DNA from: an uncultured delta proteobacterium
Lineage (GTDB): Bacteria; Desulfobacterota; Binatia; UBA9968
Direction of reading: 5' to 3'
Length of the DNA: 64,000 bases
Assembly: GCA_963737905.1 (NCBI GenBank)
Contig: CAVTUQ010000026.1
Location: 160,001 to 224,000 of the forward strand
Positions 1-64,000 of the stretch are shown one piece after another. A model generated the notes under the pieces. It made no database searches and was not told the DNA's origin. It worked only from the letters and a program-made list of their open reading frames with translations. Positions within the stretch are counted from its first letter, which is position 1; every line of letters starts with the position of its first letter. The position numbers and the translations under genes were made by a program.

Positions 1-58
1 GATGATTAACTTTCGGGTTGGCATCGGCTTCCTTGATGAGATTCTTCATTTCGACCAT
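1..58 (-). CDS. 5' end of an unidentified gene running off the window (MVEMKNLIKEADANPKVNH...)
   Basis: ATG at 58-56 preceded by a strong RBS (AGAGGAGGAACA on the minus strand); frame open to the window edge. Confidence 0.6.
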   Translation of the reverse strand, partial: MVEMKNLIKEADANPKVNH

Positions 59-83
59 GGTGTTCCTCCTCTTTATTGTTTAC

Positions 84-170
84 TGTTCAATCGCTTCGCT
101 CAGTTCAACCGCTTTGCTCCGTTCAAACGGTTTAAACGGTTTGAACGACTGGAACGGCTTGAACGGTTGG
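84..170. repeat. Intergenic 9-nt-periodic palindromic repeat (GTTCAAnCG... / ...TTGAACG)
   Basis: gttcaatcg/gttcaaccg/gttcaaacg units followed by their complements ttgaacga/tggaacgg/ttgaacgg. Confidence 0.7.
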
Positions 171-443
171 CTATCCTTGATTACGCGGCGGTCGTTCTTT
201 GGGTTTGACCAGGCGTCCATGAGTCCCGTCGCAATAGGGATGATCCTTGGATCTCCAGCAACGGCAGATGGCGATGGTCGTTGGCTCGTCGAGTTCCAGG
301 ATGTGCGGCGTGATGCTCGTGACTACGTGGGAGCCGTCGCAGAAGGGCGGGTTTTTCGTGCGCGTGCAGCGGCAATAGGCCACGCTCTTTGAGACTTGCC
401 TGACAATGGTGGGTTCAATGAGATCGTCGTACGATAGTCCCAT
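171..443 (-). CDS. CDGSH iron-sulfur domain protein with two CDGSH domains (MiNT/CISD3-like)
   Basis: CRCTRTKNPPFCDGSH and CRCWRSKDHPYCDGTH motifs; RBS AGGAGA. Confidence 0.92.
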   Translation of the reverse strand: MGLSYDDLIEPTIVRQVSKSVAYCRCTRTKNPPFCDGSHVVTSITPHILELDEPTTIAICRCWRSKDHPYCDGTHGRLVKPKERPPRNQG

Positions 444-535
444 GGGGTCTCCTTATTGGACTCTATCTAAACTTTCGCTTCCTCGATCAGCAGGTTAGCC
501 GCAGTTTGGCGCGACTGTCAACCGCTGCCTTGCAA

Positions 536-1462
536 TCATCGCTCAAGCAGCTTAAGCGCATTGCGACCGAGAATGTCCTCCCGCTCCGCTTCCGTCAGAG
601 GCAAATCTTCTATGATCTTCTTGGCGCGGGGAAGGAGCGGCAATAAGGGCGGCGCGTCGCTACCGAACAACAACTGCTTTGCGCCCACCGTCTGATAAGC
701 GCACATGACCGCAGGCGGGTGATAGGCCACGGTATCCATATGGAGCGTTCGCAAATAGTCGCTCGGACGCTTGGTAATAAGCATGGGCTCATAGGTTCCC
801 AACCCCGATGCCTGGTCGCCGAGCTCATAGGCGTAGTCCATGCGGCCGATCACCTCGCAAATGCCGCCGCCCAGGTGGCAGCCGACGAATTTCAGCTTGG
901 GAAATTTCTCGAAGACGCCGCGCACGATCATGCGGGAGATGGCCAAACACTCATCAAAAGGTCGCCCGACGCTCGACGCCAGGCGGTATTCCTTCATCCG
1001 CTCCTCACCGAAACCCACGGACGGGGCATGCATCATCACTGGGATACCAAGACTTGTGACCATTTCGAAAAATGGCCGAGCCTCATCGTCGTCCGGGTAG
1101 GCGCCCTGGTGACTGGAGTTGACGAGCACGCCCTTCAAACCGCATTCAATGATTGCCCGCTCCAGCTCCTTTAGGAAAGCTTGGCCGCCACAGGGCAGGG
1201 TGCTGGTAAAGACCACGATTCGTCCTCGATGCTGCTGTTGAATCTCAGCGCCGTAGTCATTCCAGCGGCGGAGAAACGCCAAGGACTCCTCCGCGGTCTT
1301 GTCTCTAAGATAATGGATGGTATTGCTGACGACGCAGAGATCGATGCCGGCGCGCTCGTGGGCTTCCAGCAGGTTTTCAATGGTAAGAGGGGAAGCGCCG
1401 CCCCAGCGCCGCTCCCTGGCCAATTCGGGCGGGTAGACGTGAGCGTGCCAATCGACGATCAT
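536..1462 (-). CDS. Amidohydrolase_2 family protein (ACMSD-like decarboxylase/hydratase)
   Basis: N-terminal DWHAH, MMHAP, CHLGG and LFGSDAP metal-site motifs. Confidence 0.88.
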   Translation of the reverse strand: MIVDWHAHVYPPELARERRWGGASPLTIENLLEAHERAGIDLCVVSNTIHYLRDKTAEESLAFLRRWNDYGAEIQQQHRGRIVVFTSTLPCGGQAFLKELERAIIECGLKGVLVNSSHQGAYPDDDEARPFFEMVTSLGIPVMMHAPSVGFGEERMKEYRLASSVGRPFDECLAISRMIVRGVFEKFPKLKFVGCHLGGGICEVIGRMDYAYELGDQASGLGTYEPMLITKRPSDYLRTLHMDTVAYHPPAVMCAYQTVGAKQLLFGSDAPPLLPLLPRAKKIIEDLPLTEAEREDILGRNALKLLER

Positions 1463-1490
1463 TTACGTTGCTCCTTAACAGAAGACTTAT

Positions 1491-1602
1491 TTCACCGCAG
1501 AGGCTCAGAGTTCACATGGTTGACAAGCTCACCACGAGCGGAATTCTTCATAGCCGGCATCCTGAGCTTGGTCAGGATGCGCCCTCCGCGCCTCCGCGTG
1601 AG
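1491..1602. repeat. Intergenic palindromic repeat (CACCGCAGAGGCTCAGAG ... CTCCGCGCCTCCGCGTGAG)
   Basis: Imperfect inverted arms with 9-nt periodicity flanking a ~70-nt spacer. Confidence 0.55.
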
Positions 1603-1642
1603 TTTCCGATTGTTTTTCTTTGATGCACAGCGGTGCTTGAAG

Positions 1643-2602
1643 TCATCTCCCTTTAATTCCTAACTCCGCCTGGGCCTCATGAAGAAATCTTAAATCGGCG
1701 ACGTCAGTCGGCGCAACCTCTCTCGTGACTTTGGCGTTGCGGCGCGCTTGATCGATGACGAGCCTGAGCCCGTCCTCCGGAACGCCTCCATCGGGGTTGA
1801 AAAGATTTCGGAGCGCATCATAAGAGGCATAGGCATAGTCCCGCTCGACCTTGCCCCAATCAACTAACGTGCGGACCGCTTCTTCGCGATTCTCGCGGAT
1901 GAAACGGTTGGCGCGAATCGTTGCTTTGATGACTCTGCGAATCTCCTCGGGCTTCTCCTTTATTTTTTTTGTGTGGGTGCCGAGACCCAGATAGGGGAAA
2001 CTAAAAAGCTCATAGGCACGCGCGAGAATTCTGTAGCCCTGCTTCTCCATCTGGGCGTCGGCCGGCGGCGAAATGACAACGACGTCGACCACTCGCTGTT
2101 TCAATGCGGTGAGTCTGGCGGCATCGGAACCCAGGGCGAGAACTTTGATGTCTTTCTCCGGGTCCAGGCCGGCCTGCTTCAGCATCATGCGCGCGCCGAC
2201 GTCGGGCGTCGCTCCAAAGCTGCTAATGCCCAGGGTCTTGCCCTTAAGTTCCTTGAGCGAGCTGTATTCCGGTTGCGCAATGAGAGTCATGGGCCAGTTA
2301 TCGAGAAAACCGGCGACGATCCTCACGGGGAGCCCAGCGATGGCACCGCCGACCACCGCGCCGAAGAGCTGGCAGTAATCGATGTCGGCGGTGGCGAGCG
2401 CCGTGATCGCGACATTGGGATTCATGCGGATGATCTCCGCGTCCATATTTTCATCTTTGAAGAAGCCCTTTTTCTGCGCGACGGCCACGGTCAAATTCGG
2501 CATGTTAGGATTGGAGACGGCAATCCGAATCCGCTCGAGCGCGTTAACCTGAGGGGTGAGCCAGATGAAGATGACGAGCGTGGCGAGGATTTGTGCGATC
2601 AT
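1643..2602 (-). CDS. ABC transporter substrate-binding protein, NMT1/SsuA/TauA family
   Basis: Signal peptide; KGFFKDENMDAEII and LKELKGKTLGIS motifs. Confidence 0.88.
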   Translation of the reverse strand: MIAQILATLVIFIWLTPQVNALERIRIAVSNPNMPNLTVAVAQKKGFFKDENMDAEIIRMNPNVAITALATADIDYCQLFGAVVGGAIAGLPVRIVAGFLDNWPMTLIAQPEYSSLKELKGKTLGISSFGATPDVGARMMLKQAGLDPEKDIKVLALGSDAARLTALKQRVVDVVVISPPADAQMEKQGYRILARAYELFSFPYLGLGTHTKKIKEKPEEIRRVIKATIRANRFIRENREEAVRTLVDWGKVERDYAYASYDALRNLFNPDGGVPEDGLRLVIDQARRNAKVTREVAPTDVADLRFLHEAQAELGIKGR

Positions 2603-2858
2603 GTTGAATCGTTTAGGGTGTTAATAATGTTGACGCGCTATCGCTTTTAGCTGCAACTTCCTATGCCTAAGCGCGGGCGCTGTCAAGCGGCCCGCAATTC
2701 GGTTACTCTGGCATTTTGGTTCATTGCAACACGATCGGTATAGGGTGTCACAGTTCTTCTTGACGAAATTTATTTGCCTTTGCTAGCATTCGCTCCGACG
2801 CCAACATGAGGCACCTTCGTGTATAACTGGAAATCATTCTCCCGAACGAAATCGTAGC

Positions 2859-4478
2859 ATGGCTTCAACACCCTCAGACTTGGGCGTAAGAATCGCTTAT
2901 TTCTTTCTTGATCGCACACCGATCGGAAAGCTCGTACGGTGGGTAGCGGGCATCAAGTCTTCGGTCCACGCAAAACTAGTCACTGGGTTTTTGCTTGTGA
3001 CGTTACTCTTCATCGCGATGGGATGGTTCAGTCTGCAAGCCATTACCAAGATGTCTGAACAGACCACTCTCCTGGATCAAGCTCATAAACGGGTCGAGTG
3101 GTCGCGCCAGATCCAGCATGCGTTGGCGTTGCAGATGAATTTCACTGCCATGGCCCTGCTCGTGCGCGACGAGGCGACGGTGGAGAAGATTTTGCGTGAA
3201 AACAATCGCTTTAACAATACGCTGGCGCTGATTGCCGAAGCTGCCGTGCCGGAGGAGCAGGACGTCATTCAGCGGATCCGCGTTGCCCAGGGAGAAGCTT
3301 TGACTGCGGTGGCGGACATCGCAAATCTCTTGCGCGACGGGAAGGTGAACGAGGCCATGAGTTTGCAAACGAGCAAAGGGTATCCGCTCTATGAGCAGAT
3401 CGCGGGACTGGTGGATCAGATCGTGATCGCTGAGCAGTCGAAGATGACCGGCCTGAGAGCCAGCGTCGCCGCAGCGACTCAAAGAACGCAGAGGCTCATG
3501 GGCGGATTCGTGGTAAGTTCAATATTACTGGCGCTTCTGCTCGGCTTTGTAATCTCGTGGTCGTTCATATTGCCTGTGCGGGAAGCCCATGGCTTCCTGA
3601 CCGAAATAGCCAAGGGCAATTTCCAAGCCACCATCAAGGTTCCCAACCGAGACGAATTCGGTGACTTGGCAGATCGGATGAATCAAATGAGCCAGGAGTT
3701 ACACGACTTATATGAACACCAGCGAACCGCGGCGCAAGAACTGCAGATGCTCAATGCGCGGCTCACGGAGGCGAGCAAGGCCAAGTCCGAATTTCTCGCC
3801 AACATGAGCCATGAGTTGCGCACACCCATGAACGCTATTCTAGGATTCATTGAGATGATTCTGGACGACATCTATGGAGAGGTACCGCCTCACTTGAGAG
3901 AGCCTCTGATAGATGTCCAAGTAAATGGCAAGCATTTGCTCAATCTGATAAATGATGTTCTGGATCTTTCTAAGATTGAAGCCGGGCGCATGGAGCTCGT
4001 TTTGGGCGAGTATTCCGTGCAGGACGTGGTGGAGACCGTCCGCACTTCGCTTCAATCGCTGGCGTTGGAAAAGGGATTGGGATTCGCCGCTGCAGCCGAG
4101 GAAAATATTCCGCTCGCTTTTGGGGACGGAAGGCGCATCGCCCAATGCCTCATGAACCTGGTGGGAAACGCGCTGAAATTCTGCAAACATGGGAGCGTCG
4201 CGGTTTGGGTAGAGCGACAGGGGGACGATCTGCTCTATCACGTGTCGGATACCGGAATCGGCATACCCAAGGAGGAGTTGAAAAACATTTTTACTGAGTT
4301 CCGGCAAGTCGATACGGCGATGACGCGGGAGTTCAGCGGGACCGGCCTCGGGCTTAATATCACGAAGAAGTTCGTGGAAATGCACGGCGGCCGGATCTGG
4401 GTGGAGAGCGAGCTGGGAAAGGGATCGACCTTTTTCTTTTCAATCCCTTTGCGTGTCAACGATGGAGGGACCCCATGA
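2859..4478 (+). CDS. Membrane sensor histidine kinase (periplasmic helical sensor, HAMP, HisKA, HATPase)
   Basis: Two TM segments; NRDEFGDLA HAMP; FLANMSHELRTPMN H-box; N, G1 and G2 boxes. Confidence 0.95.
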   Translation: MASTPSDLGVRIAYFFLDRTPIGKLVRWVAGIKSSVHAKLVTGFLLVTLLFIAMGWFSLQAITKMSEQTTLLDQAHKRVEWSRQIQHALALQMNFTAMALLVRDEATVEKILRENNRFNNTLALIAEAAVPEEQDVIQRIRVAQGEALTAVADIANLLRDGKVNEAMSLQTSKGYPLYEQIAGLVDQIVIAEQSKMTGLRASVAAATQRTQRLMGGFVVSSILLALLLGFVISWSFILPVREAHGFLTEIAKGNFQATIKVPNRDEFGDLADRMNQMSQELHDLYEHQRTAAQELQMLNARLTEASKAKSEFLANMSHELRTPMNAILGFIEMILDDIYGEVPPHLREPLIDVQVNGKHLLNLINDVLDLSKIEAGRMELVLGEYSVQDVVETVRTSLQSLALEKGLGFAAAAEENIPLAFGDGRRIAQCLMNLVGNALKFCKHGSVAVWVERQGDDLLYHVSDTGIGIPKEELKNIFTEFRQVDTAMTREFSGTGLGLNITKKFVEMHGGRIWVESELGKGSTFFFSIPLRVNDGGTP

Positions 4479-4849
4479 GCGACAAGACCGTCCTTTACGT
4501 GGAGGACAACGAGTACAATCTCAAGATCGTCCGCCAATTGCTGGCCCGCACTTCTTATCGGCTGATCGAGGCGGTGGATGGCCAGCTAGGGGTGGAGACG
4601 GCGCTCCGCGAGTTGCCTGACCTGATTCTTATGGATATCCAGCTTCCCAAGCTGTCGGGGCTGGACGCGACCCGAATGCTTCGCGCTGATCCCAAGACCG
4701 CCGCCATTCCGATTATCGTGATCACCTCCTTCGCGCTCAGCGGCGACGACCAGAAGGCGAAGGATGCAGGCGCCTCTGCCTATCTGGCAAAGCCCTATAG
4801 TCCTCGCGAGCTGCTTCAGATGATTCGTAAATTTGTGCCTGAGAGTTGA
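4475..4849 (+). CDS. Single-domain response regulator (DivK-like)
   Basis: VEDN, LILMDIQLP and YLAKP motifs; ATGA overlap with the HK. Confidence 0.93.
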   Translation: MSDKTVLYVEDNEYNLKIVRQLLARTSYRLIEAVDGQLGVETALRELPDLILMDIQLPKLSGLDATRMLRADPKTAAIPIIVITSFALSGDDQKAKDAGASAYLAKPYSPRELLQMIRKFVPES

Positions 4850-4873
4850 GTGCTTGGAGGAAAGGGTAGAGAC

Positions 4874-5935
4874 ATGGCAAGTCGACCTCCTCGCATATTG
4901 GCAGTCGACGACAACAAGCAAAATCTCGACCTTCTGACGAAAGCACTGACGTCGGCGCACTACGAGATCATCACTGCCACGGATGGCCCCACAGCCTTGA
5001 ATCTCGTCGAAAGCGCTGCCGCGGATTTGGTCCTCTTGGACGTCATGATGCCTGGTATGTCAGGGTACGAAGTCTGCGAGAGAATTCGCGCCAACGAAAC
5101 CACGCGCCGGCTGCCGGTGGTGATGTTAACGGCACTGCACGATGTTTCCCATCGGATCAGAGGCATCGAAGCAGGTGCCGACGACTTTTTGACCAAACCC
5201 TTTAACCGAGAGGAGTTGTTGACTCGCGTCAAGTCCCTGCTGAGGATCAAGACGCTGCACGATGACATTGAGACAAAAAACCGCCTGCTCCGGACGCTTT
5301 TCGGTCGGTACGTCTCCGAAGAAGTGGCTGCGGAGATCATGGCCGATCCGGAACGTCAGTTAAAGTTGGGCGGGGAAAAGCGCGAGGTCACCGTTCTCTT
5401 TGGCGACCTGCGCGGGTTCACACCGCTGGCTGAGCGACTTGACCCGCAGGATGCCGTCGAGATTCTCAACGTTTATCTATCGCATGTGATCGACATTGTC
5501 TTTGAGAATAAAGGCACCCTCGACAAATTTCGAGGAGACGGGGTCATGGCGTTTTTTGGCGCGCCGATAGGTCACAAAGATCACCCGTCCAGTGCGGTGC
5601 GCTGTGCGCTTGCCATGCAGGAGCAATTAAAAGGTATCAGCTTCGCCAGATTTCCCGACCTTCATCTCCACATGGGGATCGGAATCAACACCGGAACTGT
5701 TATCGCTGGAAATATCGGATCGGAACGGAGAACGGATTACACGGTAATCGGCAACGAGGTCAATGTGGCCCAGCGGTTCGAGTCGAACGCCGGACCCGGG
5801 CAGATCCTAATTACCGGCAGTACCTACGAGCACCTCAAAGAAGCCTTAGAGGTTCGCGAGCTAGGGCTCTTGAGAGTGGCAGGGAAGCAAGAAGGGGTAA
5901 TGGCTTACGACGTACTCCGCTGGCGCGGGCTATAA
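4874..5935 (+). CDS. REC domain plus class III adenylate cyclase
   Basis: REC (VDD, LLDVMMP, KP); cyclase FGDLRGFT, DKFRGDG, DYTVIGNEVNVAQR with canonical adenine-specifying K and D. Start placed at ATG 4874. Confidence 0.93.
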   Translation: MASRPPRILAVDDNKQNLDLLTKALTSAHYEIITATDGPTALNLVESAAADLVLLDVMMPGMSGYEVCERIRANETTRRLPVVMLTALHDVSHRIRGIEAGADDFLTKPFNREELLTRVKSLLRIKTLHDDIETKNRLLRTLFGRYVSEEVAAEIMADPERQLKLGGEKREVTVLFGDLRGFTPLAERLDPQDAVEILNVYLSHVIDIVFENKGTLDKFRGDGVMAFFGAPIGHKDHPSSAVRCALAMQEQLKGISFARFPDLHLHMGIGINTGTVIAGNIGSERRTDYTVIGNEVNVAQRFESNAGPGQILITGSTYEHLKEALEVRELGLLRVAGKQEGVMAYDVLRWRGL

Positions 5936-5972
5936 AAAGCGCAACAGAGATCGATCGCAGGAGGAAAATTCA

Positions 5973-6425
5973 ATGAGTAACAATCACAAGCAGGGGCTCG
6001 TAGGGGCCGTCGCGGTGCTCGGTCTCGCTCTAGGTCAGCTCGCCGTTGGGTTGACGCCGCCTGTGTGGCCGGGACAGGCAGAGCAGTTTACTCCCGAGTT
6101 CAAGGAGGTGCGCAAATCCTTCGATGCCAAGCACACGCCGAAAATCGTCGCGCCGGATACCGTCAAGCGGGGTCAATGGTTCGATGTCACGGTCTCTGTT
6201 GGAAGCGGTGGGGAGCATCCTTCGCTGAGCGAGCACGCTATCCGGTACATTGCCCTGTACATCAACACTGCAGAGATCTCCCGAGTTTATCTCCACCCGG
6301 TCTACTCGTACCCTAAGGTCACCTTCACGATTGCACTGGACGAGGGAGGATCACTTCGCGCCTTGGACGAGCCGAATCATTCGGCGGCCTGGGAAGCGTC
6401 AAAAAAAATTACGGTGGTTCCTTAG
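5973..6425 (+). CDS. Exported superoxide reductase-like (desulfoferrodoxin/class II SORL) domain protein
   Basis: KHTP, HPSLSEHAIRYIALY and PNH motifs; hydrophobic N-terminal signal; RBS AGGAGG. Confidence 0.7.
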   Translation: MSNNHKQGLVGAVAVLGLALGQLAVGLTPPVWPGQAEQFTPEFKEVRKSFDAKHTPKIVAPDTVKRGQWFDVTVSVGSGGEHPSLSEHAIRYIALYINTAEISRVYLHPVYSYPKVTFTIALDEGGSLRALDEPNHSAAWEASKKITVVP

Positions 6426-6439
6426 CTGACCGGTCAAGA

Positions 6440-7153
6440 TCACTTCTTCTCCATGCGCACGGTGATGGTCTGAGTGTCTTTGCCGGACACAGTGACCTCC
6501 TGGTCGACGCGTCCCAAGGTTTCTTGCCAAGCCTGAAGCTTGTATTTGCCCGGCGGTACGTTTTCGAAGACGAATTCTCCCTCTTCGTTGGTCACCGCAT
6601 AGAAAGGGTGCTCGGCGACCACTATCCAACCGCGCATCCAGGAGTGAAGATCGCAATCGACACGAAGGACCTCCGGGCTCTTGAACCCGATCGAAATCGT
6701 CCGCGCGTGCGGTTGCGCGCGGTTGAAGGGCGGATTCTCCTTGCCGCCGCCGCGTACATTATGTAACAGCCGGTCGCTGTTGAGGAATTCAACTGTGCCG
6801 CCGACCGGAACGATGACCACGCGGGGCACGAAGACGCATTGCTTCTGATCCATTTTTGCCGGCGCAGGACTCGCCGGCGCTTTCGAGCCGGCTGGAACGC
6901 CGTTAAGGGACACGACGACATTGCGGATCCCATTGGTCGAGGAAAGGACCAAGTCGCCGGCTTCTTTTTCTTTGCCACACAGATATTGATCAATGGTTAC
7001 CGGGAACGTCTTCTTTTCCACTCGGGGCCCGGCGTAGCGAACGTTCCCTTTGATTGTTGTCGCCGACACGTTTACGGTAGCGAAGGCACAGAACACCACT
7101 ACACCAGCGATGGAAGAGATTTGTTTATTTCGCCGAGCGTCATAGCGTTTCAT
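6440..7153 (-). CDS. Exported cupredoxin-like plus carboxypeptidase-regulatory-like domain protein
   Basis: Signal peptide; DQKQCVFVP, NSDRLLHNV and CDLHSWM (His...Cys-x2-His-x2-Met); C-terminal VPPGKYKLQAW. Confidence 0.75.
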   Translation of the reverse strand: MKRYDARRNKQISSIAGVVVFCAFATVNVSATTIKGNVRYAGPRVEKKTFPVTIDQYLCGKEKEAGDLVLSSTNGIRNVVVSLNGVPAGSKAPASPAPAKMDQKQCVFVPRVVIVPVGGTVEFLNSDRLLHNVRGGGKENPPFNRAQPHARTISIGFKSPEVLRVDCDLHSWMRGWIVVAEHPFYAVTNEEGEFVFENVPPGKYKLQAWQETLGRVDQEVTVSGKDTQTITVRMEKK

Positions 7154-7257
7154 CGGTTTGTATCCTTAAAAAACTATAACCTGAAAAAATGAGATAGGTT
7201 CCATTGACCATAGACATTAACCACTGACGTCTAGATCAGACTAACACACTATATTAA

Positions 7258-8148
7258 TTAAAGAAATCCGTAGAGCGTCGCAGGATTTTCCACCAGGATC
7301 TTTTTTCTGACTTGGTCATCCGGTGCGAATTCGGCAAGCAGATCCACTAAATCGCCGTCGTTAGGCGTATGTCCTGGGGCAAAATTGTTGGAGTGGGGCC
7401 AGTCGGTGCCCCAGAGGGTTCGGTCAGGCGCGGCGGAGATGACCGCGCGCGCGAAGGGGATCACTTCAACAAAGGGCAGCCCGAAGTAGGAATGCACCTT
7501 CGTATTGCAGATCTTGTCCGCGCCGCTGACTTTCACCCAGACGTGCTCTTCTTTCAATAGATCCAAAAGCAGTTGGAAAGCCGGCTGGTCTAGTCCTTCG
7601 GTAGGAATGATCCGCGCGATATGGTCGATAACCACCGGGCTTGGCATAGCCCGAATACGGTTTTCCTGTTCCAGCAAGTTCTTCGGATCGATGTGCAGGT
7701 CCACCGACCAACCAAACTCTAGGATGTGTTCCACGCAGCGATCCAGGACGTCGAGCTTTACGTTGCCGCGGGGCCGGTCGAGCAAGTTGAAACGGACGCC
7801 GCGCACACCGCCTTCATGTAATTTTTGCAGCTCGCTCTTCGGTGTTTTGTCGTCGATCCGCGCGACGCCGCGAAAGCGCGCGCCGGACTTGGAGATGGCA
7901 TCCAGTGTTGCTGAGTTGTCGAGGCCGTGCACACTGGGTTGAACGACCACGCCGCGCTGCGTGCCGATTACTTCTGTCATTTTCAAGTAGTGCTCCAGCG
8001 GCGCGGCGGGCGGCGTGTATTCGTGAGTCGATAGAAAAGGGAACGTTTCCGGCGGACCGAAAATATGAAAATGGGTGTCGCAGGAATTGGCCGGAGGCGC
8101 GAAGCTGGGCTTCCGCGTGTTCGGATCCGGCGGCATGCAGTAGGGCAT
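7258..8148 (-). CDS. Amidohydrolase, 2-pyrone-4,6-dicarboxylate lactonase (LigI)-like
   Basis: CDTHFHIFGP, VQPSVHG, GVRGVRFN, IDHIA and LWGTDWPH motifs. Confidence 0.85.
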   Translation of the reverse strand: MPYCMPPDPNTRKPSFAPPANSCDTHFHIFGPPETFPFLSTHEYTPPAAPLEHYLKMTEVIGTQRGVVVQPSVHGLDNSATLDAISKSGARFRGVARIDDKTPKSELQKLHEGGVRGVRFNLLDRPRGNVKLDVLDRCVEHILEFGWSVDLHIDPKNLLEQENRIRAMPSPVVIDHIARIIPTEGLDQPAFQLLLDLLKEEHVWVKVSGADKICNTKVHSYFGLPFVEVIPFARAVISAAPDRTLWGTDWPHSNNFAPGHTPNDGDLVDLLAEFAPDDQVRKKILVENPATLYGFL

Positions 8149-8219
8149 TGGCTTCTTACTCTCAAATTTTTAACAGAATCACTACAACAAAGTTTGTCGC
8201 GCCAGGACGCGAACGAACA

Positions 8220-8353
8220 AAATCCGAAATTCGAATATCGAAATCCGAAACAAACCCAAAGAATTAAAATTCACCTTACGAAATCCGAAACGGGTCGGTT
8301 TGGAGTTTTCCGATTTTGGAGCATTTGAAATTGTTTCGAATTTCGGATTTCGA
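8220..8353. repeat. Heptamer-periodic palindromic repeat (AAATCCG/AAATTCG/AATATCG ... TTTCGGATTTCG)
   Basis: Tandem 7-mers on the left arm with reverse-complement 7-mers on the right arm. Confidence 0.8.
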
Positions 8354-8377
8354 GTTTTTGTCCTTTGTATAAACGGT

Positions 8378-9238
8378 CTATAACCCCATTTGCTTGAACA
8401 TCGCCTGGGTGAGCAGACTGTTGGCGTTGGCCAAGTGCTCCGACATGGTGTAGTGATTGGCGCCTGGAATGACCAGATATTGGGAATCCAAGCCGCGTTC
8501 TTTACAGAGCTCGAAATAATCCTCGGACATTTGCTGCCAGCCTTTGGGCTCGGCGCCGCCCACGGCGACGATCACCGGACAGGTTGGCAGCGGGGGATGA
8601 AGGAACGGGCTGTTCTCACCCGCGATCTCCGGGGTCATGTGAACCTGCTCGTCGACGCTGATCTGCATCACCATGTCCAGATCATAGACACCGGACGTGG
8701 CCACGGCCCCTTTGATGAGATTTCTCGGCAAACCCTCTTTCTCCCAGTCGTGAGCCAAAGCCATGGCCGTGAGATGGCCGCCCGCGGAGTGGCCGGAGAC
8801 GTAGAGCTTCGACGGGTTGCCGCTATAGCGCATGATGTTTCGGTAAACCCAGGCGATCGAAGCACGGGTTTGACGGACAATATCGGTAACCGTCACCTTT
8901 GGACACAAGTCGTACTCAACGAGAACGACCGTTGCGCCGCGCTCTACGAACGTCGGCGCGAAGTTGCAGTTGTCGTCTTTGCTGCCGCTCCGCCAGTAGC
9001 CCCCGTGTATGTAAACGAGTACCGGCCCTCCCGGCCGGTCCGCCGGATAGATATCCAAAATCTCACGCGGCGAGTTCCCGTAGGGTACATTGAGCCAAGA
9101 CTTCAGAGTCGAGCGGGCCTTCCGACTCGCTTCTGCTCGTCGCTTGGCGAGCTCCGGATATTCCGGTACCGATTCCCGAGGGTTGTATTGAAATTCTAAC
9201 TCATCTCTGCGGAAGCCTTTATACGTACTTTCGTTCAT
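8378..9238 (-). CDS. Alpha/beta hydrolase, arylformamidase (kynurenine formamidase)-like
   Basis: HGGYW oxyanion motif, GHSAGGH nucleophile elbow, ANHY. Start placed at MNESTY (ATG 9238). Confidence 0.85.
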   Translation of the reverse strand: MNESTYKGFRRDELEFQYNPRESVPEYPELAKRRAEASRKARSTLKSWLNVPYGNSPREILDIYPADRPGGPVLVYIHGGYWRSGSKDDNCNFAPTFVERGATVVLVEYDLCPKVTVTDIVRQTRASIAWVYRNIMRYSGNPSKLYVSGHSAGGHLTAMALAHDWEKEGLPRNLIKGAVATSGVYDLDMVMQISVDEQVHMTPEIAGENSPFLHPPLPTCPVIVAVGGAEPKGWQQMSEDYFELCKERGLDSQYLVIPGANHYTMSEHLANANSLLTQAMFKQMGL

Positions 9239-9621
9239 AGGGTTGTCCTTGGCGCCAGGATCATGATCTAAACTTGGCGTTTTCCCTGACCGTAATGTAA
9301 GAAGCTTTTCATTGTCAATGCCTGTTGAGACTGGCATTCATCCAGGGTATGGAAGCAGCTTTCGATACTAGGCGTATCTTTATAGATACGTGGTTTCAAT
9401 GATTTTAGACAACAATGCAACCACATCCTCTTGTATTTCAATGGACTCTCAAATGTTGCACGATCACGAGAAGATTAGCCCAAAAATTGCTTATCGTCAC
9501 TTATTGCTTCGATCGGTGGGGTTGAGTGGCCTCGTTTTTGTCTCACATCGAAGTCAAGAGCTGATGTTGCTCAAACATCCAACCTCCGAGTGGACTTTGT
9601 TTTTTTAACTAGCACCATAGG

Positions 9622-9650
9622 TTGACAAAGGAAAGTGAGTTGAGTAATTT
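9622..9650 (+). promoter_or_regulatory. Candidate sigma-70 promoter for the 9766-13758 operon
   Basis: TTGACA-N17-TAATTT. Confidence 0.5.
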
Positions 9651-9765
9651 CGGTCGTATAGCAACTCGGACTAAGCATTTTCGAGCCCGCGCGGCGTCAT
9701 GCCCATCCGGCCTCGATTTTTGTGCCAAAGACGGTTGCTGGTGGACGGGTAAGAAAGGGTAGGCG

Positions 9766-10359
9766 ATGTCCGGGCGTCCCATTCCATTCGCGCGTAATTC
9801 TTCCCATTTCGTGCACATCCAAAATAGCCTTGCGGCTGTTCTAAAGGACATAAAAAATGCCAAGGGTCTCACCGCAAAGGTTTTATGGGTGTCCTGTCGT
9901 CTTAACCGGAGCAAGACGCAAGACAGCCCGGTCTTCGTTGGCTGGGTCGAGGATATCGGCGCTATGAATATGCGGGTCGAGAAGCGTCAACCGTACGCAC
10001 CGGTAGAAATCCGCTTTGGCGATACTCATCCATCTGCGTTGTACTCAACTTGTCTCAGCACTCCTCTTGGAACCGTCGTTCCTCGAACTTGGGGATCAGA
10101 CAAAGCAGATCCAACAAGCCAGCGCATTGGAGAGAAATTCTACGGCGAAACTCATCGCAGGTCGATCGCGATAAAAGTTCAGAACGTGTATGTGGGCACA
10201 CTGAACGCCGCTTTTTTGGGAGATCCAGCCGCTGCAGAAAAGAGGATTCGAGAGATACTGGTTGAGCGGGCACAGACCGCAAACTCCCCTCTGGTCAGGT
10301 ACATCAGAGCCAATCTGGATTTTTCGGGGCCAAAATGTCCGAGGCACCACCCGAACTGA
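9766..10359 (+). CDS. Hypothetical protein, possibly a degenerate GAF-like fold
   Basis: 197-aa ORF with an RBS-like AAAGGG; overlaps the HK start; RSIAIKVQNVYVGTLNA resembles a GAF beta-hairpin. Confidence 0.55.
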   Translation: MSGRPIPFARNSSHFVHIQNSLAAVLKDIKNAKGLTAKVLWVSCRLNRSKTQDSPVFVGWVEDIGAMNMRVEKRQPYAPVEIRFGDTHPSALYSTCLSTPLGTVVPRTWGSDKADPTSQRIGEKFYGETHRRSIAIKVQNVYVGTLNAAFLGDPAAAEKRIREILVERAQTANSPLVRYIRANLDFSGPKCPRHHPN

Positions 10360-12017
10360 AACCCTCTTTCCCCGGTACCCCTTACTCAAAAGATCAACTC
10401 ACAGCACGGAGCCGGGATCTTGCTGCGCTCCTCACCGTTGCTGAAGTTGCCACTCAATCGCTCGATATCGAAAAAATATTGAATGACACCTTGGATAAAT
10501 CACTCGAAATTCTTGGTTTCGACGTGGGATTTATCCGGACCTTGGATCGAGAGAATAAAAATATGCTGGTGCGCGTTGCCCGGGGCCTGCGCTCTCCCGA
10601 ATTTCTGGCAGGCCTTGCGCCCATAGGTACCGAACGGCGCAACGTTTCCAGGATCGTGTTCGAAACCAAAGAGCCTTATATCTGCACCGATATCCGTAAG
10701 AACTCAATTTATAAGAACCGCTCCATGGAACGAGAGGGAGTGGTCTCAACGGCTGCCGCTCCCGTTATGTCCAAGAATCGTGTCCTTGGCATCATGGTCG
10801 TAGGCAGTCGCCGGCCACACAGGTTTCGGAAGAGAGAAATCAAGCTCCTCATGGCTTTTGGCTCCCAACTCGGGGCGGCGTTGGAAAACGCTGAGCTTTA
10901 CCAGAAGGTCAACGAGAGCAAGGTTTACATTGAAAATCTGGTCGAAAATGCCGCGGACCTGATTATCACTGCGGACTTGGAAGATAGAATCCTCACGTGG
11001 AATCGCGGGGCAGAGGTTCTTTTTGGCTACAGTAAAGACGAGGTGATAGGAAAACATCTCTCGATTCTGCTTCCTTCAGAGCGCTTCCACGAACTAGAAG
11101 AAATGCGCGCGAAAGTCCAGATTTCCGGAGCCCTCCGGGATATCGAGGTTCGAAGCAAAAGGAAAGATGGAGTGATGGTTTTTCTATCTCTGTCGGTTTC
11201 ACCGATCAGAGACGTGGAGGGAAAGATCGTTGGTTTTTTGCGAGTCGCTAAAGACATCACCGAGAAAAAGCGCTATGAGCGGCGGCTTAAGGAGCTCGAT
11301 AAAATGAAGTCGGATTTTGTATCCAACGTTTCTCATGAGCTCAGGACTCCGCTGACCTCGATCAAGGGGTCGGTCGATAATATGCTCGATGGTCTCACGG
11401 GGTCGCTCAACGAAAAACAAGTTCGGTACTTGAGCCGAATCAAGTCAAATACCGATCGTCTCTCCCGGCTGATCAACGATCTTCTCGACCTCTCCCGGAT
11501 CGAGGCCGGACGTGTCGAGGTTCGACCGACCACTCTTCCCTTGACCGCGCTTGCTGAAGAAGTAGCAGAATACCTGAAGGCTCTAGCTGCGGAAAAGCTT
11601 ATTCGGGTCGAAGTCCCGTCTCCCGATCCCAGCGTGACCGTTTGGGCGGATCGAGACAAGGTCACTCAGGTACTGATGAACCTTATTGGCAATGCGGTCA
11701 AGTTCACCCCACGAGATGGCAAGGTAACCGTTGCGATCGAGAAAAATGGCAATGATTACGTTCAAATCTCTATTGCTGACACCGGTCCGGGTATTCGCCC
11801 GGAAGAGGCGAATAAAATCTTCTCTAAGTTTTATCAGGTCGCCAATCTAGACAAGCAAAAACCCACAGGAAGCGGATTGGGTCTGGCCATCTCGAAGGCG
11901 CTTGTGGAAATGCATGGGGGTAAAATCTGGATGGAAAGTGAAGTAGGAAGAGGAAGCACGTTCTATTTCACCTTGCCTGCGCAGCAACCCTTTAAGCTTG
12001 AAATTCCTGCCGGTTAA
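10335..12017 (+). CDS. Cytoplasmic GAF-PAS histidine kinase
   Basis: GAF (AAPVMSKNRVLGIM), PAS (WNRGAEVLFGY...DITE), [10 protein letters not shown]-box, HATPase boxes. Confidence 0.95.
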   Translation: MSEAPPELKPSFPGTPYSKDQLTARSRDLAALLTVAEVATQSLDIEKILNDTLDKSLEILGFDVGFIRTLDRENKNMLVRVARGLRSPEFLAGLAPIGTERRNVSRIVFETKEPYICTDIRKNSIYKNRSMEREGVVSTAAAPVMSKNRVLGIMVVGSRRPHRFRKREIKLLMAFGSQLGAALENAELYQKVNESKVYIENLVENAADLIITADLEDRILTWNRGAEVLFGYSKDEVIGKHLSILLPSERFHELEEMRAKVQISGALRDIEVRSKRKDGVMVFLSLSVSPIRDVEGKIVGFLRVAKDITEKKRYERRLKELDKMKSDFVSNVSHELRTPLTSIKGSVDNMLDGLTGSLNEKQVRYLSRIKSNTDRLSRLINDLLDLSRIEAGRVEVRPTTLPLTALAEEVAEYLKALAAEKLIRVEVPSPDPSVTVWADRDKVTQVLMNLIGNAVKFTPRDGKVTVAIEKNGNDYVQISIADTGPGIRPEEANKIFSKFYQVANLDKQKPTGSGLGLAISKALVEMHGGKIWMESEVGRGSTFYFTLPAQQPFKLEIPAG

Positions 12018-12403
12018 TGAAGTCAATTATGGGGCTGAAAATTCTTCTTGTCGATGATGAGCCTGATATTGTCGAGGTCATTCAGGATCGACTCGAAGCT
12101 TATGGATTCACCGTCGTCACGGCCGGAACCGGACTAGAGGCCTTAAAAAAGCTATCGGTGGAAAAATTCGATGGTATCTTCCTCGACGTTAAGATGCCGG
12201 AGATGGGCGGTATTGAAGCTTTGGAAGAGATCCGGAAACGGGACACGAAAATTCCCATTATCATTATCACGTCATCGTCCACCCGAGAGGCGGCCATCGA
12301 CGCTGTTGCCAAAGGTGCCAATGAATACATCCTCAAGCCCTTTGAATGGGAAGAGCTGAAGGCCAAGGTTCAGAAGGTCCTTCAGGTGAGTCTGGAAGGA
12401 TAG
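12017..12403 (+). CDS. Single-domain response regulator
   Basis: VDDE, FLDVKMP and ILKPF motifs. Confidence 0.93.
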   Translation: MKSIMGLKILLVDDEPDIVEVIQDRLEAYGFTVVTAGTGLEALKKLSVEKFDGIFLDVKMPEMGGIEALEEIRKRDTKIPIIIITSSSTREAAIDAVAKGANEYILKPFEWEELKAKVQKVLQVSLEG

Positions 12404-12405
12404 CG

Positions 12406-13758
12406 ATGGAAACTTTTGCCGGTAATATCCTCGTGGTTGATGATGACGCCGATATACGTGAGGTGCTTGGGGATCGTCTCGAGTCCTTGGGGTATCGTGT
12501 ATTGGTTGCTGAAACGGCTAGAGCGGGTCTGGAGCTTCTAGAACGGCAAAATCCGCAGTTGGTTCTTCTCGACATCGAGATGCCCGACATGAATGGCATT
12601 GATATGCTTCGAGAAATTCGGCGCAAAGAACATGATGTGACGGTTGTTATGATTACCGCGTACGGCACCATCGAAAGAGCCGTCGAAGCAATGAAGGAAG
12701 GGGCCTATGACTTTATACCGAAACCATTCGAACCGGATCATGTGGCTCTGATTGTAGCGAAAGCCCTCGAGCGTGAGACTTTGAAGCGCGGAATTGAGAT
12801 ACTGACGGAGCAGTTGGATGATCGACATCGGATGATCGTTGGCCAAAGCGCGCCGATCAATCGCGCTGTCGAAACGGCAAAGAAAGCCGCCGCTAGCCGA
12901 TCCACGGTTTTGCTTCTAGGCGAAAGCGGAACGGGCAAAGAGATCTTTGCCCGCGCGATTCATAGCTGGAGCGACAGAAGGGACAAGCCGTTCGTCGCGA
13001 TCAACTGCGTCGGCCTCTCTAGGGAACTGTTGGAGAGCGAGCTTTTCGGCCACGAGAAGGGGGCGTTTACCGGCGCCTTACAGCTGAAAAAAGGAAAAAT
13101 GGAAATGGCCCATGGTGGCACGGTGTTTCTCGATGAAGTCGGGGACATTTCCACGGAGCTTCAGACCAAACTGTTGAGATTTCTTCAGGAGCGCGAATTT
13201 GAGAGAGTCGGGGGGACCAAGCCCATCAGCGTCGACGTGAGGATCATCGCCGCCACGAACCGCGATCTCAATAGCGCTGTCCGAGAGGGTCATTTTCGCG
13301 AAGATCTTTATTATCGTCTCAACGTAGTTCCCTTGACCCTGCCGGCGTTGAGAGAGCGTAAAGAAGATATTGCCGGCCTGGCGAACTCCTTTCTAAAACG
13401 ATCGGCTTTGGAAACGAAAAAAAACTTTACTGGCGTTACGGAAGAAGCTCTGCAAAAGCTGGTTGCTTACGGATGGCCGGGTAACGTCCGCGAGCTTGCC
13501 AATGTTATCGAGAGCGCTGTCGTGCTGGGGCAAGGACCCGAGTTAACGCTTCACGATTTGCCCGCCAAGATTGTCTCGACGATGTCCAAAGGATCGCGCG
13601 GCGGTTTCACCTATCACGGCGCCATCGATGATTATCGACGGGAACTGATCGAGAAAACGCTCGCCCAAACCCAGGGAAACCGCGCCGAAGCAGCCAAGAT
13701 TTTAGGCCTGCAAAGAACCTACCTCTCGCGGCTGATCAAAGCCTTGAGAGTCAGCTGA
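12406..13758 (+). CDS. NtrC-family sigma-54-dependent response regulator
   Basis: REC; [28 protein letters not shown]; Fis HTH. Start at METFAG. Confidence 0.96.
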   Translation: METFAGNILVVDDDADIREVLGDRLESLGYRVLVAETARAGLELLERQNPQLVLLDIEMPDMNGIDMLREIRRKEHDVTVVMITAYGTIERAVEAMKEGAYDFIPKPFEPDHVALIVAKALERETLKRGIEILTEQLDDRHRMIVGQSAPINRAVETAKKAAASRSTVLLLGESGTGKEIFARAIHSWSDRRDKPFVAINCVGLSRELLESELFGHEKGAFTGALQLKKGKMEMAHGGTVFLDEVGDISTELQTKLLRFLQEREFERVGGTKPISVDVRIIAATNRDLNSAVREGHFREDLYYRLNVVPLTLPALRERKEDIAGLANSFLKRSALETKKNFTGVTEEALQKLVAYGWPGNVRELANVIESAVVLGQGPELTLHDLPAKIVSTMSKGSRGGFTYHGAIDDYRRELIEKTLAQTQGNRAEAAKILGLQRTYLSRLIKALRVS

Positions 13759-13762
13759 GTTA

Positions 13763-13833
13763 TCGGCATATGGCGTATGGCTTAGAGCCTATGGTTTGGA
13801 TGTTCCTGCCATAGGCTATCAGCCATATGCCGA
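13763..13833. repeat. Heptamer-periodic hairpin (TCGGCATATGGCGTATGGC ... GCCATATGCCGA), possibly acting as a terminator
   Basis: Inverted arms immediately after the NtrC stop codon. Confidence 0.7.
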
Positions 13834-13986
13834 GTGCACGATTCACTCAGCCTGCATCCCTTTCGATACTCCTCCGTATCCGAAAGTATGCTTCCATAAT
13901 TGGTTTCAGCGCTCATCCCAAACCCGCTACAGAAAAACCCCCCGAAAAACACTAAAGAATTTTCGTTAAGCACTGCGCGGCCGCGT

Positions 13987-14001
13987 TGGCACGATGCGTG
14001 C
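13987..14001 (+). promoter_or_regulatory. Sigma-54 -24/-12 promoter
   Basis: TGGCAC-GATGC-GTGC, about 50 nt upstream of the small secreted protein. Confidence 0.75.
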
Positions 14002-14053
14002 GCATGCAACGGAGCAGGAAGAAAAAATCTTATGAAGAAAGGAGGTGAGTCAA

Positions 14054-14356
14054 ATGAAAAAGAGCGTATCACTTCTATGTAACCTGCTCCTGTCCTCGAC
14101 CCTGTTTTGGGGCGTGCCCTCGGTTGGCGCAGAAGAGATGATCGACGTGGTTCCCGCCGATATTACCGGTTATTGTCATCTACAGTTCCCCCTGATGAGC
14201 GAAGACAGTTTGTCGTGGGAGCAACCGGTTCTGGATCCGCTGACGGGCAACGTCGTCGATTTTTACGGGCCCTGTGATTATGACCCGACGGGGTCCGATG
14301 AGATCCGCGCCCAGAGGCGTGTGATTCTTCGCGGCGATTTTGATGACGGAGATTGA
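14054..14356 (+). CDS. Small secreted acidic Cys-pair protein, paralog 1
   Basis: RBS AAGGAGGTGA; Sec signal ending VGA|EE; YCHLQFP...DFYGPCDYDP conserved in two other copies. Confidence 0.85.
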   Translation: MKKSVSLLCNLLLSSTLFWGVPSVGAEEMIDVVPADITGYCHLQFPLMSEDSLSWEQPVLDPLTGNVVDFYGPCDYDPTGSDEIRAQRRVILRGDFDDGD

Positions 14357-14379
14357 ATGACGAGCAGGACCCGTGAGTC

Positions 14380-14413
14380 AAGTTAGGGGAAGGCCTTCTC
14401 CTTCCCCTAACTT
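14380..14413 (+). terminator. Stem-loop after paralog 1
   Basis: AAGTTAGGGGAAGG / CCTTCCCCTAACTT perfect 14-bp stem; a related hairpin follows paralog 3 (50933-50966). Confidence 0.65.
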
Positions 14414-14695
14414 CTCCAACAAGGATCTGTCTTGCCGTCACGATATCGGTTAGCGGAGAAGGAGAATGGATATCGGTCTTCCTGTCCTCAACTTTGGGTC
14501 GCAACTCAACGTAATTCGAATGACGGGTCTTTGGCCATTCCGATGTCCATGATATGCAAATGCAGGTAACTAAGTAGACACGCGCGTAAACGATTGGATA
14601 CCTTCTCTAATTTGTCTCACGCCAAAGTTCGGTGACCTCCGAAAGTTATTTACTTAAAGTCGAATACATTTCATCGAGCGACAGTCCCAAATCAG

Positions 14696-14710
14696 TGGCA
14701 CAAGAATTGC
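14696..14710 (+). promoter_or_regulatory. Consensus sigma-54 promoter upstream of the CHASE2 operon
   Basis: TGGCAC-AAGAA-TTGC (perfect consensus); enhancer-like site at 14565-14580. Confidence 0.75.
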
Positions 14711-15137
14711 CCACTCGCTAGACGTCCGGCTGATGGCCGACGGGTCAAGTCAGTGGCAGTCAGGTGCCTCTGATAGGAGGAGTGATCTCACCAGAAAGTT
14801 GAGCTAAAGTCGCGAAAATTTCTCACTGCATATGGGAAGCGCTACTCGAAAGGGGCTGCCTAAAAGAAAGTTGCGCATCCGCACGGATATAGGTTATACG
14901 AGTGGCGAAGCTTCCTACTGTTAATCAAAAGGCAGGTGCCTTGGTGATATGGCTGTCCGTTTATCCATCAGGGTCCCACCAGCAGTTTTTTGCGGATTAT
15001 GAACGCTATCGGGGAACGGTATTGAGACTTTCGAACCGGTTTTGAGCGTTGGTGATCATGATCGTTAGAGCCTTTGCGTAACGATACAAACGCAAAGACT
15101 CAATAGCGCAAAGCAAGCCACAAATCGGAGTTTTAAC

Positions 15138-17393
15138 ATGTCGCGACTGTTTAAAGCCGGCTTCTTCGGCTTGCTTGTAGGGGTCGCGGGGCTGGTGGCG
15201 AGTTTTTTCCATTTTGCCCATGACATTGAGGAAGATGTGGGTCTCGGCTTGTTGTTCCAACTGAGGGGAGTCAGAAAAGCACCATCAGATGTTGTTGTAA
15301 TTAGTATCGACCGTGAATCCTCTGAGCAGCTTGATGTACCCGATAACCCCGATAGATGGCCTCGTTCTCTCCATGCACGTTTGGTCGAAAACCTCGAGAG
15401 AGAAGGTGCGAGGGTCATTGTCTTTGACGTATATTTTATCGAGCCCCGCTCTCCCAACGAGGACGATTCCTTTGTTACAGCAATAAGAAAAGCACGGAAT
15501 GTCGTGCTTGCCGAACCGCTTAAAGCGAGCGAAGTGGCCGGGTCCGACACGGACGGTTCTTACATGGGGCAGCATCAGATCGTCAAAAGAGTGAAGCCGA
15601 TCCCCCCCCTTTCACAGGCTGCCGTCGCCACGGCACCTTTTGTTCTCCCAAGACTACCCGTTAAGGTAAACCAATATTGGACATTCCAAGCGGCCGCCGG
15701 AGATTCCCCGACATTTCCGGTTGTCGCATTCCAACTCTATACTTTGCAGGCCTACGACGAATTTATCCGCATATTGGAAAAAGTGAGTCCGAATCAAGCC
15801 GGAAAACTGTCACACGATGCCGATACAGCGATTAAGTCAAAAGGTGCCATGAGGTTGATTCGGGATATCAGAGAAATTTTCGAAAGCGACCCTTTGATTT
15901 ACGAGAAAATGGTTGCGGAGTTAGACCGCTCGGACCGCGCCACGGGCGATGGGAATAAAATCAGATTCCTCAAATCTCTTGCCAAGATGTACGGCGGCGC
16001 GGATCACCAATATCTCAATTATTATGGGCCGCCACGCACGTTCAACACGATGCCATTTTATCAGGCGTTGCGACTCGATGAAGAGTCAGGCAGCGAACGT
16101 AAGATCGATCTCAAGGGTAAAGCGGTCTTCGTGGGGCTTTCCGAGGTATTGCTTACAGAAAGAAAGGACAGTTTTTATACGGCTTTCTCAAAAACTAACG
16201 GTGTGTTTATCAGTGGGGTCGAGATTGCTGCGACCGCATTTGCAAATCTTTTAGAAGATACATCCGTGAAACCGATCAGCACGCACTATTACATCATTAT
16301 TATTTTGGCCTGGGGGCTCCTGGTGGGTGTTGTTTGTCGTACGGCTGCTCCAGTACTTGCGGCGATAGGGATTCTCGGTATGGGCATTTTCTATCTCGCC
16401 GGTGCGCAGTATCAATTTAACGCTCATGCCACGTGGTATCCGGTCGTTATTCCCCTGTTCTTGCAGGCTCCGCTGGGATTTTTTGGCGCTGTGTTATGGG
16501 ACTATTTTGAGACGAATAAAGAGCGGCAGAATCTCAGGAAAGCTCTTGGTTACTATGTTCCCAACGAGGTGGTGGATGAGTTAGCAAAAAATATCGTCGA
16601 TCTGAAACGAGGCGACCAAACGGTATACGGTGCTTGTTTGCTCACGGATGCCGCGGGTTTCACCACGTTGTCTGAAAAGATGGGCGTGCGGGAATTGAAC
16701 GCCTTAATTGAAAAGTATCATCGGGTCATATTCGAGCCGATAAAGCAGAACGGAGGGCGGGTTATCGACCTGGCAGGAGATTCGGTGTTGGCAATCTGGA
16801 AGGCTGCTGGACCTGATGCCGAGCTGCGGAAACAGGCCTGCCATGCTGCTCTGGGTGTTGCCAAAGCGGTGCGCCAGTTCAATCAGTCTTTCGAGACTGT
16901 CAAACTACCGACACGCGTGGCCATTCATGTGGGACAGATCTTCTTGGGCAACGTGGGCAGTGAGGAAGATTATAGGTATGGTGCTCAGGGAGATACCATC
17001 AATACGGCATCAAGGATGGATGGTCTCAATAAATACTTGGGAACGGAGATTTTGGTGTCTGAAGAGGTCATACAAAACCTCGATGGTTTCTTAACCAGAG
17101 AAGCAGGTAGATTCCTGCTGAAAGGAAAGGCTCAGCCGATCGTAGTTCATGAACTATTATGTCGCACAGAAGAAAGCGACGAAAAACAGACAAGGGCTTG
17201 TGCGATCTTTGCCGAGGCGCTTCAAGCTTTCAGAAAGCGGTCTTGGGATGAGGCGAAAGCCAAATTTCATGAACAGATGAAAAACTCCGGAGAATATGGT
17301 TTGTCGAAGTACTACCTAAAGCTGTGTGAGCAGTATAAGAGGAATCCACCTGGGCAAGGATGGGACGGTGTGATCGATCTAGTGGAAAAATAG
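15138..17393 (+). CDS. CHASE2-domain membrane class III nucleotide cyclase (CyaK/CyaD-like)
   Basis: DVVVISID, WPRSLHA, VFDVYF and SGVEIAA CHASE2 motifs; three TM segments; cyclase TDAAGFT, AGDSV, NTASRM; C-terminal WDGV. Confidence 0.92.
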   Translation: MSRLFKAGFFGLLVGVAGLVASFFHFAHDIEEDVGLGLLFQLRGVRKAPSDVVVISIDRESSEQLDVPDNPDRWPRSLHARLVENLEREGARVIVFDVYFIEPRSPNEDDSFVTAIRKARNVVLAEPLKASEVAGSDTDGSYMGQHQIVKRVKPIPPLSQAAVATAPFVLPRLPVKVNQYWTFQAAAGDSPTFPVVAFQLYTLQAYDEFIRILEKVSPNQAGKLSHDADTAIKSKGAMRLIRDIREIFESDPLIYEKMVAELDRSDRATGDGNKIRFLKSLAKMYGGADHQYLNYYGPPRTFNTMPFYQALRLDEESGSERKIDLKGKAVFVGLSEVLLTERKDSFYTAFSKTNGVFISGVEIAATAFANLLEDTSVKPISTHYYIIIILAWGLLVGVVCRTAAPVLAAIGILGMGIFYLAGAQYQFNAHATWYPVVIPLFLQAPLGFFGAVLWDYFETNKERQNLRKALGYYVPNEVVDELAKNIVDLKRGDQTVYGACLLTDAAGFTTLSEKMGVRELNALIEKYHRVIFEPIKQNGGRVIDLAGDSVLAIWKAAGPDAELRKQACHAALGVAKAVRQFNQSFETVKLPTRVAIHVGQIFLGNVGSEEDYRYGAQGDTINTASRMDGLNKYLGTEILVSEEVIQNLDGFLTREAGRFLLKGKAQPIVVHELLCRTEESDEKQTRACAIFAEALQAFRKRSWDEAKAKFHEQMKNSGEYGLSKYYLKLCEQYKRNPPGQGWDGVIDLVEK

Positions 17394-17443
17394 CAGCTTA
17401 ATTTGATTTCGCGCGGTAATGTAACCGCCAAGGCAGGTGAGCC

Positions 17444-20400
17444 GTGAAGAGGGTCTATTCATCGTTAGCTGTCATTTCTTGCATAGTCCTCTCGAGGGTA
17501 TGCGTCTACTCCGCTGTGTCTCCTACGGCAATAACCTGTGACCCATGGGTTGCAAGAATGGTTTCAGTCCAGGGGAACGTCGAGGTCAGACGGGCGAACC
17601 AGACACAGTGGCAGCCGGCTCACTTGAACGACACCTACTGTAGCGGCGATCGGATTCAGGTGGGAGAGAGAAGCCGAGCCAACGTCGCCCTGGTCAACCA
17701 GCCAATTATCCGTCTCGACCAGAACACCACGATCACTTTCGGAGGAGTGAGAGAAGAACGCACTTCTCTGATCGAGCTGCTTAGGGGAGCGCTTTATTTC
17801 TTCAGCCGTTTACCGCGGAACCTGGAAGTGCGTACCGCTTTCGTCAATGCCGGTGTGGAAGGGACCGAAGGCTTGGTTAGAGTTGAAGCGGACAGGACCT
17901 TTCTATCGATTTTCGAAGGGAGCGTGCTGGCTACGAACCAGGCCGGGAGTCTCACACTCACCAGCGGCCAGTCAGCAGTCGCCGAACAAGGCAGAGCCCC
18001 CACATTAACTGTGGTGGTGCGTCCTCGAGATGCCGTCCAATGGGCGTTGTACTATCCACCCACGCTCTTTTTTCGCCCTGAGGAATTCCCCGCGGGCCCC
18101 GGTTGGGAAGGAATGGTTCGAAGCTCCATCGAGGCTTACATGAAAGGTGATTTAGAGGCAGCCTTCGAAAGCATCAAGGGAGTTCCGGATACTATCAGCG
18201 AACCACGGTTTTTTGTCTACCGTGCCTCGTTGCTGCTGGCGGTGGGGCGGGTCGATGAGGCAAGCAAGGACATCGAGCGCGCACTGAGTTTAAGCCCGAA
18301 CTACAGTGATGCATTTGCGCTGCAATCCGTTATTGCCGTGGTACAAAACGAAAGAGAGAAAGCACTGGACATCGCAAGAAAAGCTGTTGAAGCTGATCCA
18401 AAATCCGCCGCGGCACTGATCGCCCTTTCCTATGCGCAGCAGGCAAATTTCGACCTCGAAGGCGCACTGGAGAGCCTGAAGCAAGCGGTGCAAGTAAACC
18501 CGAATAACGCCCTGGCTTGGGCTAGGTTGTCTGAGCTTCATCTCTCCTTCGCGCGACTAGATGAGGCCCTCGAAGCGGCCCAGAGGGCCGTGGCCCTCGA
18601 TCCAAACCTCGCAAGGACACAGACAGTTCTGGGATTTGCCTACCTGACGCAGGTCAATATAACAGAGTCAAAGAGGGCCTTCGAAAGGTCGATTGAGCTT
18701 GATCAGGCATACTATCTCGCGAGACTAGGTCTGGGTCTCGCGAAGATCCGAGAGGGTGATTTGCCTGAGGGAAGAAGAGAGATCGAAATTGCTGCAAGTC
18801 TGGACCCAAACAACTCCCTTGTCCGCAGCTATCTGGGCAAAGCCTACTACGAGGAGAAACGCATACCTTTGGATCAGCGCGAGTATGCGATCGCCAAGGA
18901 ACTGGACCCGAACGACCCAACACCGTGGTTCTACGATGCAATTGCCAAACAGACCACGAACCGGCCGGTTGAGGCGTTACAGAATATGGATAAAGCCATC
19001 GAACTGAACGACAATCGGTTGGTTTACCGGTCACGCCTGTTGCTCGATTCAGATCTGGCTGCGCGAAGCGCAGCACTTGGCCAGATCTACAACGATCTCG
19101 GTTTCCAGCAGCTTGGCCTGGTAGAAGGATGGAAATCCGTTAACACCGATCCAACCAACTTTTCCGCTCACCGATTGCTGGCCGATACATACGCGACTCT
19201 GCCGCGGCACGAGATCGCCAGGGTCAGTGAGTTGTTCCAGTCCCAACTGCTTCAGCCCATCAACATCACACCCATTCAGCCCCGGCTCGCTGAGAGCAAC
19301 CTCTTCCTCATTAGTTCCTCTGGCCCTGCGCGATTGTCCTTCAACGAGTTCAATCCCCTGTTTACCCGGAATGGAATTTCGTTCCAGACGACCGGCCTTG
19401 CCGGTGAAAATAGTACGTATGGCGGGGAAGGTGTTCTCTCTGGGATCTACAATAAGGCATCTTTCAGCCTTGGCGGTTTTCACTTTCAAACGGACGGATG
19501 GCGAACCAATGCTGACCAGAAGGACTCCATCGGTAACGCCTTCTTGCAATTTGAGCTCTCCCCGAAAACAAGCGCACAGGCTGAATTTCGGCAAAGAGAT
19601 ACAAATCAAGGCGATGTCCGACAAAGATTCTTCCCTGAGGATTTCTTTCCTGGCTTAACAGACAAAGTCGATAGTTTCAGCATACGTTTTAGCGGCCGTC
19701 ACTCGTTCTCGCCGGATTCGATCATGCTCGGCTCAGTTACGTTTCAAGACAGAGATCAAAGAGTAAGAGATGAATCGCCCCCTTCTCCTTTTCTTACTTT
19801 CACTGACACTAAACGTCCTCAGAATGCTGTTAGTGTGGAGCTTCAACACCTATTCCGTTCGCGCTACTTTAATCTTACAAGCGGTGCGGGATACTTCGAC
19901 ATCAGTGAAAAACTCCGAACGATGGCAGGAACAATTTTGCCACCTCCTTTTGATTTTAGTTCAGCAACCCTAAATACAGGCGTCCAACACGTCAATGCCT
20001 ATGCGTATGCCAATATCAACTTACCAAAAAGTGTGATTGTTACGACCGGGATAAGTTTTGACTATTTGAAGGGCGATTCGGTCTTCATTCCAGGGGGCGA
20101 TCAAACCCAATTCAATCCGAAATTCGGAATTACGTGGAATCCGCTCCCAGGGACGACACTTCGTGCGGCTGCGTTTAGGGTCTTAAAGAGAACGCTCATC
20201 ACAGACCAGACGCTTGAGCCAACCCAGGTCGCTGGATTCAATCAGTTCTTCGATGATCCTGAAGTAACAGAAGCATGGCGATACGGGGCGGCTGTCGATC
20301 AGAATAGTTACGAAGAACTTGTTTGGAGGCGCGGAATTTTCCACAAGAGATTCGGAGATTCCTCTAGTTGATGTTTCAGGTCCCGCTCCCGTAACCCGAA

Positions 20401-20846
20401 AACTTGACGGCAAAGAGTATTTCAGCCGCGCGTATCTTTTTTATCTACCCCATGAATGGCTGGCACTGAGAGCGGAATACATATTTGAACGATTTAAGAA
20501 CGATCGGTTGCTAGAAGAGCCGATCAGATTGAACACACATCGCGTTCCTTTGGGGATCAATTTTTTTCACCCTTCCGGATGGAGCGCGTCCCTGACGGCC
20601 ACTTACTATAGCCAAGACGGCAAATTTGTAAGACTTGCAACCGGCCTTGATCAGTCGGCGAGTGATGACTTTTGGACGGTCGATGCTGCAATCACGTATC
20701 GCCTGCCACAGCGCTATGGTTTCGTTACAGTTGGCGCGACGAATCTTTTTGACAAAAAATTCAAGTTTTTTGAGGCGGACCGCAACAACACAAACATACA
20801 ACCGAACAGAATAGGCTTTCTTAAACTAACACTGGCGCTACCGTAA
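17444..20846 (+). CDS. FecR-TPR-beta-barrel outer-membrane receptor (NsrA-like), split by a +1 frameshift near 20305
   Basis: Signal peptide; FecR (GDRIQVG, AGVEGTE); many TPRs; barrel strands; second ORF 20319-20846 carries the barrel end (NLFDKKF). Confidence 0.85.
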
Positions 20847-20996
20847 ATCAGCAACTTTTCGAAGCAACGTAACAAGATGGACCATTCGTCTTCGAAAAGC
20901 GCCAGCAAGGGTGCCATGGAAAAGAATATTAATCCCTCGGGCAGCTAAAGCGCGCGAGAGCGAGCACCAATGGCAAAGAAGGCAAAAACCTTTAGC

Positions 20997-21230
20997 TCAA
21001 CAGTATCTAACGGGCATACCATTGATCCAGTAAATGCATCCGGCTTTTGAATGATTAAAAAGTAGTGAGCCGATATATCTGAACCCATCCTTACTATTGT
21101 AAAGATCGTCAAAGTCTTTTTTGGAAATCGCTTCTTTCTTCGCGCCATTTGTTGGTACTACACTAACAACTTTGCCAGTATCAATTTCGACAGTAATTAC
21201 CAACAGTTTCTTTTCAGATCCTTGGGGCAT
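20997..21230 (-). CDS. 77-aa peptide with C-terminal Cys-x11-Cys motif (candidate precursor or signal peptide)
   Basis: Strong RBS AGAAAGGAG; own sigma-70 promoter; ends HSKAGCIYWINGMPVRYC-stop. Confidence 0.75.
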   Translation of the reverse strand: MPQGSEKKLLVITVEIDTGKVVSVVPTNGAKKEAISKKDFDDLYNSKDGFRYIGSLLFNHSKAGCIYWINGMPVRYC

Positions 21231-21408
21231 TGTAAATAACTCCTTTCTATCCTAGAGAATCAAACTTGGTCATGAGCGCTTGACTATCAGCCACGGCCTG
21301 CTTTCTCAGTATGGGATCACAAGCCTACCGCTGCTCAAACCACTCCCCTGGACAAGCTTACGGCTCAAAGCTATTTAGGAAAAATTAAGGCCAACTCATA
21401 GTGGCAGG

Positions 21409-21437
21409 ACTTTATTCACCGACGCGGTTCTTGTCAA
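21409..21437 (-). promoter_or_regulatory. Sigma-70 promoter of the 77-aa peptide gene
   Basis: TTGACA-N17-TAAAGT on the minus strand; 19-20-nt direct repeats just upstream (21448-21492). Confidence 0.6.
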
Positions 21438-21637
21438 GTAATTTTTGAGAGTGTGTTGCTCTTTTAAGAGCGTGTTGTCATTTCTAAGAGCGAATCTCCG
21501 CAGAGAATCAGAACCTGCAGCAAAGCGGTGATTTTACACAGTTATCTAAACCATTACATTATGAGGAAATGCTTCAACTGCTTTGGGCGATTTCTCTTTT
21601 ACTGAACTCAGTGAACACCTTGACAGAGTGAGTCTGG

Positions 21638-21745
21638 GCGCCCAGACCTAGCCATCCTTGGAAACTTCGTCGTTCGGAAAATTTTGTTTTTTGTTTGTTT
21701 CCACCACTTTTCCGTAGGGCCTCTTCAAGAAGTTGTCTCCGGTAT
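21638..21745 (-). pseudogene. Remnant of a sigma-54 activator Fis-HTH 3' end
   Basis: Encodes RRQLLEEALRKSGGNKQK, matching RRLIEEELRNSGGNKQK of 48827-50410. Confidence 0.7.
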
Positions 21746-21936
21746 TTGACATCCCACCGACCGAGGCGACCAGCGTTTATAGTGAGGCACAGCATCAATA
21801 TTGTAATGACCCTTTAACTTGCTTTTGGTCCGGCCCAGTAATATACACTCGTTTGTCTATCGCCTTCGATATGCTCCCATAAGTTCGGCTTAATGGAATT
21901 GGGTACCATGCGACCCATTTGGGATTGATTCCCGTT

Positions 21937-24900
21937 ATGATTTGTACGCAATGCCAGTCCGAGAATTCGTTCACCGCGATCTTTTGCGACCACTGTGGGG
22001 CTCGTCTTGAGGCGGCTTGTCCTAAGTGTGGCGAGCCCAATCGGCAAGGAGCCAAGTTTTGTCGAAACTGTGGGCAACTCATAAATCACACAGCAGAAGC
22101 AGTCCCGGCTATGGTTTCTGCGGTACCGTCACCGGAGACCTATGTCCCTAAACACCTCGCTGAAAAGATATTGGCCTCGCGCGACTCTCTAGAAGGAGAA
22201 CGAAAGCAGGTCACTGTTCTATTTGCCGACATACGCGGGTCGACCAGCCTCGTGGAGGGGCTCGATCCAGAAGAGGCACAGAAAATTATTGACCCGGTCT
22301 TGAATGTCATGATGGACGCGGTTCATCGTTATGAGGGTACCGTCAACCAGGTGTTAGGGGATGGAATCATGGCGCTTTTTGGCGCGCCGTTGGCGCACGA
22401 GGATCACGCCTTGCGCGCCTGTTATGCCGCCCTGGCGATGCAGGAAGAAATGCGGCGGTATCGAAGAAAACTCGGGCAGTCGGAGGAATTGGGGTTACAA
22501 ATCGGGATCGGTTTGAACTCCGGCGAAGTTGTGGTGCGTTCTATCAGTAACGATCTCAATGTTGACTATTCCGCTTTGGGCCATACAACGCACCTAGCGG
22601 CTAGGATGCAGGAACTTGCAGCGGGTGGAACTACTTTGATGACGGCCTCGACTTTGCGGCAGGTGGAGGGATTCGTTCAAGTAAAATCGGTTGGCGCGGT
22701 GCAAGTAAAAGGTGTTTCTCGACCCGTTGAGGCCTTCGAAGTCGTCGCCGCCACGACGGCGCGGACTCGTGTACAGGCGGCGGCCCTGCGCGGGCTGACG
22801 CCATTAGTCGGACGCCGCACCGAAATCGAAGTTTTCAGCAAACTTGTTGAAGAGGCGGCATCTGGCAAGGGCCAAATCTTAGCGATGGTTGGCGAGCCAG
22901 GCATGGGGAAATCGCGCTTGGTCCACGAATTTGCTCGCCATCAGTTACGCCCGAGTTGGCTAGTGTTGGAGGGCGCATCGGTTTCCTACGGTAAGGCGAC
23001 TCCTTATTTCCCGCTTATCGAGATGTTGCGTCACTACTTTCAAATCGTCGATGGAGAAGGCAGCGAAAACATCCGAGACCAAGTGGTGATGCATATTTTA
23101 GAACTCGATAATATGCTAAAGGATGCGGTCCCACCGATCCTTTCGTTGCTGGATGCGATGCCGGATGAAAAAATGACTTCGCCGGCGGATGGGCATAATG
23201 GGTTAGTCCGGCTGCAAGAAATCGGCGAAATGATCAAACATTTCCACTCGATGGATCCCCAGCAGCGCCGCCGCCATACTCTGGACGCAGTGAAGCGGGT
23301 GCTCATCCGTGAGAGTCAACGGCAGCCGCTGCTAGTCGTTTTTGAGGACCTGCATTGGATCGATAGCGAAACCCAGGCATTTCTTGATAGCTTTATAGAA
23401 AGTCTGCCGAAGACGCGTCTCCTTCTACTCGTCGATTACCGGCCCGAGTACAGCCATGGCTGGGGCGATAAAAGCTATTACACGCAACTTCGCGTCGACC
23501 CATTGCAGCCGACCAGCGCAGAAGAGTTGTTACAACACCTCGTGGGAACCAATAAAGACTTGGTTCCGCTGAAAGAACTGTTAATTCATCGAACTGAAGG
23601 AAATCCTTTTTTCGCAGAGGAGAGCGTACGGTCTCTTGTGGAAGTTGGAGTTCTGGTCGGTGAGAAGGGTGCGTACCGGCCGGGTTTGATAATCGATGAG
23701 ATCCGGATTCCGAGCACCGTGCAAAGTGTCGTAGCGGATCGTGTCGATCGCTTGCCGATCGAGGAAAAGCACCTCCTGCAGACGGCTGCTGTTATTGGTA
23801 TCGTTGTACCTTTACCTTTGCTCCGCGCGGTTGCTGATCTCACCGAGGGCGACTTACGTCGTTATCTCGCCAATCTTCAGGAGGCTGAATTTCTCTATGA
23901 GACCAACCTCTTTCCAGAGTTGGAATATACTTTTAAGCATGCGCTCACCAACGAAGTTGTTTACGGCGCGCTTCTGCATGAACGTCGAACCGCCTTGCAT
24001 GCGCGTGTGTGTCGCGCCTTTGAGGAAGTCACAGGCGACCGGCTCTACGATCATATTGAGCAGCTCGCGCACCATGCCTTCTGTGGCGAGTTGTGGGAAA
24101 GGGCCGTGTCATTCCAGCGCCAGGCCGGCGCTAAAGCGTTGATGCGATCGGCCAATGTCGAGGCGGTGTTGTTTTTTGAGCGAGCTCTCGTTGCGCTTAA
24201 AAAATGGCCCGATAGCCGCAAGAAGTCGGAACAAGCTGTGGATCTTCGCTTGGAGCTCCGTAACGCACTTTTTTTGCTTGGTGAGTTTGACCGGCTCTAT
24301 CATTATCTCAAAGAAGCCGAGACCTTCGCGGAGACCCTGGGTGATCAACGGAGATTGGGTAGCGTACTTAATTTCATGATCTCCTACTTCGTGTTGATGG
24401 GAAATCACCAACGGGCGACGGAGATCGCCCAACGCGCGCTCAATGTTGGCGACCATGACATGTCCCTCGATGTCGTAACCCATTACTATCTAGGTGTTGC
24501 TTGCCATCATATGGGCAGGTATCGCGACTCCATGTCCGTTTTGACCCGGGCGATTGCTAACGTAGATAATGCGAACCTACGGTACGAGCGGTTTGGTACG
24601 GCCAACATTATCTCCGTCATTTGCCGCGTTTGGAAGGTTCAATGTCTCGCTCAGCTCGGTGCGTTTCAAGACGGCTTACTCAATGCGCGCGAAGCGATCC
24701 AGATCGCCGAGGAGTCTAAGCACCCCTATAGTCTTGCCTATGCGCGTTGCAGCCAAGGCCTATTGTTACTTGTCCAGGGAGAGATCGATGAGGCCATGCG
24801 GGTCTTGGAGGAATGCACAAAATTCTGCCAGCTCGCGGAAATCCGAGTTCTGTTTCCCCAGGTCGCTTCTTATCTGGGTCTTGCGTATGCGTTATCAGGG

Positions 24901-25383
24901 CGACTTGATAAAGCGTTACCGTTAATGGAAAAAGCTGACGAGGAAACCGGGCTTATCGGTAGGAAAGCCGGGCAGTCTCTGCGCATCGCCTGGCATGGCT
25001 ACGCCAACCTTCTCGCGGGGCGGATCGACGAGGCAGAAAAACTTGCCCAAAGGGCATTCGAATTATCTCAAGAGTCCAATGAAGAGGGGCATCATGCATG
25101 GACCCTTAAACTACTGGGTGATATTGCCGCGAGTAAGAAATCGACGGACAATCAGGCTGAAATCTACTATGGCCAAGCTTCGGCTTTGTCGAGGAAACTC
25201 GAAATGATTCCGCTTCAAGCCCATTCATCTTTGGCGCTAGGACAGTTCTATTTTCACAACGGCGATGCCACACGGTCCCGTGACGAATTGGCACGAGCGC
25301 TTGGGTTGTACCGGGAATCAAAGATGAGATTTTGGCAGACCCGTGTCGAAGCGGCACTTGATGAATTGTCGCGTACCTTATAG
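21937..25383 (+). CDS. Double zinc ribbon + class III cyclase + STAND/AAA_16 ATPase + TPR protein, copy 1
   Basis: Four CxxC; FADIRGST and LGDGIM; Walker A GEPGMGKS; Walker B FEDLHW; EGNPFF; YTFKHAL; TPR tail. Confidence 0.92.
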   Translation: MICTQCQSENSFTAIFCDHCGARLEAACPKCGEPNRQGAKFCRNCGQLINHTAEAVPAMVSAVPSPETYVPKHLAEKILASRDSLEGERKQVTVLFADIRGSTSLVEGLDPEEAQKIIDPVLNVMMDAVHRYEGTVNQVLGDGIMALFGAPLAHEDHALRACYAALAMQEEMRRYRRKLGQSEELGLQIGIGLNSGEVVVRSISNDLNVDYSALGHTTHLAARMQELAAGGTTLMTASTLRQVEGFVQVKSVGAVQVKGVSRPVEAFEVVAATTARTRVQAAALRGLTPLVGRRTEIEVFSKLVEEAASGKGQILAMVGEPGMGKSRLVHEFARHQLRPSWLVLEGASVSYGKATPYFPLIEMLRHYFQIVDGEGSENIRDQVVMHILELDNMLKDAVPPILSLLDAMPDEKMTSPADGHNGLVRLQEIGEMIKHFHSMDPQQRRRHTLDAVKRVLIRESQRQPLLVVFEDLHWIDSETQAFLDSFIESLPKTRLLLLVDYRPEYSHGWGDKSYYTQLRVDPLQPTSAEELLQHLVGTNKDLVPLKELLIHRTEGNPFFAEESVRSLVEVGVLVGEKGAYRPGLIIDEIRIPSTVQSVVADRVDRLPIEEKHLLQTAAVIGIVVPLPLLRAVADLTEGDLRRYLANLQEAEFLYETNLFPELEYTFKHALTNEVVYGALLHERRTALHARVCRAFEEVTGDRLYDHIEQLAHHAFCGELWERAVSFQRQAGAKALMRSANVEAVLFFERALVALKKWPDSRKKSEQAVDLRLELRNALFLLGEFDRLYHYLKEAETFAETLGDQRRLGSVLNFMISYFVLMGNHQRATEIAQRALNVGDHDMSLDVVTHYYLGVACHHMGRYRDSMSVLTRAIANVDNANLRYERFGTANIISVICRVWKVQCLAQLGAFQDGLLNAREAIQIAEESKHPYSLAYARCSQGLLLLVQGEIDEAMRVLEECTKFCQLAEIRVLFPQVASYLGLAYALSGRLDKALPLMEKADEETGLIGRKAGQSLRIAWHGYANLLAGRIDEAEKLAQRAFELSQESNEEGHHAWTLKLLGDIAASKKSTDNQAEIYYGQASALSRKLEMIPLQAHSSLALGQFYFHNGDATRSRDELARALGLYRESKMRFWQTRVEAALDELSRTL

Positions 25384-25478
25384 ACGCCAAAAGTGCAGAG
25401 ATTCGCTGGAACACCCAAGCAATAAGTCACGATTGAGTTAGCCCCGAAGAGGAAGCGGCTGCCGCGGACTTTTTCGAG

Positions 25479-27146
25479 ATGAAAGAGACCCCAATGCTGG
25501 AGGCTACCATGAGTCCAGTGCCTGCTCGTGATCTTCGCGCCCATATTGAAGCGTTGGATCAACGCGGGTTGCTAGTGCGCGTTAAGCACCCTATCAACAA
25601 AGATACCGAACTCCACCCATTGGTTCGCTTGCAATTTCGCGGTCTGCCGGAACCGGCACGCAAAGCCTTTTTGTTCGAAAACGTCCATGACTCTCGCGGG
25701 GAAAAGTTCTCAATACCTGTTCTAGTAGGCGGCTTGGCCGCATCCGAGGAAATATATGCGCTCGGACTTCAATGTCGCAGAAATGAAATTGCTGATCGAT
25801 GGCAAAAAGCCTTATCTCACACTATCAAGCCCGAACTGATCAAAACGGGTAAGGTTAAAGAGGTGATTCATAGGGGTAAAGCCCTTCTTGATCATCGCGG
25901 TCTAGAAGAGTTTCCCATTCCAAACTCCACGCCCGGTTTCGATAACGCGCCCTATATCACAGCGGCCTGTTGGATAACCAAGGATCCGGAGAGTGGCGAG
26001 CGCAACATGGGGATGTACAGGGCCCAAATCAAGGGCCCGCTTAGGACCGGTATTTATCTTACTGACGGAAACAATACGGCGGCCAATTGGGCTAAGGCAC
26101 GCGCCCAGAGCAAACCGCTCGAAGCTGCCGCTGTGATCGGAGGGCCGGTGGCCGTTGCATATGCAGCGATCCAAACCGCACCTTACGGCGTTGACGAGCT
26201 GGCAATTGCCGGTGCCCTCGTCGAGTCTCCGATCCCTTTAGTCAAGGCGGAAACCGTCGACTTGGAGGTCCCCGCTGACGCAGAAATTGTGATTGAAGGA
26301 TTGATCCACACTGATGCATTGGAGCCGGAGGGATCCTTTGGCGAGTCCCATGGATATTCTGATCCCCGTACTCTGTCTCCTTATTTTGAAGTGACCGCGA
26401 TTACACACCGACAAAAACCCATCTGGGTTTCGATCATTAGCCAGCTCACTCCAAGTGAAAGCAGCAAGACCAAACAAACGGCTTACGAAACTTTTTGCCT
26501 GAGACTATTACGAGATCACCACGGCTTCAGAGGCGTTCACCAAGTGCGTCTTTGCGAACCGCTGCTAAATCGGCAGTACGCCGTCGTCAGCATGAGCAAG
26601 AGCAATAATGTTGAACCTTGGGACGCCATGTATGCCTTGCTTGGGACCAAGGCTAAAGCCAAGTTCATCGTCGCAGTCGATACGGACATTGATCCTGACG
26701 ATCCTTTAGCGGTCAACTGGGCAATCGTGAATCGTTGTCAGCCGCACCGCGACGTGCGCATCGTTCAGCCGAGGCCGTTGCCGCACGGGCCGCTAAACTT
26801 CCTAGCAGATGGTCATAACTACGACGTCGTAGATTCCGCGTTGCTCATTGATGCAACCATGAAGGGAAAGTTTCCACCTATTTCTTTGCCCGGGCGGGAA
26901 TACATGGAACGCGCTCTGGATATTTGGCGGGAAATTAATCTGCCTCCGTTAGACTTAAAAAATCCTTGGTACGGTTACTCGTTAGGACTGTGGAGTGACG
27001 AGAGCGATCACGAGGCTAGACTTGCAACAAAGGGAGAATATTACGAGACCGGCGAGAAGCTTATCAGCCGGCGCGTGACCTCCCCCCTGGGCAGTACGTT
27101 GGCGGACATTCGCCGCAGGTTTCGAGGTTCTGACCCGCGCGAATGA
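25479..27146 (+). CDS. UbiD-family prFMN-dependent decarboxylase
   Basis: DLRAHIEAL, AFLFENV, NMGMYR, VPADAEIVIEG, EGSFGESHGY, VDTDID and IDAT motifs. Confidence 0.92.
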   Translation: MKETPMLEATMSPVPARDLRAHIEALDQRGLLVRVKHPINKDTELHPLVRLQFRGLPEPARKAFLFENVHDSRGEKFSIPVLVGGLAASEEIYALGLQCRRNEIADRWQKALSHTIKPELIKTGKVKEVIHRGKALLDHRGLEEFPIPNSTPGFDNAPYITAACWITKDPESGERNMGMYRAQIKGPLRTGIYLTDGNNTAANWAKARAQSKPLEAAAVIGGPVAVAYAAIQTAPYGVDELAIAGALVESPIPLVKAETVDLEVPADAEIVIEGLIHTDALEPEGSFGESHGYSDPRTLSPYFEVTAITHRQKPIWVSIISQLTPSESSKTKQTAYETFCLRLLRDHHGFRGVHQVRLCEPLLNRQYAVVSMSKSNNVEPWDAMYALLGTKAKAKFIVAVDTDIDPDDPLAVNWAIVNRCQPHRDVRIVQPRPLPHGPLNFLADGHNYDVVDSALLIDATMKGKFPPISLPGREYMERALDIWREINLPPLDLKNPWYGYSLGLWSDESDHEARLATKGEYYETGEKLISRRVTSPLGSTLADIRRRFRGSDPRE

Positions 27147-27167
27147 TTTGTAATCCTTAACTCGCTC

Positions 27168-29036
27168 ATGGTAGACCGTCTGCAGGACGTTGCGCGTAGC
27201 ATAATCGGAGCCATGCGACTTTCCCCAGATTCTTTCACCGAGTTCAAGAGGGAGGCGATCGAGCAGTCGCTTACGGCGAGGTTCGAACACCAGGTTCGAC
27301 AGAATGCGGATCGCTCCGCAGTAATTACACCCGGTGAGACGCTGACTTATAACGATCTCAACCGCATGGCTAACCGAATAGCCAATGTGATCTTGGAGCG
27401 GCATGGGGAAGGGCAAGAGCCCGTCGCGATCATTGTGTCCAATGATGCGACATCCATCGCTGGAATCCTCGGTGTGTTGAAGGCGGGCAAAATATGCGTG
27501 CCTGTGGATGCAGGTCTGCCCGCGGCGCGAGCGAAAGCCATCATCACTGATTCACAGGCTGGCCTAATCGTTACCGGCGGCAAATATGTCCCACTCGCTC
27601 AAGCCTCAGGCTCAGTCACCCACGAAATCATAAACCTGAACGAACTTAAGCCCGACTTACCTGACCATAATCCGTCGGTGCCGATTGCTCCAACGGACTT
27701 GGCCCATATCATCTATACTTCAGGATCAACTAGCGAACCCAAAGGTGTCATCGACATTCACCGTAACGTGCTTCATCACGTGATGGTCGTCACTAACAGT
27801 TCCCGTTACTGTAGGGAAGATCGTATGACCCTGGTCCGAGCGCCAAGCAGCACGGGAGGGTTGGCGAATGTCTATTCGGCGCTGCTCAATGGTGCCTGTC
27901 TTTTCCCGTTCGACGTGCAGAACAAGAGCGTGGCCCAGTTAACGTCTTTGCTGATTGAGAACAACATAACGGTCTACCATTCGAGTGCGACGGTCTTCCG
28001 TCATTTTGTTCAAACCTTGGAGAAAAAGGATGAGTTCCCGCATTTGCGGCTCATCAGATTGGGGAGCGAGCAAGTCACCAAGAATGAATTTCAGAGATTC
28101 CAACAGCACTTCTCTTCCGAGTGTATCTTGGTGAACGCGCTTTCATGCACAGAAGCAATCACTTTCTGCCAAAATTTCTTGAATAAAGACTCGGTGGTGG
28201 CTGGTGAGACCGTCTCGGTTGGTTACGCGGTGCCGGACATGGACATTTTGTTGCTGGATGATATGGGAGAGACCATAGAACGTGGCGATTCCGGCGAGAT
28301 CGCTATCCGGAGTGAGTTTCTTTCCCCCGGCTATTGGGGAAAACCTGAGCTGACCCGCAAGGTATTTTTACAACGGGCGGGAGATGATGGTCACCGTGTA
28401 TATTTAACCGGCGATATGGGTCGAATGAATGCAGATGGCTGTCTTGAGCACATCGGTCGCAAAGATTTTCAAATCAAAGTCCGCGGCCACAGAGTCAATA
28501 CCGATGAGATCGAAATCATGCTCCTCACAGTTCCTTACATCAAAGAGGCGGCGGTTGTGGGACGCGAGAGTATGGCCGGCGATAGGCGCTTGATCGCTTA
28601 TCTTGTCTTCAAGGCCGAATTGAGTGCCACGGCCAGTCAACTCCGCGATTCGTTGTCTGAAAAACTCCCCAGGTATATGATTCCTTCAACCTTCGTCGTT
28701 TTGGATGCATTACCGCTGACTGCGAATGGTAAGATCGACCGGCGAGCACTTCCCGAGCCGCCGGTATCGAGGCCGGCACTGGACATCCCTTTCGTCGTGC
28801 CACGTAGCATGGTCGAAGAAACACTTTCGCGGATTTGGTCCGAGCTTCTTGAAGTAGACCAGTGCGGGATCGACGATAACTTTTTTGACCTAGGGGGCGA
28901 TTCTCTGCTCGCCGGCCGCGTCGTTGCCAGGGTGAATCACCACTTCCACACCAAGATAGCCATAAGCGATTTTTTCGAGTCGGCCACAGTCGCGAAGCTA
29001 AGTCGTATTGTGATGGAAACTACGCAGGCGCGCTGA
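27168..29036 (+). CDS. Stand-alone NRPS loading didomain (A-T)
   Basis: YTSGSTSEPKG, YLTGD, GRKDFQIKVRG, NGKIDR; PCP FFDLGGDSL. Confidence 0.92.
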   Translation: MVDRLQDVARSIIGAMRLSPDSFTEFKREAIEQSLTARFEHQVRQNADRSAVITPGETLTYNDLNRMANRIANVILERHGEGQEPVAIIVSNDATSIAGILGVLKAGKICVPVDAGLPAARAKAIITDSQAGLIVTGGKYVPLAQASGSVTHEIINLNELKPDLPDHNPSVPIAPTDLAHIIYTSGSTSEPKGVIDIHRNVLHHVMVVTNSSRYCREDRMTLVRAPSSTGGLANVYSALLNGACLFPFDVQNKSVAQLTSLLIENNITVYHSSATVFRHFVQTLEKKDEFPHLRLIRLGSEQVTKNEFQRFQQHFSSECILVNALSCTEAITFCQNFLNKDSVVAGETVSVGYAVPDMDILLLDDMGETIERGDSGEIAIRSEFLSPGYWGKPELTRKVFLQRAGDDGHRVYLTGDMGRMNADGCLEHIGRKDFQIKVRGHRVNTDEIEIMLLTVPYIKEAAVVGRESMAGDRRLIAYLVFKAELSATASQLRDSLSEKLPRYMIPSTFVVLDALPLTANGKIDRRALPEPPVSRPALDIPFVVPRSMVEETLSRIWSELLEVDQCGIDDNFFDLGGDSLLAGRVVARVNHHFHTKIAISDFFESATVAKLSRIVMETTQAR

Positions 29037-29085
29037 ATACACTTCGCCGCCGTCTGTTCTCATCCGTCCAGCAGAGCAAACTCAG

Positions 29086-32000
29086 TTGTCCGCCGATGAC
29101 AAAATAGAAAGAGTCGAATCTTCCAAAGGCTCGATCGAGCATATTAGTAATGACCTGCGTTGTTTCCCGCTTTCCTACAGCCAGCAGAGACTCTGGTTCC
29201 TAGACCAGTTAGATCCACACCATCCTGTCTATAACATCTGTAAGGCGGAGCGCATCAAAGGCCGCCTCAATATTGAAGCCCTAGAATCGAGTCTTGCCAC
29301 GATTGTGCGGCGCCACGCAATTCTAAGGACTAGTTTTCCCAGCATCGACGGGGAACCAGTTCAGAGCATCGACGGAGATGCGCGAATAACACTGCTGCGG
29401 GTCGAACTCAGTCGATTCTCAAACGCTCAGAAGCAATATGAACTGGAACGGTTAATTAGCCATGAAGCGCGCGCTGGGTTCGACTTGGCCCAAGGCCCTT
29501 TATTGCGAGCCAGCCTGCTGATTTTGGATGCCGAGGAGTTTGTTTGGCTTTTTGCGGTTCACCAGATAATTTGGGATGGTTGGTCTTTCAAAGTTTTTTA
29601 TCGAGAGTTGGCGATTCTTTACGATGCGGTCGCTTCCGGCAGAACCGCGGCGCTTCCTGAACTTCCATTGCAATACGGGGATTACGCAATTTCGCAACGC
29701 GACGAAAATCGGGGAGAGCGGCTGGACTCTGAGCTCTCGTTTTGGCGGCAACGGCTCACCCAGAGTTCTCATCAACTGTTGCTTCCCACCGATCATCCCA
29801 GACCTCCTCGGCAAACTTATCTCGGGGTGAGGCGATCGGTTGTCCTGTCGGATTCCCTGAACAAGGGACTCAAGGAGTTGAGCCGGCGACAGGACACGAC
29901 TTTGTTTATGACTTTGTTGGCGGCTTTCGTCACGCTACTCCACCGTTATTCCGGACAGCCTGAAGTCGTCGTAGGTTGCCCTTTTGCCAATCGACAGCAT
30001 CCAGAGATAGAGAATCTGATTGGATCGTTTGTTAACACATTGGCGCTGAACACAACCGTTGTCGGAAATTCATCATTCACGGAACTTCTATCCGGGGTGC
30101 GGTCAATGTGTTTGGCGGCCTTGGCTCATCAAGACTTGCCCTTTGAGAGATTGGTGGAGGAACTGCAGCCCGAGCGGAAGTTGAATCATAATCCAATCTT
30201 TCAAACGTTCTTCGCGTTTCAGAATACCGCGTTGCCAAATTTATCGCTGCCGGGTCTGCACACGGAACCCATTGAGATAAACACGGGCACTTCGAAGTTT
30301 GACTTGACTCTTTCGCTAGCGGAACGTCACGGACGATTAACCGGCTTTTTCGAATACAGCACAGACTTATTTGAGCCGGCAAGAATCGAGCGGATGGCCG
30401 GGCACTTTGAAACTTTGCTAAAAAGTATTGTCGCCGATCCAAATCAGCCAATCTCAACAATCTCGATTCTCACCGAAGGTGAGCGTCAACAATTGTTGAT
30501 GGAGTGGAACGACACGGCCGCCGACTACCCCAAAGACTCCTGCATCCACGAGCTGTTTGAAGCCCAGGTTGAAAGGACACCGGAGGCCATTGCGGTCCAG
30601 TTCGAAGGAAAGCAGCTGACGTACCGGGAGCTAAATAGTCGGGCCAATCAGCTAGCGCATTACTTACAAGGACTTGGAGTCGGTCCAGAGAAGTTGGTTG
30701 GTATTTGCATCGAGCGGTCTTTGGAGATGGTTGTCGGATTATTAGGGATTCTCAAGGTCGGTGGCGCGTATGTGCCGCTCGATCCGGCGTATCCGCGAGA
30801 GCGGCTGGAATTCATGCTGACCGATGCACAGGTAGCGGTTCTGTTAACGCAGGAGGGCATCGTCGAGGATAGAGGATTGAGGATAGACGATGGCGACCCT
30901 CGATCGTCAATCCTCGATTCTCAGATGAAAGTGGTTCGTCTAGATCGAGACTGGAAAGAGATAGCAAGAGGAAGCGAAGAAAGCGCAGCAAGTAATGGGA
31001 CAGCGGAGAATTCAGCTTACGTCATCTACACATCGGGCTCAACGGGACAACCTAAAGGCGTTCAGGTTGCGCACCGCTCGGTCGTTAACTGTTTGCATGC
31101 GATCGGCCGGCAAGTGGAGCTGAAGGACAGCGATGTGTTCCTCGCGGTCACGACGATCTCTTTCGATATCGCGGCGCTGGAAATGTTTCTGCCATTGATG
31201 ACGGGGGCCAAGCTGGTCTTGGCGATGCGGTTTGAAGCCATTGACGAAGATGCGCTGCATTGTCGATTGACCGAGTCCGCGGCGACGGTCATGCAAGCGA
31301 CGCCTTCGACTTGGAAGCTTCTGCTCGATACCGGCTGGCATGGCAGCGAGAGTTTCAAGGTTCTCTGCGGCGGTGAAGCTTTGTCTCGCGAGTTGGCGAG
31401 TCAGTTGTTAAAGGGCGGCGCTTCAGTGTGGAATCTTTACGGACCGACGGAGACGACGATCTGGTCGACGATTCACAGAGTCGAACCGGGCGAAGGGCCA
31501 GTATCGATTGGCCGCCCGATTGCCAATACGCAGGTCTACATTCTTGACAACCATTTACAGCCGGTGGCGGTCGGTGTGGATGGTGAGCTTTTCATCGGCG
31601 GCGACGGCGTGGCACGGGGATATCTAAATCGACCGGAACTAACGGCAGAAACATTTATTCGAAATCCATTTCGCGATTATTCTGAGTCGTGCCTCTACCG
31701 AACCGGAGACCGCGCGCGCTTCCGAGCTGACGGAAACATCGAGTTCATGGGACGCGCAGACAATCAAGTAAAGATCCGTGGTTACCGAATCGAGCTGGGC
31801 GAGATTGAGAATGTTCTGAGTCATCATGCGGCGGTGAGAGAATGCGCGGTCGTCGCTTTCAATAAACCTGTGTCCGACTCCGATAATCGAGAATCCAAAA
31901 TCGAAAATCCAAAATCACTGGTCGCCTACATCGTGCGCATCGCTCGGATGCCTTCTGTTACTGACCTTCGAAACTTTTTAAGAGAAAAGCTTCCTGCACA

Positions 32001-35000
32001 CATGGTTCCGTCCGCGTTCGTGGAGTTGGACGCCTTACCCCTAACCCCTAACGGAAAACTTGACCGCAACGCACTTCCCCCGCCCGATGGAACAAGACCA
32101 AAGATCGACGCGGGTTATGTAGCTCCCCGGACGGAGATTGAAGAGCTGGTCGCACAGGAGTGGCGAGAGGTGCTGAAGGTTGAAAATGTTGGGGTTTACG
32201 ACAATTTCTTTGATCTCGGCGGCCATTCGCTGCTTGCCACGCGTGTCATCGCGCGACTGCGAAGGACTTTTAGCGTCGCCATTGCGCTGCGGGAGTTGTT
32301 CGAATTGCCAACCGTAGCGGGATTGGCAGAGCACATCGATTTCCTACGGCGCAGCGGCTCCACCGTGACCTTGACGCCTATTGTTCCGGTAGAGCGAAAC
32401 CAGGCTTTGCCTTTGTCATTTTCCCAGCGTCGTCTTTGGTACCTGCAGAAAGTTGCCCCGAATCTGTCAGCCTACAATATCCCTGGCGCGTTCCGCATCA
32501 AGGGTAGTCTTGATTGCGCGGCACTCGAGCAGGCGTTCAGTGAGATGATCGCTCGGCACGATGTGTTGCGCTCGTGCATTCAGGAACGCGACGGACAACC
32601 ATGCCAGGTGATCGTTTCGAATATACGGATCGCGGTTCCACTTGTAGATCTCTCGCAGACGTCCCGTGAGCGAGCGGAAGCCGAGGCAACACGCCTGGCT
32701 GTCGAGGACGCGCGTCAGTGTTATGACCTTGAAAGCGCGCCACTGTTGCGAGCGAAACTCGTGAAGTTGGCTGACGACGATCATGTCGTCATACTCAATT
32801 TTCATCACATCATCGCGGATGGTTCATCACTGGCCGTGTTCTATAGAGAGGTTGCAGAACTCTATGAAGCTTTCCGGGTTGGAAGGGCATCGCCTCTGAT
32901 TCCACTGTCAATCCAGTATGCCGACTACACCGTGTGGCAGCATGAGTGGCTCCGGTCAACGGCTTTCGACACGCAACTGAATTACTGGAAACACCAACTC
33001 GCGGCTTTACCGCCACCGCTCAATTTCCCGACCGATTTCGAGCGCCGCGCCGCGCAAACTTATCGAGGCGCACGATCGACAAGACCATTAACCCGCGACG
33101 TTACTCTAGCCCTGAAAAGTTTCAGCAGGCAGCAGGGCGTAACCTTATTCATGACCTTGTTCGCTACCTTTAACATTCTGCTTTCACGGCTCAGTGGTCA
33201 GACTGACATTGTTATCGGTTCCACAGTCGCGGGGCGCAATCGTCCAGAGATTGATGGTCTAATCGGGTTTTTCATCAATGCCCTTCCCTTGCGTACCGAC
33301 CTTTCCAGGAATCCAAGTTTCTTGACGCTACTTCAGCGGGTCCGTGAAGTCTGCCTCGATGCGTATACCAACCAGGAAGTGCCGTTTGACAAAATTGTCG
33401 AGGAGGTCGGACCGCAGCGCGAGCAGGGACATAATCCTATTTTCGACATCCTATTCAATATCGCTGACACTTCGGAGCGCGTGCTTGCGTTACCAGGGTG
33501 TGAAGTAAGCAAACTTTCACAGGCTGCGCCTGGGGCTAAGTTTGACATTGTGCTCCAGGCGCCGGAGATTGATGGAAAAATTGAGCTGGCTATCGTTTAC
33601 AACGCCGACCTTTTCGGCGAGAGCCGTATCGTCACGTTACTAGAACAATTCGATGCTCTATTATCGCAGATCGTGAATAATCCTGGGCGAACGATCGATC
33701 AGTGTACACTCCTCACGCCGAGCGCACGGGCAGTTCTTCCCAACCCTACGGAAATTCTAGACGATACATGGGAAGGTGCGATTCACGAACTTCTCGCCGA
33801 ACAGGCGCGTCGTTGCCCCTTGAAGCTAGCGATTGTCGAACCCGAACAAACATGGACGTATCGGGAACTGGACCAGTGTGCCAATCAGTTAGCAAATAGT
33901 CTCGTTTCTTCAGGCATCCAGTCGAAAGATATTGTCGCCATCTACGCCCATCGCAGCTCGGCTCTCGTGCTGACGATATTTGGAGCACTAAAGGCGGGAG
34001 CGGCATTTCTGATTCTCGACCCGGCCTATCCTGCTCAACGACTGGCGGATTACCTGCAAATCGCTCAACCCAACGGGTGGATCCAGCTCGACGGAGATAG
34101 AGAGTTGCCACAGGAACTCATGAGTTATCTCGATAGTTTAACTTTGCGTTGCCGGATTGACATTCCACGCCAAAAACAAGAGATTTTCGAGCGGCTGTCC
34201 GAGTCCACCGAAAAAGAACCAAAAATGAATGTAAGAGCGAATGATCTCGCTTATGTTGCATTTACATCGGGTTCTACAGGACAACCAAAGGGCGTGCTCA
34301 GTTGTCACGGACCCATCACTCACTTTTTGCCGTGGCAGAAGGGCGCGTTTGACCTCAACGAAGCAGATCGCTTCGCGATGTTATCCGGACTCGCGTACAG
34401 CCATCTGCATCGCGATATATTTACCTCGGTGTTTCTTCGAGCGACACTCTATATTCCGAATCCGTTAGCCGCTCGTTCTCCAGATCGATTAGCTCAGTGG
34501 CTCGAGTCCAATGCCATCACAATTCTACACCTTACCCCTGCCCTTGGTCAGCTATTGTTAACTAGCGGTTCCAAGGGTTTTCCCTCGGTACGCCGAGTAT
34601 TTTTCGGTGGCGACGTATTGACGCATGGCGAAGTGGCACAGATCCGTGAGCTGATTCCGAATGCCAAAATTGGCAGTTTCTATGGCGCTACCGAGACCCA
34701 GCGGGCGGTGGGCTACTACGAGATCCCCGATGATCTTCCGTGCGATCGTATCGAGTCCACTAGGTCGGTCCCGTTGGGCCATGGTATTAAAGACGTACAA
34801 CTCTTGGTGCTCGACAAGAATTCGCGGTTGGCTGGTATCGGCGAGTTGGGCGAACTTTTTGTACGCAGTCCTCACCTAGCGGAGGGATATATCGGCGACG
34901 AAAGACGAACTGAAGAGGTATTTATCAGCAATCCGCTCACCAGTGATCCGAGTGATCGGCTCTACAGAACCGGTGAGATGGGACGATACTTGCCCGATGG

Positions 35001-35688
35001 AAACGTGGAATGGGTCGGACGAAGCGATCGCCGGGTAAATTTGCGCGGTTTCCGCGTGGAGTTGGAAGAAGTTGAAACGATTTTGAAGCAGCACCCTGCG
35101 GTTAGGGAAGTTGCAGTGGTCGTGCAAAATTACGAGGTGCCGATCTCTGAGAATCCAAAATCGAAAATCCAAAATCCAAAATGGGACAAGCGTTTGGTTG
35201 CCTACGTTGCCGCCGAAGAGGAGCAACAGAGTGTGGTTGACTTACTGCGTTCGTATGTGAGCAGCCGGCTTCCTGACTATATGGTGCCCGCGCATTTCGT
35301 GATCTTGGAGCGGTTGCCTCTCAGTCCGAACGGAAAGGTGGATTTTCGCGCGCTCCCACCCGTATCGCAGTTTTTGTCGAGTTCTTTAGGTTCGCCGGCT
35401 GTCCCGCGCAACCATATAGAAGAAAAACTGTGTACAATCTTCGCCCAAGTGCTTGGCCGGCAGCAAGTCGGTATCGATGAGGATTTCTTCCGCCTTGGTG
35501 GACACTCGTTATTGGCGGCGCAGGCTGCATTGCGCGTAAGAGATGCCTTCGGTGTTGCGCTTGAGCTGCGCGCGTTTCTTGAATCGCCCACGGTCATGGC
35601 CCTGGCCAAACAGGTCGAATCTATCGTTCCAGCTGGACAGGCGACCTCGGAATCGGATAAAGACGAGCGCGAGGAGTTCGAAATATAA
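29086..35688 (+). CDS. NRPS, C-A-T-C-A-T
   Basis: LSYSQQRLWF; C motifs HQIIWDG and HHIIADG; two A domains (YTSGSTGQPKG, FTSGSTGQPKG); two GGHSL PCPs. Confidence 0.95.
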   Translation: MSADDKIERVESSKGSIEHISNDLRCFPLSYSQQRLWFLDQLDPHHPVYNICKAERIKGRLNIEALESSLATIVRRHAILRTSFPSIDGEPVQSIDGDARITLLRVELSRFSNAQKQYELERLISHEARAGFDLAQGPLLRASLLILDAEEFVWLFAVHQIIWDGWSFKVFYRELAILYDAVASGRTAALPELPLQYGDYAISQRDENRGERLDSELSFWRQRLTQSSHQLLLPTDHPRPPRQTYLGVRRSVVLSDSLNKGLKELSRRQDTTLFMTLLAAFVTLLHRYSGQPEVVVGCPFANRQHPEIENLIGSFVNTLALNTTVVGNSSFTELLSGVRSMCLAALAHQDLPFERLVEELQPERKLNHNPIFQTFFAFQNTALPNLSLPGLHTEPIEINTGTSKFDLTLSLAERHGRLTGFFEYSTDLFEPARIERMAGHFETLLKSIVADPNQPISTISILTEGERQQLLMEWNDTAADYPKDSCIHELFEAQVERTPEAIAVQFEGKQLTYRELNSRANQLAHYLQGLGVGPEKLVGICIERSLEMVVGLLGILKVGGAYVPLDPAYPRERLEFMLTDAQVAVLLTQEGIVEDRGLRIDDGDPRSSILDSQMKVVRLDRDWKEIARGSEESAASNGTAENSAYVIYTSGSTGQPKGVQVAHRSVVNCLHAIGRQVELKDSDVFLAVTTISFDIAALEMFLPLMTGAKLVLAMRFEAIDEDALHCRLTESAATVMQATPSTWKLLLDTGWHGSESFKVLCGGEALSRELASQLLKGGASVWNLYGPTETTIWSTIHRVEPGEGPVSIGRPIANTQVYILDNHLQPVAVGVDGELFIGGDGVARGYLNRPELTAETFIRNPFRDYSESCLYRTGDRARFRADGNIEFMGRADNQVKIRGYRIELGEIENVLSHHAAVRECAVVAFNKPVSDSDNRESKIENPKSLVAYIVRIARMPSVTDLRNFLREKLPAHMVPSAFVELDALPLTPNGKLDRNALPPPDGTRPKIDAGYVAPRTEIEELVAQEWREVLKVENVGVYDNFFDLGGHSLLATRVIARLRRTFSVAIALRELFELPTVAGLAEHIDFLRRSGSTVTLTPIVPVERNQALPLSFSQRRLWYLQKVAPNLSAYNIPGAFRIKGSLDCAALEQAFSEMIARHDVLRSCIQERDGQPCQVIVSNIRIAVPLVDLSQTSRERAEAEATRLAVEDARQCYDLESAPLLRAKLVKLADDDHVVILNFHHIIADGSSLAVFYREVAELYEAFRVGRASPLIPLSIQYADYTVWQHEWLRSTAFDTQLNYWKHQLAALPPPLNFPTDFERRAAQTYRGARSTRPLTRDVTLALKSFSRQQGVTLFMTLFATFNILLSRLSGQTDIVIGSTVAGRNRPEIDGLIGFFINALPLRTDLSRNPSFLTLLQRVREVCLDAYTNQEVPFDKIVEEVGPQREQGHNPIFDILFNIADTSERVLALPGCEVSKLSQAAPGAKFDIVLQAPEIDGKIELAIVYNADLFGESRIVTLLEQFDALLSQIVNNPGRTIDQCTLLTPSARAVLPNPTEILDDTWEGAIHELLAEQARRCPLKLAIVEPEQTWTYRELDQCANQLANSLVSSGIQSKDIVAIYAHRSSALVLTIFGALKAGAAFLILDPAYPAQRLADYLQIAQPNGWIQLDGDRELPQELMSYLDSLTLRCRIDIPRQKQEIFERLSESTEKEPKMNVRANDLAYVAFTSGSTGQPKGVLSCHGPITHFLPWQKGAFDLNEADRFAMLSGLAYSHLHRDIFTSVFLRATLYIPNPLAARSPDRLAQWLESNAITILHLTPALGQLLLTSGSKGFPSVRRVFFGGDVLTHGEVAQIRELIPNAKIGSFYGATETQRAVGYYEIPDDLPCDRIESTRSVPLGHGIKDVQLLVLDKNSRLAGIGELGELFVRSPHLAEGYIGDERRTEEVFISNPLTSDPSDRLYRTGEMGRYLPDGNVEWVGRSDRRVNLRGFRVELEEVETILKQHPAVREVAVVVQNYEVPISENPKSKIQNPKWDKRLVAYVAAEEEQQSVVDLLRSYVSSRLPDYMVPAHFVILERLPLSPNGKVDFRALPPVSQFLSSSLGSPAVPRNHIEEKLCTIFAQVLGRQQVGIDEDFFRLGGHSLLAAQAALRVRDAFGVALELRAFLESPTVMALAKQVESIVPAGQATSESDKDEREEFEI

Positions 35689-38600
35689 ACATCGCCGACT
35701 TGTTTTCCTATTTGAAAAGCCTGGATGTTCGGTTAAACGCCGAAGGGGACCGTCTTCGTGTCAATGCGCCCAAGGGATCAATCACTGACGATCTTCGTGC
35801 AGAGATCGCCGAACGCAAGCCGGAGATTCTCGCGTTTCTTCGCCTTCAGGCGCCTTCCAAACTCCTCATCCTTTCTCCCATTCCGCGCCGGTCAACCAAT
35901 GAACCGACACCTTTGTCGTTCGCCCAGGAGCGGCTCTGGTTCCTAGAACAATTGGAGCCGGGGAATTCCAGCTATAATATCTGTCGCGCTTCTCGCCTGA
36001 CCGGACGTTTGAACATCGCCGCGTTAGAAGCAAGTCTAACTGAAATCGTGCGGCGGCACGAAGTGCTGCGAACCGCGTTTCAGGTATTCGACGGTCGGCC
36101 AGTACAGGTCACAGTGCCCACGGCGCAGATCGAGTTGCCACTTACCGGACTAGGTCCGTTGACGGAAACTCGGCAGGAGGAAGAAGTACAACGTCGAATC
36201 AAACAAGAAGCGGAGCGCCTGTTCGATTTCTCAGCGGGTCTATGTCTAAGGGGTAAGTTGCTCCGGCTCGGAGACGAGGATCACATTCTGATCCTCACGA
36301 CGCATCACATTATATCCGATGCGTGGTCGATGGGGATTCTGACGCGCGAACTGTGGACACTTTATAAGGCATACGCGTTGGGTGAACCGTCCCCGTTAGA
36401 AGAAAATCCGATTCAATATGCGGATTATGCGATCTGGCAACGAGAGTGGTTGCAAGGTGATGTGCTCGAATCGCAACTCTCATATTGGAAGAAACAACTT
36501 GACGGAATTCCGATTCTCAATCTTCCCACCGACCGGTCCCGGCCCATACGGCAGAGTTTCCTTGGAGCCAGAGTTCAGATAACTTTACCGCAGTCTCTGA
36601 CGGCGAGGATCAATGAATTGAGCAACCAGTGCGGCGTTACTCCATTCATGACTCTGCTCGCGGCGTTTCAGCTGCTGCTCTATCGGTACTGCGGGCAAGA
36701 AGATGTCGTCGTTGGCTCGCCTATCGCGAACCGCAGTCGCGCTGAAATCGAGTCATTGATCGGTTTTTTCGTGAACACGCTGGTTCTGCGCACCGACCTG
36801 TCTGGGAATCTAACATTTAAAGAGTTGCTCCTACGTGTTCGAGATGTTTGTCTCGACGCTTATGCGCATCAGGATCTGCCTTTCGAGAAATTGGTTGAGG
36901 AACTAAAGCCTGAGCGAGATATGAGCCGCAACCCGTTGTTCCAGGTGATGTTCGTTCTACAAAATACACCGCGGCTGTTGCCCCAATCTTCCGGACTCAG
37001 CATCGAGCGAATAGACATAGAGACTGAGACATCAGCATTTGATTTGTCCCTTTATCTCAGGGAACGAGATGGGAGGCTAATAGGTTTTTTCGAGTTCAAC
37101 ACCGATTTGGTCGATCGCTCAACCGTAGAGCGGATGATTGGCCACTTTCAAACGCTGCTGGAAGCCATCGTCGCCAATCCAGGTGATCTGATTTCAACCT
37201 TGCCTCTCCTTACTGAGGGTGAGCGGCATCAGCTGTTGGTAGAGTGGAACGACACTCACGCCGAATACCCCAAAGACAAGTGCATACATGAATTATTTGA
37301 AGCCCAGGTTGAGCGGACCCCTGAATCGATTGCACTAGAGTTCGAGGGAAAACAATTAACCTACCGGGAGCTAAACATCCGCGCCAATCAACTTGCTCAT
37401 TACTTACATGGGCTGGGAGTAGGGCCAGAGAAATTGGTGGGGATCTGCGTGGAGCGATCGTTGGAAATGGTGATTGGATTGTTGGGGATTTTGAAAGCTG
37501 GCGGTGCCTACGTGCCTTTGGATCCTACTTATCCGAAGGACCGTTTGGCGTTCATGTTAGAAGATGCGCGGGTCTCGGTGTTGTTGACTCAAAAACCACT
37601 CGTTCCATATCTCCCTCGCAATAGGGCGTCGCTAATTTATCTGGAGGATTTGAAACCCGCGAATCACCAGAACAAAGAGAACATCGAAAGCGGTGCTAAG
37701 CCCGACAGCGCTGCTTACGTGATATACACCTCGGGCTCGACAGGCACTCCCAAAGGAGTGATTGGACTCCATCAAGGAGCAACCAATCGCTTTGCCTGGA
37801 TGTGGAGGACGTTTCCATTTGAGTCAGATGAAACAGGTTGTATAAAAACTTCTCTAAGTTTTGTCGATTCGGTATGGGAAGTGTTCGGGACGCTTCTTCG
37901 AGGAATTCCGACAACGATTATACCGGGGGATGTTGTTCGGGATCCTGAACGTCTGATCAGAATGCTTGGAGAGAAGCATGTTACCCGTATCGTCCTTGTT
38001 CCATCGCTGCTTAGAGCTATGCTCGACGAGAACTCCGATTTGGATCGAAGATTACCGAATCTTAGAATCTGGACATGCAGTGGCGAATCTCTTCCCATCG
38101 AAACAGCGGAGTGTTTTCGCGCTTGTTTGCCGAACCGTACTCTATTGAACTTGTACGGCCCGTCCGAAGTCTCAGCCGACGTTACATGCCATAGCGTTCA
38201 GGGTTTAGCGCTACGAACGGTAAATCATGTGGGCCGGCCGATCAGCAACACGCAGGTATATATACTGGACTCCAACCTACAGCTCGTTCCCATTGGCGTA
38301 CACGGCGAACTGTGTATTAGTGGGGCCGGTTTGGCGCGCGGCTATCTCAATAGAGCAGAACTGACGGCGGAGCGGTTTGTTGCAAATCCATTTGCAGTCG
38401 AGCCGGGCGTTAGACTTTTTCAAACAGGAGACATTGCCCGATACGCCTCCGATGGAGAAATCGAGTTCTTGGGCCGAAGCGATCGCCAAATTAAGATCCG
38501 TGGCTATCGAGTTGAGTTGGGTGAAATTGAAGTCACCTTAAAGCAACACCCCCTCCTGAAAGACTGCGTAATCGAAGTTCCGCAGTGCGGACCGTCGGAT

Positions 38601-40454
38601 GAAAAATTCTTGGCGGCGTATGTGGTGCCAAACAAAGGCTCGGTTCCATCAATGAGCGATCTGCGCGATTTTTTGAAATCCAGCCTTCCTAACTATATGA
38701 TTCCCGCGGTATTTGTAACATTGGATGCTTTGCCGCTAACGTCCACCGGAAAGATTGATAGAGTGAGGCTGCCGCCATTAGGTGAGGCTATGTCACAACT
38801 GCCCCAAGGATTTGCAGAGCCCCATAACGAAGTTGAAGAATTAATCGCGCAGATATGGCGAGAAGTATTAAAGCGAGAAAAGGTTGGGGTACACGAAAAC
38901 TTTTTTGACCTCGGTGGGCACTCTCTTTTGGCGGCACAAGTTGCTTCTCGGTTGCGTACTGCTTTTCGGAAGCATCTGCCGCTGCGCATTATCTTCGAAG
39001 AACCGACTATTGCGGGACTCGGAAAAGCCGTCAAGAAAGCAATCCATAGCCGCGAAGAGTCCGATTTCGCTCCTATCGTCCCTGTCTCTCGCAAGAGAGG
39101 CCTGCCAATCTTAGTTTCGCAGGAGCCTTATTTTGAGGTCGATCAGTTAATTGGCGGAGCGTCATTTTTCAACATGCCCTATGCGTACACGCTCTCCGGA
39201 CCCCTCGATGTAGCAGTTTTAAAACAAGCGATTCAAGAGATTATGAGACGCCATGATAGTTTACGAACCGTCTTTGCAGAGGTCGAGGATCGACCCACTC
39301 AAACTGTCCGTCGCACAAGTACGATAACTCTACGTGTGAAAAATTTGTCGCGCTTGTCTTCCGAGAGGAGGAACGAGAAGCTAAAGAGATTGTCAGAAGA
39401 AGATGCTGGACAACGGTTTAACTTGCGTACGGGCCCCCTGCTTAGAACGAAACTGCTTCGTCTCGAGGAGAATGAGCATATCCTCCTTGTAACAATGCAT
39501 CACATCGTGACCGATCAATGGTCTATGGGTGTTTTTCGTAGCGAGTTAGAAGCCCTTTATGGAGCTTATTCTCAAGGCCAATCATCTCCGCTCCCTGAAC
39601 TTTCGTTACAATTTGGTGACTTCGTTGTTTGGCAAAAGCGCTTACTGGAACTGGGTCTTTTGCGGCGACAGATTTCTTATTGGAAAAAACAACTTGCGGA
39701 ACCCTTATCGACGCTGGACTTTCAAAAAGGCCACAGGCGACGACGAAAAAGAATACGCTTTCGTTCCGCGCGTCAACCCATTGAAATTGATGTGGCTCTG
39801 TTTGAGGCGGTCAAAAGGTTTGCCCGTAGGGAAAATTCTACGACATTCATGGTCTTTGCAACAGCATTGATGATATTGCTTCATTTACTTACGGGTGAGC
39901 GCGATATTCGTATTTCCACCTTGGTCGCGAATCGCAACCAAAGAAATACGGAAGGAATCATTGGTTACTTTGTCAACATGCTGATCCTTCGTAATTACGT
40001 TTCTCCCGAGGTTACAGTCCGTCAACTTTTGAAGGAGGTGCGTAATGTTTGCCTTTCGGCTTATACGCGGCAGGATCTTCCTTTCGATTATCTAGAATCT
40101 CTACTAGAAAACGAAGGTAATAAGACTCCCTTATGTCAGGTGATGCTGAACTATCGTAATTTTCCAACTCCACCTCGCGAAATTTGTGGTCTTACAATTG
40201 CTTCCTGGAGTGCCCAGAGTCGTATGGGTGATCCAGGTCTTATGATTTCACGATTAGATATGATGATCCATTTACGAGATGCGTCTACGAAGTTGACAGG
40301 AGCTGTAAACTATAAGACCGATATTTTTGCTGCCGACCAAGTAGCAAGAATGATGAGTAGCTTTAGCAGAATTCTAAATCATCTTAGCGTTCAACCAGAA
40401 AGTCGAGTGGTTGATTGTTCGGTCTTTGTTGAAGAGGGGGGACGTATAATCTAG
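35685..40454 (+). CDS. NRPS, TubC_N docking-C-A-T-C, no thioesterase (start ATA 35685 or TTG 35700)
   Basis: EGDRLRVNAPKG docking motif; HHIISDA; YTSGSTGTPKG; GGHSL; terminal C domain HHIVTDQ. Confidence 0.93.
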   Translation: MNIADLFSYLKSLDVRLNAEGDRLRVNAPKGSITDDLRAEIAERKPEILAFLRLQAPSKLLILSPIPRRSTNEPTPLSFAQERLWFLEQLEPGNSSYNICRASRLTGRLNIAALEASLTEIVRRHEVLRTAFQVFDGRPVQVTVPTAQIELPLTGLGPLTETRQEEEVQRRIKQEAERLFDFSAGLCLRGKLLRLGDEDHILILTTHHIISDAWSMGILTRELWTLYKAYALGEPSPLEENPIQYADYAIWQREWLQGDVLESQLSYWKKQLDGIPILNLPTDRSRPIRQSFLGARVQITLPQSLTARINELSNQCGVTPFMTLLAAFQLLLYRYCGQEDVVVGSPIANRSRAEIESLIGFFVNTLVLRTDLSGNLTFKELLLRVRDVCLDAYAHQDLPFEKLVEELKPERDMSRNPLFQVMFVLQNTPRLLPQSSGLSIERIDIETETSAFDLSLYLRERDGRLIGFFEFNTDLVDRSTVERMIGHFQTLLEAIVANPGDLISTLPLLTEGERHQLLVEWNDTHAEYPKDKCIHELFEAQVERTPESIALEFEGKQLTYRELNIRANQLAHYLHGLGVGPEKLVGICVERSLEMVIGLLGILKAGGAYVPLDPTYPKDRLAFMLEDARVSVLLTQKPLVPYLPRNRASLIYLEDLKPANHQNKENIESGAKPDSAAYVIYTSGSTGTPKGVIGLHQGATNRFAWMWRTFPFESDETGCIKTSLSFVDSVWEVFGTLLRGIPTTIIPGDVVRDPERLIRMLGEKHVTRIVLVPSLLRAMLDENSDLDRRLPNLRIWTCSGESLPIETAECFRACLPNRTLLNLYGPSEVSADVTCHSVQGLALRTVNHVGRPISNTQVYILDSNLQLVPIGVHGELCISGAGLARGYLNRAELTAERFVANPFAVEPGVRLFQTGDIARYASDGEIEFLGRSDRQIKIRGYRVELGEIEVTLKQHPLLKDCVIEVPQCGPSDEKFLAAYVVPNKGSVPSMSDLRDFLKSSLPNYMIPAVFVTLDALPLTSTGKIDRVRLPPLGEAMSQLPQGFAEPHNEVEELIAQIWREVLKREKVGVHENFFDLGGHSLLAAQVASRLRTAFRKHLPLRIIFEEPTIAGLGKAVKKAIHSREESDFAPIVPVSRKRGLPILVSQEPYFEVDQLIGGASFFNMPYAYTLSGPLDVAVLKQAIQEIMRRHDSLRTVFAEVEDRPTQTVRRTSTITLRVKNLSRLSSERRNEKLKRLSEEDAGQRFNLRTGPLLRTKLLRLEENEHILLVTMHHIVTDQWSMGVFRSELEALYGAYSQGQSSPLPELSLQFGDFVVWQKRLLELGLLRRQISYWKKQLAEPLSTLDFQKGHRRRRKRIRFRSARQPIEIDVALFEAVKRFARRENSTTFMVFATALMILLHLLTGERDIRISTLVANRNQRNTEGIIGYFVNMLILRNYVSPEVTVRQLLKEVRNVCLSAYTRQDLPFDYLESLLENEGNKTPLCQVMLNYRNFPTPPREICGLTIASWSAQSRMGDPGLMISRLDMMIHLRDASTKLTGAVNYKTDIFAADQVARMMSSFSRILNHLSVQPESRVVDCSVFVEEGGRII

Positions 40455-40492
40455 TTGTAGAATTCTGTGGAACAACTTTTGTGGAGGTTACA

Positions 40493-42376
40493 ATGGGGAA
40501 GAGCCGGTTAGTGATACTTTTTGCTCTGGGTTTAGTTTTGACTACGACCGCGACCGCTCATAGCGGAGAGGTGACTGGCGTCTGGGAGAAGAAGCAGATG
40601 GACCCAAGAGTCGGATCCCAAGGGGCTGAGATAGACCGTATCCCCGAGATTAGTAACGTTAATCTTTTACCGTCAGATGCCCCGCCTCCCAAAGACCTGC
40701 GCTGCGATACGACTTCAAAGTGTACGTTTGATCTTCATTACTTTAAAGGCGAGACGTTTGATCTGAAAGACCCTACGAGAAAGAACATCCTCTTCATTGC
40801 CGGCGGGCCTGGGCAGTTCGTTCCGGAAAACGGTCATGGTAATCGAGCGTTGGCTGCCCTAGACGGTAACAGAACCCTGACCGTTGGCGGAAAACGTATT
40901 CCCGACGTAAATGAAGGGCAACACAATATCGTCTATTTTCACGTTCGAGGGGCTGGCCAAAGCGTAATAAATAGAAACAACAAATACGATCAGTTCTTAC
41001 GTGCGAAATATGTTGTTGAAGATATAGAAAAACTGAGACAAGAACTTCTCGGCGAAAAGCCCTGGGACGCCATCTATGCGCATAGTTGGGGAACAGTCGT
41101 TGCCCAACTGTATGCAAGGAAATATGGGAAGCCCGACATTGCTTCTGGTCGCCCGGAATCTCGGGTCAAAAGCTTGATACTTTCAGCACCGATAATGAGG
41201 AAAGATTCTGAAACCCCCAAAGCGCGTATCAAACAGACTGTTTCCAACCTGAGGAAAATATATGAGTTCTATAGGCCTGTAGGGAATTGCACTATTTCGG
41301 ATGCGTCCTATCTCAAAAACCGCGTAGACGACTTCGATGAGAATTTCTCGCTGGGACTGAGCGGGGAAGATCTCGACGGAACAGATAATCTCTGTTTTGT
41401 AGATGATGCACGAATATTGGGCATAGCCCGTGACGTCGAAAGAATATTGACTGATTTGGAGCCCGACTATGGATCAGTGGATTTTGTTAAGGATCACTTT
41501 GATAGCTTGCAGCGTGATCCGAACTTTCCGGCGAGTCTAAAAAAGTATCCGCTGGAGTTCTTCGCAGCTCTCCGGACGGTTCAGATGCTCGGCGCACCAG
41601 ATGATAACGCGCTAGTATTCACACAAGATACTAAAAGCATGGTTGATATGGCTTTGATCATAGGTTACCACCTGGCACCGCAAATATCGCCGACCCTACA
41701 ACTCCCGTGTGACCCCAATGGCAGATTTCTCACGGGTGCAGCAGCTCCTCGCGCGATTAAGGAAAAATATTGCAAGAGGTTAATAGCAGCGAAAAAAAAC
41801 CTAGTCGAACTTGGCAACGGCTTAGAATCGGAGCGGGCCAAGTATGTCTTTGGCGCATACGACGGTGTGACTCGATGGGTTTTTAAAGCGCTGAATAAAG
41901 ATTGTTTCACTGGGCAAGATCTAATGAATTTTGCTACCGCAGCCATGGGACCTAATGACAGGAAGAAGCCTTTACGGGAAACCGCAAAGAAAATAGGAAT
42001 TGATTTATCTGGAGCTACGGTCTGCGGATGGGACCCCGGTGGGGGCAATGCCCATAGCGTGCCGACTCTTATCCTAGCTGGGAGCGCCGACGCCATCATC
42101 GCGGGTTGTCAAGCCGAGGATTTTTACAACGATGGACTGGCTGGTCAAAAAGTGTTTTTGGAGTTTCTCGGGATGGGTCACACAATGACCGTAGCTGATG
42201 CGAGACTCGGGGCACTGGCTTTAGATCAGACTCAGAAATTCTCCGATATCATCTCAAAATTCGTAATTATGGCACCTTCCCAACTGGCACAATTTGTCAG
42301 CAGTGTGCAAGGGGAACTGGGTGCGCTTAAAGCGCGGGTCCGTCGAACGAAAAATGGGCGCATAAAGTGTCCGTAA
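40493..42376 (+). CDS. Secreted alpha/beta hydrolase, S33 prolyl aminopeptidase/TAP-like
   Basis: Signal peptide; GGPG; AHSWG nucleophile; GSADA acid; GMGH histidine; several Cys. Confidence 0.8.
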   Translation: MGKSRLVILFALGLVLTTTATAHSGEVTGVWEKKQMDPRVGSQGAEIDRIPEISNVNLLPSDAPPPKDLRCDTTSKCTFDLHYFKGETFDLKDPTRKNILFIAGGPGQFVPENGHGNRALAALDGNRTLTVGGKRIPDVNEGQHNIVYFHVRGAGQSVINRNNKYDQFLRAKYVVEDIEKLRQELLGEKPWDAIYAHSWGTVVAQLYARKYGKPDIASGRPESRVKSLILSAPIMRKDSETPKARIKQTVSNLRKIYEFYRPVGNCTISDASYLKNRVDDFDENFSLGLSGEDLDGTDNLCFVDDARILGIARDVERILTDLEPDYGSVDFVKDHFDSLQRDPNFPASLKKYPLEFFAALRTVQMLGAPDDNALVFTQDTKSMVDMALIIGYHLAPQISPTLQLPCDPNGRFLTGAAAPRAIKEKYCKRLIAAKKNLVELGNGLESERAKYVFGAYDGVTRWVFKALNKDCFTGQDLMNFATAAMGPNDRKKPLRETAKKIGIDLSGATVCGWDPGGGNAHSVPTLILAGSADAIIAGCQAEDFYNDGLAGQKVFLEFLGMGHTMTVADARLGALALDQTQKFSDIISKFVIMAPSQLAQFVSSVQGELGALKARVRRTKNGRIKCP

Positions 42377-42389
42377 CGGCAAGAGTCAC

Positions 42390-42418
42390 TTGACAGGAAA
42401 ACAGCCACCAACTAACTT
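42390..42418 (+). promoter_or_regulatory. Candidate sigma-70 promoter
   Basis: TTGACA-N17-TAACTT ahead of the 80-aa ORF. Confidence 0.55.
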
Positions 42419-42451
42419 AGGCTAACTGAATTACCATAGGGAGGTGCGATT

Positions 42452-42694
42452 ATGGCCAAAACGAGTAATGTAGGTAGCAAGCTGATAAGAAAGGTCCGTC
42501 TCGAGATTCGCAAAGTGATTGCAGCAAATCAACATTGGCAACTCGCGGTTGACGACATAATAAAAGCAGCAAGACCCAAAGACAAAAAAGCTGAGAAGCG
42601 AGCAAGAAAAGCCGCTGTCTCCTTGGTGGTTGCCGGAAATCAGGCACTAGCGGATGCAGCTGCGAAAATTTTCCACAACATTGCGGGAAAGTGA
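42452..42694 (+). CDS. Small basic Ala/Lys-rich helical hypothetical protein
   Basis: RBS GGGAGGT, upstream promoter, 80-aa ORF. Confidence 0.7.
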   Translation: MAKTSNVGSKLIRKVRLEIRKVIAANQHWQLAVDDIIKAARPKDKKAEKRARKAAVSLVVAGNQALADAAAKIFHNIAGK

Positions 42695-42767
42695 ATTCGT
42701 TGCTGGCAAATAAGTTGAATTGTGGTGGGTGATAAATAGACGGCGGCCCCGACCAAACTTAAAAAAT

Positions 42768-42940
42768 AGTTATCCCCAACCTCTTCAACTTCTTGATCAA
42801 TCCTTGGCGGCTTAGCCTAGCACCCGAGCCGCTTTTTGTTTGTTTTCACCAGAATTTCGCACTGCCTCTTCGATCAGCCGGCGTTCTGAGTGGAAGCGCT
42901 CAAATTTCGGATGGAACCGTCCAAATAATTTTCGGTTATT
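42768..42940 (-). pseudogene. Second remnant of the GAF sigma-54 activator 3' end
   Basis: Nucleotide match to 48843-49090 (TTCAACTTCTTGATCAA, GAGCCGCTTTTTGTTTGTTT, GAACCGTCCAAATAA) with internal deletion and indels. Confidence 0.8.
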
Positions 42941-43044
42941 GGTTTCCCCGCACCGACGCTACGAAGCCTTGATCTCGTTCTCCGGCTGCCGCGTTGCCTG
43001 GCCAGTTTGTAACTGAGCGTATCCATGCTTTGCCAGCGGCACTA

Positions 43045-44206
43045 CTAGTGTAATGTCTCTAAATTAATAGTAGTTAATCTTCGTCTAAGGGGCAGGAGGG
43101 ATTTTTCATGCGAGTCGCCCCAGCTATTGTGTTGACGGAGAGTGAGACCAATATTCTGAAAACGTGGTCGCGAGCAGGAAAAACTCCGGCACGGTTGATG
43201 CAGCGGGCCAAGATTATTCTGTTGGTGGCCCAAGGAGAGCGTAACGAAATCATTGCCGAGAAGTTGGGAATCGATCCCAGACAAGTATCTCGCTGGCGCC
43301 GACGGTTTGTGGAAAAACGCTTGGCCGGGATCGAAAAGGATCTTCCTCGCGGCGGACGGAAGCCGAGCAAGCGGGAAAAGGTGACCCCTTTGATTATCGA
43401 GACCACCACTCAAACCAAACCGGCAAACGCTACCCACTGGAGCGTTCGAACGTTGGGAGAGAAACTGGGGATCGACAAATCGATGGTGTATCGGGTGTGG
43501 CAAGCCAGTGGTCTGAAGCCCCATCTGTCGAAGACCTTCAAAGTCAGCAACGACAAGAAGTTCATCGAAAAAGTCATCGACGTGGTGGGCCTGTATCTCA
43601 ACCCTCCCGAGCATGCGCTGGTGCTGTGTGCGGATGAGAAAACCTCGGTCCAAGCCTTGGACCGCACCCAACCGGGGCTGCCGATCAAGAAAGGGCGATT
43701 GGGAACGATGACCCACGATTACAAACGCAACGGCACCACCACGCTATTTGCCGCCCTGGAGATGGCCGAGGGAAGCGTCATCGCCACTTGCATGAACCGT
43801 CACCGGCATCAGGAGTGGATTAAGTTTCTCCATCTGATCGATCGACAGACCCCGGCCGAGTTGGATCTGCATCTGATCGTGGACAATTATTCGACGCACA
43901 AGCATCCTAAGGTCAAAACGTGGCTCAAAGGCCATCCCCGATTCCATATGCACTTTGTACCAACGTCGAGCTCCTGGCTGAACATGGTCGAGCGTTGGTT
44001 TCGTGATCTGACTGACAAGCGAATTCGACGCGGTGTTTTTAAGTCGGTCGCTGATCTGATTGCGGCGATCCAAGCCTATATTGAGCATCACAACCAAAAT
44101 CCTAAAACCTTTGTCTGGACCGCCAAAGCCGAAGACATTATCGCTAAGTATCGACGTGCTAAAGCCGTCTTGGATAAAGTACAAACAGCGTGAGACACTA
44201 CACTAG
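43045..44206 (+). mobile_element. IS630-family insertion sequence, apparently intact
   Basis: Ends CTAGTGTAATGTCTC / GAGACACTACACTAG (14/15 inverted match) including the duplicated TA of a CTAG target. Confidence 0.93.
43108..44193 (+). CDS. IS630 transposase
   Basis: HTH; [20 protein letters not shown] and [13 protein letters not shown] motifs. Confidence 0.96.
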
Positions 44207-44408
44207 TTTATCTATAAAGGCGATTAGCGTTTTAAAGGCGATTAGCGTTCATAGTGAGACAAGCATCAATATTTGTTGTGGCAATCCTATAACTTGCTTT
44301 TGGCACAGCCTGGTACTATACCCTTCTCTTGCTCCCTTCGATATGCATCCCTAACTCCGGCTTCATGGAATGGGATACGATGCAACCTAACTGGGATTGA
44401 TTCCCGTT

Positions 44409-47400
44409 ATGATTTGCCCGCAATGTCAGTGCGAGAATTTGCCTGCTTCAATCTTTTGCGAGCACTGCGGGGTGCGGCTCGAAGCGGTCTGTGCTCACTG
44501 TGGTGAGCCGAGCCGTCGTGGAGCCAAGTTTTGCCGAAACTGCGGGCAACTGATTAATCACACAGCAGCGGCCGCACCGGCCGTGGTCGCCGGAGTACCG
44601 TCACCGGAGACATATGTTCCCAAGCACCTCGCTGAAAAGATATTAGCCTCGCGGCAGGCGCTTGAAGGCGAACGGAAGCAGGTCACCGTTCTCTTTGCCG
44701 ACATCCGGGACTCTATGAAGCTGATCGAAAACCGCGATCCCGAAGAGGCGCAGAAGATCATCGACCCGGTGCTGCATCTCATGATGGACGCGGTTCATCG
44801 CTATGAAGGAACCGTGAATCAGGTGTTAGGAGATGGCATCATGGCGCTTTTTGGTGCGCCGTTGGCCCACGAGGACCACGCCTTGCGCGCCTGTTATGCC
44901 GCCCTGGCGATGCAGGAGGAAATGCGGCGGTATCGCAGGAAACTCGGCCAGTCCGAGGACGTTGGCTTGCAAATCGGGATCGGCTTGAATTCGGGTGAAG
45001 TTGTGGTGCGTTCGATTAGTAACGATCTCAATGTGGACTATTCCGCTTTGGGCCATACAACCCACCTGGCGGCTAGGATGCAGGAGCTCGCAGCCGGTGG
45101 AACTACTTTGATGACTTCCTCAACTTTGCGGGAGGTGGAGGGATTCGTTCAAGTAAGATCGGTTGGGGCGGTACAAGTCAAAGGTGTTTCTCGACCCGTT
45201 GATGCCTTCGAAGTCGTCGCTGCCACGACGGCGCGGACACGTGTACAGGCGGCGGCCGTACGCGGGCTGACGCCATTGGTCGGGCGCCAGAATGAAGTCG
45301 AAGTTTTCAATAAACTTGCCGAACAAACCGTCGCCCGTCACGGCCAGATTTTGGCGATGGTTGGCGAGCCAGGCATGGGTAAATCGCGTTTGGTGCACGA
45401 ATTTACCCGGCATCAGTTACGGCCGGGTTGGCTAGTGTTGGAGGGCGCATCGGTTTCTTACGGTAAGGCAACTCCCTATTTCCCGCTCATTGCAATGTTA
45501 CACCGATACTTTCGAATCGCCGACGGCGAAGGGAGCGCGAACATCCGAGACCGAGTAGGGATGCATATTTTGGAATTGGACGGCATACTTAAGGATGCGA
45601 TCCCACCGATTCTTTCACTACTGGGGGTGTTGCCCGACGACGTTCATCCGTCGGCAGCATGGGGGCAATTCAAAGATGTCGTCGAAGCGACGGAACGATA
45701 CCTTGCGATGGACCCACAACAGCGGCGTCGTTGTACCTTCGACGCGGTGAAGCGGCTACTGATTCGCGAGAGTCAACGGCAGCCGTTGTTAATCGTTTTT
45801 GAGGATCTCCATTGGATCGACGGCGAAACGCAGGCATTTCTCGATGGCTTCATGGAAAGTCTCCCGCTGACGCGTATTCTTCTACTCGTCGATTACCGGC
45901 CCGAGTACAATCATGGCTGGGGCGATAAAACCTATTACACGCAACTTCGTGTGGATCCGCTGCATCCGGTCAGTGCGGAGGAACTATTGCAGCACCTATT
46001 AGGACTCAACGCGGATCTCGCTGCGCTCAAGGATCTATTGACCCGGCGCACAGATGGAAACCCGTTCTTCGCGGAGGAAAGTGTGCGCTCTCTTGCGGAA
46101 ACTGGAGTGCTGGTTGGTGAGAAGGGGGCGTACCGGCCGGGGGTGAAGATCGATGAGATCCGTATTCCGAGCACGGTGCAAAACGTCGTCGCAGATCGTA
46201 TTGACAGATTACCGACAGAGGAGAAACATTTACTTCAGACTGCCGCCGTTATTGGAGTGATTGTTCCCGTACGGCTTTTGCGCGCCGTGACAGAACTGCC
46301 GGAAGGCGATCTTCAGTTCTACCTCACGCATCTACAAGCTGCCGAGTTTCTCTACGAGAGCAATCTTTTTCCAGAGCTAGAGTATACGTTCAAACACGCG
46401 CTAACCAACGAGGTCGCCTATGGCGCGCTCATTCAGGATCGCAAGCTTTCTCTTCACGCGAAAGTCATAAGCGCACTCGAAAGCATTTTCGGTGACAATT
46501 TACAGGATCACATCGAGAGTCTCGCGCACCATGCCTATCGCGGCGAAGTTTGGGAGAAGGCGGTGGGTTATTCGTGGCAATCCGGAAAGAAGGCGTCGCA
46601 ACGTTCAGCGAATCAAGAAGCACGAGAATTCTTTCGAACCGGGTTGAGAGCATTGGAGCATCTTCCGCAGAGTCGTGCGAATCTGCAACAGGCGGTTGAT
46701 CTCCGGTTAGAGCTTCGCAACTCGCTTTATTTTCTTAGCGAGTTCGATGAACTGCAAACTTGCCTGCGCGAAGCCGAATCCATCGCGCAGCGGATTTCAG
46801 ACGAACGCAGGTTGGGACGAGTGATTAATTTTCTGAATTCCTACTACGGCCTCATGGGCGAGCACCGCCAGTCCATCGAGTTGGGTACGCGCGGCCTGCG
46901 AATCAACCGAGACGATGTGGAGCTGAATACAGTGACCCATTACTATATGGGGTTAGCCTATCATCACGTCGGGCAATATGACCAATCGATCGCCTTCCTC
47001 AGGCGAGCTCTCTCGGTCACACAGGAGGAACGCTTCAAGCATGATCGATTTGGCACAGCCAATATCTTGTCGGTAATCTGTCGAATTTGGTTAACTCAAT
47101 GTTGCGCCCAAATCGGGCACTTCAAAGACGGGAAGACCCTGGCTGAGGAAGCGATAACGATCGCTAAGGAAGCGGATCATGCCTCCAGTCTTGCCTGGGC
47201 TTATCTGGGCTTAGGGTTTATTCATCTGGTTCAAGGGAATGTCAATCCCGCGATTAGAACGTTAGAAACGTGCCAGAAGATTTGTGGCGCCAGTAATATT
47301 CAGGTGTTGATGCCTCACATGGGCTCAAATTTGGGCTACGCATACGCTCTTGCAGGACGTGTTGACGACGCTATTCCACTCCTCGAGAAAGCCGATCAGC

Positions 47401-47843
47401 AATCGAAACTGAGTGGCCGTAAAGCGGCATGGGCTTTAAGGCTCACCTGGCTGGGCTATGCTAGTCTGCTCGGGCGTCAAATCGGTAAGGCACGAGAGCA
47501 GGCTCAACGCGCGGTGGCTCTGGCGAGCGATGCCGGCGAGCGCGGATACGAAGCGTGGGCTCACAAACTCTTGGGGGACGTTATTCAAGAAGAGTCATCA
47601 AATCTCAGCGAAGCCCTTAATCATTACGGTGCGAGTATGGCGTTAGCAACGGAATTCGGCATGCTCCCGCTCCAGGCTCACATTCACTTGACTCGAGGAC
47701 GCTTGCACCACCGTGAGAATCAGATCGAGCAAGCCAGAACCGAACTATCGCTGGCCCTCACATCGTTCCGTGGTCTGGAGATGCTCCTCTGGACAGACGA
47801 AGCCGAGCAAGCACTAAGCGCATTGGTGCATAAGGCGAGCTAA
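44409..47843 (+). CDS. Double zinc ribbon + class III cyclase + STAND/AAA_16 ATPase + TPR protein, copy 2
   Basis: Same motifs as copy 1; near-identical cyclase domain, diverged TPR region. Confidence 0.92.
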   Translation: MICPQCQCENLPASIFCEHCGVRLEAVCAHCGEPSRRGAKFCRNCGQLINHTAAAAPAVVAGVPSPETYVPKHLAEKILASRQALEGERKQVTVLFADIRDSMKLIENRDPEEAQKIIDPVLHLMMDAVHRYEGTVNQVLGDGIMALFGAPLAHEDHALRACYAALAMQEEMRRYRRKLGQSEDVGLQIGIGLNSGEVVVRSISNDLNVDYSALGHTTHLAARMQELAAGGTTLMTSSTLREVEGFVQVRSVGAVQVKGVSRPVDAFEVVAATTARTRVQAAAVRGLTPLVGRQNEVEVFNKLAEQTVARHGQILAMVGEPGMGKSRLVHEFTRHQLRPGWLVLEGASVSYGKATPYFPLIAMLHRYFRIADGEGSANIRDRVGMHILELDGILKDAIPPILSLLGVLPDDVHPSAAWGQFKDVVEATERYLAMDPQQRRRCTFDAVKRLLIRESQRQPLLIVFEDLHWIDGETQAFLDGFMESLPLTRILLLVDYRPEYNHGWGDKTYYTQLRVDPLHPVSAEELLQHLLGLNADLAALKDLLTRRTDGNPFFAEESVRSLAETGVLVGEKGAYRPGVKIDEIRIPSTVQNVVADRIDRLPTEEKHLLQTAAVIGVIVPVRLLRAVTELPEGDLQFYLTHLQAAEFLYESNLFPELEYTFKHALTNEVAYGALIQDRKLSLHAKVISALESIFGDNLQDHIESLAHHAYRGEVWEKAVGYSWQSGKKASQRSANQEAREFFRTGLRALEHLPQSRANLQQAVDLRLELRNSLYFLSEFDELQTCLREAESIAQRISDERRLGRVINFLNSYYGLMGEHRQSIELGTRGLRINRDDVELNTVTHYYMGLAYHHVGQYDQSIAFLRRALSVTQEERFKHDRFGTANILSVICRIWLTQCCAQIGHFKDGKTLAEEAITIAKEADHASSLAWAYLGLGFIHLVQGNVNPAIRTLETCQKICGASNIQVLMPHMGSNLGYAYALAGRVDDAIPLLEKADQQSKLSGRKAAWALRLTWLGYASLLGRQIGKAREQAQRAVALASDAGERGYEAWAHKLLGDVIQEESSNLSEALNHYGASMALATEFGMLPLQAHIHLTRGRLHHRENQIEQARTELSLALTSFRGLEMLLWTDEAEQALSALVHKAS

Positions 47844-47861
47844 CTGGTATTGATTCCCGTC

Positions 47862-47987
47862 ATGATTTGCCCGCAATGTCAGCATGAGAATTTCTCTGAT
47901 GCGATCTTTTGCGGCCATTGTTCTACGGCCGCGAATGTCAACGCAAAGATCGCTGCTCCTTTGTCTACTCAGTTTACACCGGCGTAA
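47862..47987 (+). pseudogene. Truncated third copy, zinc-ribbon N-terminus only (MICPQCQHENFSDAIFCGHC...)
   Basis: Same TTGATTCCCGTyATGATTTG start context as 21937 and 44409; similarity lost after about 20 codons. Confidence 0.75.
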
Positions 47988-48139
47988 ATATCCAGATACT
48001 CTTCGATGTGCATAAGGTTACACTTCTTTGCGCTTTGAAGTTGTCGCATTCCACTACTCAACGCTCAACCCTTGGATTCTCAATGGGAAGATGCCGTGGA
48101 CACGTCGGCGTGTACACTACGCTGCAAGCGATTCGCATC

Positions 48140-48154
48140 TGGCACGCCGTATGC
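48140..48154 (+). promoter_or_regulatory. Sigma-54 promoter
   Basis: TGGCAC-GCCGT-ATGC; enhancer-like sites at 47962-47978 and 48007-48022. Confidence 0.75.
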
Positions 48155-48204
48155 TCTTTAAGTGGACAGGAAGTGGAAATTAGGAAAGAAAGGAGGTGAG
48201 TAAA

Positions 48205-48513
48205 ATGAAAAAGACCATTTCACTACTGTCCAACTTGTTGCTGTCATCTGCGCTGTTCTGGGGCGTGCCGCTAGTGGAAGCGAACGAGATCGTCGACACG
48301 GAAGTCGCCGATTTTGCGGGTTACTGCCACATGAAGTTCCCGCCAATGAGCGAAGCGACTCTGTCTTGGGACCGGCCGGAGCTGAATGCGGAAGCTGAGA
48401 AGAGCATCGACTTCTACGGCCCGTGCGACTACGATCCGACGGGCGCGGCTGAGATCCGGACACAGCGGAACCTGTTACTGCGCGATCTTCACGGAGACGG
48501 CGACAGTGATTAA
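48205..48513 (+). CDS. Small secreted acidic Cys-pair protein, paralog 2
   Basis: RBS AAGGAGGTGA; signal ending VEA|NE; YCHMKFP...DFYGPCDYDP. Confidence 0.85.
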   Translation: MKKTISLLSNLLLSSALFWGVPLVEANEIVDTEVADFAGYCHMKFPPMSEATLSWDRPELNAEAEKSIDFYGPCDYDPTGAAEIRTQRNLLLRDLHGDGDSD

Positions 48514-48534
48514 GCCCGCCGTGTGCGAATGCAG

Positions 48535-48567
48535 GCACCGAGGGTGGAAAATTTCCCCCCTCGGTGC
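48535..48567 (+). terminator. Stem-loop after paralog 2
   Basis: GCACCGAGGG.GGAAA / TTTCC.CCCTCGGTGC. Confidence 0.6.
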
Positions 48568-48601
48568 GCATTGTTAAGGCAAAGCTGATAGGGACACGAC
48601 G

Positions 48602-48895
48602 ATGAAACCCGGAGATGTGCTGACAACCACCAGACCGATTCGTTCACAAAAGACCGGGGTCGTCCTGCCCCGCCAGGGAATCTTTGTGAGCGCGATCGAA
48701 AATCTGGGCCGCCAGCTGATCCTGGTCAACTTTGGCAAAGTCGGCCTGGAGTATCTGTTCCCCAATGAAATCCTGGCGCAGAGTCCCGGCGTTAACGAGA
48801 GTTTTTCTGCTTCTTACTCTCAAGATTTAATCCGCCCGTTCACCTATCCCCAGCCGCTTCAACTTCTTGATCAACCCCTGGCGGCTCAGGCCTAA
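48602..48895 (+). CDS. Small hypothetical protein, SH3-like beta pattern in the first ~60 aa
   Basis: MKPGDVL...ILVNFG...EYLFPNEI pattern; RBS-like AGGGA; tail overlaps the convergent activator. Confidence 0.55.
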   Translation: MKPGDVLTTTRPIRSQKTGVVLPRQGIFVSAIENLGRQLILVNFGKVGLEYLFPNEILAQSPGVNESFSASYSQDLIRPFTYPQPLQLLDQPLAAQA

Positions 48896-50410
48896 CACGT
48901 GAGCCGCTTTTTGTTTGTTTCCGCCAGAATTTCGCAGTTCCTCCTCGATAAGCCGGCGCTCTAACTGCTCGACCGCGTCCGGTAGGGATCGAGACGTCGG
49001 CGACTTCGGCGCCGGTTCCTCTCTGGGCCGGGAGCTTTGAATGGCCGCGCTCGGATTTCGAATAGAACCGTCCAAATAAGCTTCAGTTATCGATTTCTCT
49101 CGTACTGAGGCGACGAGGCGTTTTACTTCGTTTTCTAGCTGGCGCGAGTTGCCGGGCCATGAGTACTTCGACAGCGCTTCTAAGGTCCCCGGGGTAAATT
49201 GTTTTGGATCCGCGTTCATCATCTTGCAATACTTAGTCAGAAAGTGGTTGGCCAATACCGGGATATCCTCCGAAACATCGCGAAGCGAGGGCGTGTGGAT
49301 GTGAATTACCTTCAGGCGGTAGTAGAGATCTTCGCGAAACGTCCGCTCGGTGATGGCGGCTTCCAGGTTCTTATTCGTGGCGGCGATAACACGCAGATCG
49401 ATGGGCACCGCGCTCCTGCCGCCGACTCGGTCCACCGAACGCTCCTGAAGAACCCGAAGAATCTTCGCCTGGGCCGACAGGCTCAAATCGCCGATCTCGT
49501 CCAGAAACAGCGTTCCGCCATTGGCTTCCTCGAATTTGCCGATGCGGCGGTCGACGCCGGTGGCGACACCTTTTTCGATCCCGAACAGCTCCGCTTCCAC
49601 GAGATTGTCCGGCAGCGCCGCGCAGTTCACGGCGACGAAGGAGTGCTTCGCGCGGGGGCTGTTGTGATGTAAGGCTTTCGCTACCAATTCTTTTCCGGTG
49701 CCGCTCTCGCCCTCGATCAAGACGTCCACCGAGCAATCACGAATCTGGTCGATCAGGCGAATGATCGATTGAATCCTGTAACTCATGCCGAAGATGTTCT
49801 GCGTGGAGAAGCCCCCGCCAACGTCCGCACGGCGGTCGGTTTCTTTCTGCGACGGGTATTCCTGTAGCTGTCTCTCGAGCTGAGTGGTTTCGATCGTATC
49901 GGAGACGTGGGCCGCCAAAGTCTGCAACAGCTCGGCATCCTCATCTGTGAACAGACCTTCGCTTTTGTTGATCGCTTCGCCGACACCGATAATCTCGCCC
50001 TTGAGATCTCTGAGAGGCACCGCCAGCAAAGTTCGAGTTCGATATCCCGTCTGTAAGTCGAGCTCCTTGTAAAACAGCGGATGGTCGTAGGCATCCGCCA
50101 CGTTGATCGTCTGACCCGTCATGGCGACGCTACCGGCGATGCCCAGCCGCGCGTCGAGGCGCATGATCTTTTTCTCCTGCGAAATCACCGACCACAGCTC
50201 GCACTTCTCACGATCCAGCAAGAAGATGCTCACCCGATCCGCTTTGAGCAGCGCCTTGGTCTCAATCGTAATCAACTCCAAAAGAGAAATGACATCCCCT
50301 ACGGAGGTCATCCGTTTGCAGACGTTGAGGATCGCACGCAGTCTATCCCCGTGTTGGCCTTCACTCTGGGAAGACGGGATCTCGAGAGTAGGCGTTTGGC
50401 TCTGGTTCAT
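48827..50410 (-). CDS. GAF-domain sigma-54-interacting transcriptional activator
   Basis: GAF (GIAGSVA, TGYRTRTLLAVPL, INK); GESGTGKE; GVATGV loop; FLDEIG; Fis HTH. Confidence 0.93.
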   Translation of the reverse strand: MNQSQTPTLEIPSSQSEGQHGDRLRAILNVCKRMTSVGDVISLLELITIETKALLKADRVSIFLLDREKCELWSVISQEKKIMRLDARLGIAGSVAMTGQTINVADAYDHPLFYKELDLQTGYRTRTLLAVPLRDLKGEIIGVGEAINKSEGLFTDEDAELLQTLAAHVSDTIETTQLERQLQEYPSQKETDRRADVGGGFSTQNIFGMSYRIQSIIRLIDQIRDCSVDVLIEGESGTGKELVAKALHHNSPRAKHSFVAVNCAALPDNLVEAELFGIEKGVATGVDRRIGKFEEANGGTLFLDEIGDLSLSAQAKILRVLQERSVDRVGGRSAVPIDLRVIAATNKNLEAAITERTFREDLYYRLKVIHIHTPSLRDVSEDIPVLANHFLTKYCKMMNADPKQFTPGTLEALSKYSWPGNSRQLENEVKRLVASVREKSITEAYLDGSIRNPSAAIQSSRPREEPAPKSPTSRSLPDAVEQLERRLIEEELRNSGGNKQKAAHVLGLSRQGLIKKLKRLGIGERAD

Positions 50411-50543
50411 TGGCTCCTCCCTAGCATATCGACGAAAACACTGTCAACGAAGGCGACACACACCAACAACGACGTTGACGTTCCGCATCCTCTGCGTTCA
50501 TGAATCTCTCACGAAGACCAAGAGATTTGCGGGAAATCAATCT

Positions 50544-50558
50544 TGGCATGAGGGCTGC
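50544..50558 (+). promoter_or_regulatory. Sigma-54 promoter
   Basis: TGGCAT-GAGGG-CTGC at the same spacing to the ATG as paralog 2; TGT-N11-ACA at 50442-50458. Confidence 0.65.
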
Positions 50559-50608
50559 ACTCGTAATGAGCAGGAAGTGAAAATTGAGAAAGAAAGGAGG
50601 TGAGTCAG

Positions 50609-50933
50609 ATGAAAAAGAGCGTATCACTTCTATGTAATCTGCTCTTGTCCGCGACACTGTTTTGGAGCGTGCCCTCGGTCGGGGCAAGAGATGATCGACC
50701 TTATTCCCAGCGACACCACCGCTTATTGTCAGATGCAGTTCCCCCTGATGGTCGAAGACAGTTTGTCGTGGGAGCAACCCATCCTGGATTCGTTGACAGG
50801 CAGTGTCGTCGATTTTAATGGGCCCTGTGATTATGACGCGGCGGGGTCCGATGAGATCCGCACCCAGAAGCGTGTGATCCTTCGGGGCGATTTTGATGAT
50901 GGAGATTCAATGACGAGCAGGACCCACCAGTAA
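50609..50933 (+). pseudogene. Small secreted Cys-pair protein, paralog 3, frameshifted near 50686
   Basis: Signal peptide in one frame and mature domain (YCQMQFP...GPCDYD) in another; 2-nt deletion relative to paralog 1; paralog-1 TGA reads TCA here. Confidence 0.82.
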
Positions 50934-51063
50934 GTTGGGGGAAGGCCTCGTTCCTTCTCCTAAGCTCAACCGGTGCCCTGAATCGAGAATTGCGAATCCG
51001 TTTTAACAAACGTGCCAGCGCGCAGACCGTGGGAGAAAAATGATTATTTTCTCAGGTGAAGCA

Positions 51064-51258
51064 ATGGAAAGGCAGAACGAAGTGTTGCCGATCTCAAGTC
51101 CGAGCGAAAACAGTCTGGGTTCGGTGGAGCCTTCGCGAGCCCATGAGAGGCATCGTAACACTCGCACGATCAATCTGTTGCTTGGCCCGCTGACAGCTCT
51201 GCTGGTATGGTTTTTGGTGGGTGGCTGGCTTTATTTCTTTTTCTTGGCCGCGCGATGA
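51064..51258 (+). CDS. Small membrane protein with a C-terminal TM helix
   Basis: RBS AGGTGA; LLLGPLTALLVWFLVGGWLYFFFL. Confidence 0.5.
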   Translation: MERQNEVLPISSPSENSLGSVEPSRAHERHRNTRTINLLLGPLTALLVWFLVGGWLYFFFLAAR

Positions 51259-51269
51259 GTTGTTATTTG

Positions 51270-52800
51270 TGGCTCGGCGTCCGGTTGGCTCGTTAAAATT
51301 CGACATTTTGTTCAAAGTTTTGGAGTCTGCGGACAAGGTAACGAATACGTTGTTGAGGATTGAGTTTATCAAAGTAGTCAACCCAAGATCTTTGTAGGGC
51401 CTGTTATCGCGGAGCAAGAAATAGACAGTCACGAGCAGGCTGTGCTAGACGGCGCCGATGGCGCGTTTTTTCCACGCCGGCCGCCAGACGATGGTACTGG
51501 GATTTGAAATAGCTGTTCTTGGTAACTAGCGCGAGCGCCATCTCGGTCAGCACCGCGACGAGGTGACGGTTGGCAGCGAGGGTTTTACAGCTGCGACGTT
51601 TGAAGGCACTTTCATGGTTACAAGGACAGCGGCTAGCCAAAGAGGCAAAGTGCTTGTGGCTAGGGAATCGACTCATGTCAGTACCGGTTTCCGCTAACAG
51701 AGCTCTAGCCCTACGCTCGCCCACCCCCGCCATCGCATCGAGCTGCTCTACGGCGGCACGAAACGAGGGGGGCGATACCGCCCCCAGCCGCTCGCTCACG
51801 CTGGCGATCTCCTTTTCGAGAAAGTCGTACTGCCCCAGCAACTGCCGCAACAAAAAGCGGTGATGCTCAGTCAGCTCTCCTTCCAAAGCGCGCTGCAACT
51901 CGGGAATCTTGCGCGAAGCTGGCGCTGGGCCAGATCCGCCAGTACGGTGACGTCCTTCTCCCCCGCAATCAGCGCTTCAATCATCTTGCGTCCCGACACC
52001 CCCAACACATCACTGGCCACCGAGCCCAGCTTGATGTTAGCGGTCTCCACACCTTCTGAATGCGGTTGTCCACCGCATTTCGCTGCTGCACCAGCTTGGT
52101 TTGTTGGCGTCAGATCCCGAAGCTCGCGCTGCTGGCGGTCAGGGACAAAACTCGGCCTCAACAGCCCACACTGCAAGAGCTGGGCTATCCACTCCGCGTC
52201 CTTCATGTCGGTCTTTCTCCCAGGCACCTTCTTGATGTGCTGGGCGTTGACCACCCACACTTTAAAATGGCCTTCGAGCAGGTTGAACACCGGCTGCCAG
52301 TACACCCCCGTCGACTCCATCGCCACATGCGTCACTTTCAGCTCCGCCAGCCACTGGCGCAGCTCCAAAAGATCCGCCGTCATCGTGCCGAACTTGCGCA
52401 GCGTGCTCTGCACCGTGCCATCCTTCGAATCCAGGATGCGCACGCACGCCACCACCAGTTTCTTGTGCACGTCCAATCCACACACACGCGCAAACAGCGC
52501 CTGCAGCCCCGCAAGGCTACTCTTCTTCTTGCTCATAGACGCTCCCCCTTTCTTTCGGTGCGCCCAGGGGACATCTGGCTTATCCGATTCTCCTTCGCGT
52601 GCTCTCGTCGGCAGACAACGAGGCGACATCTGAGGCGCCGAAGGATGTCCCGGATCACACTTCGTGTCGGGCTCTCTCGCTCCAGTCACTTAACGATCTC
52701 TTCGCTGGGGGCACCGCTCTCTTATCACCTCAACTCTCCCCTATTTTCATCTTCTGTGGGCGAGCGTAAGATCATGAATCACTTCGTGGTGCAATCTCCG
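51270..52800 (-). mobile_element. IS110-family element with a frameshifted DEDD recombinase (boundaries approximate)
   Basis: CGLDVHK, AMESTGVYW, PGRKTDMKDAEW, GTDMSRFPS and NHESA motifs spread over several frames; ATG at 52536; ~250-nt upstream non-coding end. Confidence 0.9.
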
Positions 52801-52867
52801 AGTCCTACCTTACAGGAATGCTTGAAGCCTCTTTTTGTAGGGAGGGCTCTCCGACGACTTGACTAGC

Positions 52868-54489
52868 TGCCAGACGCCCCTTTCTGCCAATATGAATGAG
52901 ACACTTACCCGCCAATAGTTTAGTGTAGAGGGCGAGTAAGGAAAAGAAGGTGGAAACAGGAAGTAACGGTGTGAAATCTTTAACGGAGGTGGAAGTGGTG
53001 GCGAAGGCGGAGCGGCGGCGGTTTACCGGGGAATACAAAGCGAAGGTTTTGCGAGAGGCGGATAGTTGCAAGCAGCCAGGAGAGATCGGGGCGCTTTTGC
53101 GCCGGGAGGGTTTGTACTGGTCGAATTTGACCACTTGGCGCAAGCAACGGGAGACCGGAGAGCTGGCGGGGCTAAAGGGGAAGCATCGCGGGCCGCAGCG
53201 GCGGGAGAAAAACCCGTTAGCCGAGAGGGTGCGGGAGTTGGAGCGGGACAATGCGCGGCTTAAGCGGAGGGCGGAGCGGGCCGAAGGGATAGTGGAGCTG
53301 CAAAAAAAAGTCTCGGAGATTTTGGGGATCGAACTGACAAAAGAGCGCCGAGACAGACTGATGGGGGTGGTCGGAGAAAACAAGGCAACGTATACGGTGG
53401 AATCGATCTGCGCGGGGCTGGGAATCGGGCGGGCCAGCTACTACCGATTGCAACGACCGAGCGCAGGGGCTGTAACCGAACGGATTCATCCTCGGGCCTT
53501 ATCGGTAAGCGAGCGACAGCCGTGCTGGGGGTGGTTAACAGCGAGCGGTTTTGCGACCAAGCGCCTGGGGGAATCTATGCCACGCTTTTAGATGAGGGAA
53601 GCTATCTGTGCTCGGAGCGCACGATGTACCGGATCTTGGCAAGCAACCCGCAAGTCAGAGAAAGAAGAGATCAGATCAGACATCCCCGTTATCAAGCCCC
53701 TGAGCTCATCGCTACTCGGCAAAACGAGGTGTGGTCGTGGGATATTACCAAGCTGTTGGGGCCGACGAAGTGGACGTATTTTTACCTCTACGTGATCCTG
53801 GATATTTTTAGCCGCTATGTGGTGGGCTGGATGCTGGCGTACCGGGAATCGGCCGAGTTCGCCAAGAAACTCATCGAGCAAACCGTGGAGCGGCACAACA
53901 TCGAGCCGGGGTGGCTCACGGTGCTGCGGATCGGGGGGCGCCGATGACATCCAAGGCGGTGGCATTCTTGTTGGCGGGGCTGGGAGTGACCAAGACCCAC
54001 AGCCGCGCGTATGTCTCCAATGACAATCCGTATTCGGAGAGCCAATTCAAGACCATGAAGTATCGCCCCGAGTTTCCCGAGCGCTTTGGTTGTTACCAAG
54101 ATGCGCACCGATTCTTGACCGAGTTTTTCCCCTGGTACAACCACGAGCATCATCACTCGGGCTTGGGATACTTAACGCCGTACGAGGTTCACTATGGGCT
54201 GGCGGCAAACCGACGCGAACAGAGAGCCGGAGTACTCAAGCAAGCCTATGAGAAAAATCCCCAGCGTTTTGTGCGTGGCTTGCCAAGCCCCGCTCTGTTA
54301 CCGACTGCCGCATGGATCAACAAACCCAAAGAAATCTCTCGGACGGAGAGCCCAGAGCTTATGAATTCATCGATGACGGGCATCGAGCAGAAAAACGGCT
54401 TCCATAATTGCGCTATAAGGGGCGTCGAATCCATGAGCGGCCCGGAATGCCCTGTCTACAAAAGTTCACACCCGGGTGTAATTTTGTAG
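52868..54489 (+). mobile_element. IS3-family element, transposase broken by frameshifts near 53520 and 53925; right end unclear
   Basis: orfA RRRFTGEYK...LLRREGLY; rve WSWDITKL, DIFSRYVVGW, DRG, NDNPYSESQFKTMKY. Confidence 0.88.
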
Positions 54490-54590
54490 ACACCCACCCT
54501 CGCGGTCCAGCGCTTCCGGCAAGAATTCTTGTTTAAGATTGGCCGTTCATCGCGGACAGTCTCCGCATTCGGTGTTGGCGCAAAGCTTGC
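54453..54590 (+). promoter_or_regulatory. Palindromic enhancer (54453-54492) plus sigma-54 promoter (54576-54590)
   Basis: TGTCTACAAAA...ATTTTGTAGACA palindrome; TGGCGC-AAAGC-TTGC. Confidence 0.7.
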
Positions 54591-54745
54591 TGTTTAAATT
54601 TCACTGGGATAAGGGTCGCTCAGTATTGTCCTAGCATGAGTTCCTTCGCGGCTACGTCGTGGTCCTAGATGGCCTTGGCAAATTGGGGGCAAAACAGCAG
54701 ATCATCGTTCAATATTAGTCCTGGCTGGCGTGAGGTGGTGGAGAG

Positions 54746-55993
54746 ATGAAACTCAAAAAAAGTCATGGGTCGCTGGTCTTGCCGCTCTTGTTAACGTTCG
54801 GGTTTCTGCACGATCCATTTCTCGGGTTTGCTCGCGGGGTCTGGGCTGCCGAAGTGGACCTTCGGCCCGGTGATACAATCGGGCCCCATAACTGGCAAAA
54901 AATTCAGGGAATGGTTGGCGAAAACCTCTTGAATCGGGTTAAGCAAGGCTACACCTTCAAGATCAAGGAACCGAGGACGATCGAACCGCTCAGGGAATAC
55001 GACGAAGCCACGGAGAAATATTCCAGCAAAGTGAGACTTGGATCCAACGGCGAGCTTCTGAACTATGTTGCCGGTCGACCGTTTCCCGACTTCGATCGTA
55101 ATGATCCCCAAGCCGGACAAAAGGTCGCATGGAACTTCTACTGGCGCTGGGTGGGGGATGATTACAAGAATGCGGGCGCTCTTAAAGGGGGAAGGATCAT
55201 TCGCTATTTTCTCGACCGGGATGGCTCTGAGCGCCGCGGTGACGTGATCAACATTTCAATACGGACTCGCAATCGAGTCACGGTCGATCCGAAGCCCGTC
55301 ATTCCGGGATACGAACACATCGACTGGATGCAGATTATCGCCGATGAGTATCCGCGAGACTCTTCCGGCACAACGGTCCTTGAGATGCGGTACGCCAGTC
55401 CTCAGACCGAAGATGACTTCTACGTTTATGTTCCCAGCCTGCGCCGCATTCGCCGCGTTCCGCCGATCCAAAGATGCGCGACGATTGCGCCCAGCGAGTT
55501 TAACTATGATGACGTCAATAGTTTCAACGGCAAAATCACCGACTTTAAATACAGGCTGCTCGGCGAAAAGAAGATGCTGGGCAACTTTTCTCAGGGGAGT
55601 GTCCCGTTTCACCGCAAGACGGGAGATTATCTACCACTCGATGAAGAGTGGGGGATCCATGATACGTACGTACTAGAGATCACGCCTAAAAATCCGGAGT
55701 ACTGTTATCCGAGAAAAGTCCTGTATCTCGATAAAATCCATTTTGAGACACTTTGGGCGATGATATGGGATCGGCAGGGGCGATACTGGAAAGAACAATT
55801 TGCTTTCCGCTACCCCTTCGATTTATCTGACCGGCGACGCATCTATTCGGTAGGGACGGTTGTGATTGTCAACGTGCAGAACGGCCGCTCCACGCTGGTG
55901 ACGGTAGGTAGAAATTATAACTACGGTTACCGTCCCTCCTTTTTTACACTTGCGACGCTGCAAACGGTTATGCGGGGCGGAGCGATCCGGTGA
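54746..55993 (+). CDS. DUF1329 / LolA-like outer-membrane lipoprotein-sorting family protein, copy 1
   Basis: Signal peptide; YVAGRPFP, KVAWNF, YVPSLRRIRR and WDRQGRYWK motifs. Confidence 0.85.
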   Translation: MKLKKSHGSLVLPLLLTFGFLHDPFLGFARGVWAAEVDLRPGDTIGPHNWQKIQGMVGENLLNRVKQGYTFKIKEPRTIEPLREYDEATEKYSSKVRLGSNGELLNYVAGRPFPDFDRNDPQAGQKVAWNFYWRWVGDDYKNAGALKGGRIIRYFLDRDGSERRGDVINISIRTRNRVTVDPKPVIPGYEHIDWMQIIADEYPRDSSGTTVLEMRYASPQTEDDFYVYVPSLRRIRRVPPIQRCATIAPSEFNYDDVNSFNGKITDFKYRLLGEKKMLGNFSQGSVPFHRKTGDYLPLDEEWGIHDTYVLEITPKNPEYCYPRKVLYLDKIHFETLWAMIWDRQGRYWKEQFAFRYPFDLSDRRRIYSVGTVVIVNVQNGRSTLVTVGRNYNYGYRPSFFTLATLQTVMRGGAIR

Positions 55994-57222
55994 CGCGATC
56001 CGATATGTTGAAATCCTTTTTCTGCATTCCGGCGGCCATCTTTTTTCTCCTGCTTAGCTTTTCACGGGCGATGGCCAATGACGTCGAGCTTAAGCCGGGT
56101 GATACCATTGGCCCGCAGAACTGGTGGAAGGCTCAGGGGATGGTGGGTGAAAACCTCCTCAATCGCATCAAGCAGGGCTATACCCTTCAAATCAAGCAAG
56201 GCCGCTCCATGGGAGCTCCGAAAGAGTACAAAGTGGCGACTGGCCGATACTCCAGTGAGGCTCGGCTGGGATCGAGCGGCGAACTTCTTCATTACGTCGC
56301 AGGGCTTCCTTTTCCCGACGTGCAGCTCAGCGATCCGCAGGTTGGTTTAAAGATGGCGTGGAATTTCTATTGGCGCTGGATTGGGGACGACTTTAAGACC
56401 GGAGGAGGCACGGGTGAAGGCAAGATCGTTCGTTATGCCATCGAAAAAGACGGATCGGAACGCCGTGGAGATGTCGTCCTTCATACGATCAAGACTCGCG
56501 GGCGAGTTACCCTCGATTCGAAACCCAGCATCGACGGATATGAGCACATCGATTGGATGCAGCTTCGCGCCGACGAATATCCCCGGGACACCGCAGGGAC
56601 CACGACCTTAGAGATACGCTACGCAGATCCTAAAAGGGAGGATGACCTTTACATCTATGTTCCCAGTATACGCCGAGTCCGCCGCGCCCCGCCGATTCAA
56701 AGATGCGCGACCATAGCGCCGACTGAATTTAATTTCGATGACATTAATAGCTTTGGCGGTAAAATCACCGATTTTAACTATCGTTTCATGGGAAAATTTA
56801 AGATGTTGGGAAATCTCGCTCAAGAACAGATCCCGTTCTACCGTCAGAGTGGTGACTATTTGCCGTTGAAAGAGCGTTGGGAGATCGTCGAAGCGTACGG
56901 TCTTGAAATCACGCCAAAGGACCCGAATTACTGCTACCCGCGTAAGGTTATCTATTTTGACACACAAACTTTCGAAACCTTTTGGACCATGATTTGGGAC
57001 GCCAGCGGAAACTATTGGAAAGAACAGTTTAGTCTCCGCAGTCCCGTAAAACTTCCCGATGGCCAGGTGACTCTCTCTGTGGGAACGGTAGTCATCGTCA
57101 ATATTCAAAACGGCCGAAGCACGCTGGTCGACGCTGTCAGAAGTTACAACCAGGGCTACCAACCCAGCCTCTTTACCCTTGCGACACTGCAAACGATGAT
57201 GCGGGGTGGGGCTATCCGATAA
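55990..57222 (+). CDS. DUF1329 family protein, copy 2 (tandem paralog)
   Basis: YVAGLPFP, YVPSIRRVRR; same C-terminus as copy 1 (TLATLQT.MRGGAIR). Confidence 0.85.
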   Translation: MTRSDMLKSFFCIPAAIFFLLLSFSRAMANDVELKPGDTIGPQNWWKAQGMVGENLLNRIKQGYTLQIKQGRSMGAPKEYKVATGRYSSEARLGSSGELLHYVAGLPFPDVQLSDPQVGLKMAWNFYWRWIGDDFKTGGGTGEGKIVRYAIEKDGSERRGDVVLHTIKTRGRVTLDSKPSIDGYEHIDWMQLRADEYPRDTAGTTTLEIRYADPKREDDLYIYVPSIRRVRRAPPIQRCATIAPTEFNFDDINSFGGKITDFNYRFMGKFKMLGNLAQEQIPFYRQSGDYLPLKERWEIVEAYGLEITPKDPNYCYPRKVIYFDTQTFETFWTMIWDASGNYWKEQFSLRSPVKLPDGQVTLSVGTVVIVNIQNGRSTLVDAVRSYNQGYQPSLFTLATLQTMMRGGAIR

Positions 57223-57261
57223 GCGCACCGTCATGGGGAGGATGAATCCAAGTGTTTTAGA

Positions 57262-58275
57262 ATGGGTTACGCGCTCATGATGACAAAGACATTTCGCCGC
57301 ATGCTGTTCCTCACCCTAGCGGCGCTCGCCGGACTGGGAATAGGTCCGAGCCAGCCCCCTGGTAGCCGTTACATAGTGATCGTGATGGAAGGACGCAACG
57401 TTCGACTGCAGCCGCAAATGAATGGGCTGCGTGATGGGTTGGAGGAACTCAAGTACATTGACGGCCAAAATCTAAATCTGCGACAGGTCGACGGCGAGAC
57501 TCAAGAGGAATTGCGCGCTAATTTAAAGTCACTCCTTCAAATACGCCGGTTCGACGTAATCGTGGCGCTCGGGACCACGGAGACCCACGTCGCCAGAGAG
57601 GTCGCTCCAAACATTCCGACGGTCTTCCTGCCTGCGGCGGACCCGGTCAAATCGGGTTTTGTTCACTCCCTGGCAAGTCCGGGAACGAACCTTACCGGCC
57701 TAACGTTTTTTACCGACGGAGAAAATTTGGGCAAACAGCTAGAGGTTTTTAAGCAGGTAGTCCCTTCTCTCAATAGGGTCGGAATACTCTTTGACGGGCG
57801 TTTAAAATCTGCTGGCTTTGGCGAAAGCTGGAAAAGACTCACTGTCGTTGCGTCATGGCTGGGCATCCATATGACCGAGATCCCCGTGACGTCCGGTGCT
57901 GAGGCATCTCGTAAGGTAGCCTCTCTTTCCAACTCGGGAGGCAGCGAGGGGGTATTTGTCTTTTGTTCCGGCTTGTTTAAAGACGTGGAGGGTTTGGCCG
58001 CGGCCGCGACAAAAAGAAAACTGCCGTTATTTGGCTGCAATGCCTTTCAGGTAGCCGAGCAGAACGTTTTGTTAAGCTACGCTCCGGATTTGTACTCTTT
58101 GGGGTATCGGGGGGCGTGGTTCGTAGATCGGATCTTTAAAGGGGCAAAGCCACAGGATCTAGCCGTGGAAACGCCGCGAAAGTTCGAGCTGGTGATCAAC
58201 AGCAAGACTGCGGGCGAAATAGGGGTCAGGATTCCTCCGGAAATGTTGATGCTGGCGGATAGAGTCTTTAGATAA
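57262..58275 (+). CDS. ABC substrate-binding protein (ABC_sub_bind/PF04392 type)
   Basis: DPVKSGFVHSLASPGTNLTG, VDRIFKGAKP and FELVINSKTA motifs. Confidence 0.88.
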   Translation: MGYALMMTKTFRRMLFLTLAALAGLGIGPSQPPGSRYIVIVMEGRNVRLQPQMNGLRDGLEELKYIDGQNLNLRQVDGETQEELRANLKSLLQIRRFDVIVALGTTETHVAREVAPNIPTVFLPAADPVKSGFVHSLASPGTNLTGLTFFTDGENLGKQLEVFKQVVPSLNRVGILFDGRLKSAGFGESWKRLTVVASWLGIHMTEIPVTSGAEASRKVASLSNSGGSEGVFVFCSGLFKDVEGLAAAATKRKLPLFGCNAFQVAEQNVLLSYAPDLYSLGYRGAWFVDRIFKGAKPQDLAVETPRKFELVINSKTAGEIGVRIPPEMLMLADRVFR

Positions 58276-58311
58276 CAGCCGACAACGGATCCACGTAAAA
58301 ACAACACTTAC

Positions 58312-61300
58312 ATGAAAGTCACGCAACTCCTGTCTAAGCTTCCATTTTTTGATTCCTTTGGCCGGCGCCGAGGGAGACTCGTGCGCAACTACTTCTTCAT
58401 TTTCGTGACTTTGATCGGCGGCGGCATGATTTTAAGCGGCCTTACGGAGATTTATTTTCGCTCCTATGAGGCCCGGGAGCAGATCGGAATGCTTCAAGGC
58501 GAAGCCGCCAATGCGGCGCTCGCAAAGATCGCCCAATACGTTCTGACCATCGAAGGGCAAATGAAATCGACGAGCCTCAGCCAGCAGATTGCCGAACGGG
58601 GATTTGTTCCGGCACAAAAATTCGAGGTCATGAAGCTTCTTTATGTGGCTCCGGCTATTAGCGAGGCTGCGGCCATCGACCGTGAGGGTGTACCTCGCCT
58701 CCACGTGTCCCGATTTCGTGCGATTCTCCCCAACGAAGAGACAGACTATTCCAAATCGGCGGCTTTTTTACAGGCAAGACAAGGCGCCACTTTTTTTGGA
58801 CCGGTTTATTTCGTTCGCGACTCGGAACCTTACATGACGATGGCCGTGCCGATTGAGGAATTTCCCGGAAGTGTTATCGGCGTTCTCCAGGCTGAAGTGA
58901 ATCTTAGTTACATCTGGGACATCGTGCGGGATATACAGGTCGGTAAGGCCGGCTACGCTTATATTGTTGCACGGGGTGGGGATATTATCGCGCACCCGAA
59001 TATCAGTATGGTCTTGCAAAGACACAAGGCAGGTCACCTGGAACAGGTAAAGGCGGCTTTGCGACCGGCTCCCAACATTCAAAAGCCGGAAAGTATAGTG
59101 ACGCGCGGTTTAAACGGCGATGAGGTATTAAGTTCTTACGCTTATCTGCCAAACCTCGACTGGGCAGTCATTATTGAGCGGCCGCTAGCGGAAGCCTACG
59201 AGCCGCTCTATGCTTCGCTGCTGCGCACCTATACTTTGGTAACGCTCGGTTTGGGCATCGCTCTGTTGGCGACCGTTTATGTAGCGCGGCGCGTCGTACG
59301 TCCTCTGGAAGCGCTACGGTGGGGGGTCGAAAAAATCGGCAAGGGGGATTTGAACTACCGTCTTGAAATCAAAACCGGCGACGAAATTGAAGTTCTCGCG
59401 GAACAATTCAACAAGATGGTCGGCGAAATCAAAAACTCCTATCAGTCGCTGGAAGAGAAAGTGCAACAGAGAACCCGAGAGCTGGCCGCGCTTTTTGACC
59501 TGGCGGCGACGGCAACCCAGTCCTTGGATTTAAATCCGATCCTGGAAGAGGTAGCGCAAAAAATCACCGGCGTCTTTGAGCTGGATTCAACGAGGATTTA
59601 TCTTTTGGACCGGCAGCGAGAAGAGTTGCGCGTGCGGGCGGCTTGCGGAAATAACCCGGAAGGTTTTATCCAAGGAGTTTTTGGACAACGGCAGGGGATC
59701 GTTGGCAAGGTCGTGGAGAGCGGCGAACCGATCGTTTTTGAAGACGTGCAGAACGATCCGCGCTATGCCGAACTGAGTCACAGTCAGGGATCAAGAGGAA
59801 TAGGTTATAGATTTTTTGCCGCAATCCCCATCAAGGCAAAGGGGAAGTCCTTAGGCGCGATCGCCTGTAATGGGAGGCTGCCCCGACAGCTCACCGAGCA
59901 AGAGATTCGTTTGATGAGTTCTATGGCGGATCAAATTGGGCCCGCCATCGATAACATCAATCTCTTTGAAGAATTAAGAGAGAAAACGGCGGCGTTAGAA
60001 AAGACCAATCACGAGCTTGTGGAGTCCTTGGAACAGCAAACGGAGGTCGCCCAGGTGCTGCAGGTGATGGCGAGGTCGCCCACCGAGCTCGGGGTGGTGT
60101 TGGCAACGATCCATAATAATGCTTTACGCCTGTGTGAGGCGGATAGTGGAGTGACTTTTGTCTTTGATGGAGAACAATTCCGCATCTCCGTTCCCACCGA
60201 CGGTTTTTCGCCCGACGCCCTGGCTTATCTGCGGGATCTACCGATTCGACCAGGGCCGGAAACGCCGTTGAGAAGAGCAGGCTTGGAGTTACGACCCGTT
60301 CACACGGCCGATATTTTCGCCGATCCGAGATTTTCCCCGCCGGACATCTATCGTCGTGAGGGCGTTTGCGCGGTTCTAGCCGCGCCCATGCTCAAGGAGA
60401 ATAAACTGGTCGGCGCGATTGTCTTGACCCGGCGAAAGCCCCGGCCATTCACTGAGCGTCAGATCGAGTTGCTTACCACTTTCGCCAATCAGGCGGCGAT
60501 CGCGCTGGACACCGTCCATTTGTTCCAGGAGCTCAAGGATCGGACGCAGGAGTTGGCCCGCTACAATGAAGAAATCGAGACGGCCAACGAAAAACTTAAG
60601 GAACTCGACCGGCTGAAGTCCGCTTTTGTTTCCAACGTGTCCCATGAGCTCAGAACGCCGCTTACGGCGATTGACAGTCTGGCGGATAACCTGCTCGACG
60701 GCGTGACCGGACCGTTGACGGTCAAACAGGCGGGCTACATGAGTGGCATTAAAGAGAGCACTGAACGCCTCGAGCGGCTGATTAATGATTTGCTTGATCT
60801 GTCGGTTATCGAGGCGGGCAAGGCGCAGTTGAAACCGACGAGCTTCTCTATGATGAGCTTGCTCAGCGAAGTTACAGAAGACCTTGAAACCGATGGCGGC
60901 GCAAAAGCAGATCGATCTTGAATTCGGTTCGACCAACGGCCATTCAATGGCTTGGGCCGACCGCGACAAAGTAACCCAGGTGCTAACGAACCTGATCGGC
61001 AACGCGGTCAAGTTTACGCCTAATCTGGGTAAAGTCACGGTGATCGTGAACGCCGCAAAGGACGCGTGGCTGCAGGTTTCCATAATGGATACGGGCCCTG
61101 GCATTCCGGCCGAAGAAGCGAGCAAGATCTTCGATGAGTTCTATCAGATGAGTCGGCCGGGCCGAGAGAAGTCCAAGGGAGTGGGGCTGGGTTTGGCGAT
61201 CTCGAAGAAGCTCGTGGAGATGCATGGCGGAAAAATCGCGGTTGAAAGCGCCGTTGGCGGAGGAAGCAATTTCTCCTTCACCGTTCCAGCGCATAAGCCG

Positions 61301-61342
61301 CACAACACCAACGCAACCGCCAGCGTAGAAAGAGACTTATGA
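58312..61342 (+). CDS. Cache-HAMP-GAF-GAF histidine kinase, split by a +1 frameshift near 60880
   Basis: TM-Cache-TM; [12 protein letters not shown]; two GAFs; VSHELRTPL; HATPase in ORF 60884-61342. Confidence 0.9.
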
Positions 61343-62697
61343 CGACTCTGGGTGAGACCATCCTCGTGGTTGATGATGATCCTTATATTCAAGAAGCCCT
61401 GGGAGACCGTTTGGAATCGCTTGGCTATCGGGTCGGAAGGGCATCCGACGGAAAACAAGCTCTGGAGTTAATCGATCACCAGGACCCGCAAATGGTCTTC
61501 CTCGATATCGAGATGCCCGGCATGAAGGGCCTCGACGTGCTCCGCGAGATCCGCGCGCGGGAGAAGGATTTTCCCGTGGTCATGATTACGGCGTACGGCT
61601 CGATAGATCTGGCAGTGGAGGCGATGAAAGAAGGCGCCTATGATTTCATTCCCAAGCCTTTTAAAGCAAGCCACATCGCGCTGGTGGTCGAAAAGGCCAT
61701 GGAAAGGCAACGGCTCCGCCGTGAAAAGGAAGTACTTTCCGAAGAAGTCGACAAGCGTTATCGCCTCGTCGCTGGACAAAGTGAAAATCTCAACGCGGCC
61801 ATCAGCGCCGCAAAGAAAGCCGCAGGGAGCAAAAGCACGATTCTATTACTGGGGGAGAGCGGGACGGGTAAAGAGCTTTTCGCCAGGGCGATTCACAACT
61901 GGAGCGAAAGAAAAGACCGGCCTTTTGTTGCCATCAACTGCGTGGGCCTTTCAAAGGAACTCTTGGAGAGCGAACTGTTCGGCTATGAAAAAGGCGCTTT
62001 TACCGGCGCCAGCCAGCTCAAGAGAGGCAAAATCGAAATCGCTAATGGGGGAACCGTATTTCTCGACGAAGTCGGCGATATCTCCGAGGAACTTCAGGCC
62101 AAACTCCTGCGATTTCTTCAGGAGCGAGAGTTTGAACGGGTGGGCGGCACCCAACTCATTCGGGTCGACGTGAGAATTATCGCCGCCACTAACCGCAACC
62201 TCGAAGCCGCCGTCAAAGAAGGGCGCTTTCGTGAGGACCTGTACTATCGTATCAATGTCGTTCCCATCGTGCTTCCTCCTTTAAGAGGCCGAAAAGAAGA
62301 TGTACCGGCTCTGGCACGGTTCTTTTTGCAGCGATTTTCTCTCGAGTCGAAAAAGAACTTCGCCGAGATATCCCAGGAGGCGTTAGAGGCGCTCAATGCC
62401 TACGATTGGCCGGGAAACGTGCGCGAGCTGGCGAACGTGATCGAACGGGCTGTCGTTCTCGGCCAACCTCCAATCATTCAAATCGAAGATCTATCTCCAG
62501 GGATCGTCGCGGCGGAGGCGGAAATCGACAACCGCTCGACGCCCGTTTCTTATCATGAGAGCGTCGACGAGTACCGGCGCGAAGTGATTATCAATGCCTT
62601 AGCGCAGACGCAGGGAAATCGTGCCGCCGCCGCTCGGCTTCTGGGTCTGCAACGCAGTTACCTGCTAAGGCTCATGAAGGCGTTCCACATCTCCTGA
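61339..62697 (+). CDS. NtrC-family sigma-54-dependent response regulator, paralog of 12406-13758
   Basis: REC; GESGTGKE; GAFTGA; WPGNVREL; [11 protein letters not shown]. Confidence 0.96.
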
Positions 62698-62718
62698 ATC
62701 CTTTTTTATACACCAGCG

Positions 62719-62845
62719 TGTCTTAAAAGAGACACCTCTTCCATCCGTGGTGATTTTCGCTCGGCTTCCTGACTGCATGTTTTTCTTATAGTTCCCGGGC
62801 TTGCGTCGATCGCGCGGGGAGCGGCGATGTTGGCATAACTGTTGC
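62719..62845 (+). promoter_or_regulatory. Enhancer TGT-N10-ACA (62719-62734) plus sigma-54 promoter (62831-62845)
   Basis: TGTCTTAAAAGAGACA; TGGCAT-AACTG-TTGC. Confidence 0.75.
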
Positions 62846-62933
62846 CCTTAGTCCCGCTAACCCGGTTATCGGTAGGGCTATTTTTTCGGCGCTCTAGGAA
62901 AGCAGGATTGCATTGAACCAACAACAGCATCGA

Positions 62934-64000
62934 ATGATGAGCGTTTTTTTGGTCCTAACGGTGTTAGCTTTGATCCTTGGATGTCCTGCCGCAATTCTTG
63001 CTCGAGGCAACCCCGGTCTTAACGCTACGATCATTGGAGTTACCATTCCGGCTCATCGTCGGCCGGTGGTGACTTTTAAGATCGCCGACTCCAAAGGCCA
63101 ACCGATCGAGCTGTCCGACCTCGATGAGGACCGTATCCGATTCACTATTGCGACGATCCAGGCAGGCGCCAACGATGAGACCCGCTATCACAATTATATC
63201 CTCGCCAAGGTTTCGGGCAAAGAGTACGCGTACAAAGGCGAGACCAAGAAACCCGCGCTCGCCGACACCTTGCAGCCTGACTTTGATCAGGGTGGAGTAC
63301 TGGCGCGATCGGGCCCGGGTATTTTTACCTACGCGTTCAAAACCGCATTGCCCGCAAATTACGACCGAACCGCCACCCATGTCGTAGGCGGAGAACTGAC
63401 TCGGGACAAAGGAAAATCCGTCGCCAACCCATTGTTTGAATTCGTTCCCAGCGGCGGCAAGGTGAAAGCGCAACGGGCGGTGGTCGAGACCGCCACCTGC
63501 AACAACTGCCACGACCCGCTGAAATATCATGGCGGCACGAGGCGGGAGGCCGGTTACTGCGCGCTCTGCCATACCTCTCAGCTCACCGACCCCGAAAGCG
63601 GCGAGAACCTCGAATTCAAAGTGTTCGTGCACAAGATCCATCGCGGCAAGCTTCTCCCAAGCGTTAAAGGCGGCAAACCCTACTTTGTGGTCGGGGCCGG
63701 TCAACAAGTCGCCGACTATACGAACCTGCGCTACACCCAAGTCGTCATGAGCGACGGGGTCGCCAAGGACCTTAGAAACTGCAAAGCCTGCCACGGCGGA
63801 GCTAAAAGCGAGAACTGGAAGCAATCCCCGAGCGGAGCCGCCTGCACCGCCTGTCATGACAACGTCGATCTCAAGACGGGCAAAAACCATCTCGCGGGTC
63901 CGCAGGCTGAAGGAACCTGCATCGGCTGTCATCTGCCTGAAGGGCCGGAGTTCGGCCCCTCCATCGCAGGGGCGCACACCTTTCCCGGCTGGTCCACCCA
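62934..64000 (+). CDS. OmcA/MtrC-family multiheme c-type cytochrome, partial (runs off the window)
   Basis: Manual translation: signal peptide, beta-sandwich (RPVVTFKI, FTYAF), five hemes CNNCH, CALCH, CKACH, CTACH, CIGCH, and HGGTR and VHKIHRG motifs. Confidence 0.92.
   Translation, partial: MMSVFLVLTVLALILGCPAAILARGNPGLNATIIGVTIPAHRRPVVTFKIADSKGQPIELSDLDEDRIRFTIATIQAGANDETRYHNYILAKVSGKEYAYKGETKKPALADTLQPDFDQGGVLARSGPGIFTYAFKTALPANYDRTATHVVGGELTRDKGKSVANPLFEFVPSGGKVKAQRAVVETATCNNCHDPLKYHGGTRREAGYCALCHTSQLTDPESGENLEFKVFVHKIHRGKLLPSVKGGKPYFVVGAGQQVADYTNLRYTQVVMSDGVAKDLRNCKACHGGAKSENWKQSPSGAACTACHDNVDLKTGKNHLAGPQAEGTCIGCHLPEGPEFGPSIAGAHTFPGWST

Follow-up and report, generated by a model that had tools for sequence, protein, structure and literature searches.

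The 32.7-kb span at positions 15138-47843 of the window (the whole stretch of 64,000 nucleotides analysed here) probably consists of two juxtaposed gene modules, A and B, which are inherited independently of each other and lie in a rearranged region bearing an insertion sequence (IS). The data demonstrate the domain content, the conservation of gene order, the independence of the modules, and a family of small proteins together with its predicted fold; the signal flow, the location and role of the small protein and a regulatory function of the STAND cyclase are proposed. Module A (15138-21230) encodes a cyclase with a CHASE2 domain, a FecR-TPR-barrel protein and a small protein of 77 aa with two cysteines. 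Module B (21919-42376) encodes a STAND cyclase, a non-ribosomal peptide synthetase (NRPS) of four modules whose last domain is a C domain, and an alpha/beta hydrolase that is secreted. Judging by gene order in related genomes, each gene set is conserved on its own, the two being neighbours here only by chance. In the preliminary description the same genes were treated as one candidate peptide-signalling island. All the listed genes are present with the coordinates given below, and their domains are borne out by Pfam. They are indeed physically contiguous, but they are not one conserved unit, and an IS630 element and a frameshift in the barrel gene had been overlooked.

The first gene of module A (15138..17393, + strand) encodes an inner-membrane CHASE2 class III nucleotidyl cyclase of 751 aa, in which CHASE2 (PF05226, 1e-30, 107.7 bits) and Guanylate_cyc (PF00211, 2e-15, 57.4 bits) both score above the Pfam cut-offs. 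In 13 out of 14 loci, or 12 out of 13 without the unpublished G006 (relatives are denoted here by G numbers), the barrel gene is immediately preceded by an orthologue of this cyclase gene (50-70% identity). The cyclase and barrel genes are, as first proposed, a conserved pair of the NsrA/CyaK kind. All three CHASE2 genes of this genome adjoin a gene with a FecR domain. There are nine cNMP_binding genes in the genome, and neither these nor any Crp-like regulator genes were found on the contig of the window. With the substrate-specifying positions taken to be those of the mammalian and mycobacterial cyclases, a tentative mapping, the ATP-specifying positions hold Asp and Gly, not Lys and Asp, in the window, Glu and Gly in G016, and Ala and Gly in G028. 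As the Lys/Asp pair expected for cAMP is absent, the output is called here a cyclic nucleotide rather than cAMP.

The second gene of module A encodes the NsrA-like protein and is split into two parts. The first is a 975-aa open reading frame (17444..20371, +) with the Pfam domains FecR, TPR and TonB_dep_Rec_b-barrel, which is in frame up to approximately residue 953 and then continues into an aberrant tail and a stop codon. The second part (20319..20846, +) lies in the +1 frame and contains the last approximately 180 residues of the barrel, matching the C-terminus of the Pfam barrel profile (positions 367-436 of 436). The two parts are each 75% identical to the G016 orthologue, at residues 2-959 and 954-1132, respectively, and the intact orthologues are 1116-1146 aa long. 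In the DNA alignment the frameshift site (20302..20305, +) displays one extra base, at approximately 20303, relative to three orthologues. Secondary structure places FecR at residues 37-154, TPR at 221-601 and the barrel at 620-1129 of the G016 orthologue, with no plug segment seen between TPR and barrel; both assignments are of low confidence. The barrel model has a mean pLDDT of 55 and suggests, likewise with low confidence, that the barrel is plug-less and has about 22-24 strands. Within the receptor, sequence variability is highest in parts of the barrel (residues ~765-890).

With the barrel gene frameshifted in this assembly, module A may be inactive in this genome. There is about an even chance that it is a decaying remnant here, the frameshift being real, the outer-membrane protein unable to fold and the three genes no longer signalling. 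The extra base lies outside any homopolymer run, and the frame closes 22 codons later, leaving the last ~8 barrel strands out of frame. In addition, the small protein of the window has SKAGC where the family has SSPGC (S in 39 of 44 and P in 39 of 43 members at these positions), and the NsrA-like gene was not found in the two genomes of the same genus. Nevertheless, each barrel half has retained its 75% identity to the orthologue and contains no additional stop codon, the other two genes of the module are intact, and SKAGC is also kept in a metagenome relative of 79% identity. Furthermore, the genome is a metagenome-assembled genome (MAG) with 6.7% contamination, and the extra base could therefore be a consensus or assembly error; no public contig covering 20305-20371 was found among those searched.

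The closest described counterpart of module A is the NsrA-CyaK system of Sinorhizobium meliloti (with CyaD1/D2 and Clr), in which an external proteinaceous signal is reported to be converted into cAMP (PMC7529298, PMC13001267). In both cases a gene for a FecR-TPR-barrel outer-membrane protein adjoins one for an inner-membrane CHASE2 class III cyclase. The sequence match is weak: in tblastn the G016 orthologue aligned with the pSymB records at 23% identity over query residues 10-489 (the N-terminal 42%; E-values 2e-7 to 4e-7), leaving the barrel unaligned. The gene order is reversed, nsrA being first on pSymB; the 2.1-kb stretch that follows it, unannotated in the copy examined, we take to be cyaK. 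The branch represented in the window has a conserved small partner gene with a Cys pair, whereas no member of that family was found at the pSymB nsrA locus. The window also differs in that its cyclase lacks the Lys/Asp pair for ATP (by the tentative mapping), its contig encodes no Crp-like regulator comparable to Clr, and its barrel gene is frameshifted.

More distant parallels can be drawn with three other systems. A conserved CHASE2 cyclase neighbourhood with FecR and TPR envelope proteins is known from Campylobacterota; the cluster is reported to consist of a CHASE2 cyclase, a phosphodiesterase, a FecR protein of the outer membrane plus a TPR protein (PMC9239204). In that cluster FecR and TPR occur on distinct proteins, alongside a phosphodiesterase, whereas in module A both are fused to the barrel, a small Cys protein is present and there is no phosphodiesterase. 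The BiofilmReg operon of Burkholderia is reported to include a response regulator, a LysM-FecR protein, a CHASE2 histidine kinase and a small DUF4136 protein (PMC5192318). It resembles module A in that a periplasmic protein with a FecR domain has a CHASE2 sensor as its partner and the gene of a small protein comes after them. However, its output is a histidine kinase and not a cyclase, its FecR protein carries LysM and no barrel, and its small protein belongs to another family. Finally, FecA-FecR-FecI cell-surface signalling also couples an outer-membrane barrel, like that of TonB receptors, to FecR and conveys a signal across the periplasm, but in module A FecR and the barrel form one fused polypeptide and the output is a cyclase; neither a plug, a TonB box nor a sigma/anti-sigma pair was seen for module A.

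The third gene of module A (P0001; 20997..21230, - strand) is convergent with the barrel gene and encodes the 77-aa protein with Cys65 and Cys77 (C-x11-C). A good Shine-Dalgarno sequence, AAGGAG, lies 8 nt ahead of its ATG. Although neither Pfam nor NCBIfam gave a match, a search of 1.84 billion representatives revealed a family of approximately 60 clusters (65 matches at E <= 1e-3, five of which are long repeat proteins judged spurious), and both cysteines are invariant in all 44 aligned members. The predicted fold is a compact beta-beta-alpha-beta-beta-beta domain (AF2 pLDDT 88), and as no structural relatives of it were found it gives no hint of the function. The small gene adjoins the 3' end of the barrel gene in the window and in nine out of nine further loci; in these nine the distance is no more than ~350 bp, and the two genes are convergent in five and co-directional in four. 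Of the loci of the same family, 11 could be assessed. The profile detects the small protein in five of these, and in the remaining six the position is taken by another Cys-rich protein, which has a signal peptide. A C-x8-13-C terminus is found in 15 of the 106 open reading frames immediately beyond the barrel gene, compared to 16 of the 591 located elsewhere in this set of 21 loci. The small gene is thus a real and conserved neighbour of the receptor gene, as had been supposed. It evolves rapidly, the small proteins sharing 24-52% identity where the receptors share 66-76%.

One of the options suggested earlier was that this gene specifies a ribosomal peptide serving, as such or after processing, as the signal. 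A RiPP precursor or peptide pheromone with a leader and a core is argued against by the single compact domain, which includes the Cys hairpin, and by the mean column entropy, which is no higher in the hairpin (2.28) than in the remainder (2.26 in the N-terminal part and 2.60 in the middle part). No maturation enzyme, protease or exporter is conserved beside the small gene, the flanks being different in G016, G028 and the window. Some members of the family have lipoprotein or Sec signal peptides; none was seen in the small protein of this clade, where the open frame permits at most seven extra residues.

Judging from its genes and their arrangement, module A appears to be an NsrA/CyaK-type trans-envelope signalling unit with an extra, fast-evolving partner. 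We infer a signal flow in which the outer-membrane protein, which combines a plug-less barrel with a FecR domain and a TPR array in the periplasm, would pass a cue from the cell surface or envelope on to CHASE2, the periplasmic domain of the inner-membrane cyclase, and the class III cyclase would answer with a cyclic nucleotide. The small protein with the invariant Cys pair would be the third component. Most likely it acts outside the cytoplasm as a partner of the barrel protein, be it a co-receptor, a cargo or a cognate ligand.

That the small protein, or the Cys-rich replacements in the sister loci, is specifically a self-encoded cognate ligand of the barrel receptor, closing a loop of an autocrine, quorum-like or kin-recognition type whose output is a cyclic nucleotide, seems unlikely. 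Such a role would be in line with the strict linkage to the receptor gene regardless of orientation, with a divergence far faster than that of the receptor and the exchange for unrelated Cys-rich secreted proteins in close relatives, and with the peak of receptor variability in the barrel. The S. meliloti system, too, is reported to sense a proteinaceous signal (PMC7529298). However, the protein of this clade has neither a signal peptide nor an exporter, its hairpin is not more variable than the rest, and rapid evolution would also suit a cargo or co-receptor that is exposed at the surface and under pressure from phages or immunity.

Module B begins with a STAND cyclase of 1154 aa (21919..25383, +), in which Pfam finds a double zinc ribbon, a class III cyclase domain, AAA_16 and TPR. 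Its homologues are located directly upstream of the same NRPS on contig C560 of G028 (57% identity) and contig C158 of G002 (42%). The NRPS is encoded by three genes: a loading module A-T of 622 aa (27168..29036, +), a C-A-T-C-A-T protein of 2200 aa (29086..35688, +) and a protein of 1584 aa with a TubC_N docking domain followed by C-A-T-C (35700..40454, +). According to Pfam and the core motifs the domains are colinear. The A-T protein is fused to the next one in G028 and probably also in G002, where the A-T frame runs on into a C domain to the end of the stretch examined. The first C domain of the C-A-T-C-A-T protein has VHQIIWDG instead of HHxxxDG, the HQ variant being common to G028 and G002. 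The terminal C domain keeps HHIVTDQ and is also present in the G028, G002 and G017 homologues. The earlier observation that the NRPS genes are devoid of a TE domain is correct, as Pfam detected neither TE nor R domains in the three proteins.

The last gene of module B (40481..42376, +) encodes a secreted alpha/beta hydrolase of 631 aa (Pfam Abhydrolase_1 and Hydrolase_4) with a visible signal peptide and an AHSWG nucleophile elbow; its previous description as S33-like agrees with the matches of S33 type, although these are weak. Hydrolase homologues follow the NRPS in G028 (41-46% identity), G017 (39-44%) and G002 (27%). The order STAND cyclase, A-T, C-A-T-C-A-T, C-A-T-C, hydrolase is common to G028 C560 and G002 C158, and G017 has the last NRPS gene and the hydrolase. 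A UbiD-family decarboxylase gene (25479..27146, +; Pfam 4e-56) belongs to the version of module B in this genome only, as tblastn gave no match to it in the G028 and G002 clusters. No module A genes were found on the C560 and C158 stretches. By these comparisons, module B recurs in two further genomes, where it lacks UbiD and has no module A next to it. It would produce a non-ribosomal peptide built from four units and released by the terminal C domain, with the upstream STAND cyclase, for which we infer a regulatory role, and the downstream secreted hydrolase as conserved accessories and UbiD as a probable local addition.

A second STAND cyclase (44397..47843, +; Pfam and paralogue comparison) is a 68% identical paralogue of the first and one of approximately seven in the genome. 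Membership of either in TIGR03903, "TOMM system kinase/cyclase fusion protein," was rejected. The scores of 298 and 311 bits are far below the cut-off of 706, and the alignment (residues 91-1091) begins at profile position 280, behind the kinase part; the cyclases have no kinase domain. The likeness lies in the same order of cyclase, AAA_16 and TPR, and the family is named for natural-product loci, but the partner locus in the window is an NRPS and not a TOMM one. Mycobacterial Rv0386 is another example of a STAND class III cyclase (cyclase, AAA/NB-ARC, TPR).

The region between module B and the second cyclase bears traces of rearrangement. The small basic ORF reported previously does exist (80 aa; 42452..42694, +) and has a good ribosome-binding site, GGGAGG. 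It is not conserved with module B, as tblastn gave no match in the G028, G002 and G017 clusters. Between it and the second STAND cyclase lies an IS630-family insertion sequence (43044..44207, +), whose transposase (43108-44193) matches NF033545 with 262 bits against a cut-off of 100 and also Pfam DDE_3; its terminal inverted repeats (43044-43059 and 44192-44207) are 16 nt long and 94% complementary. A fragment at 42771..43004 resembles 48845-49159, the 3' end of a sigma-54 activator gene past the second cyclase (86% and 75% identity), and is a duplication scar. The 165 nt upstream of the STAND cyclases are duplicated as well (44236-44400 vs. 21764-21928, 75%). The 80-aa ORF, the IS630 element and the second STAND cyclase are probably products of duplication and insertion.

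The preliminary description had the receptor and the cyclases read a signal made by the same island: the ribosomal peptide, the NRPS product or a peptide acylated by the terminal C domain. The genes are contiguous and mostly in the same orientation in the window, the NRPS lacks a TE domain and its terminal C domain has an intact HHxxxD motif, and G028 contains both modules. Also, the peptide gene and that of the first STAND cyclase diverge from a common intergenic region of 689 bp, so that they may be locally co-regulated in this one genome. In relatives, however, the components fail to co-occur, which is largely the outcome that the preliminary description had itself named as its refutation. 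Module A is found with unrelated flanks and without NRPS in G016 (glyoxalase and PD40 genes at one end and CO-dehydrogenase-like genes at the other), G030, G032 and others, as well as on contigs C541 (amidohydrolase and ABC transporter) and C620 of G028, while the same-genus genome G002 has module B without module A. In G028 the modules are on different contigs with other genes flanking them, although these contigs are short and the non-adjacency covers only 4.7 kb and 3.8 kb of flank. The phyletic pattern is similar, the NsrA-like gene being present in 12, the hydrolase in five and both in two of 61 genomes, which are relatives rather than independent samples and include several incomplete MAGs. 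As had been noted before, no exporter family is present among the large ORFs of the window. Considering also the single-domain fold predicted for the 77-aa product, with its Cys hairpin within the sheet, the lack of a conserved exporter, protease or modification enzyme next to its gene, and the rearrangements marked by IS630 and the duplication traces, one integrated island is very improbable, and the NRPS, UbiD, the hydrolase and the STAND cyclases do not belong to the circuit of the receptor.

Two independent modules thus remain the preferred explanation. A chance origin of the 77-aa ORF, or a neighbourhood with no meaning, might be suggested by its lack of a family name and of structural relatives, but this is already refuted by the conservation of the family, with two invariant Cys in 44 sequences, by the confident fold and strong ribosome-binding site, and by the position beside the barrel gene, kept wherever the loci of the family were inspected.

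The two-cysteine partner represents an undescribed family of small proteins, a fast-evolving yet conserved component of this NsrA/CyaK branch. A bolder and distinctly doubtful extension is that the NsrA-type modules of this branch carry their own signal or cargo, a disulfide-stapled small protein for whose display or release the plug-less barrel would serve and which the CHASE2 cyclase would then sense in turn. If true, such a circuit would serve self- or kin-recognition, and the cyclic nucleotide that it puts out might be other than cAMP.

Three genes at 15138-21230 (module A), encoding a CHASE2 cyclase, an NsrA-like FecR-TPR-barrel receptor and a small protein with a cysteine pair, form a conserved unit, and the genes at 21919-42376 (module B), among them NRPS genes, are a separate conserved unit. 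The preliminary description had read the whole of 15138-47843 as one peptide-signalling island, which taken together is a chance juxtaposition. Half of its interpretation holds: a small partner gene of the receptor is indeed conserved, but the biosynthetic genes do not belong to the same system.

In terms of gene content the preliminary description was largely correct, as all genes named in it were found where it had placed them (ORF list, Pfam, NCBIfam); it was incomplete in having overlooked a frameshift in the barrel gene and an IS630 element. Module A comprises a CHASE2 and class III cyclase (15138-17393), the FecR-TPR-barrel protein (17444-20371, the frame closing at 20371) and, convergent on the minus strand, a 77-aa ORF (20997-21230; protein P0001) with Cys65 and Cys77 and an AAGGAG sequence 8 nt ahead of its ATG. 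These are followed by a STAND cyclase with double zinc ribbon, cyclase, AAA_16 and TPR domains (21919-25383), UbiD (25479-27146), three NRPS genes (A-T; C-A-T-C-A-T; docking domain plus C-A-T-C), none of which has a thioesterase, an alpha/beta hydrolase of 631 aa with a signal peptide, a basic 80-aa ORF with a good ribosome-binding site and a second STAND cyclase (44397-47843). Exporter families were absent from every large ORF in the window, as had been noted earlier, and no Rfam family was matched within it. A promoter scan of 20300-22000 was uninformative (four sites vs. 2.1 ± 1.5 expected). The small gene and the first STAND cyclase gene diverge from each other across 689 bp, which contain an imperfect direct repeat at 21440-21490 (TGTTG..TAAGAGCG, twice) and a sigma-70-like site at 21437-21409 on the minus strand. 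Further signalling genes crowd the window at 4850-5935, 10335-13758, 48827-50410 and 58312-62697, and encode a REC-cyclase, a GAF-PAS kinase, a REC protein, two NtrC-type regulators, a GAF sigma-54 activator and a Cache-GAF kinase. Regulators with cNMP-binding domains number nine elsewhere in the genome and none on this contig; the GAF domains of the signalling genes could be candidate cNMP receptors.

The proposal that the small gene is a companion of the receptor was borne out by other genomes, where a partner gene is conserved beside the barrel gene. In the related genomes G016 and G028 the small gene lies just beyond the 3' end of a gene for a FecR-TPR-barrel protein of 1132-1135 aa, and the CHASE2 cyclase gene is located ahead of the barrel gene. 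The outer flanks are unrelated, consisting in G016 of glyoxalase and PD40 genes on one side and CO-dehydrogenase-like genes on the other, and in G028 of amidohydrolase and ABC transporter genes. A locus search with a 15-row alignment returned only these two known genomes among genome contigs, together with six short metagenome contigs, of which two pairs score identically and may represent the same organisms. In all nine further loci (G016, G028, G403 and the six metagenome contigs, with the two pairs perhaps being duplicates) the small gene is no further than approximately 350 bp from the barrel gene's 3' end, five times convergent and four times co-directional.

Close orthologues of the barrel protein (62-75% identity) are present in 12 of the 61 relatives, one of which (G006) is unpublished and was not relied on. 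The CHASE2 cyclase gene is directly upstream of the barrel gene in 13 of 14 loci (12 of 13 without G006), the remaining locus beginning inside the barrel gene. Downstream sequence is available for 11 loci: the 77-aa family occurs in five, one of them holding two tandem copies, and in the other six its position is taken by a Cys-rich protein of another kind, which is about 150-290 aa long and bears a Sec or lipoprotein signal peptide. At L025 (G032:C2, 4879-5466, minus strand) a single receptor gene is followed by two tandem, diverged small Cys-pair genes (45% identical). When the phylum was sampled more widely, a homologue was present in 26 of 401 genomes. Of ten loci that are 44-58% identical and include sequence downstream, two have the family by profile, three more have a small ORF with a terminal Cys...Cys hairpin by pattern and two by eye, one has a Cys-rich secreted protein, and two have nothing. 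As a control, C-x8-13-C ends were counted over 21 loci and occurred in 15 of 106 ORFs just beyond the barrel gene vs. 16 of 591 elsewhere, an enrichment that does not amount to a formal test because the loci are related. No hairpin-ended small ORF was found at more distant homologues (25-31% identity).

The small protein belongs to a family for which Pfam and NCBIfam have no model. Relatives of P0001 are encoded in three of the 61 related genomes, its own included; a homologous-protein search returned a single relative (79% identical), and the ESM Atlas gave only unnamed clusters (top score 0.88). A four-sequence profile run against 1.84 billion representatives yielded 65 matches at E ≤ 1e-3. 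Five of these (P0013, P0026, P0050, P0059 and P0064) were rejected, their long multi-stretch matches being to unrelated repeat proteins according to Pfam, and the remainder are proteins of about 62-150 aa. Both cysteines are invariant in a 44-sequence alignment and an SSPGC motif precedes the first. The same alignment (44 rows) led AlphaFold2 to predict a compact beta-beta-alpha-beta-beta-beta domain (mean pLDDT 88, pTM 0.65), the final hairpin of which is bracketed by the two cysteines. For this model Foldseek against the PDB gave no match at E ≤ 0.001, and VIA-align against 48,161 chains none with Z ≥ 2. Members of the family are 24-52% identical to each other while their receptors are 66-76% identical, so the partner evolves much faster; the Cys hairpin does not exceed the remaining sequence in variability.

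The invariant cysteine pair, the Sec or lipoprotein signal peptides of six family members and the secreted Cys-rich replacements in sister loci point to an extracytoplasmic partner. For the clade of the window this is a candidate location: its members have no signal peptide, since the open frame permits at most seven additional residues. Ligand, cargo and co-receptor are the candidate roles. A complex prediction for the G016 barrel protein (residues 215-1132, 82 rows) with its own small protein (44 rows) gave a score of 0.00 against a mark of 0.32, and speaks neither for nor against an association. Three other readings were rejected. A ribosomal peptide divided into leader and core disagrees with the single compact predicted domain and with a hairpin whose variability does not stand out from that of the other parts. 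The idea of a C-terminus resembling a beta-signal was abandoned because proteins of this clade terminate in Cys and not in an aromatic residue, and that of a metal site because the His residues near the first Cys are not conserved.

The receptor family is large, with at least 5,861 proteins at E ≤ 1e-20 among the best 8,000 candidates scored. The AlphaFold2 model of the G016 protein is of low confidence (mean pLDDT 55) and was used for domain limits only: FecR at 37-154, TPR at 221-601 and a barrel of approximately 22-24 strands at 620-1129, with no plug-like segment between TPR and barrel in this low-confidence model. The variable stretches of the receptor fall within the barrel. In the window the barrel gene has one extra base at approximately 20302-20305 relative to three orthologues, and the final ~180 barrel residues are encoded in the +1 frame (20319-20846); orthologues without the break are 1116-1146 aa long. 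The extra base is either a mutation or an assembly error, and both readings stand because the public contigs leave 20305-20371 uncovered. No sequencing run contained a fraction above 0.23 of the sequence words in 19300-21300, and no RNA run was among those containing them.

All three CHASE2 genes of the genome adjoin a gene for a FecR-domain protein. The two outside the window are located on contigs C28 (about 209060-211794) and C33 (about 33066-36020), and the neighbouring FecR proteins are short, their open frames being 162 and 357 aa, and not fused to a barrel.

Canonical adenylate cyclases select ATP by means of a Lys and an Asp. At the positions that we take to be equivalent, mapped by the motifs [K/E]xxGD and xxWGxxVNxASR, the CHASE2 cyclase has Asp/Gly in the window, Glu/Gly in G016 and Ala/Gly in G028. 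By the same mapping, none of the three cyclases of the window (15138-17393, 21919-25383 and 44397-47843) has the Lys/Asp pair, and both STAND cyclases have Gln/Ser together with His at the expected transition-state Asn. This mapping serves as a lead; the missing pair suggests that the output of this large NsrA-like branch may not be cAMP.

The NRPS, UbiD, hydrolase and STAND cyclase genes had been included in the receptor circuit; they instead represent a different, independently conserved cluster. Among the 61 genomes an NsrA-like protein is encoded in 12, the hydrolase in five (one of them, G012, being unpublished and left out) and both only in the genome of the window and G028. In G028 the two modules are on different contigs, with other genes filling flanks of 4.7 kb and 3.8 kb. 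No module A gene was found on the module B stretches of the compared genomes, no NsrA-like protein at E ≤ 1e-20 in two genomes of the same genus (G002 and G001, 89% and 93% complete), and no hydrolase match in G016. The order on G028 contig C560 is STAND cyclase (57% identity), A-T fused to C-A-T-C-A-T, C-A-T-C and hydrolase. The G002 contig begins inside the STAND cyclase gene (42%) and continues with the same NRPS genes, then a more divergent hydrolase (27%), while G017 retains the last NRPS gene and the hydrolase. Signal peptides are likewise present in the G028 and G017 hydrolases. Neither UbiD, a local addition, nor the 80-aa ORF has a counterpart in these clusters. In the first C domain (product of 29086-35688, residues about 160-170) HHxxxDG is replaced by VHQIIWDG, a variant common to the window, G028 and G002 (L045, L050); its retention in the homologues predicts that the domain is probably a working non-canonical one and not dead. 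The terminal C domain retains HHxxxD. That a STAND cyclase is conserved at the start of the NRPS cluster is a hint that cyclic nucleotides may control a secondary-metabolite locus.

The region has been rearranged, as duplicated stretches, the IS630 element (43044-44207, between the 80-aa ORF and the second STAND cyclase) and further IS fragments indicate. The genome has about seven STAND cyclase paralogues, which elsewhere flank unrelated genes (BBE oxidase, NMT1-like protein, amidohydrolase), and the two in the window resemble each other more closely than any other (68%). Their 165-nt upstream stretches are 75% similar (44236-44400 vs. 21764-21928), and 42771-43004, ahead of IS630, repeats 48845-49159, the 3' terminal part of the sigma-54 activator gene that lies past the second cyclase; both are traces of segmental duplication. 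The IS fragments at 51404-54489 are an IS110-type transposase piece, HTH_Tnp_1 and rve_3. Pairs of STAND cyclases with a nearly identical ORF pattern at L037 (G000:C4) and L038 (G000:C24), both in the genome of the window, may be strain duplicates, consistent with the 6.7% contamination of the source MAG (6.7 Mb, 87% complete). An orderly row of signalling and biosynthetic genes can thus arise accidentally by rearrangement.

In Sinorhizobium meliloti the outer-membrane protein NsrA and the CHASE2 cyclases CyaK and CyaD1/D2 are reported to convert a proteinaceous signal, for which ribosomal protein uL2 is a candidate, to cAMP, which is read by Clr (PMC7529298, PMC13001267). For Campylobacterota, gene clusters are described in which CHASE2 cyclases accompany an outer-membrane protein with a FecR domain, a TPR protein and a phosphodiesterase (PMC9239204), and for Burkholderia a CHASE2 kinase that adjoins a LysM-FecR protein and a small DUF4136 protein (PMC5192318). 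The available portions of the literature on NsrA/CHASE2 cyclases and on CHASE2-FecR systems do not mention a small Cys-pair partner. Module A resembles NsrA/CyaK in domain architecture and gene pairing, but its sequence likeness to NsrA is weak (23% identity over the N-terminal 42%), the ATP-specifying residues, at the presumed positions, are not matched and, unlike module A, the nsrA locus on pSymB holds no member of the small-protein family. To our knowledge, NsrA/CyaK is the sole outer-membrane-to-cyclase relay that has been studied. A conserved third component, which is small, carries a cysteine pair, evolves quickly and keeps a fixed place beside the receptor gene, would offer experimenters a way to learn what is bound or exported by the barrel.

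Follow-up and report, generated by a model that had tools for sequence, protein, structure and literature searches.

A small protein with a conserved cysteine pair beside NsrA-type receptor and CHASE2 genes, a candidate third component of envelope signaling

A 77-residue open reading frame, P0001, converges on the gene of an outer-membrane receptor and ends in a segment bounded by two cysteines. Does it encode the precursor of a peptide natural product, or an unnoticed third part of the signaling module next to it? A preliminary description of the window (the whole 64,000-nucleotide stretch analyzed, from an uncultured delta proteobacterium) had proposed a leader-plus-core precursor of a RiPP or autoinducer, possibly cleaved near HSKAG. 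We consider the third-part reading to be more likely than the precursor reading.

The gene and its family

P0001 lies at 20997..21230 on the (-) strand and runs from an ATG start through 77 aa to the C terminus ...NHSKAGCIYWINGMPVRYC-stop. Several points of the preliminary description hold in the translation: Cys65 and Cys77 are the sole cysteines, C-x11-C closes the protein with Cys as its last residue, and Asn70-Gly71 stands in the center of the terminal stretch. The lack of a Sec signal was likewise borne out, as the N terminus lacks a hydrophobic stretch and, because the open frame has just 84 codons, a hidden signal peptide is impossible. A ribosome-binding site, AAAGGAG (21240..21246, (-) strand), can be read 9 nt 5' of the ATG, and a promoter-like TTGACA-17 nt-TAAAGT (21409..21437, (-) strand), only a 10/12 match to the consensus, stands ~180 nt upstream of it. 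Both expression signals that had been claimed have a counterpart in the sequence, but that the promoter is "strong" is not shown, since a scan of the region returned 3 such sites versus 1.5 +/- 1.2 in shuffles. An ORF of this size is not significant by itself (91 ORFs of at least 40 aa occur in 15 kb), and the gene is counted as real because homologues exist, the best matched being 79% identical (E 3.7e-36). On the basis of the ORF and its translation, the homologues, their alignments, and AlphaFold models, it is a real gene and belongs to a hitherto undescribed family of small proteins of ~77 aa that are predicted to fold.

The family is rare. An exhaustive HMMER search of 1.84 billion protein representatives returned 38 matches at E <= 1e-3, two of which were excluded as eukaryotic repeat proteins, leaving 36 plausible representatives; in a word-indexed 90%-identity collection, the family forms 80 clusters. 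One of the matches comes from the record of a Desulfoferrobacter isolate. It is also sparse among genome representatives, being found in 2/401 genomes sampled from the window's phylum and, in the samples drawn around G460, G611, and G644, in 1/151, 4/201, and 4/251, respectively. Scans with Pfam and NCBIfam gave no model that matches the family, no PDB entry matches it either, and we found nothing relevant in the literature on its HSSPGC-type motif. The family profile matched one polyubiquitin chain (E 5e-4, 23 bits), a match confined to the first hairpin, and the remaining ubiquitin rows of that search had E values of at least 0.029. The JGI label "Veg" on one member, together with a match to 3fb9 (E 0.54), was treated as chance.

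Conservation in the alignments is uniform from one end of the protein to the other and does not divide it into a conserved leader and a variable core, as the preliminary description would have it. In alignment A4 (105 rows), Cys65 is invariant, and Gly19, a Pro column, and Cys77 are at least 90% conserved. The stretch named as the cleavage site, HSKAG, belongs to the best-conserved motif of the family, HS(S/K)(P/A)G, which the predicted structures place in the loop before strand 4, and P0001 is divergent here, having KAGC where the family has SPGC. An H-x-H is mostly conserved ahead of the Cys, with E, K, Q, T, and F also occurring at these positions. The two cysteines are 11 to 16 residues apart across the family (12 residues in 76/100 members, 11 in 10, and 13 in 12), so that the CxxC (or CxxU) motif is absent. 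Sec, lipoprotein, or Tat signals precede the full domain in 16/108 members; P0001 and its closest relatives, as well as all five putative selenocysteine forms (see below), are leaderless.

AlphaFold models of P0001 (pLDDT 85.8, 39 alignment rows) and of its relative P0051 (pLDDT 88.8, 102 rows) share one topology, a compact beta-beta-alpha-beta-beta-beta domain. Their last two strands form the terminal hairpin that had been recognized from the sequence, CIYWINGMPVRYC in P0001 (codons 65-77; 21000..21038, (-) strand), with strands at residues 65-69 and 74-76 in P0001 and 62-68 and 71-76 in P0051. The hairpin sets the two cysteines opposite each other in both models, Cys63 facing Cys76 in P0051. 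Foldseek searches of the PDB with the two models gave best E values of 1.1 and 0.08, and VIA-align against 48,161 chains gave none at Z >= 2 for the first model and one at Z 2.2 for the second. Neither a thioredoxin, a rhodanese, an HMA-type, nor a ubiquitin-like fold is among the Foldseek and VIA-align matches listed, which neither excludes a thioredoxin fold nor proves a new one. In the ESM Atlas the top score, 0.88, was to unnamed clusters.

Receptor and CHASE2 neighbors

The receptor gene of the window is broken in two by an apparent frameshift near 20300-20320. Contigs from four soil-metagenome runs reached neither the body of the small ORF nor this frameshift. Its first piece (17444..20371, (+) strand; 975 aa) contains a FecR domain, TPR repeats, and the first portion of a beta-barrel of the TonB-receptor kind (Pfam FecR 2.1e-12, TPR families, and TonB_dep_Rec_b-barrel 9.8e-8), and the C-terminal piece of the barrel (20319..20846, (+) strand; 175 aa) follows in another frame. 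The two pieces match query residues 2-959 and 954-1132; in relatives the gene is one frame, the intact orthologues having 1132-1135 aa. The small gene was correctly described as converging on this outer-membrane gene, whose barrel piece ends at 20846. Upstream of the receptor, at 15138..17393 on the (+) strand, is a CHASE2 adenylate/guanylate cyclase gene (CHASE2 9.4e-31, Guanylate_cyc 1.9e-15), the product of which we propose as the inner-membrane sensor of the module; a CHASE2 cyclase gene also precedes the receptor gene in L030, L031, L058, and L059. CHASE2 is among the commonest bacterial extracytoplasmic sensor domains.

The linkage of the small gene to FecR-TPR-barrel and CHASE2 genes, a point that the preliminary description had suggested checking, proved to be conserved across distant genomes. 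The small gene directly follows a TPR-barrel receptor gene in 9/12 loci examined (the window, L030, L031, L009, L032, L041, L043, L044, and L045), one gene separating the two in L009. A CHASE2 cyclase or histidine kinase is encoded in 7/9 of these linked loci; the remaining two contigs stop within the receptor gene. In L041 and L043, the small gene stands between the receptor gene and that of a CHASE2 histidine kinase, which is followed by a sigma-54 regulator gene. Adjacency to the receptor is found with cyclase or kinase output and in both orientations. In L008, which has a strong family member, the 8 kb downstream contain no receptor gene. Receptor genes in turn occur without a detectable family member in G021, G008, and G033 (E <= 0.1) and in the Ensifer locus described below, so that the small protein is not obligatory. 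In the window, cotranscription with the module is excluded, because the small gene is convergent and has its own putative promoter. Next to paralogous receptor genes, the place of the small gene is taken by genes for Cys-rich proteins of 220-305 aa with signal peptides, which a six-sequence HMM search did not assign to the family (best E 0.014). Pfam scans of the nine linked loci showed no recurring maturase, leader peptidase, or ABC exporter. The window has an NRPS cluster and a UbiD-like gene at a distance of 4 kb, neither of them a conserved neighbor.

The receptor is homologous to a 1218-aa FecR-TPR-barrel protein of Ensifer (BLASTP E values of 6e-24 over the N-terminal part and 3e-11 over the barrel), whose gene, on a megaplasmid, stands directly before that of a CHASE2 cyclase. 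We take the Ensifer protein to be the orthologue of NsrA, and nsrA presumably adjoins cyaK. Receptors here have, by homology, the same build: ~1100-1200 aa, with the FecR-TPR part in the periplasm and a beta-barrel at the C terminus. The system of Sinorhizobium meliloti, NsrA with CyaK, CyaD1, and CyaD2, comprises an outer-membrane beta-barrel receptor and CHASE2 adenylate cyclases, with the ribosomal protein uL2 as the signal, and the neighbors of P0001 resemble it in that a FecR-TPR-barrel protein of ~1130 aa is encoded beside a CHASE2 cyclase. According to passages of two papers (PMC7529298, PMC13001267), uL2 is the protein signal to which NsrA and the CHASE2 cyclases respond, and it comes from the cytoplasm of lysed cells; these passages report no other signal for a CHASE2 sensor, and a figure legend puts the NsrA barrel at residues 600-1200 (PMC7529298). 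They describe no dedicated small protein for the rhizobial system (PMC7529298, PMC13001267), whereas here a conserved gene for a Cys/Sec small protein accompanies the receptor. Two lineages here also pair the receptor with a CHASE2 histidine kinase, unlike the rhizobial cyclases. Our literature search returned no paper that brings selenocysteine together with CHASE2.

The cysteine pair and its proposed exchange for selenocysteine

In the relative at L009, the Cys65 column is occupied by a TGA codon, beyond which the frame reads on as WYYLLAGRYYKICVPQ-stop and takes in the second conserved Cys; an independent genome search likewise reported "1 TGA" inside the L009 match. A barrel ORF of 744 aa on this contig stays open under table 11, so the L009 genome is not recoded. 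The sequence of five predicted proteins stops precisely at ...SPG (P0019, P0023, P0024, P0038, which is the L009 gene, and P0109), and each of them shares more identity with a Cys form (54-71%) than with any other truncated form (42-56%). The TGA was checked at the DNA level in one form, L009, the other four being known from predicted proteins, and single-protein scans gave Cys forms only, apart from L009. Gene callers cut the candidate selenocysteine forms of the family short at the TGA.

Folded from the UGA, the L009 sequence has a 4-bp plus 5-bp stem and the apical loop GGUC at +22 to +25, the same loop position and letters as in the fdhF SECIS of E. coli. Its energy (-5.2 kcal/mol) is not better than that of shuffles (-5.5 +/- 2.1), part of the GGU is accounted for by the conserved Gly codon, and Rfam has no match near the TGA. 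The L009 bin contains a tRNA-Sec (78.4 bits; ARAGORN SeC, anticodon tca) on a contig that also carries a C-terminal fragment of SelD and a bacterial pilin gene. Neither selA nor selB was found in the bin, which we judge to be mixed because its listed relatives are genomes of 0.3-1 Mb.

The TGA at an invariant-Cys column, the SECIS-like loop, the tRNA-Sec and SelD fragment of the bin, and the four further proteins that stop at this column together point to a redox-active Cys/Sec pair and suggest a candidate selenoprotein family that lacks a Pfam or NCBIfam model or a solved-fold match. Bacterial selenoproteins with Cys homologues, such as formate dehydrogenase H, likewise show an in-frame TGA aligned with an invariant Cys. 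Known selenoproteins with Cys homologues include CxxU proteins of the thioredoxin fold; unlike those, the P0001 family has (S)PG-U/C-x11-14-C at the C terminus of a 77-aa domain, and none of the NCBIfam selenoprotein models matches it.

Possible roles beside the receptor

We think it modestly probable that P0001 is a redox-switchable accessory third component of NsrA-type/CHASE2 envelope signaling, acting as a complete protein with its Cys65/Cys77 pair. Under this hypothesis, the ORF would encode a complete single-domain small protein and no precursor, and the module would consist of an outer-membrane FecR-TPR-barrel receptor, an inner-membrane CHASE2 sensor (an adenylate cyclase here and a histidine kinase with a sigma-54 regulator in other lineages), and P0001 as the accessory third component. 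By analogy with NsrA of Sinorhizobium meliloti, the small protein may be the module's own protein ligand or cofactor. For P0001 itself we infer redox switching, physical binding, a site of action, and an effect on cAMP: in the last hairpin, Cys65 (possibly selenocysteine in some relatives) and Cys77 would alternate between a dithiol form and a disulfide (or selenenylsulfide) form, and engagement of the receptor or the sensor, and hence the cAMP output, would depend on whether the hairpin is open or closed. A complex prediction for P0001 with receptor residues 28-610, the FecR-TPR part, scored 0.00, which gives no answer either way. We counted against the module reading that the FecR-TPR and CHASE2 parts are periplasmic while P0001 and its closest relatives carry no export signal, that the receptor gene of the window is frameshifted and P0001 has KAGC in place of SPGC, and that the small gene of the window runs convergently from a putative promoter of its own and some receptors occur without a family member; against the selenocysteine part, we counted the hairpin energy, the missing selA and selB, and the mixed bin. 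A conserved small protein beside NsrA-type receptors would make a testable candidate for the endogenous ligand or cofactor of such modules, one whose Cys pair appears to have been upgraded to candidate selenocysteine in some lineages.

It is unlikely, in our estimate, that P0001 is instead a small thiol/selenol protein with a general redox or metal-binding role, cytoplasmic (or periplasmic where it bears a signal), which lies near the receptor only through coregulation or a shared stimulus and does not physically belong to the signaling module. Such a protein would fit the leaderless state of most members, including P0001 and the five putative selenocysteine forms, the H-x-H ahead of the Cys, the convergent gene and separate promoter-like site seen in the window, and the absence of a receptor gene from the 8 kb downstream in L008; Cys/Sec exchange is, moreover, typical of catalytic redox or metal-ligand residues. 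However, the two His are not invariant, there is no CxxC, and no thioredoxin, rhodanese, or HMA-type fold was matched. Adjacency to the receptor in 9/12 loci, across cyclase and kinase outputs and both orientations, is also hard to explain unless the small protein and the receptor are functionally tied.

Somewhat more doubtful is a self-signal, in which the family would be a protein signal that the bacteria encode themselves and that carries its own redox sensor, read through the NsrA-type receptor as a cue of damage or kin lysis. Made without a signal peptide, the protein would be held reduced in the cytoplasm until cell damage or some export route freed it; oxidation outside would close the Cys/Sec hairpin, and neighboring cells would sense only the oxidized form through the NsrA-type receptor and switch on their CHASE2 cyclases or kinases. 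This would parallel Sinorhizobium NsrA, which is triggered by released cytoplasmic uL2. If true, the locus would encode a bacterial damage or kin-lysis signal and a new selenoprotein family without a solved fold.

We regard as improbable that the TPR-barrel protein is an outer-membrane translocon of the Slam or type 11 secretion kind and P0001 its cargo or surface partner. In Slam systems, too, the outer-membrane protein has its TPR part in the periplasm and the neighboring gene varies and encodes a small, sometimes lipidated protein, and the variable Cys-rich proteins of 220-305 aa that follow paralogous receptor genes, as cargo would, speak for this possibility, as do the Sec, lipoprotein, or Tat signals in 16/108 family members. 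Unlike in Slam, the barrel here is TonB-receptor-like, matching TonB_dep_Rec_b-barrel with no DUF560/Slam match at E <= 0.01 (window receptor pieces) or E <= 1e-5 (L030), and is fused to FecR in an NsrA-type protein homologous to that of Ensifer. Most family members also lack a signal peptide, and since P0001 has none, the usual route to a periplasmic loading site is closed to it.

Very improbable, finally, is the RiPP or autoinducer precursor from which a cut near HSKAG would free a disulfide-closed hairpin of 13 residues: P0001 shares with disulfide-cyclized ribosomal peptides a small gene and a two-Cys C-terminal segment able to close a hairpin, stands beside receptor genes with an NRPS cluster and a UbiD-like gene nearby in the window, and would not be unusual in a conserved core, which some RiPP classes have. 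But there is no split into leader and core, the first 60 residues and the hairpin being equally conserved and forming one confident AlphaFold domain together. The nine linked loci share no maturase, peptidase, or exporter, the NRPS genes lack a conserved place beside the family, the signal-peptide forms hold the whole domain, and one would not expect selenocysteine to replace a Cys of purely structural role. Of the two things that the preliminary description gave as jointly refuting its idea, one is seen, as the homologues are uniformly conserved globular domains; the other, a lack of receptor linkage, is not, as this linkage does exist.

A conserved small protein ending in a cysteine-bounded hairpin

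The minus strand of the window carries, at 20997-21230, an ATG-initiated ORF for a 77-aa protein (P0001) that ends in NHSKAGCIYWINGMPVRYC and whose only cysteines are Cys65 and Cys77. With 91 ORFs of at least 40 aa in 15 kb, one of this size is by itself unremarkable, and it is because of its relatives, not its size, that we regard it as real, in agreement with its earlier reading as an independent gene. The preliminary description had credited it with a strong ribosome-binding site and promoter; the former can be read from the sequence on the same strand (AAAGGAG, 9 nt before the ATG), whereas the promoter-like site about 180 nt upstream came from a scan that did no better than chance (3 sites versus 1.5 ± 1.2 in shuffles). 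The open frame around P0001 spans only 84 codons, so no signal peptide is concealed upstream, and the proposed lack of a Sec signal holds.

P0001 has no match to any Pfam or NCBIfam model, nor was there a Pfam match for any of 39 relatives or an NCBIfam match for any of 8 typical ones. A word-indexed search with P0001 alone as the query returned one relative (79% identical, E 3.7e-36). HMMER over 1.84 billion representatives returned 38 proteins at E ≤ 1e-3, from which two long eukaryotic repeat proteins (P0003 and P0026) were removed, and a profile search of a 90%-identity collection gave 80 clusters, with source names that are only "hypothetical protein" or evident misnomers. We found no description of the family in the papers searched, Pfam, NCBIfam, or PDB.

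The family consensus reads ...ITVExxTGKVVxVxDENG...ELxxIYxSxxGFKYVGTILHxHSSPGCVYxxxGGxxxKICx; P0001 diverges from it, KAGC replacing SPGC. Cys65 never varies across the 105 rows of family alignment A4, where Gly19, the Pro preceding Gly-Cys, and Cys77 each reach at least 90% conservation. Among 100 full-length members with the cysteine pair, the spacing is 12 residues in 76, 13 in 12, and 11 in 10, P0001 being one of the last group; one residue follows the last Cys in 74 members and none in 12. An N-terminal hydrophobic signal precedes the complete domain in 16 of 108 members, including lipobox forms and one twin-arginine form, and the remaining members, P0001 among them, are leaderless. In one genome (G641; locus L043/L038), the family member lies within a 214-codon open frame (L038, 1078-1719), the upstream part of which matches the family N-terminal hairpin a second time and may represent a partial duplication.

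AlphaFold2 modeled P0001 from 39 rows with a mean pLDDT of 85.8 and a pTM of 0.61 (strands 9-14 and 21-27, helix 37-44, and strands 55-59, 65-69, and 74-76); the consensus-like relative P0051, modeled from 102 rows, gave a pLDDT of 88.8, a pTM of 0.67, and elements in the same succession. In this second model, a two-residue turn joins strands 62-68 and 71-76 and Cys63 lies opposite Cys76, a predicted register consistent with the disulfide-closable hairpin proposed earlier. Neither model matched a solved structure: the best Foldseek E values were 1.1 (P0001) and 0.08 (P0051), and VIA-align against 48,161 chains gave none at a Z of at least 2 for P0001 and one, at Z 2.2, for P0051. Positions 3-39 of a second family profile (A2) hold a first hairpin (..MKIKVxTxTGKxVxV..) weakly resembling that of ubiquitin in sequence, with one ubiquitin PDB chain at E 5e-4 and all others at E of at least 0.029. 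The fold searches with both models listed no ubiquitin-like match. We treat this resemblance as a common hairpin motif.

Candidate selenocysteine at the first conserved cysteine

Five relatives (P0019, P0023, P0024, P0038, and P0109; four from the first search and one from a later search) stop exactly at ...SPG, one codon ahead of the invariant Cys. Scanning genome contigs with P0024 led to the P0038 locus (L009), where the codon after ...SPG is TGA and the frame goes on as WYYLLAGRYYKICVPQ, the family hairpin with its second conserved Cys, to a TAG stop; a separate genome search with the family likewise reported "1 TGA" within this match. Under table 11 the adjoining barrel ORF stays open for 744 codons, indicating that TGA is no general sense codon at this locus. 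The RNA can form a stem of 5 bp plus 4 bp whose GGUC loop occupies +22 to +25, numbering from the U of UGA; in E. coli fdhF, used for comparison, GGUC stands at the same place. However, this hairpin is weak (−5.2 kcal/mol versus −5.5 ± 2.1 in shuffles), a conserved Gly codon accounts for part of its GGU, and Rfam gave no match at the TGA.

The L009 bin contains a tRNA-Sec (78.4 bits; threshold, 47) that ARAGORN reads as SeC with anticodon tca, on a contig shared with a bacterial prepilin-type gene and the C-terminal part of SelD. Neither selA nor selB was found in this bin, which is evidently mixed, as the genomes of its listed relatives measure 0.3-1 Mb. On that contig (L060; G460 contig C20), which ends with the tRNA-Sec, a frame at 7-924 encodes the SelD C-terminal part followed by an AhpD-like domain; the bin is labeled archaeal and yet holds bacterial contigs (outer-membrane barrel and prepilin gene). 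The window's own genome (87% complete) has selA at 607 bits, and its best tRNA-Sec candidate, at 46.6 bits, is read by ARAGORN as tRNA-Leu.

The five SPG-ending proteins are each 54-71% identical to a Cys form versus 42-56% to other truncated forms, which suggests several independent Cys/Sec exchanges. Overall, we consider it very probable that some members have selenocysteine in the place of the first Cys, with only one case seen at the DNA level, and this would mark the residue as reactive (redox-active or ligand) beyond a structural role.

Linkage to the receptor and CHASE2 genes

The window module runs from a CHASE2 adenylate cyclase gene (15138-17393) through the FecR-TPR-barrel receptor gene (17444-20371, then 20319-20846 in another frame) to the small gene, which is convergent with the final piece of the barrel gene ending at 20846, as the preliminary description had it. 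Near 20300-20320 the receptor reading frame shifts by one base, which splits the gene; as the receptors of relatives are single-frame proteins of 1132-1135 aa, the window copy carries a frameshift there, either a real one (pseudogene) or a MAG assembly error.

Twelve loci holding a family member were sampled, and in nine the small gene comes directly after a TPR-barrel receptor gene, counting L009, where the two are convergent with one 305-aa secreted-protein gene between them. L030 and L031 are arranged as in the window, and the small gene is also convergent with the receptor in L044 and L045, the latter (G032) carrying two diverged tandem paralogues (1147-1377 and 1489-1737) after one receptor gene. 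L041 and L043 hold a kinase form of the module, with the receptor, the small gene, a CHASE2 histidine kinase, and a sigma-54 response regulator following one another in that order on one strand. In L032 (G403), the small gene is co-directional with the receptor and is followed by a convergent gene (3430-4755) for a cNMP-binding BTAD transcriptional activator, which might read the cyclic nucleotide of the module. Seven of the nine linked loci showed a CHASE2 gene; the contigs of the other two stop within the receptor gene. Linkage was not seen at three loci, namely L010 (a 1.5-kb contig), L008/L036 (866 bp from the contig end, with nothing in 8 kb downstream), and L042 (a weak family match, E 8.5e-4).

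Other neighbors in the window are not conserved beside the family elsewhere; they are a gene for a zinc-ribbon, cyclase, AAA_16 and TPR protein, divergent from the small gene (21919-25383), and, at 25479-42376, a UbiD-like gene with an NRPS cluster (adenylation/PCP, two C-A-T megasynthases with a TubC-type docking domain, and a hydrolase).

Possible role within an NsrA-type module

The receptor/CHASE2 system itself is of a known kind. A FecR-TPR-barrel protein of 1218 aa, encoded directly before a CHASE2 cyclase on an Ensifer adhaerens megaplasmid, is a homologue of the receptor (BLASTP E 6e-24 for the N-terminal part and 3e-11 for the barrel). In Sinorhizobium, nsrA presumably adjoins cyaK. 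The signal of the Sinorhizobium NsrA pathway was identified as non-ribosomal uL2, found in bacterial and yeast extracts too (PMC7529298, PMC13001267), and a figure legend places the NsrA barrel at residues 600-1200 (PMC7529298). Campylobacterota clusters combine a CHASE2 cyclase, a FecR-domain outer-membrane protein, a TPR protein, and a phosphodiesterase (PMC9239204), and other periplasmic Clr targets have been described (PMC5498481). The passages on these systems in these papers make no mention of a small Cys protein; what is new here is the conserved small Cys/Sec partner and candidate selenoprotein family.

The small gene follows the receptor with either CHASE2 partner, cyclase or kinase, and in either orientation, and what all these modules share is the outer-membrane receptor together with the CHASE2 domain, an argument for the small protein acting with these components. 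The Cys/Sec exchange argues that the hairpin does chemistry, which would most simply be a dithiol-to-disulfide switch. We therefore lean, by a little, toward a redox-switchable accessory (ligand, co-receptor, or modulator) of the NsrA/CHASE2 module. The main weakness of this hypothesis is topology, as export signals are absent from P0001 and most relatives and their would-be partners are periplasmic or at the surface. Release by lysis, by analogy with uL2, would be one way around this, though an unlikely one, and export by an unrecognised route would be another. The same lack of export signals favors a cytoplasmic protein whose linkage to the receptor is regulatory only; we consider this unlikely, as the linkage is kept with cyclase or kinase and in both orientations. 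That the small protein is cargo of the adjoining TPR-barrel protein is improbable, as the receptor has no DUF560/Slam match in Pfam. The RiPP or autoinducer precursor proposed in the preliminary description, with a leader and a core possibly cut near HSKAG, is the most doubtful, since conservation spans the entire length of the family with no pattern of conserved leader and variable core. Something else takes the remaining weight.

Of the two genes, that for the receptor is the more widespread, with 12 of 61 relatives carrying it (a count that includes the unpublished genome G006); in three genomes that have the receptor, no match to the family came up at E ≤ 0.1. What follows other receptor paralogues is a set of unrelated Cys-rich proteins of 220-305 aa with signal peptides (L046-L050, from G021, G008, G033, G028, and G030, and L009 1085-2002). 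It may be that every receptor is paired with a protein of its own. Several of these Cys-rich proteins also end in a Cys-bounded stretch.
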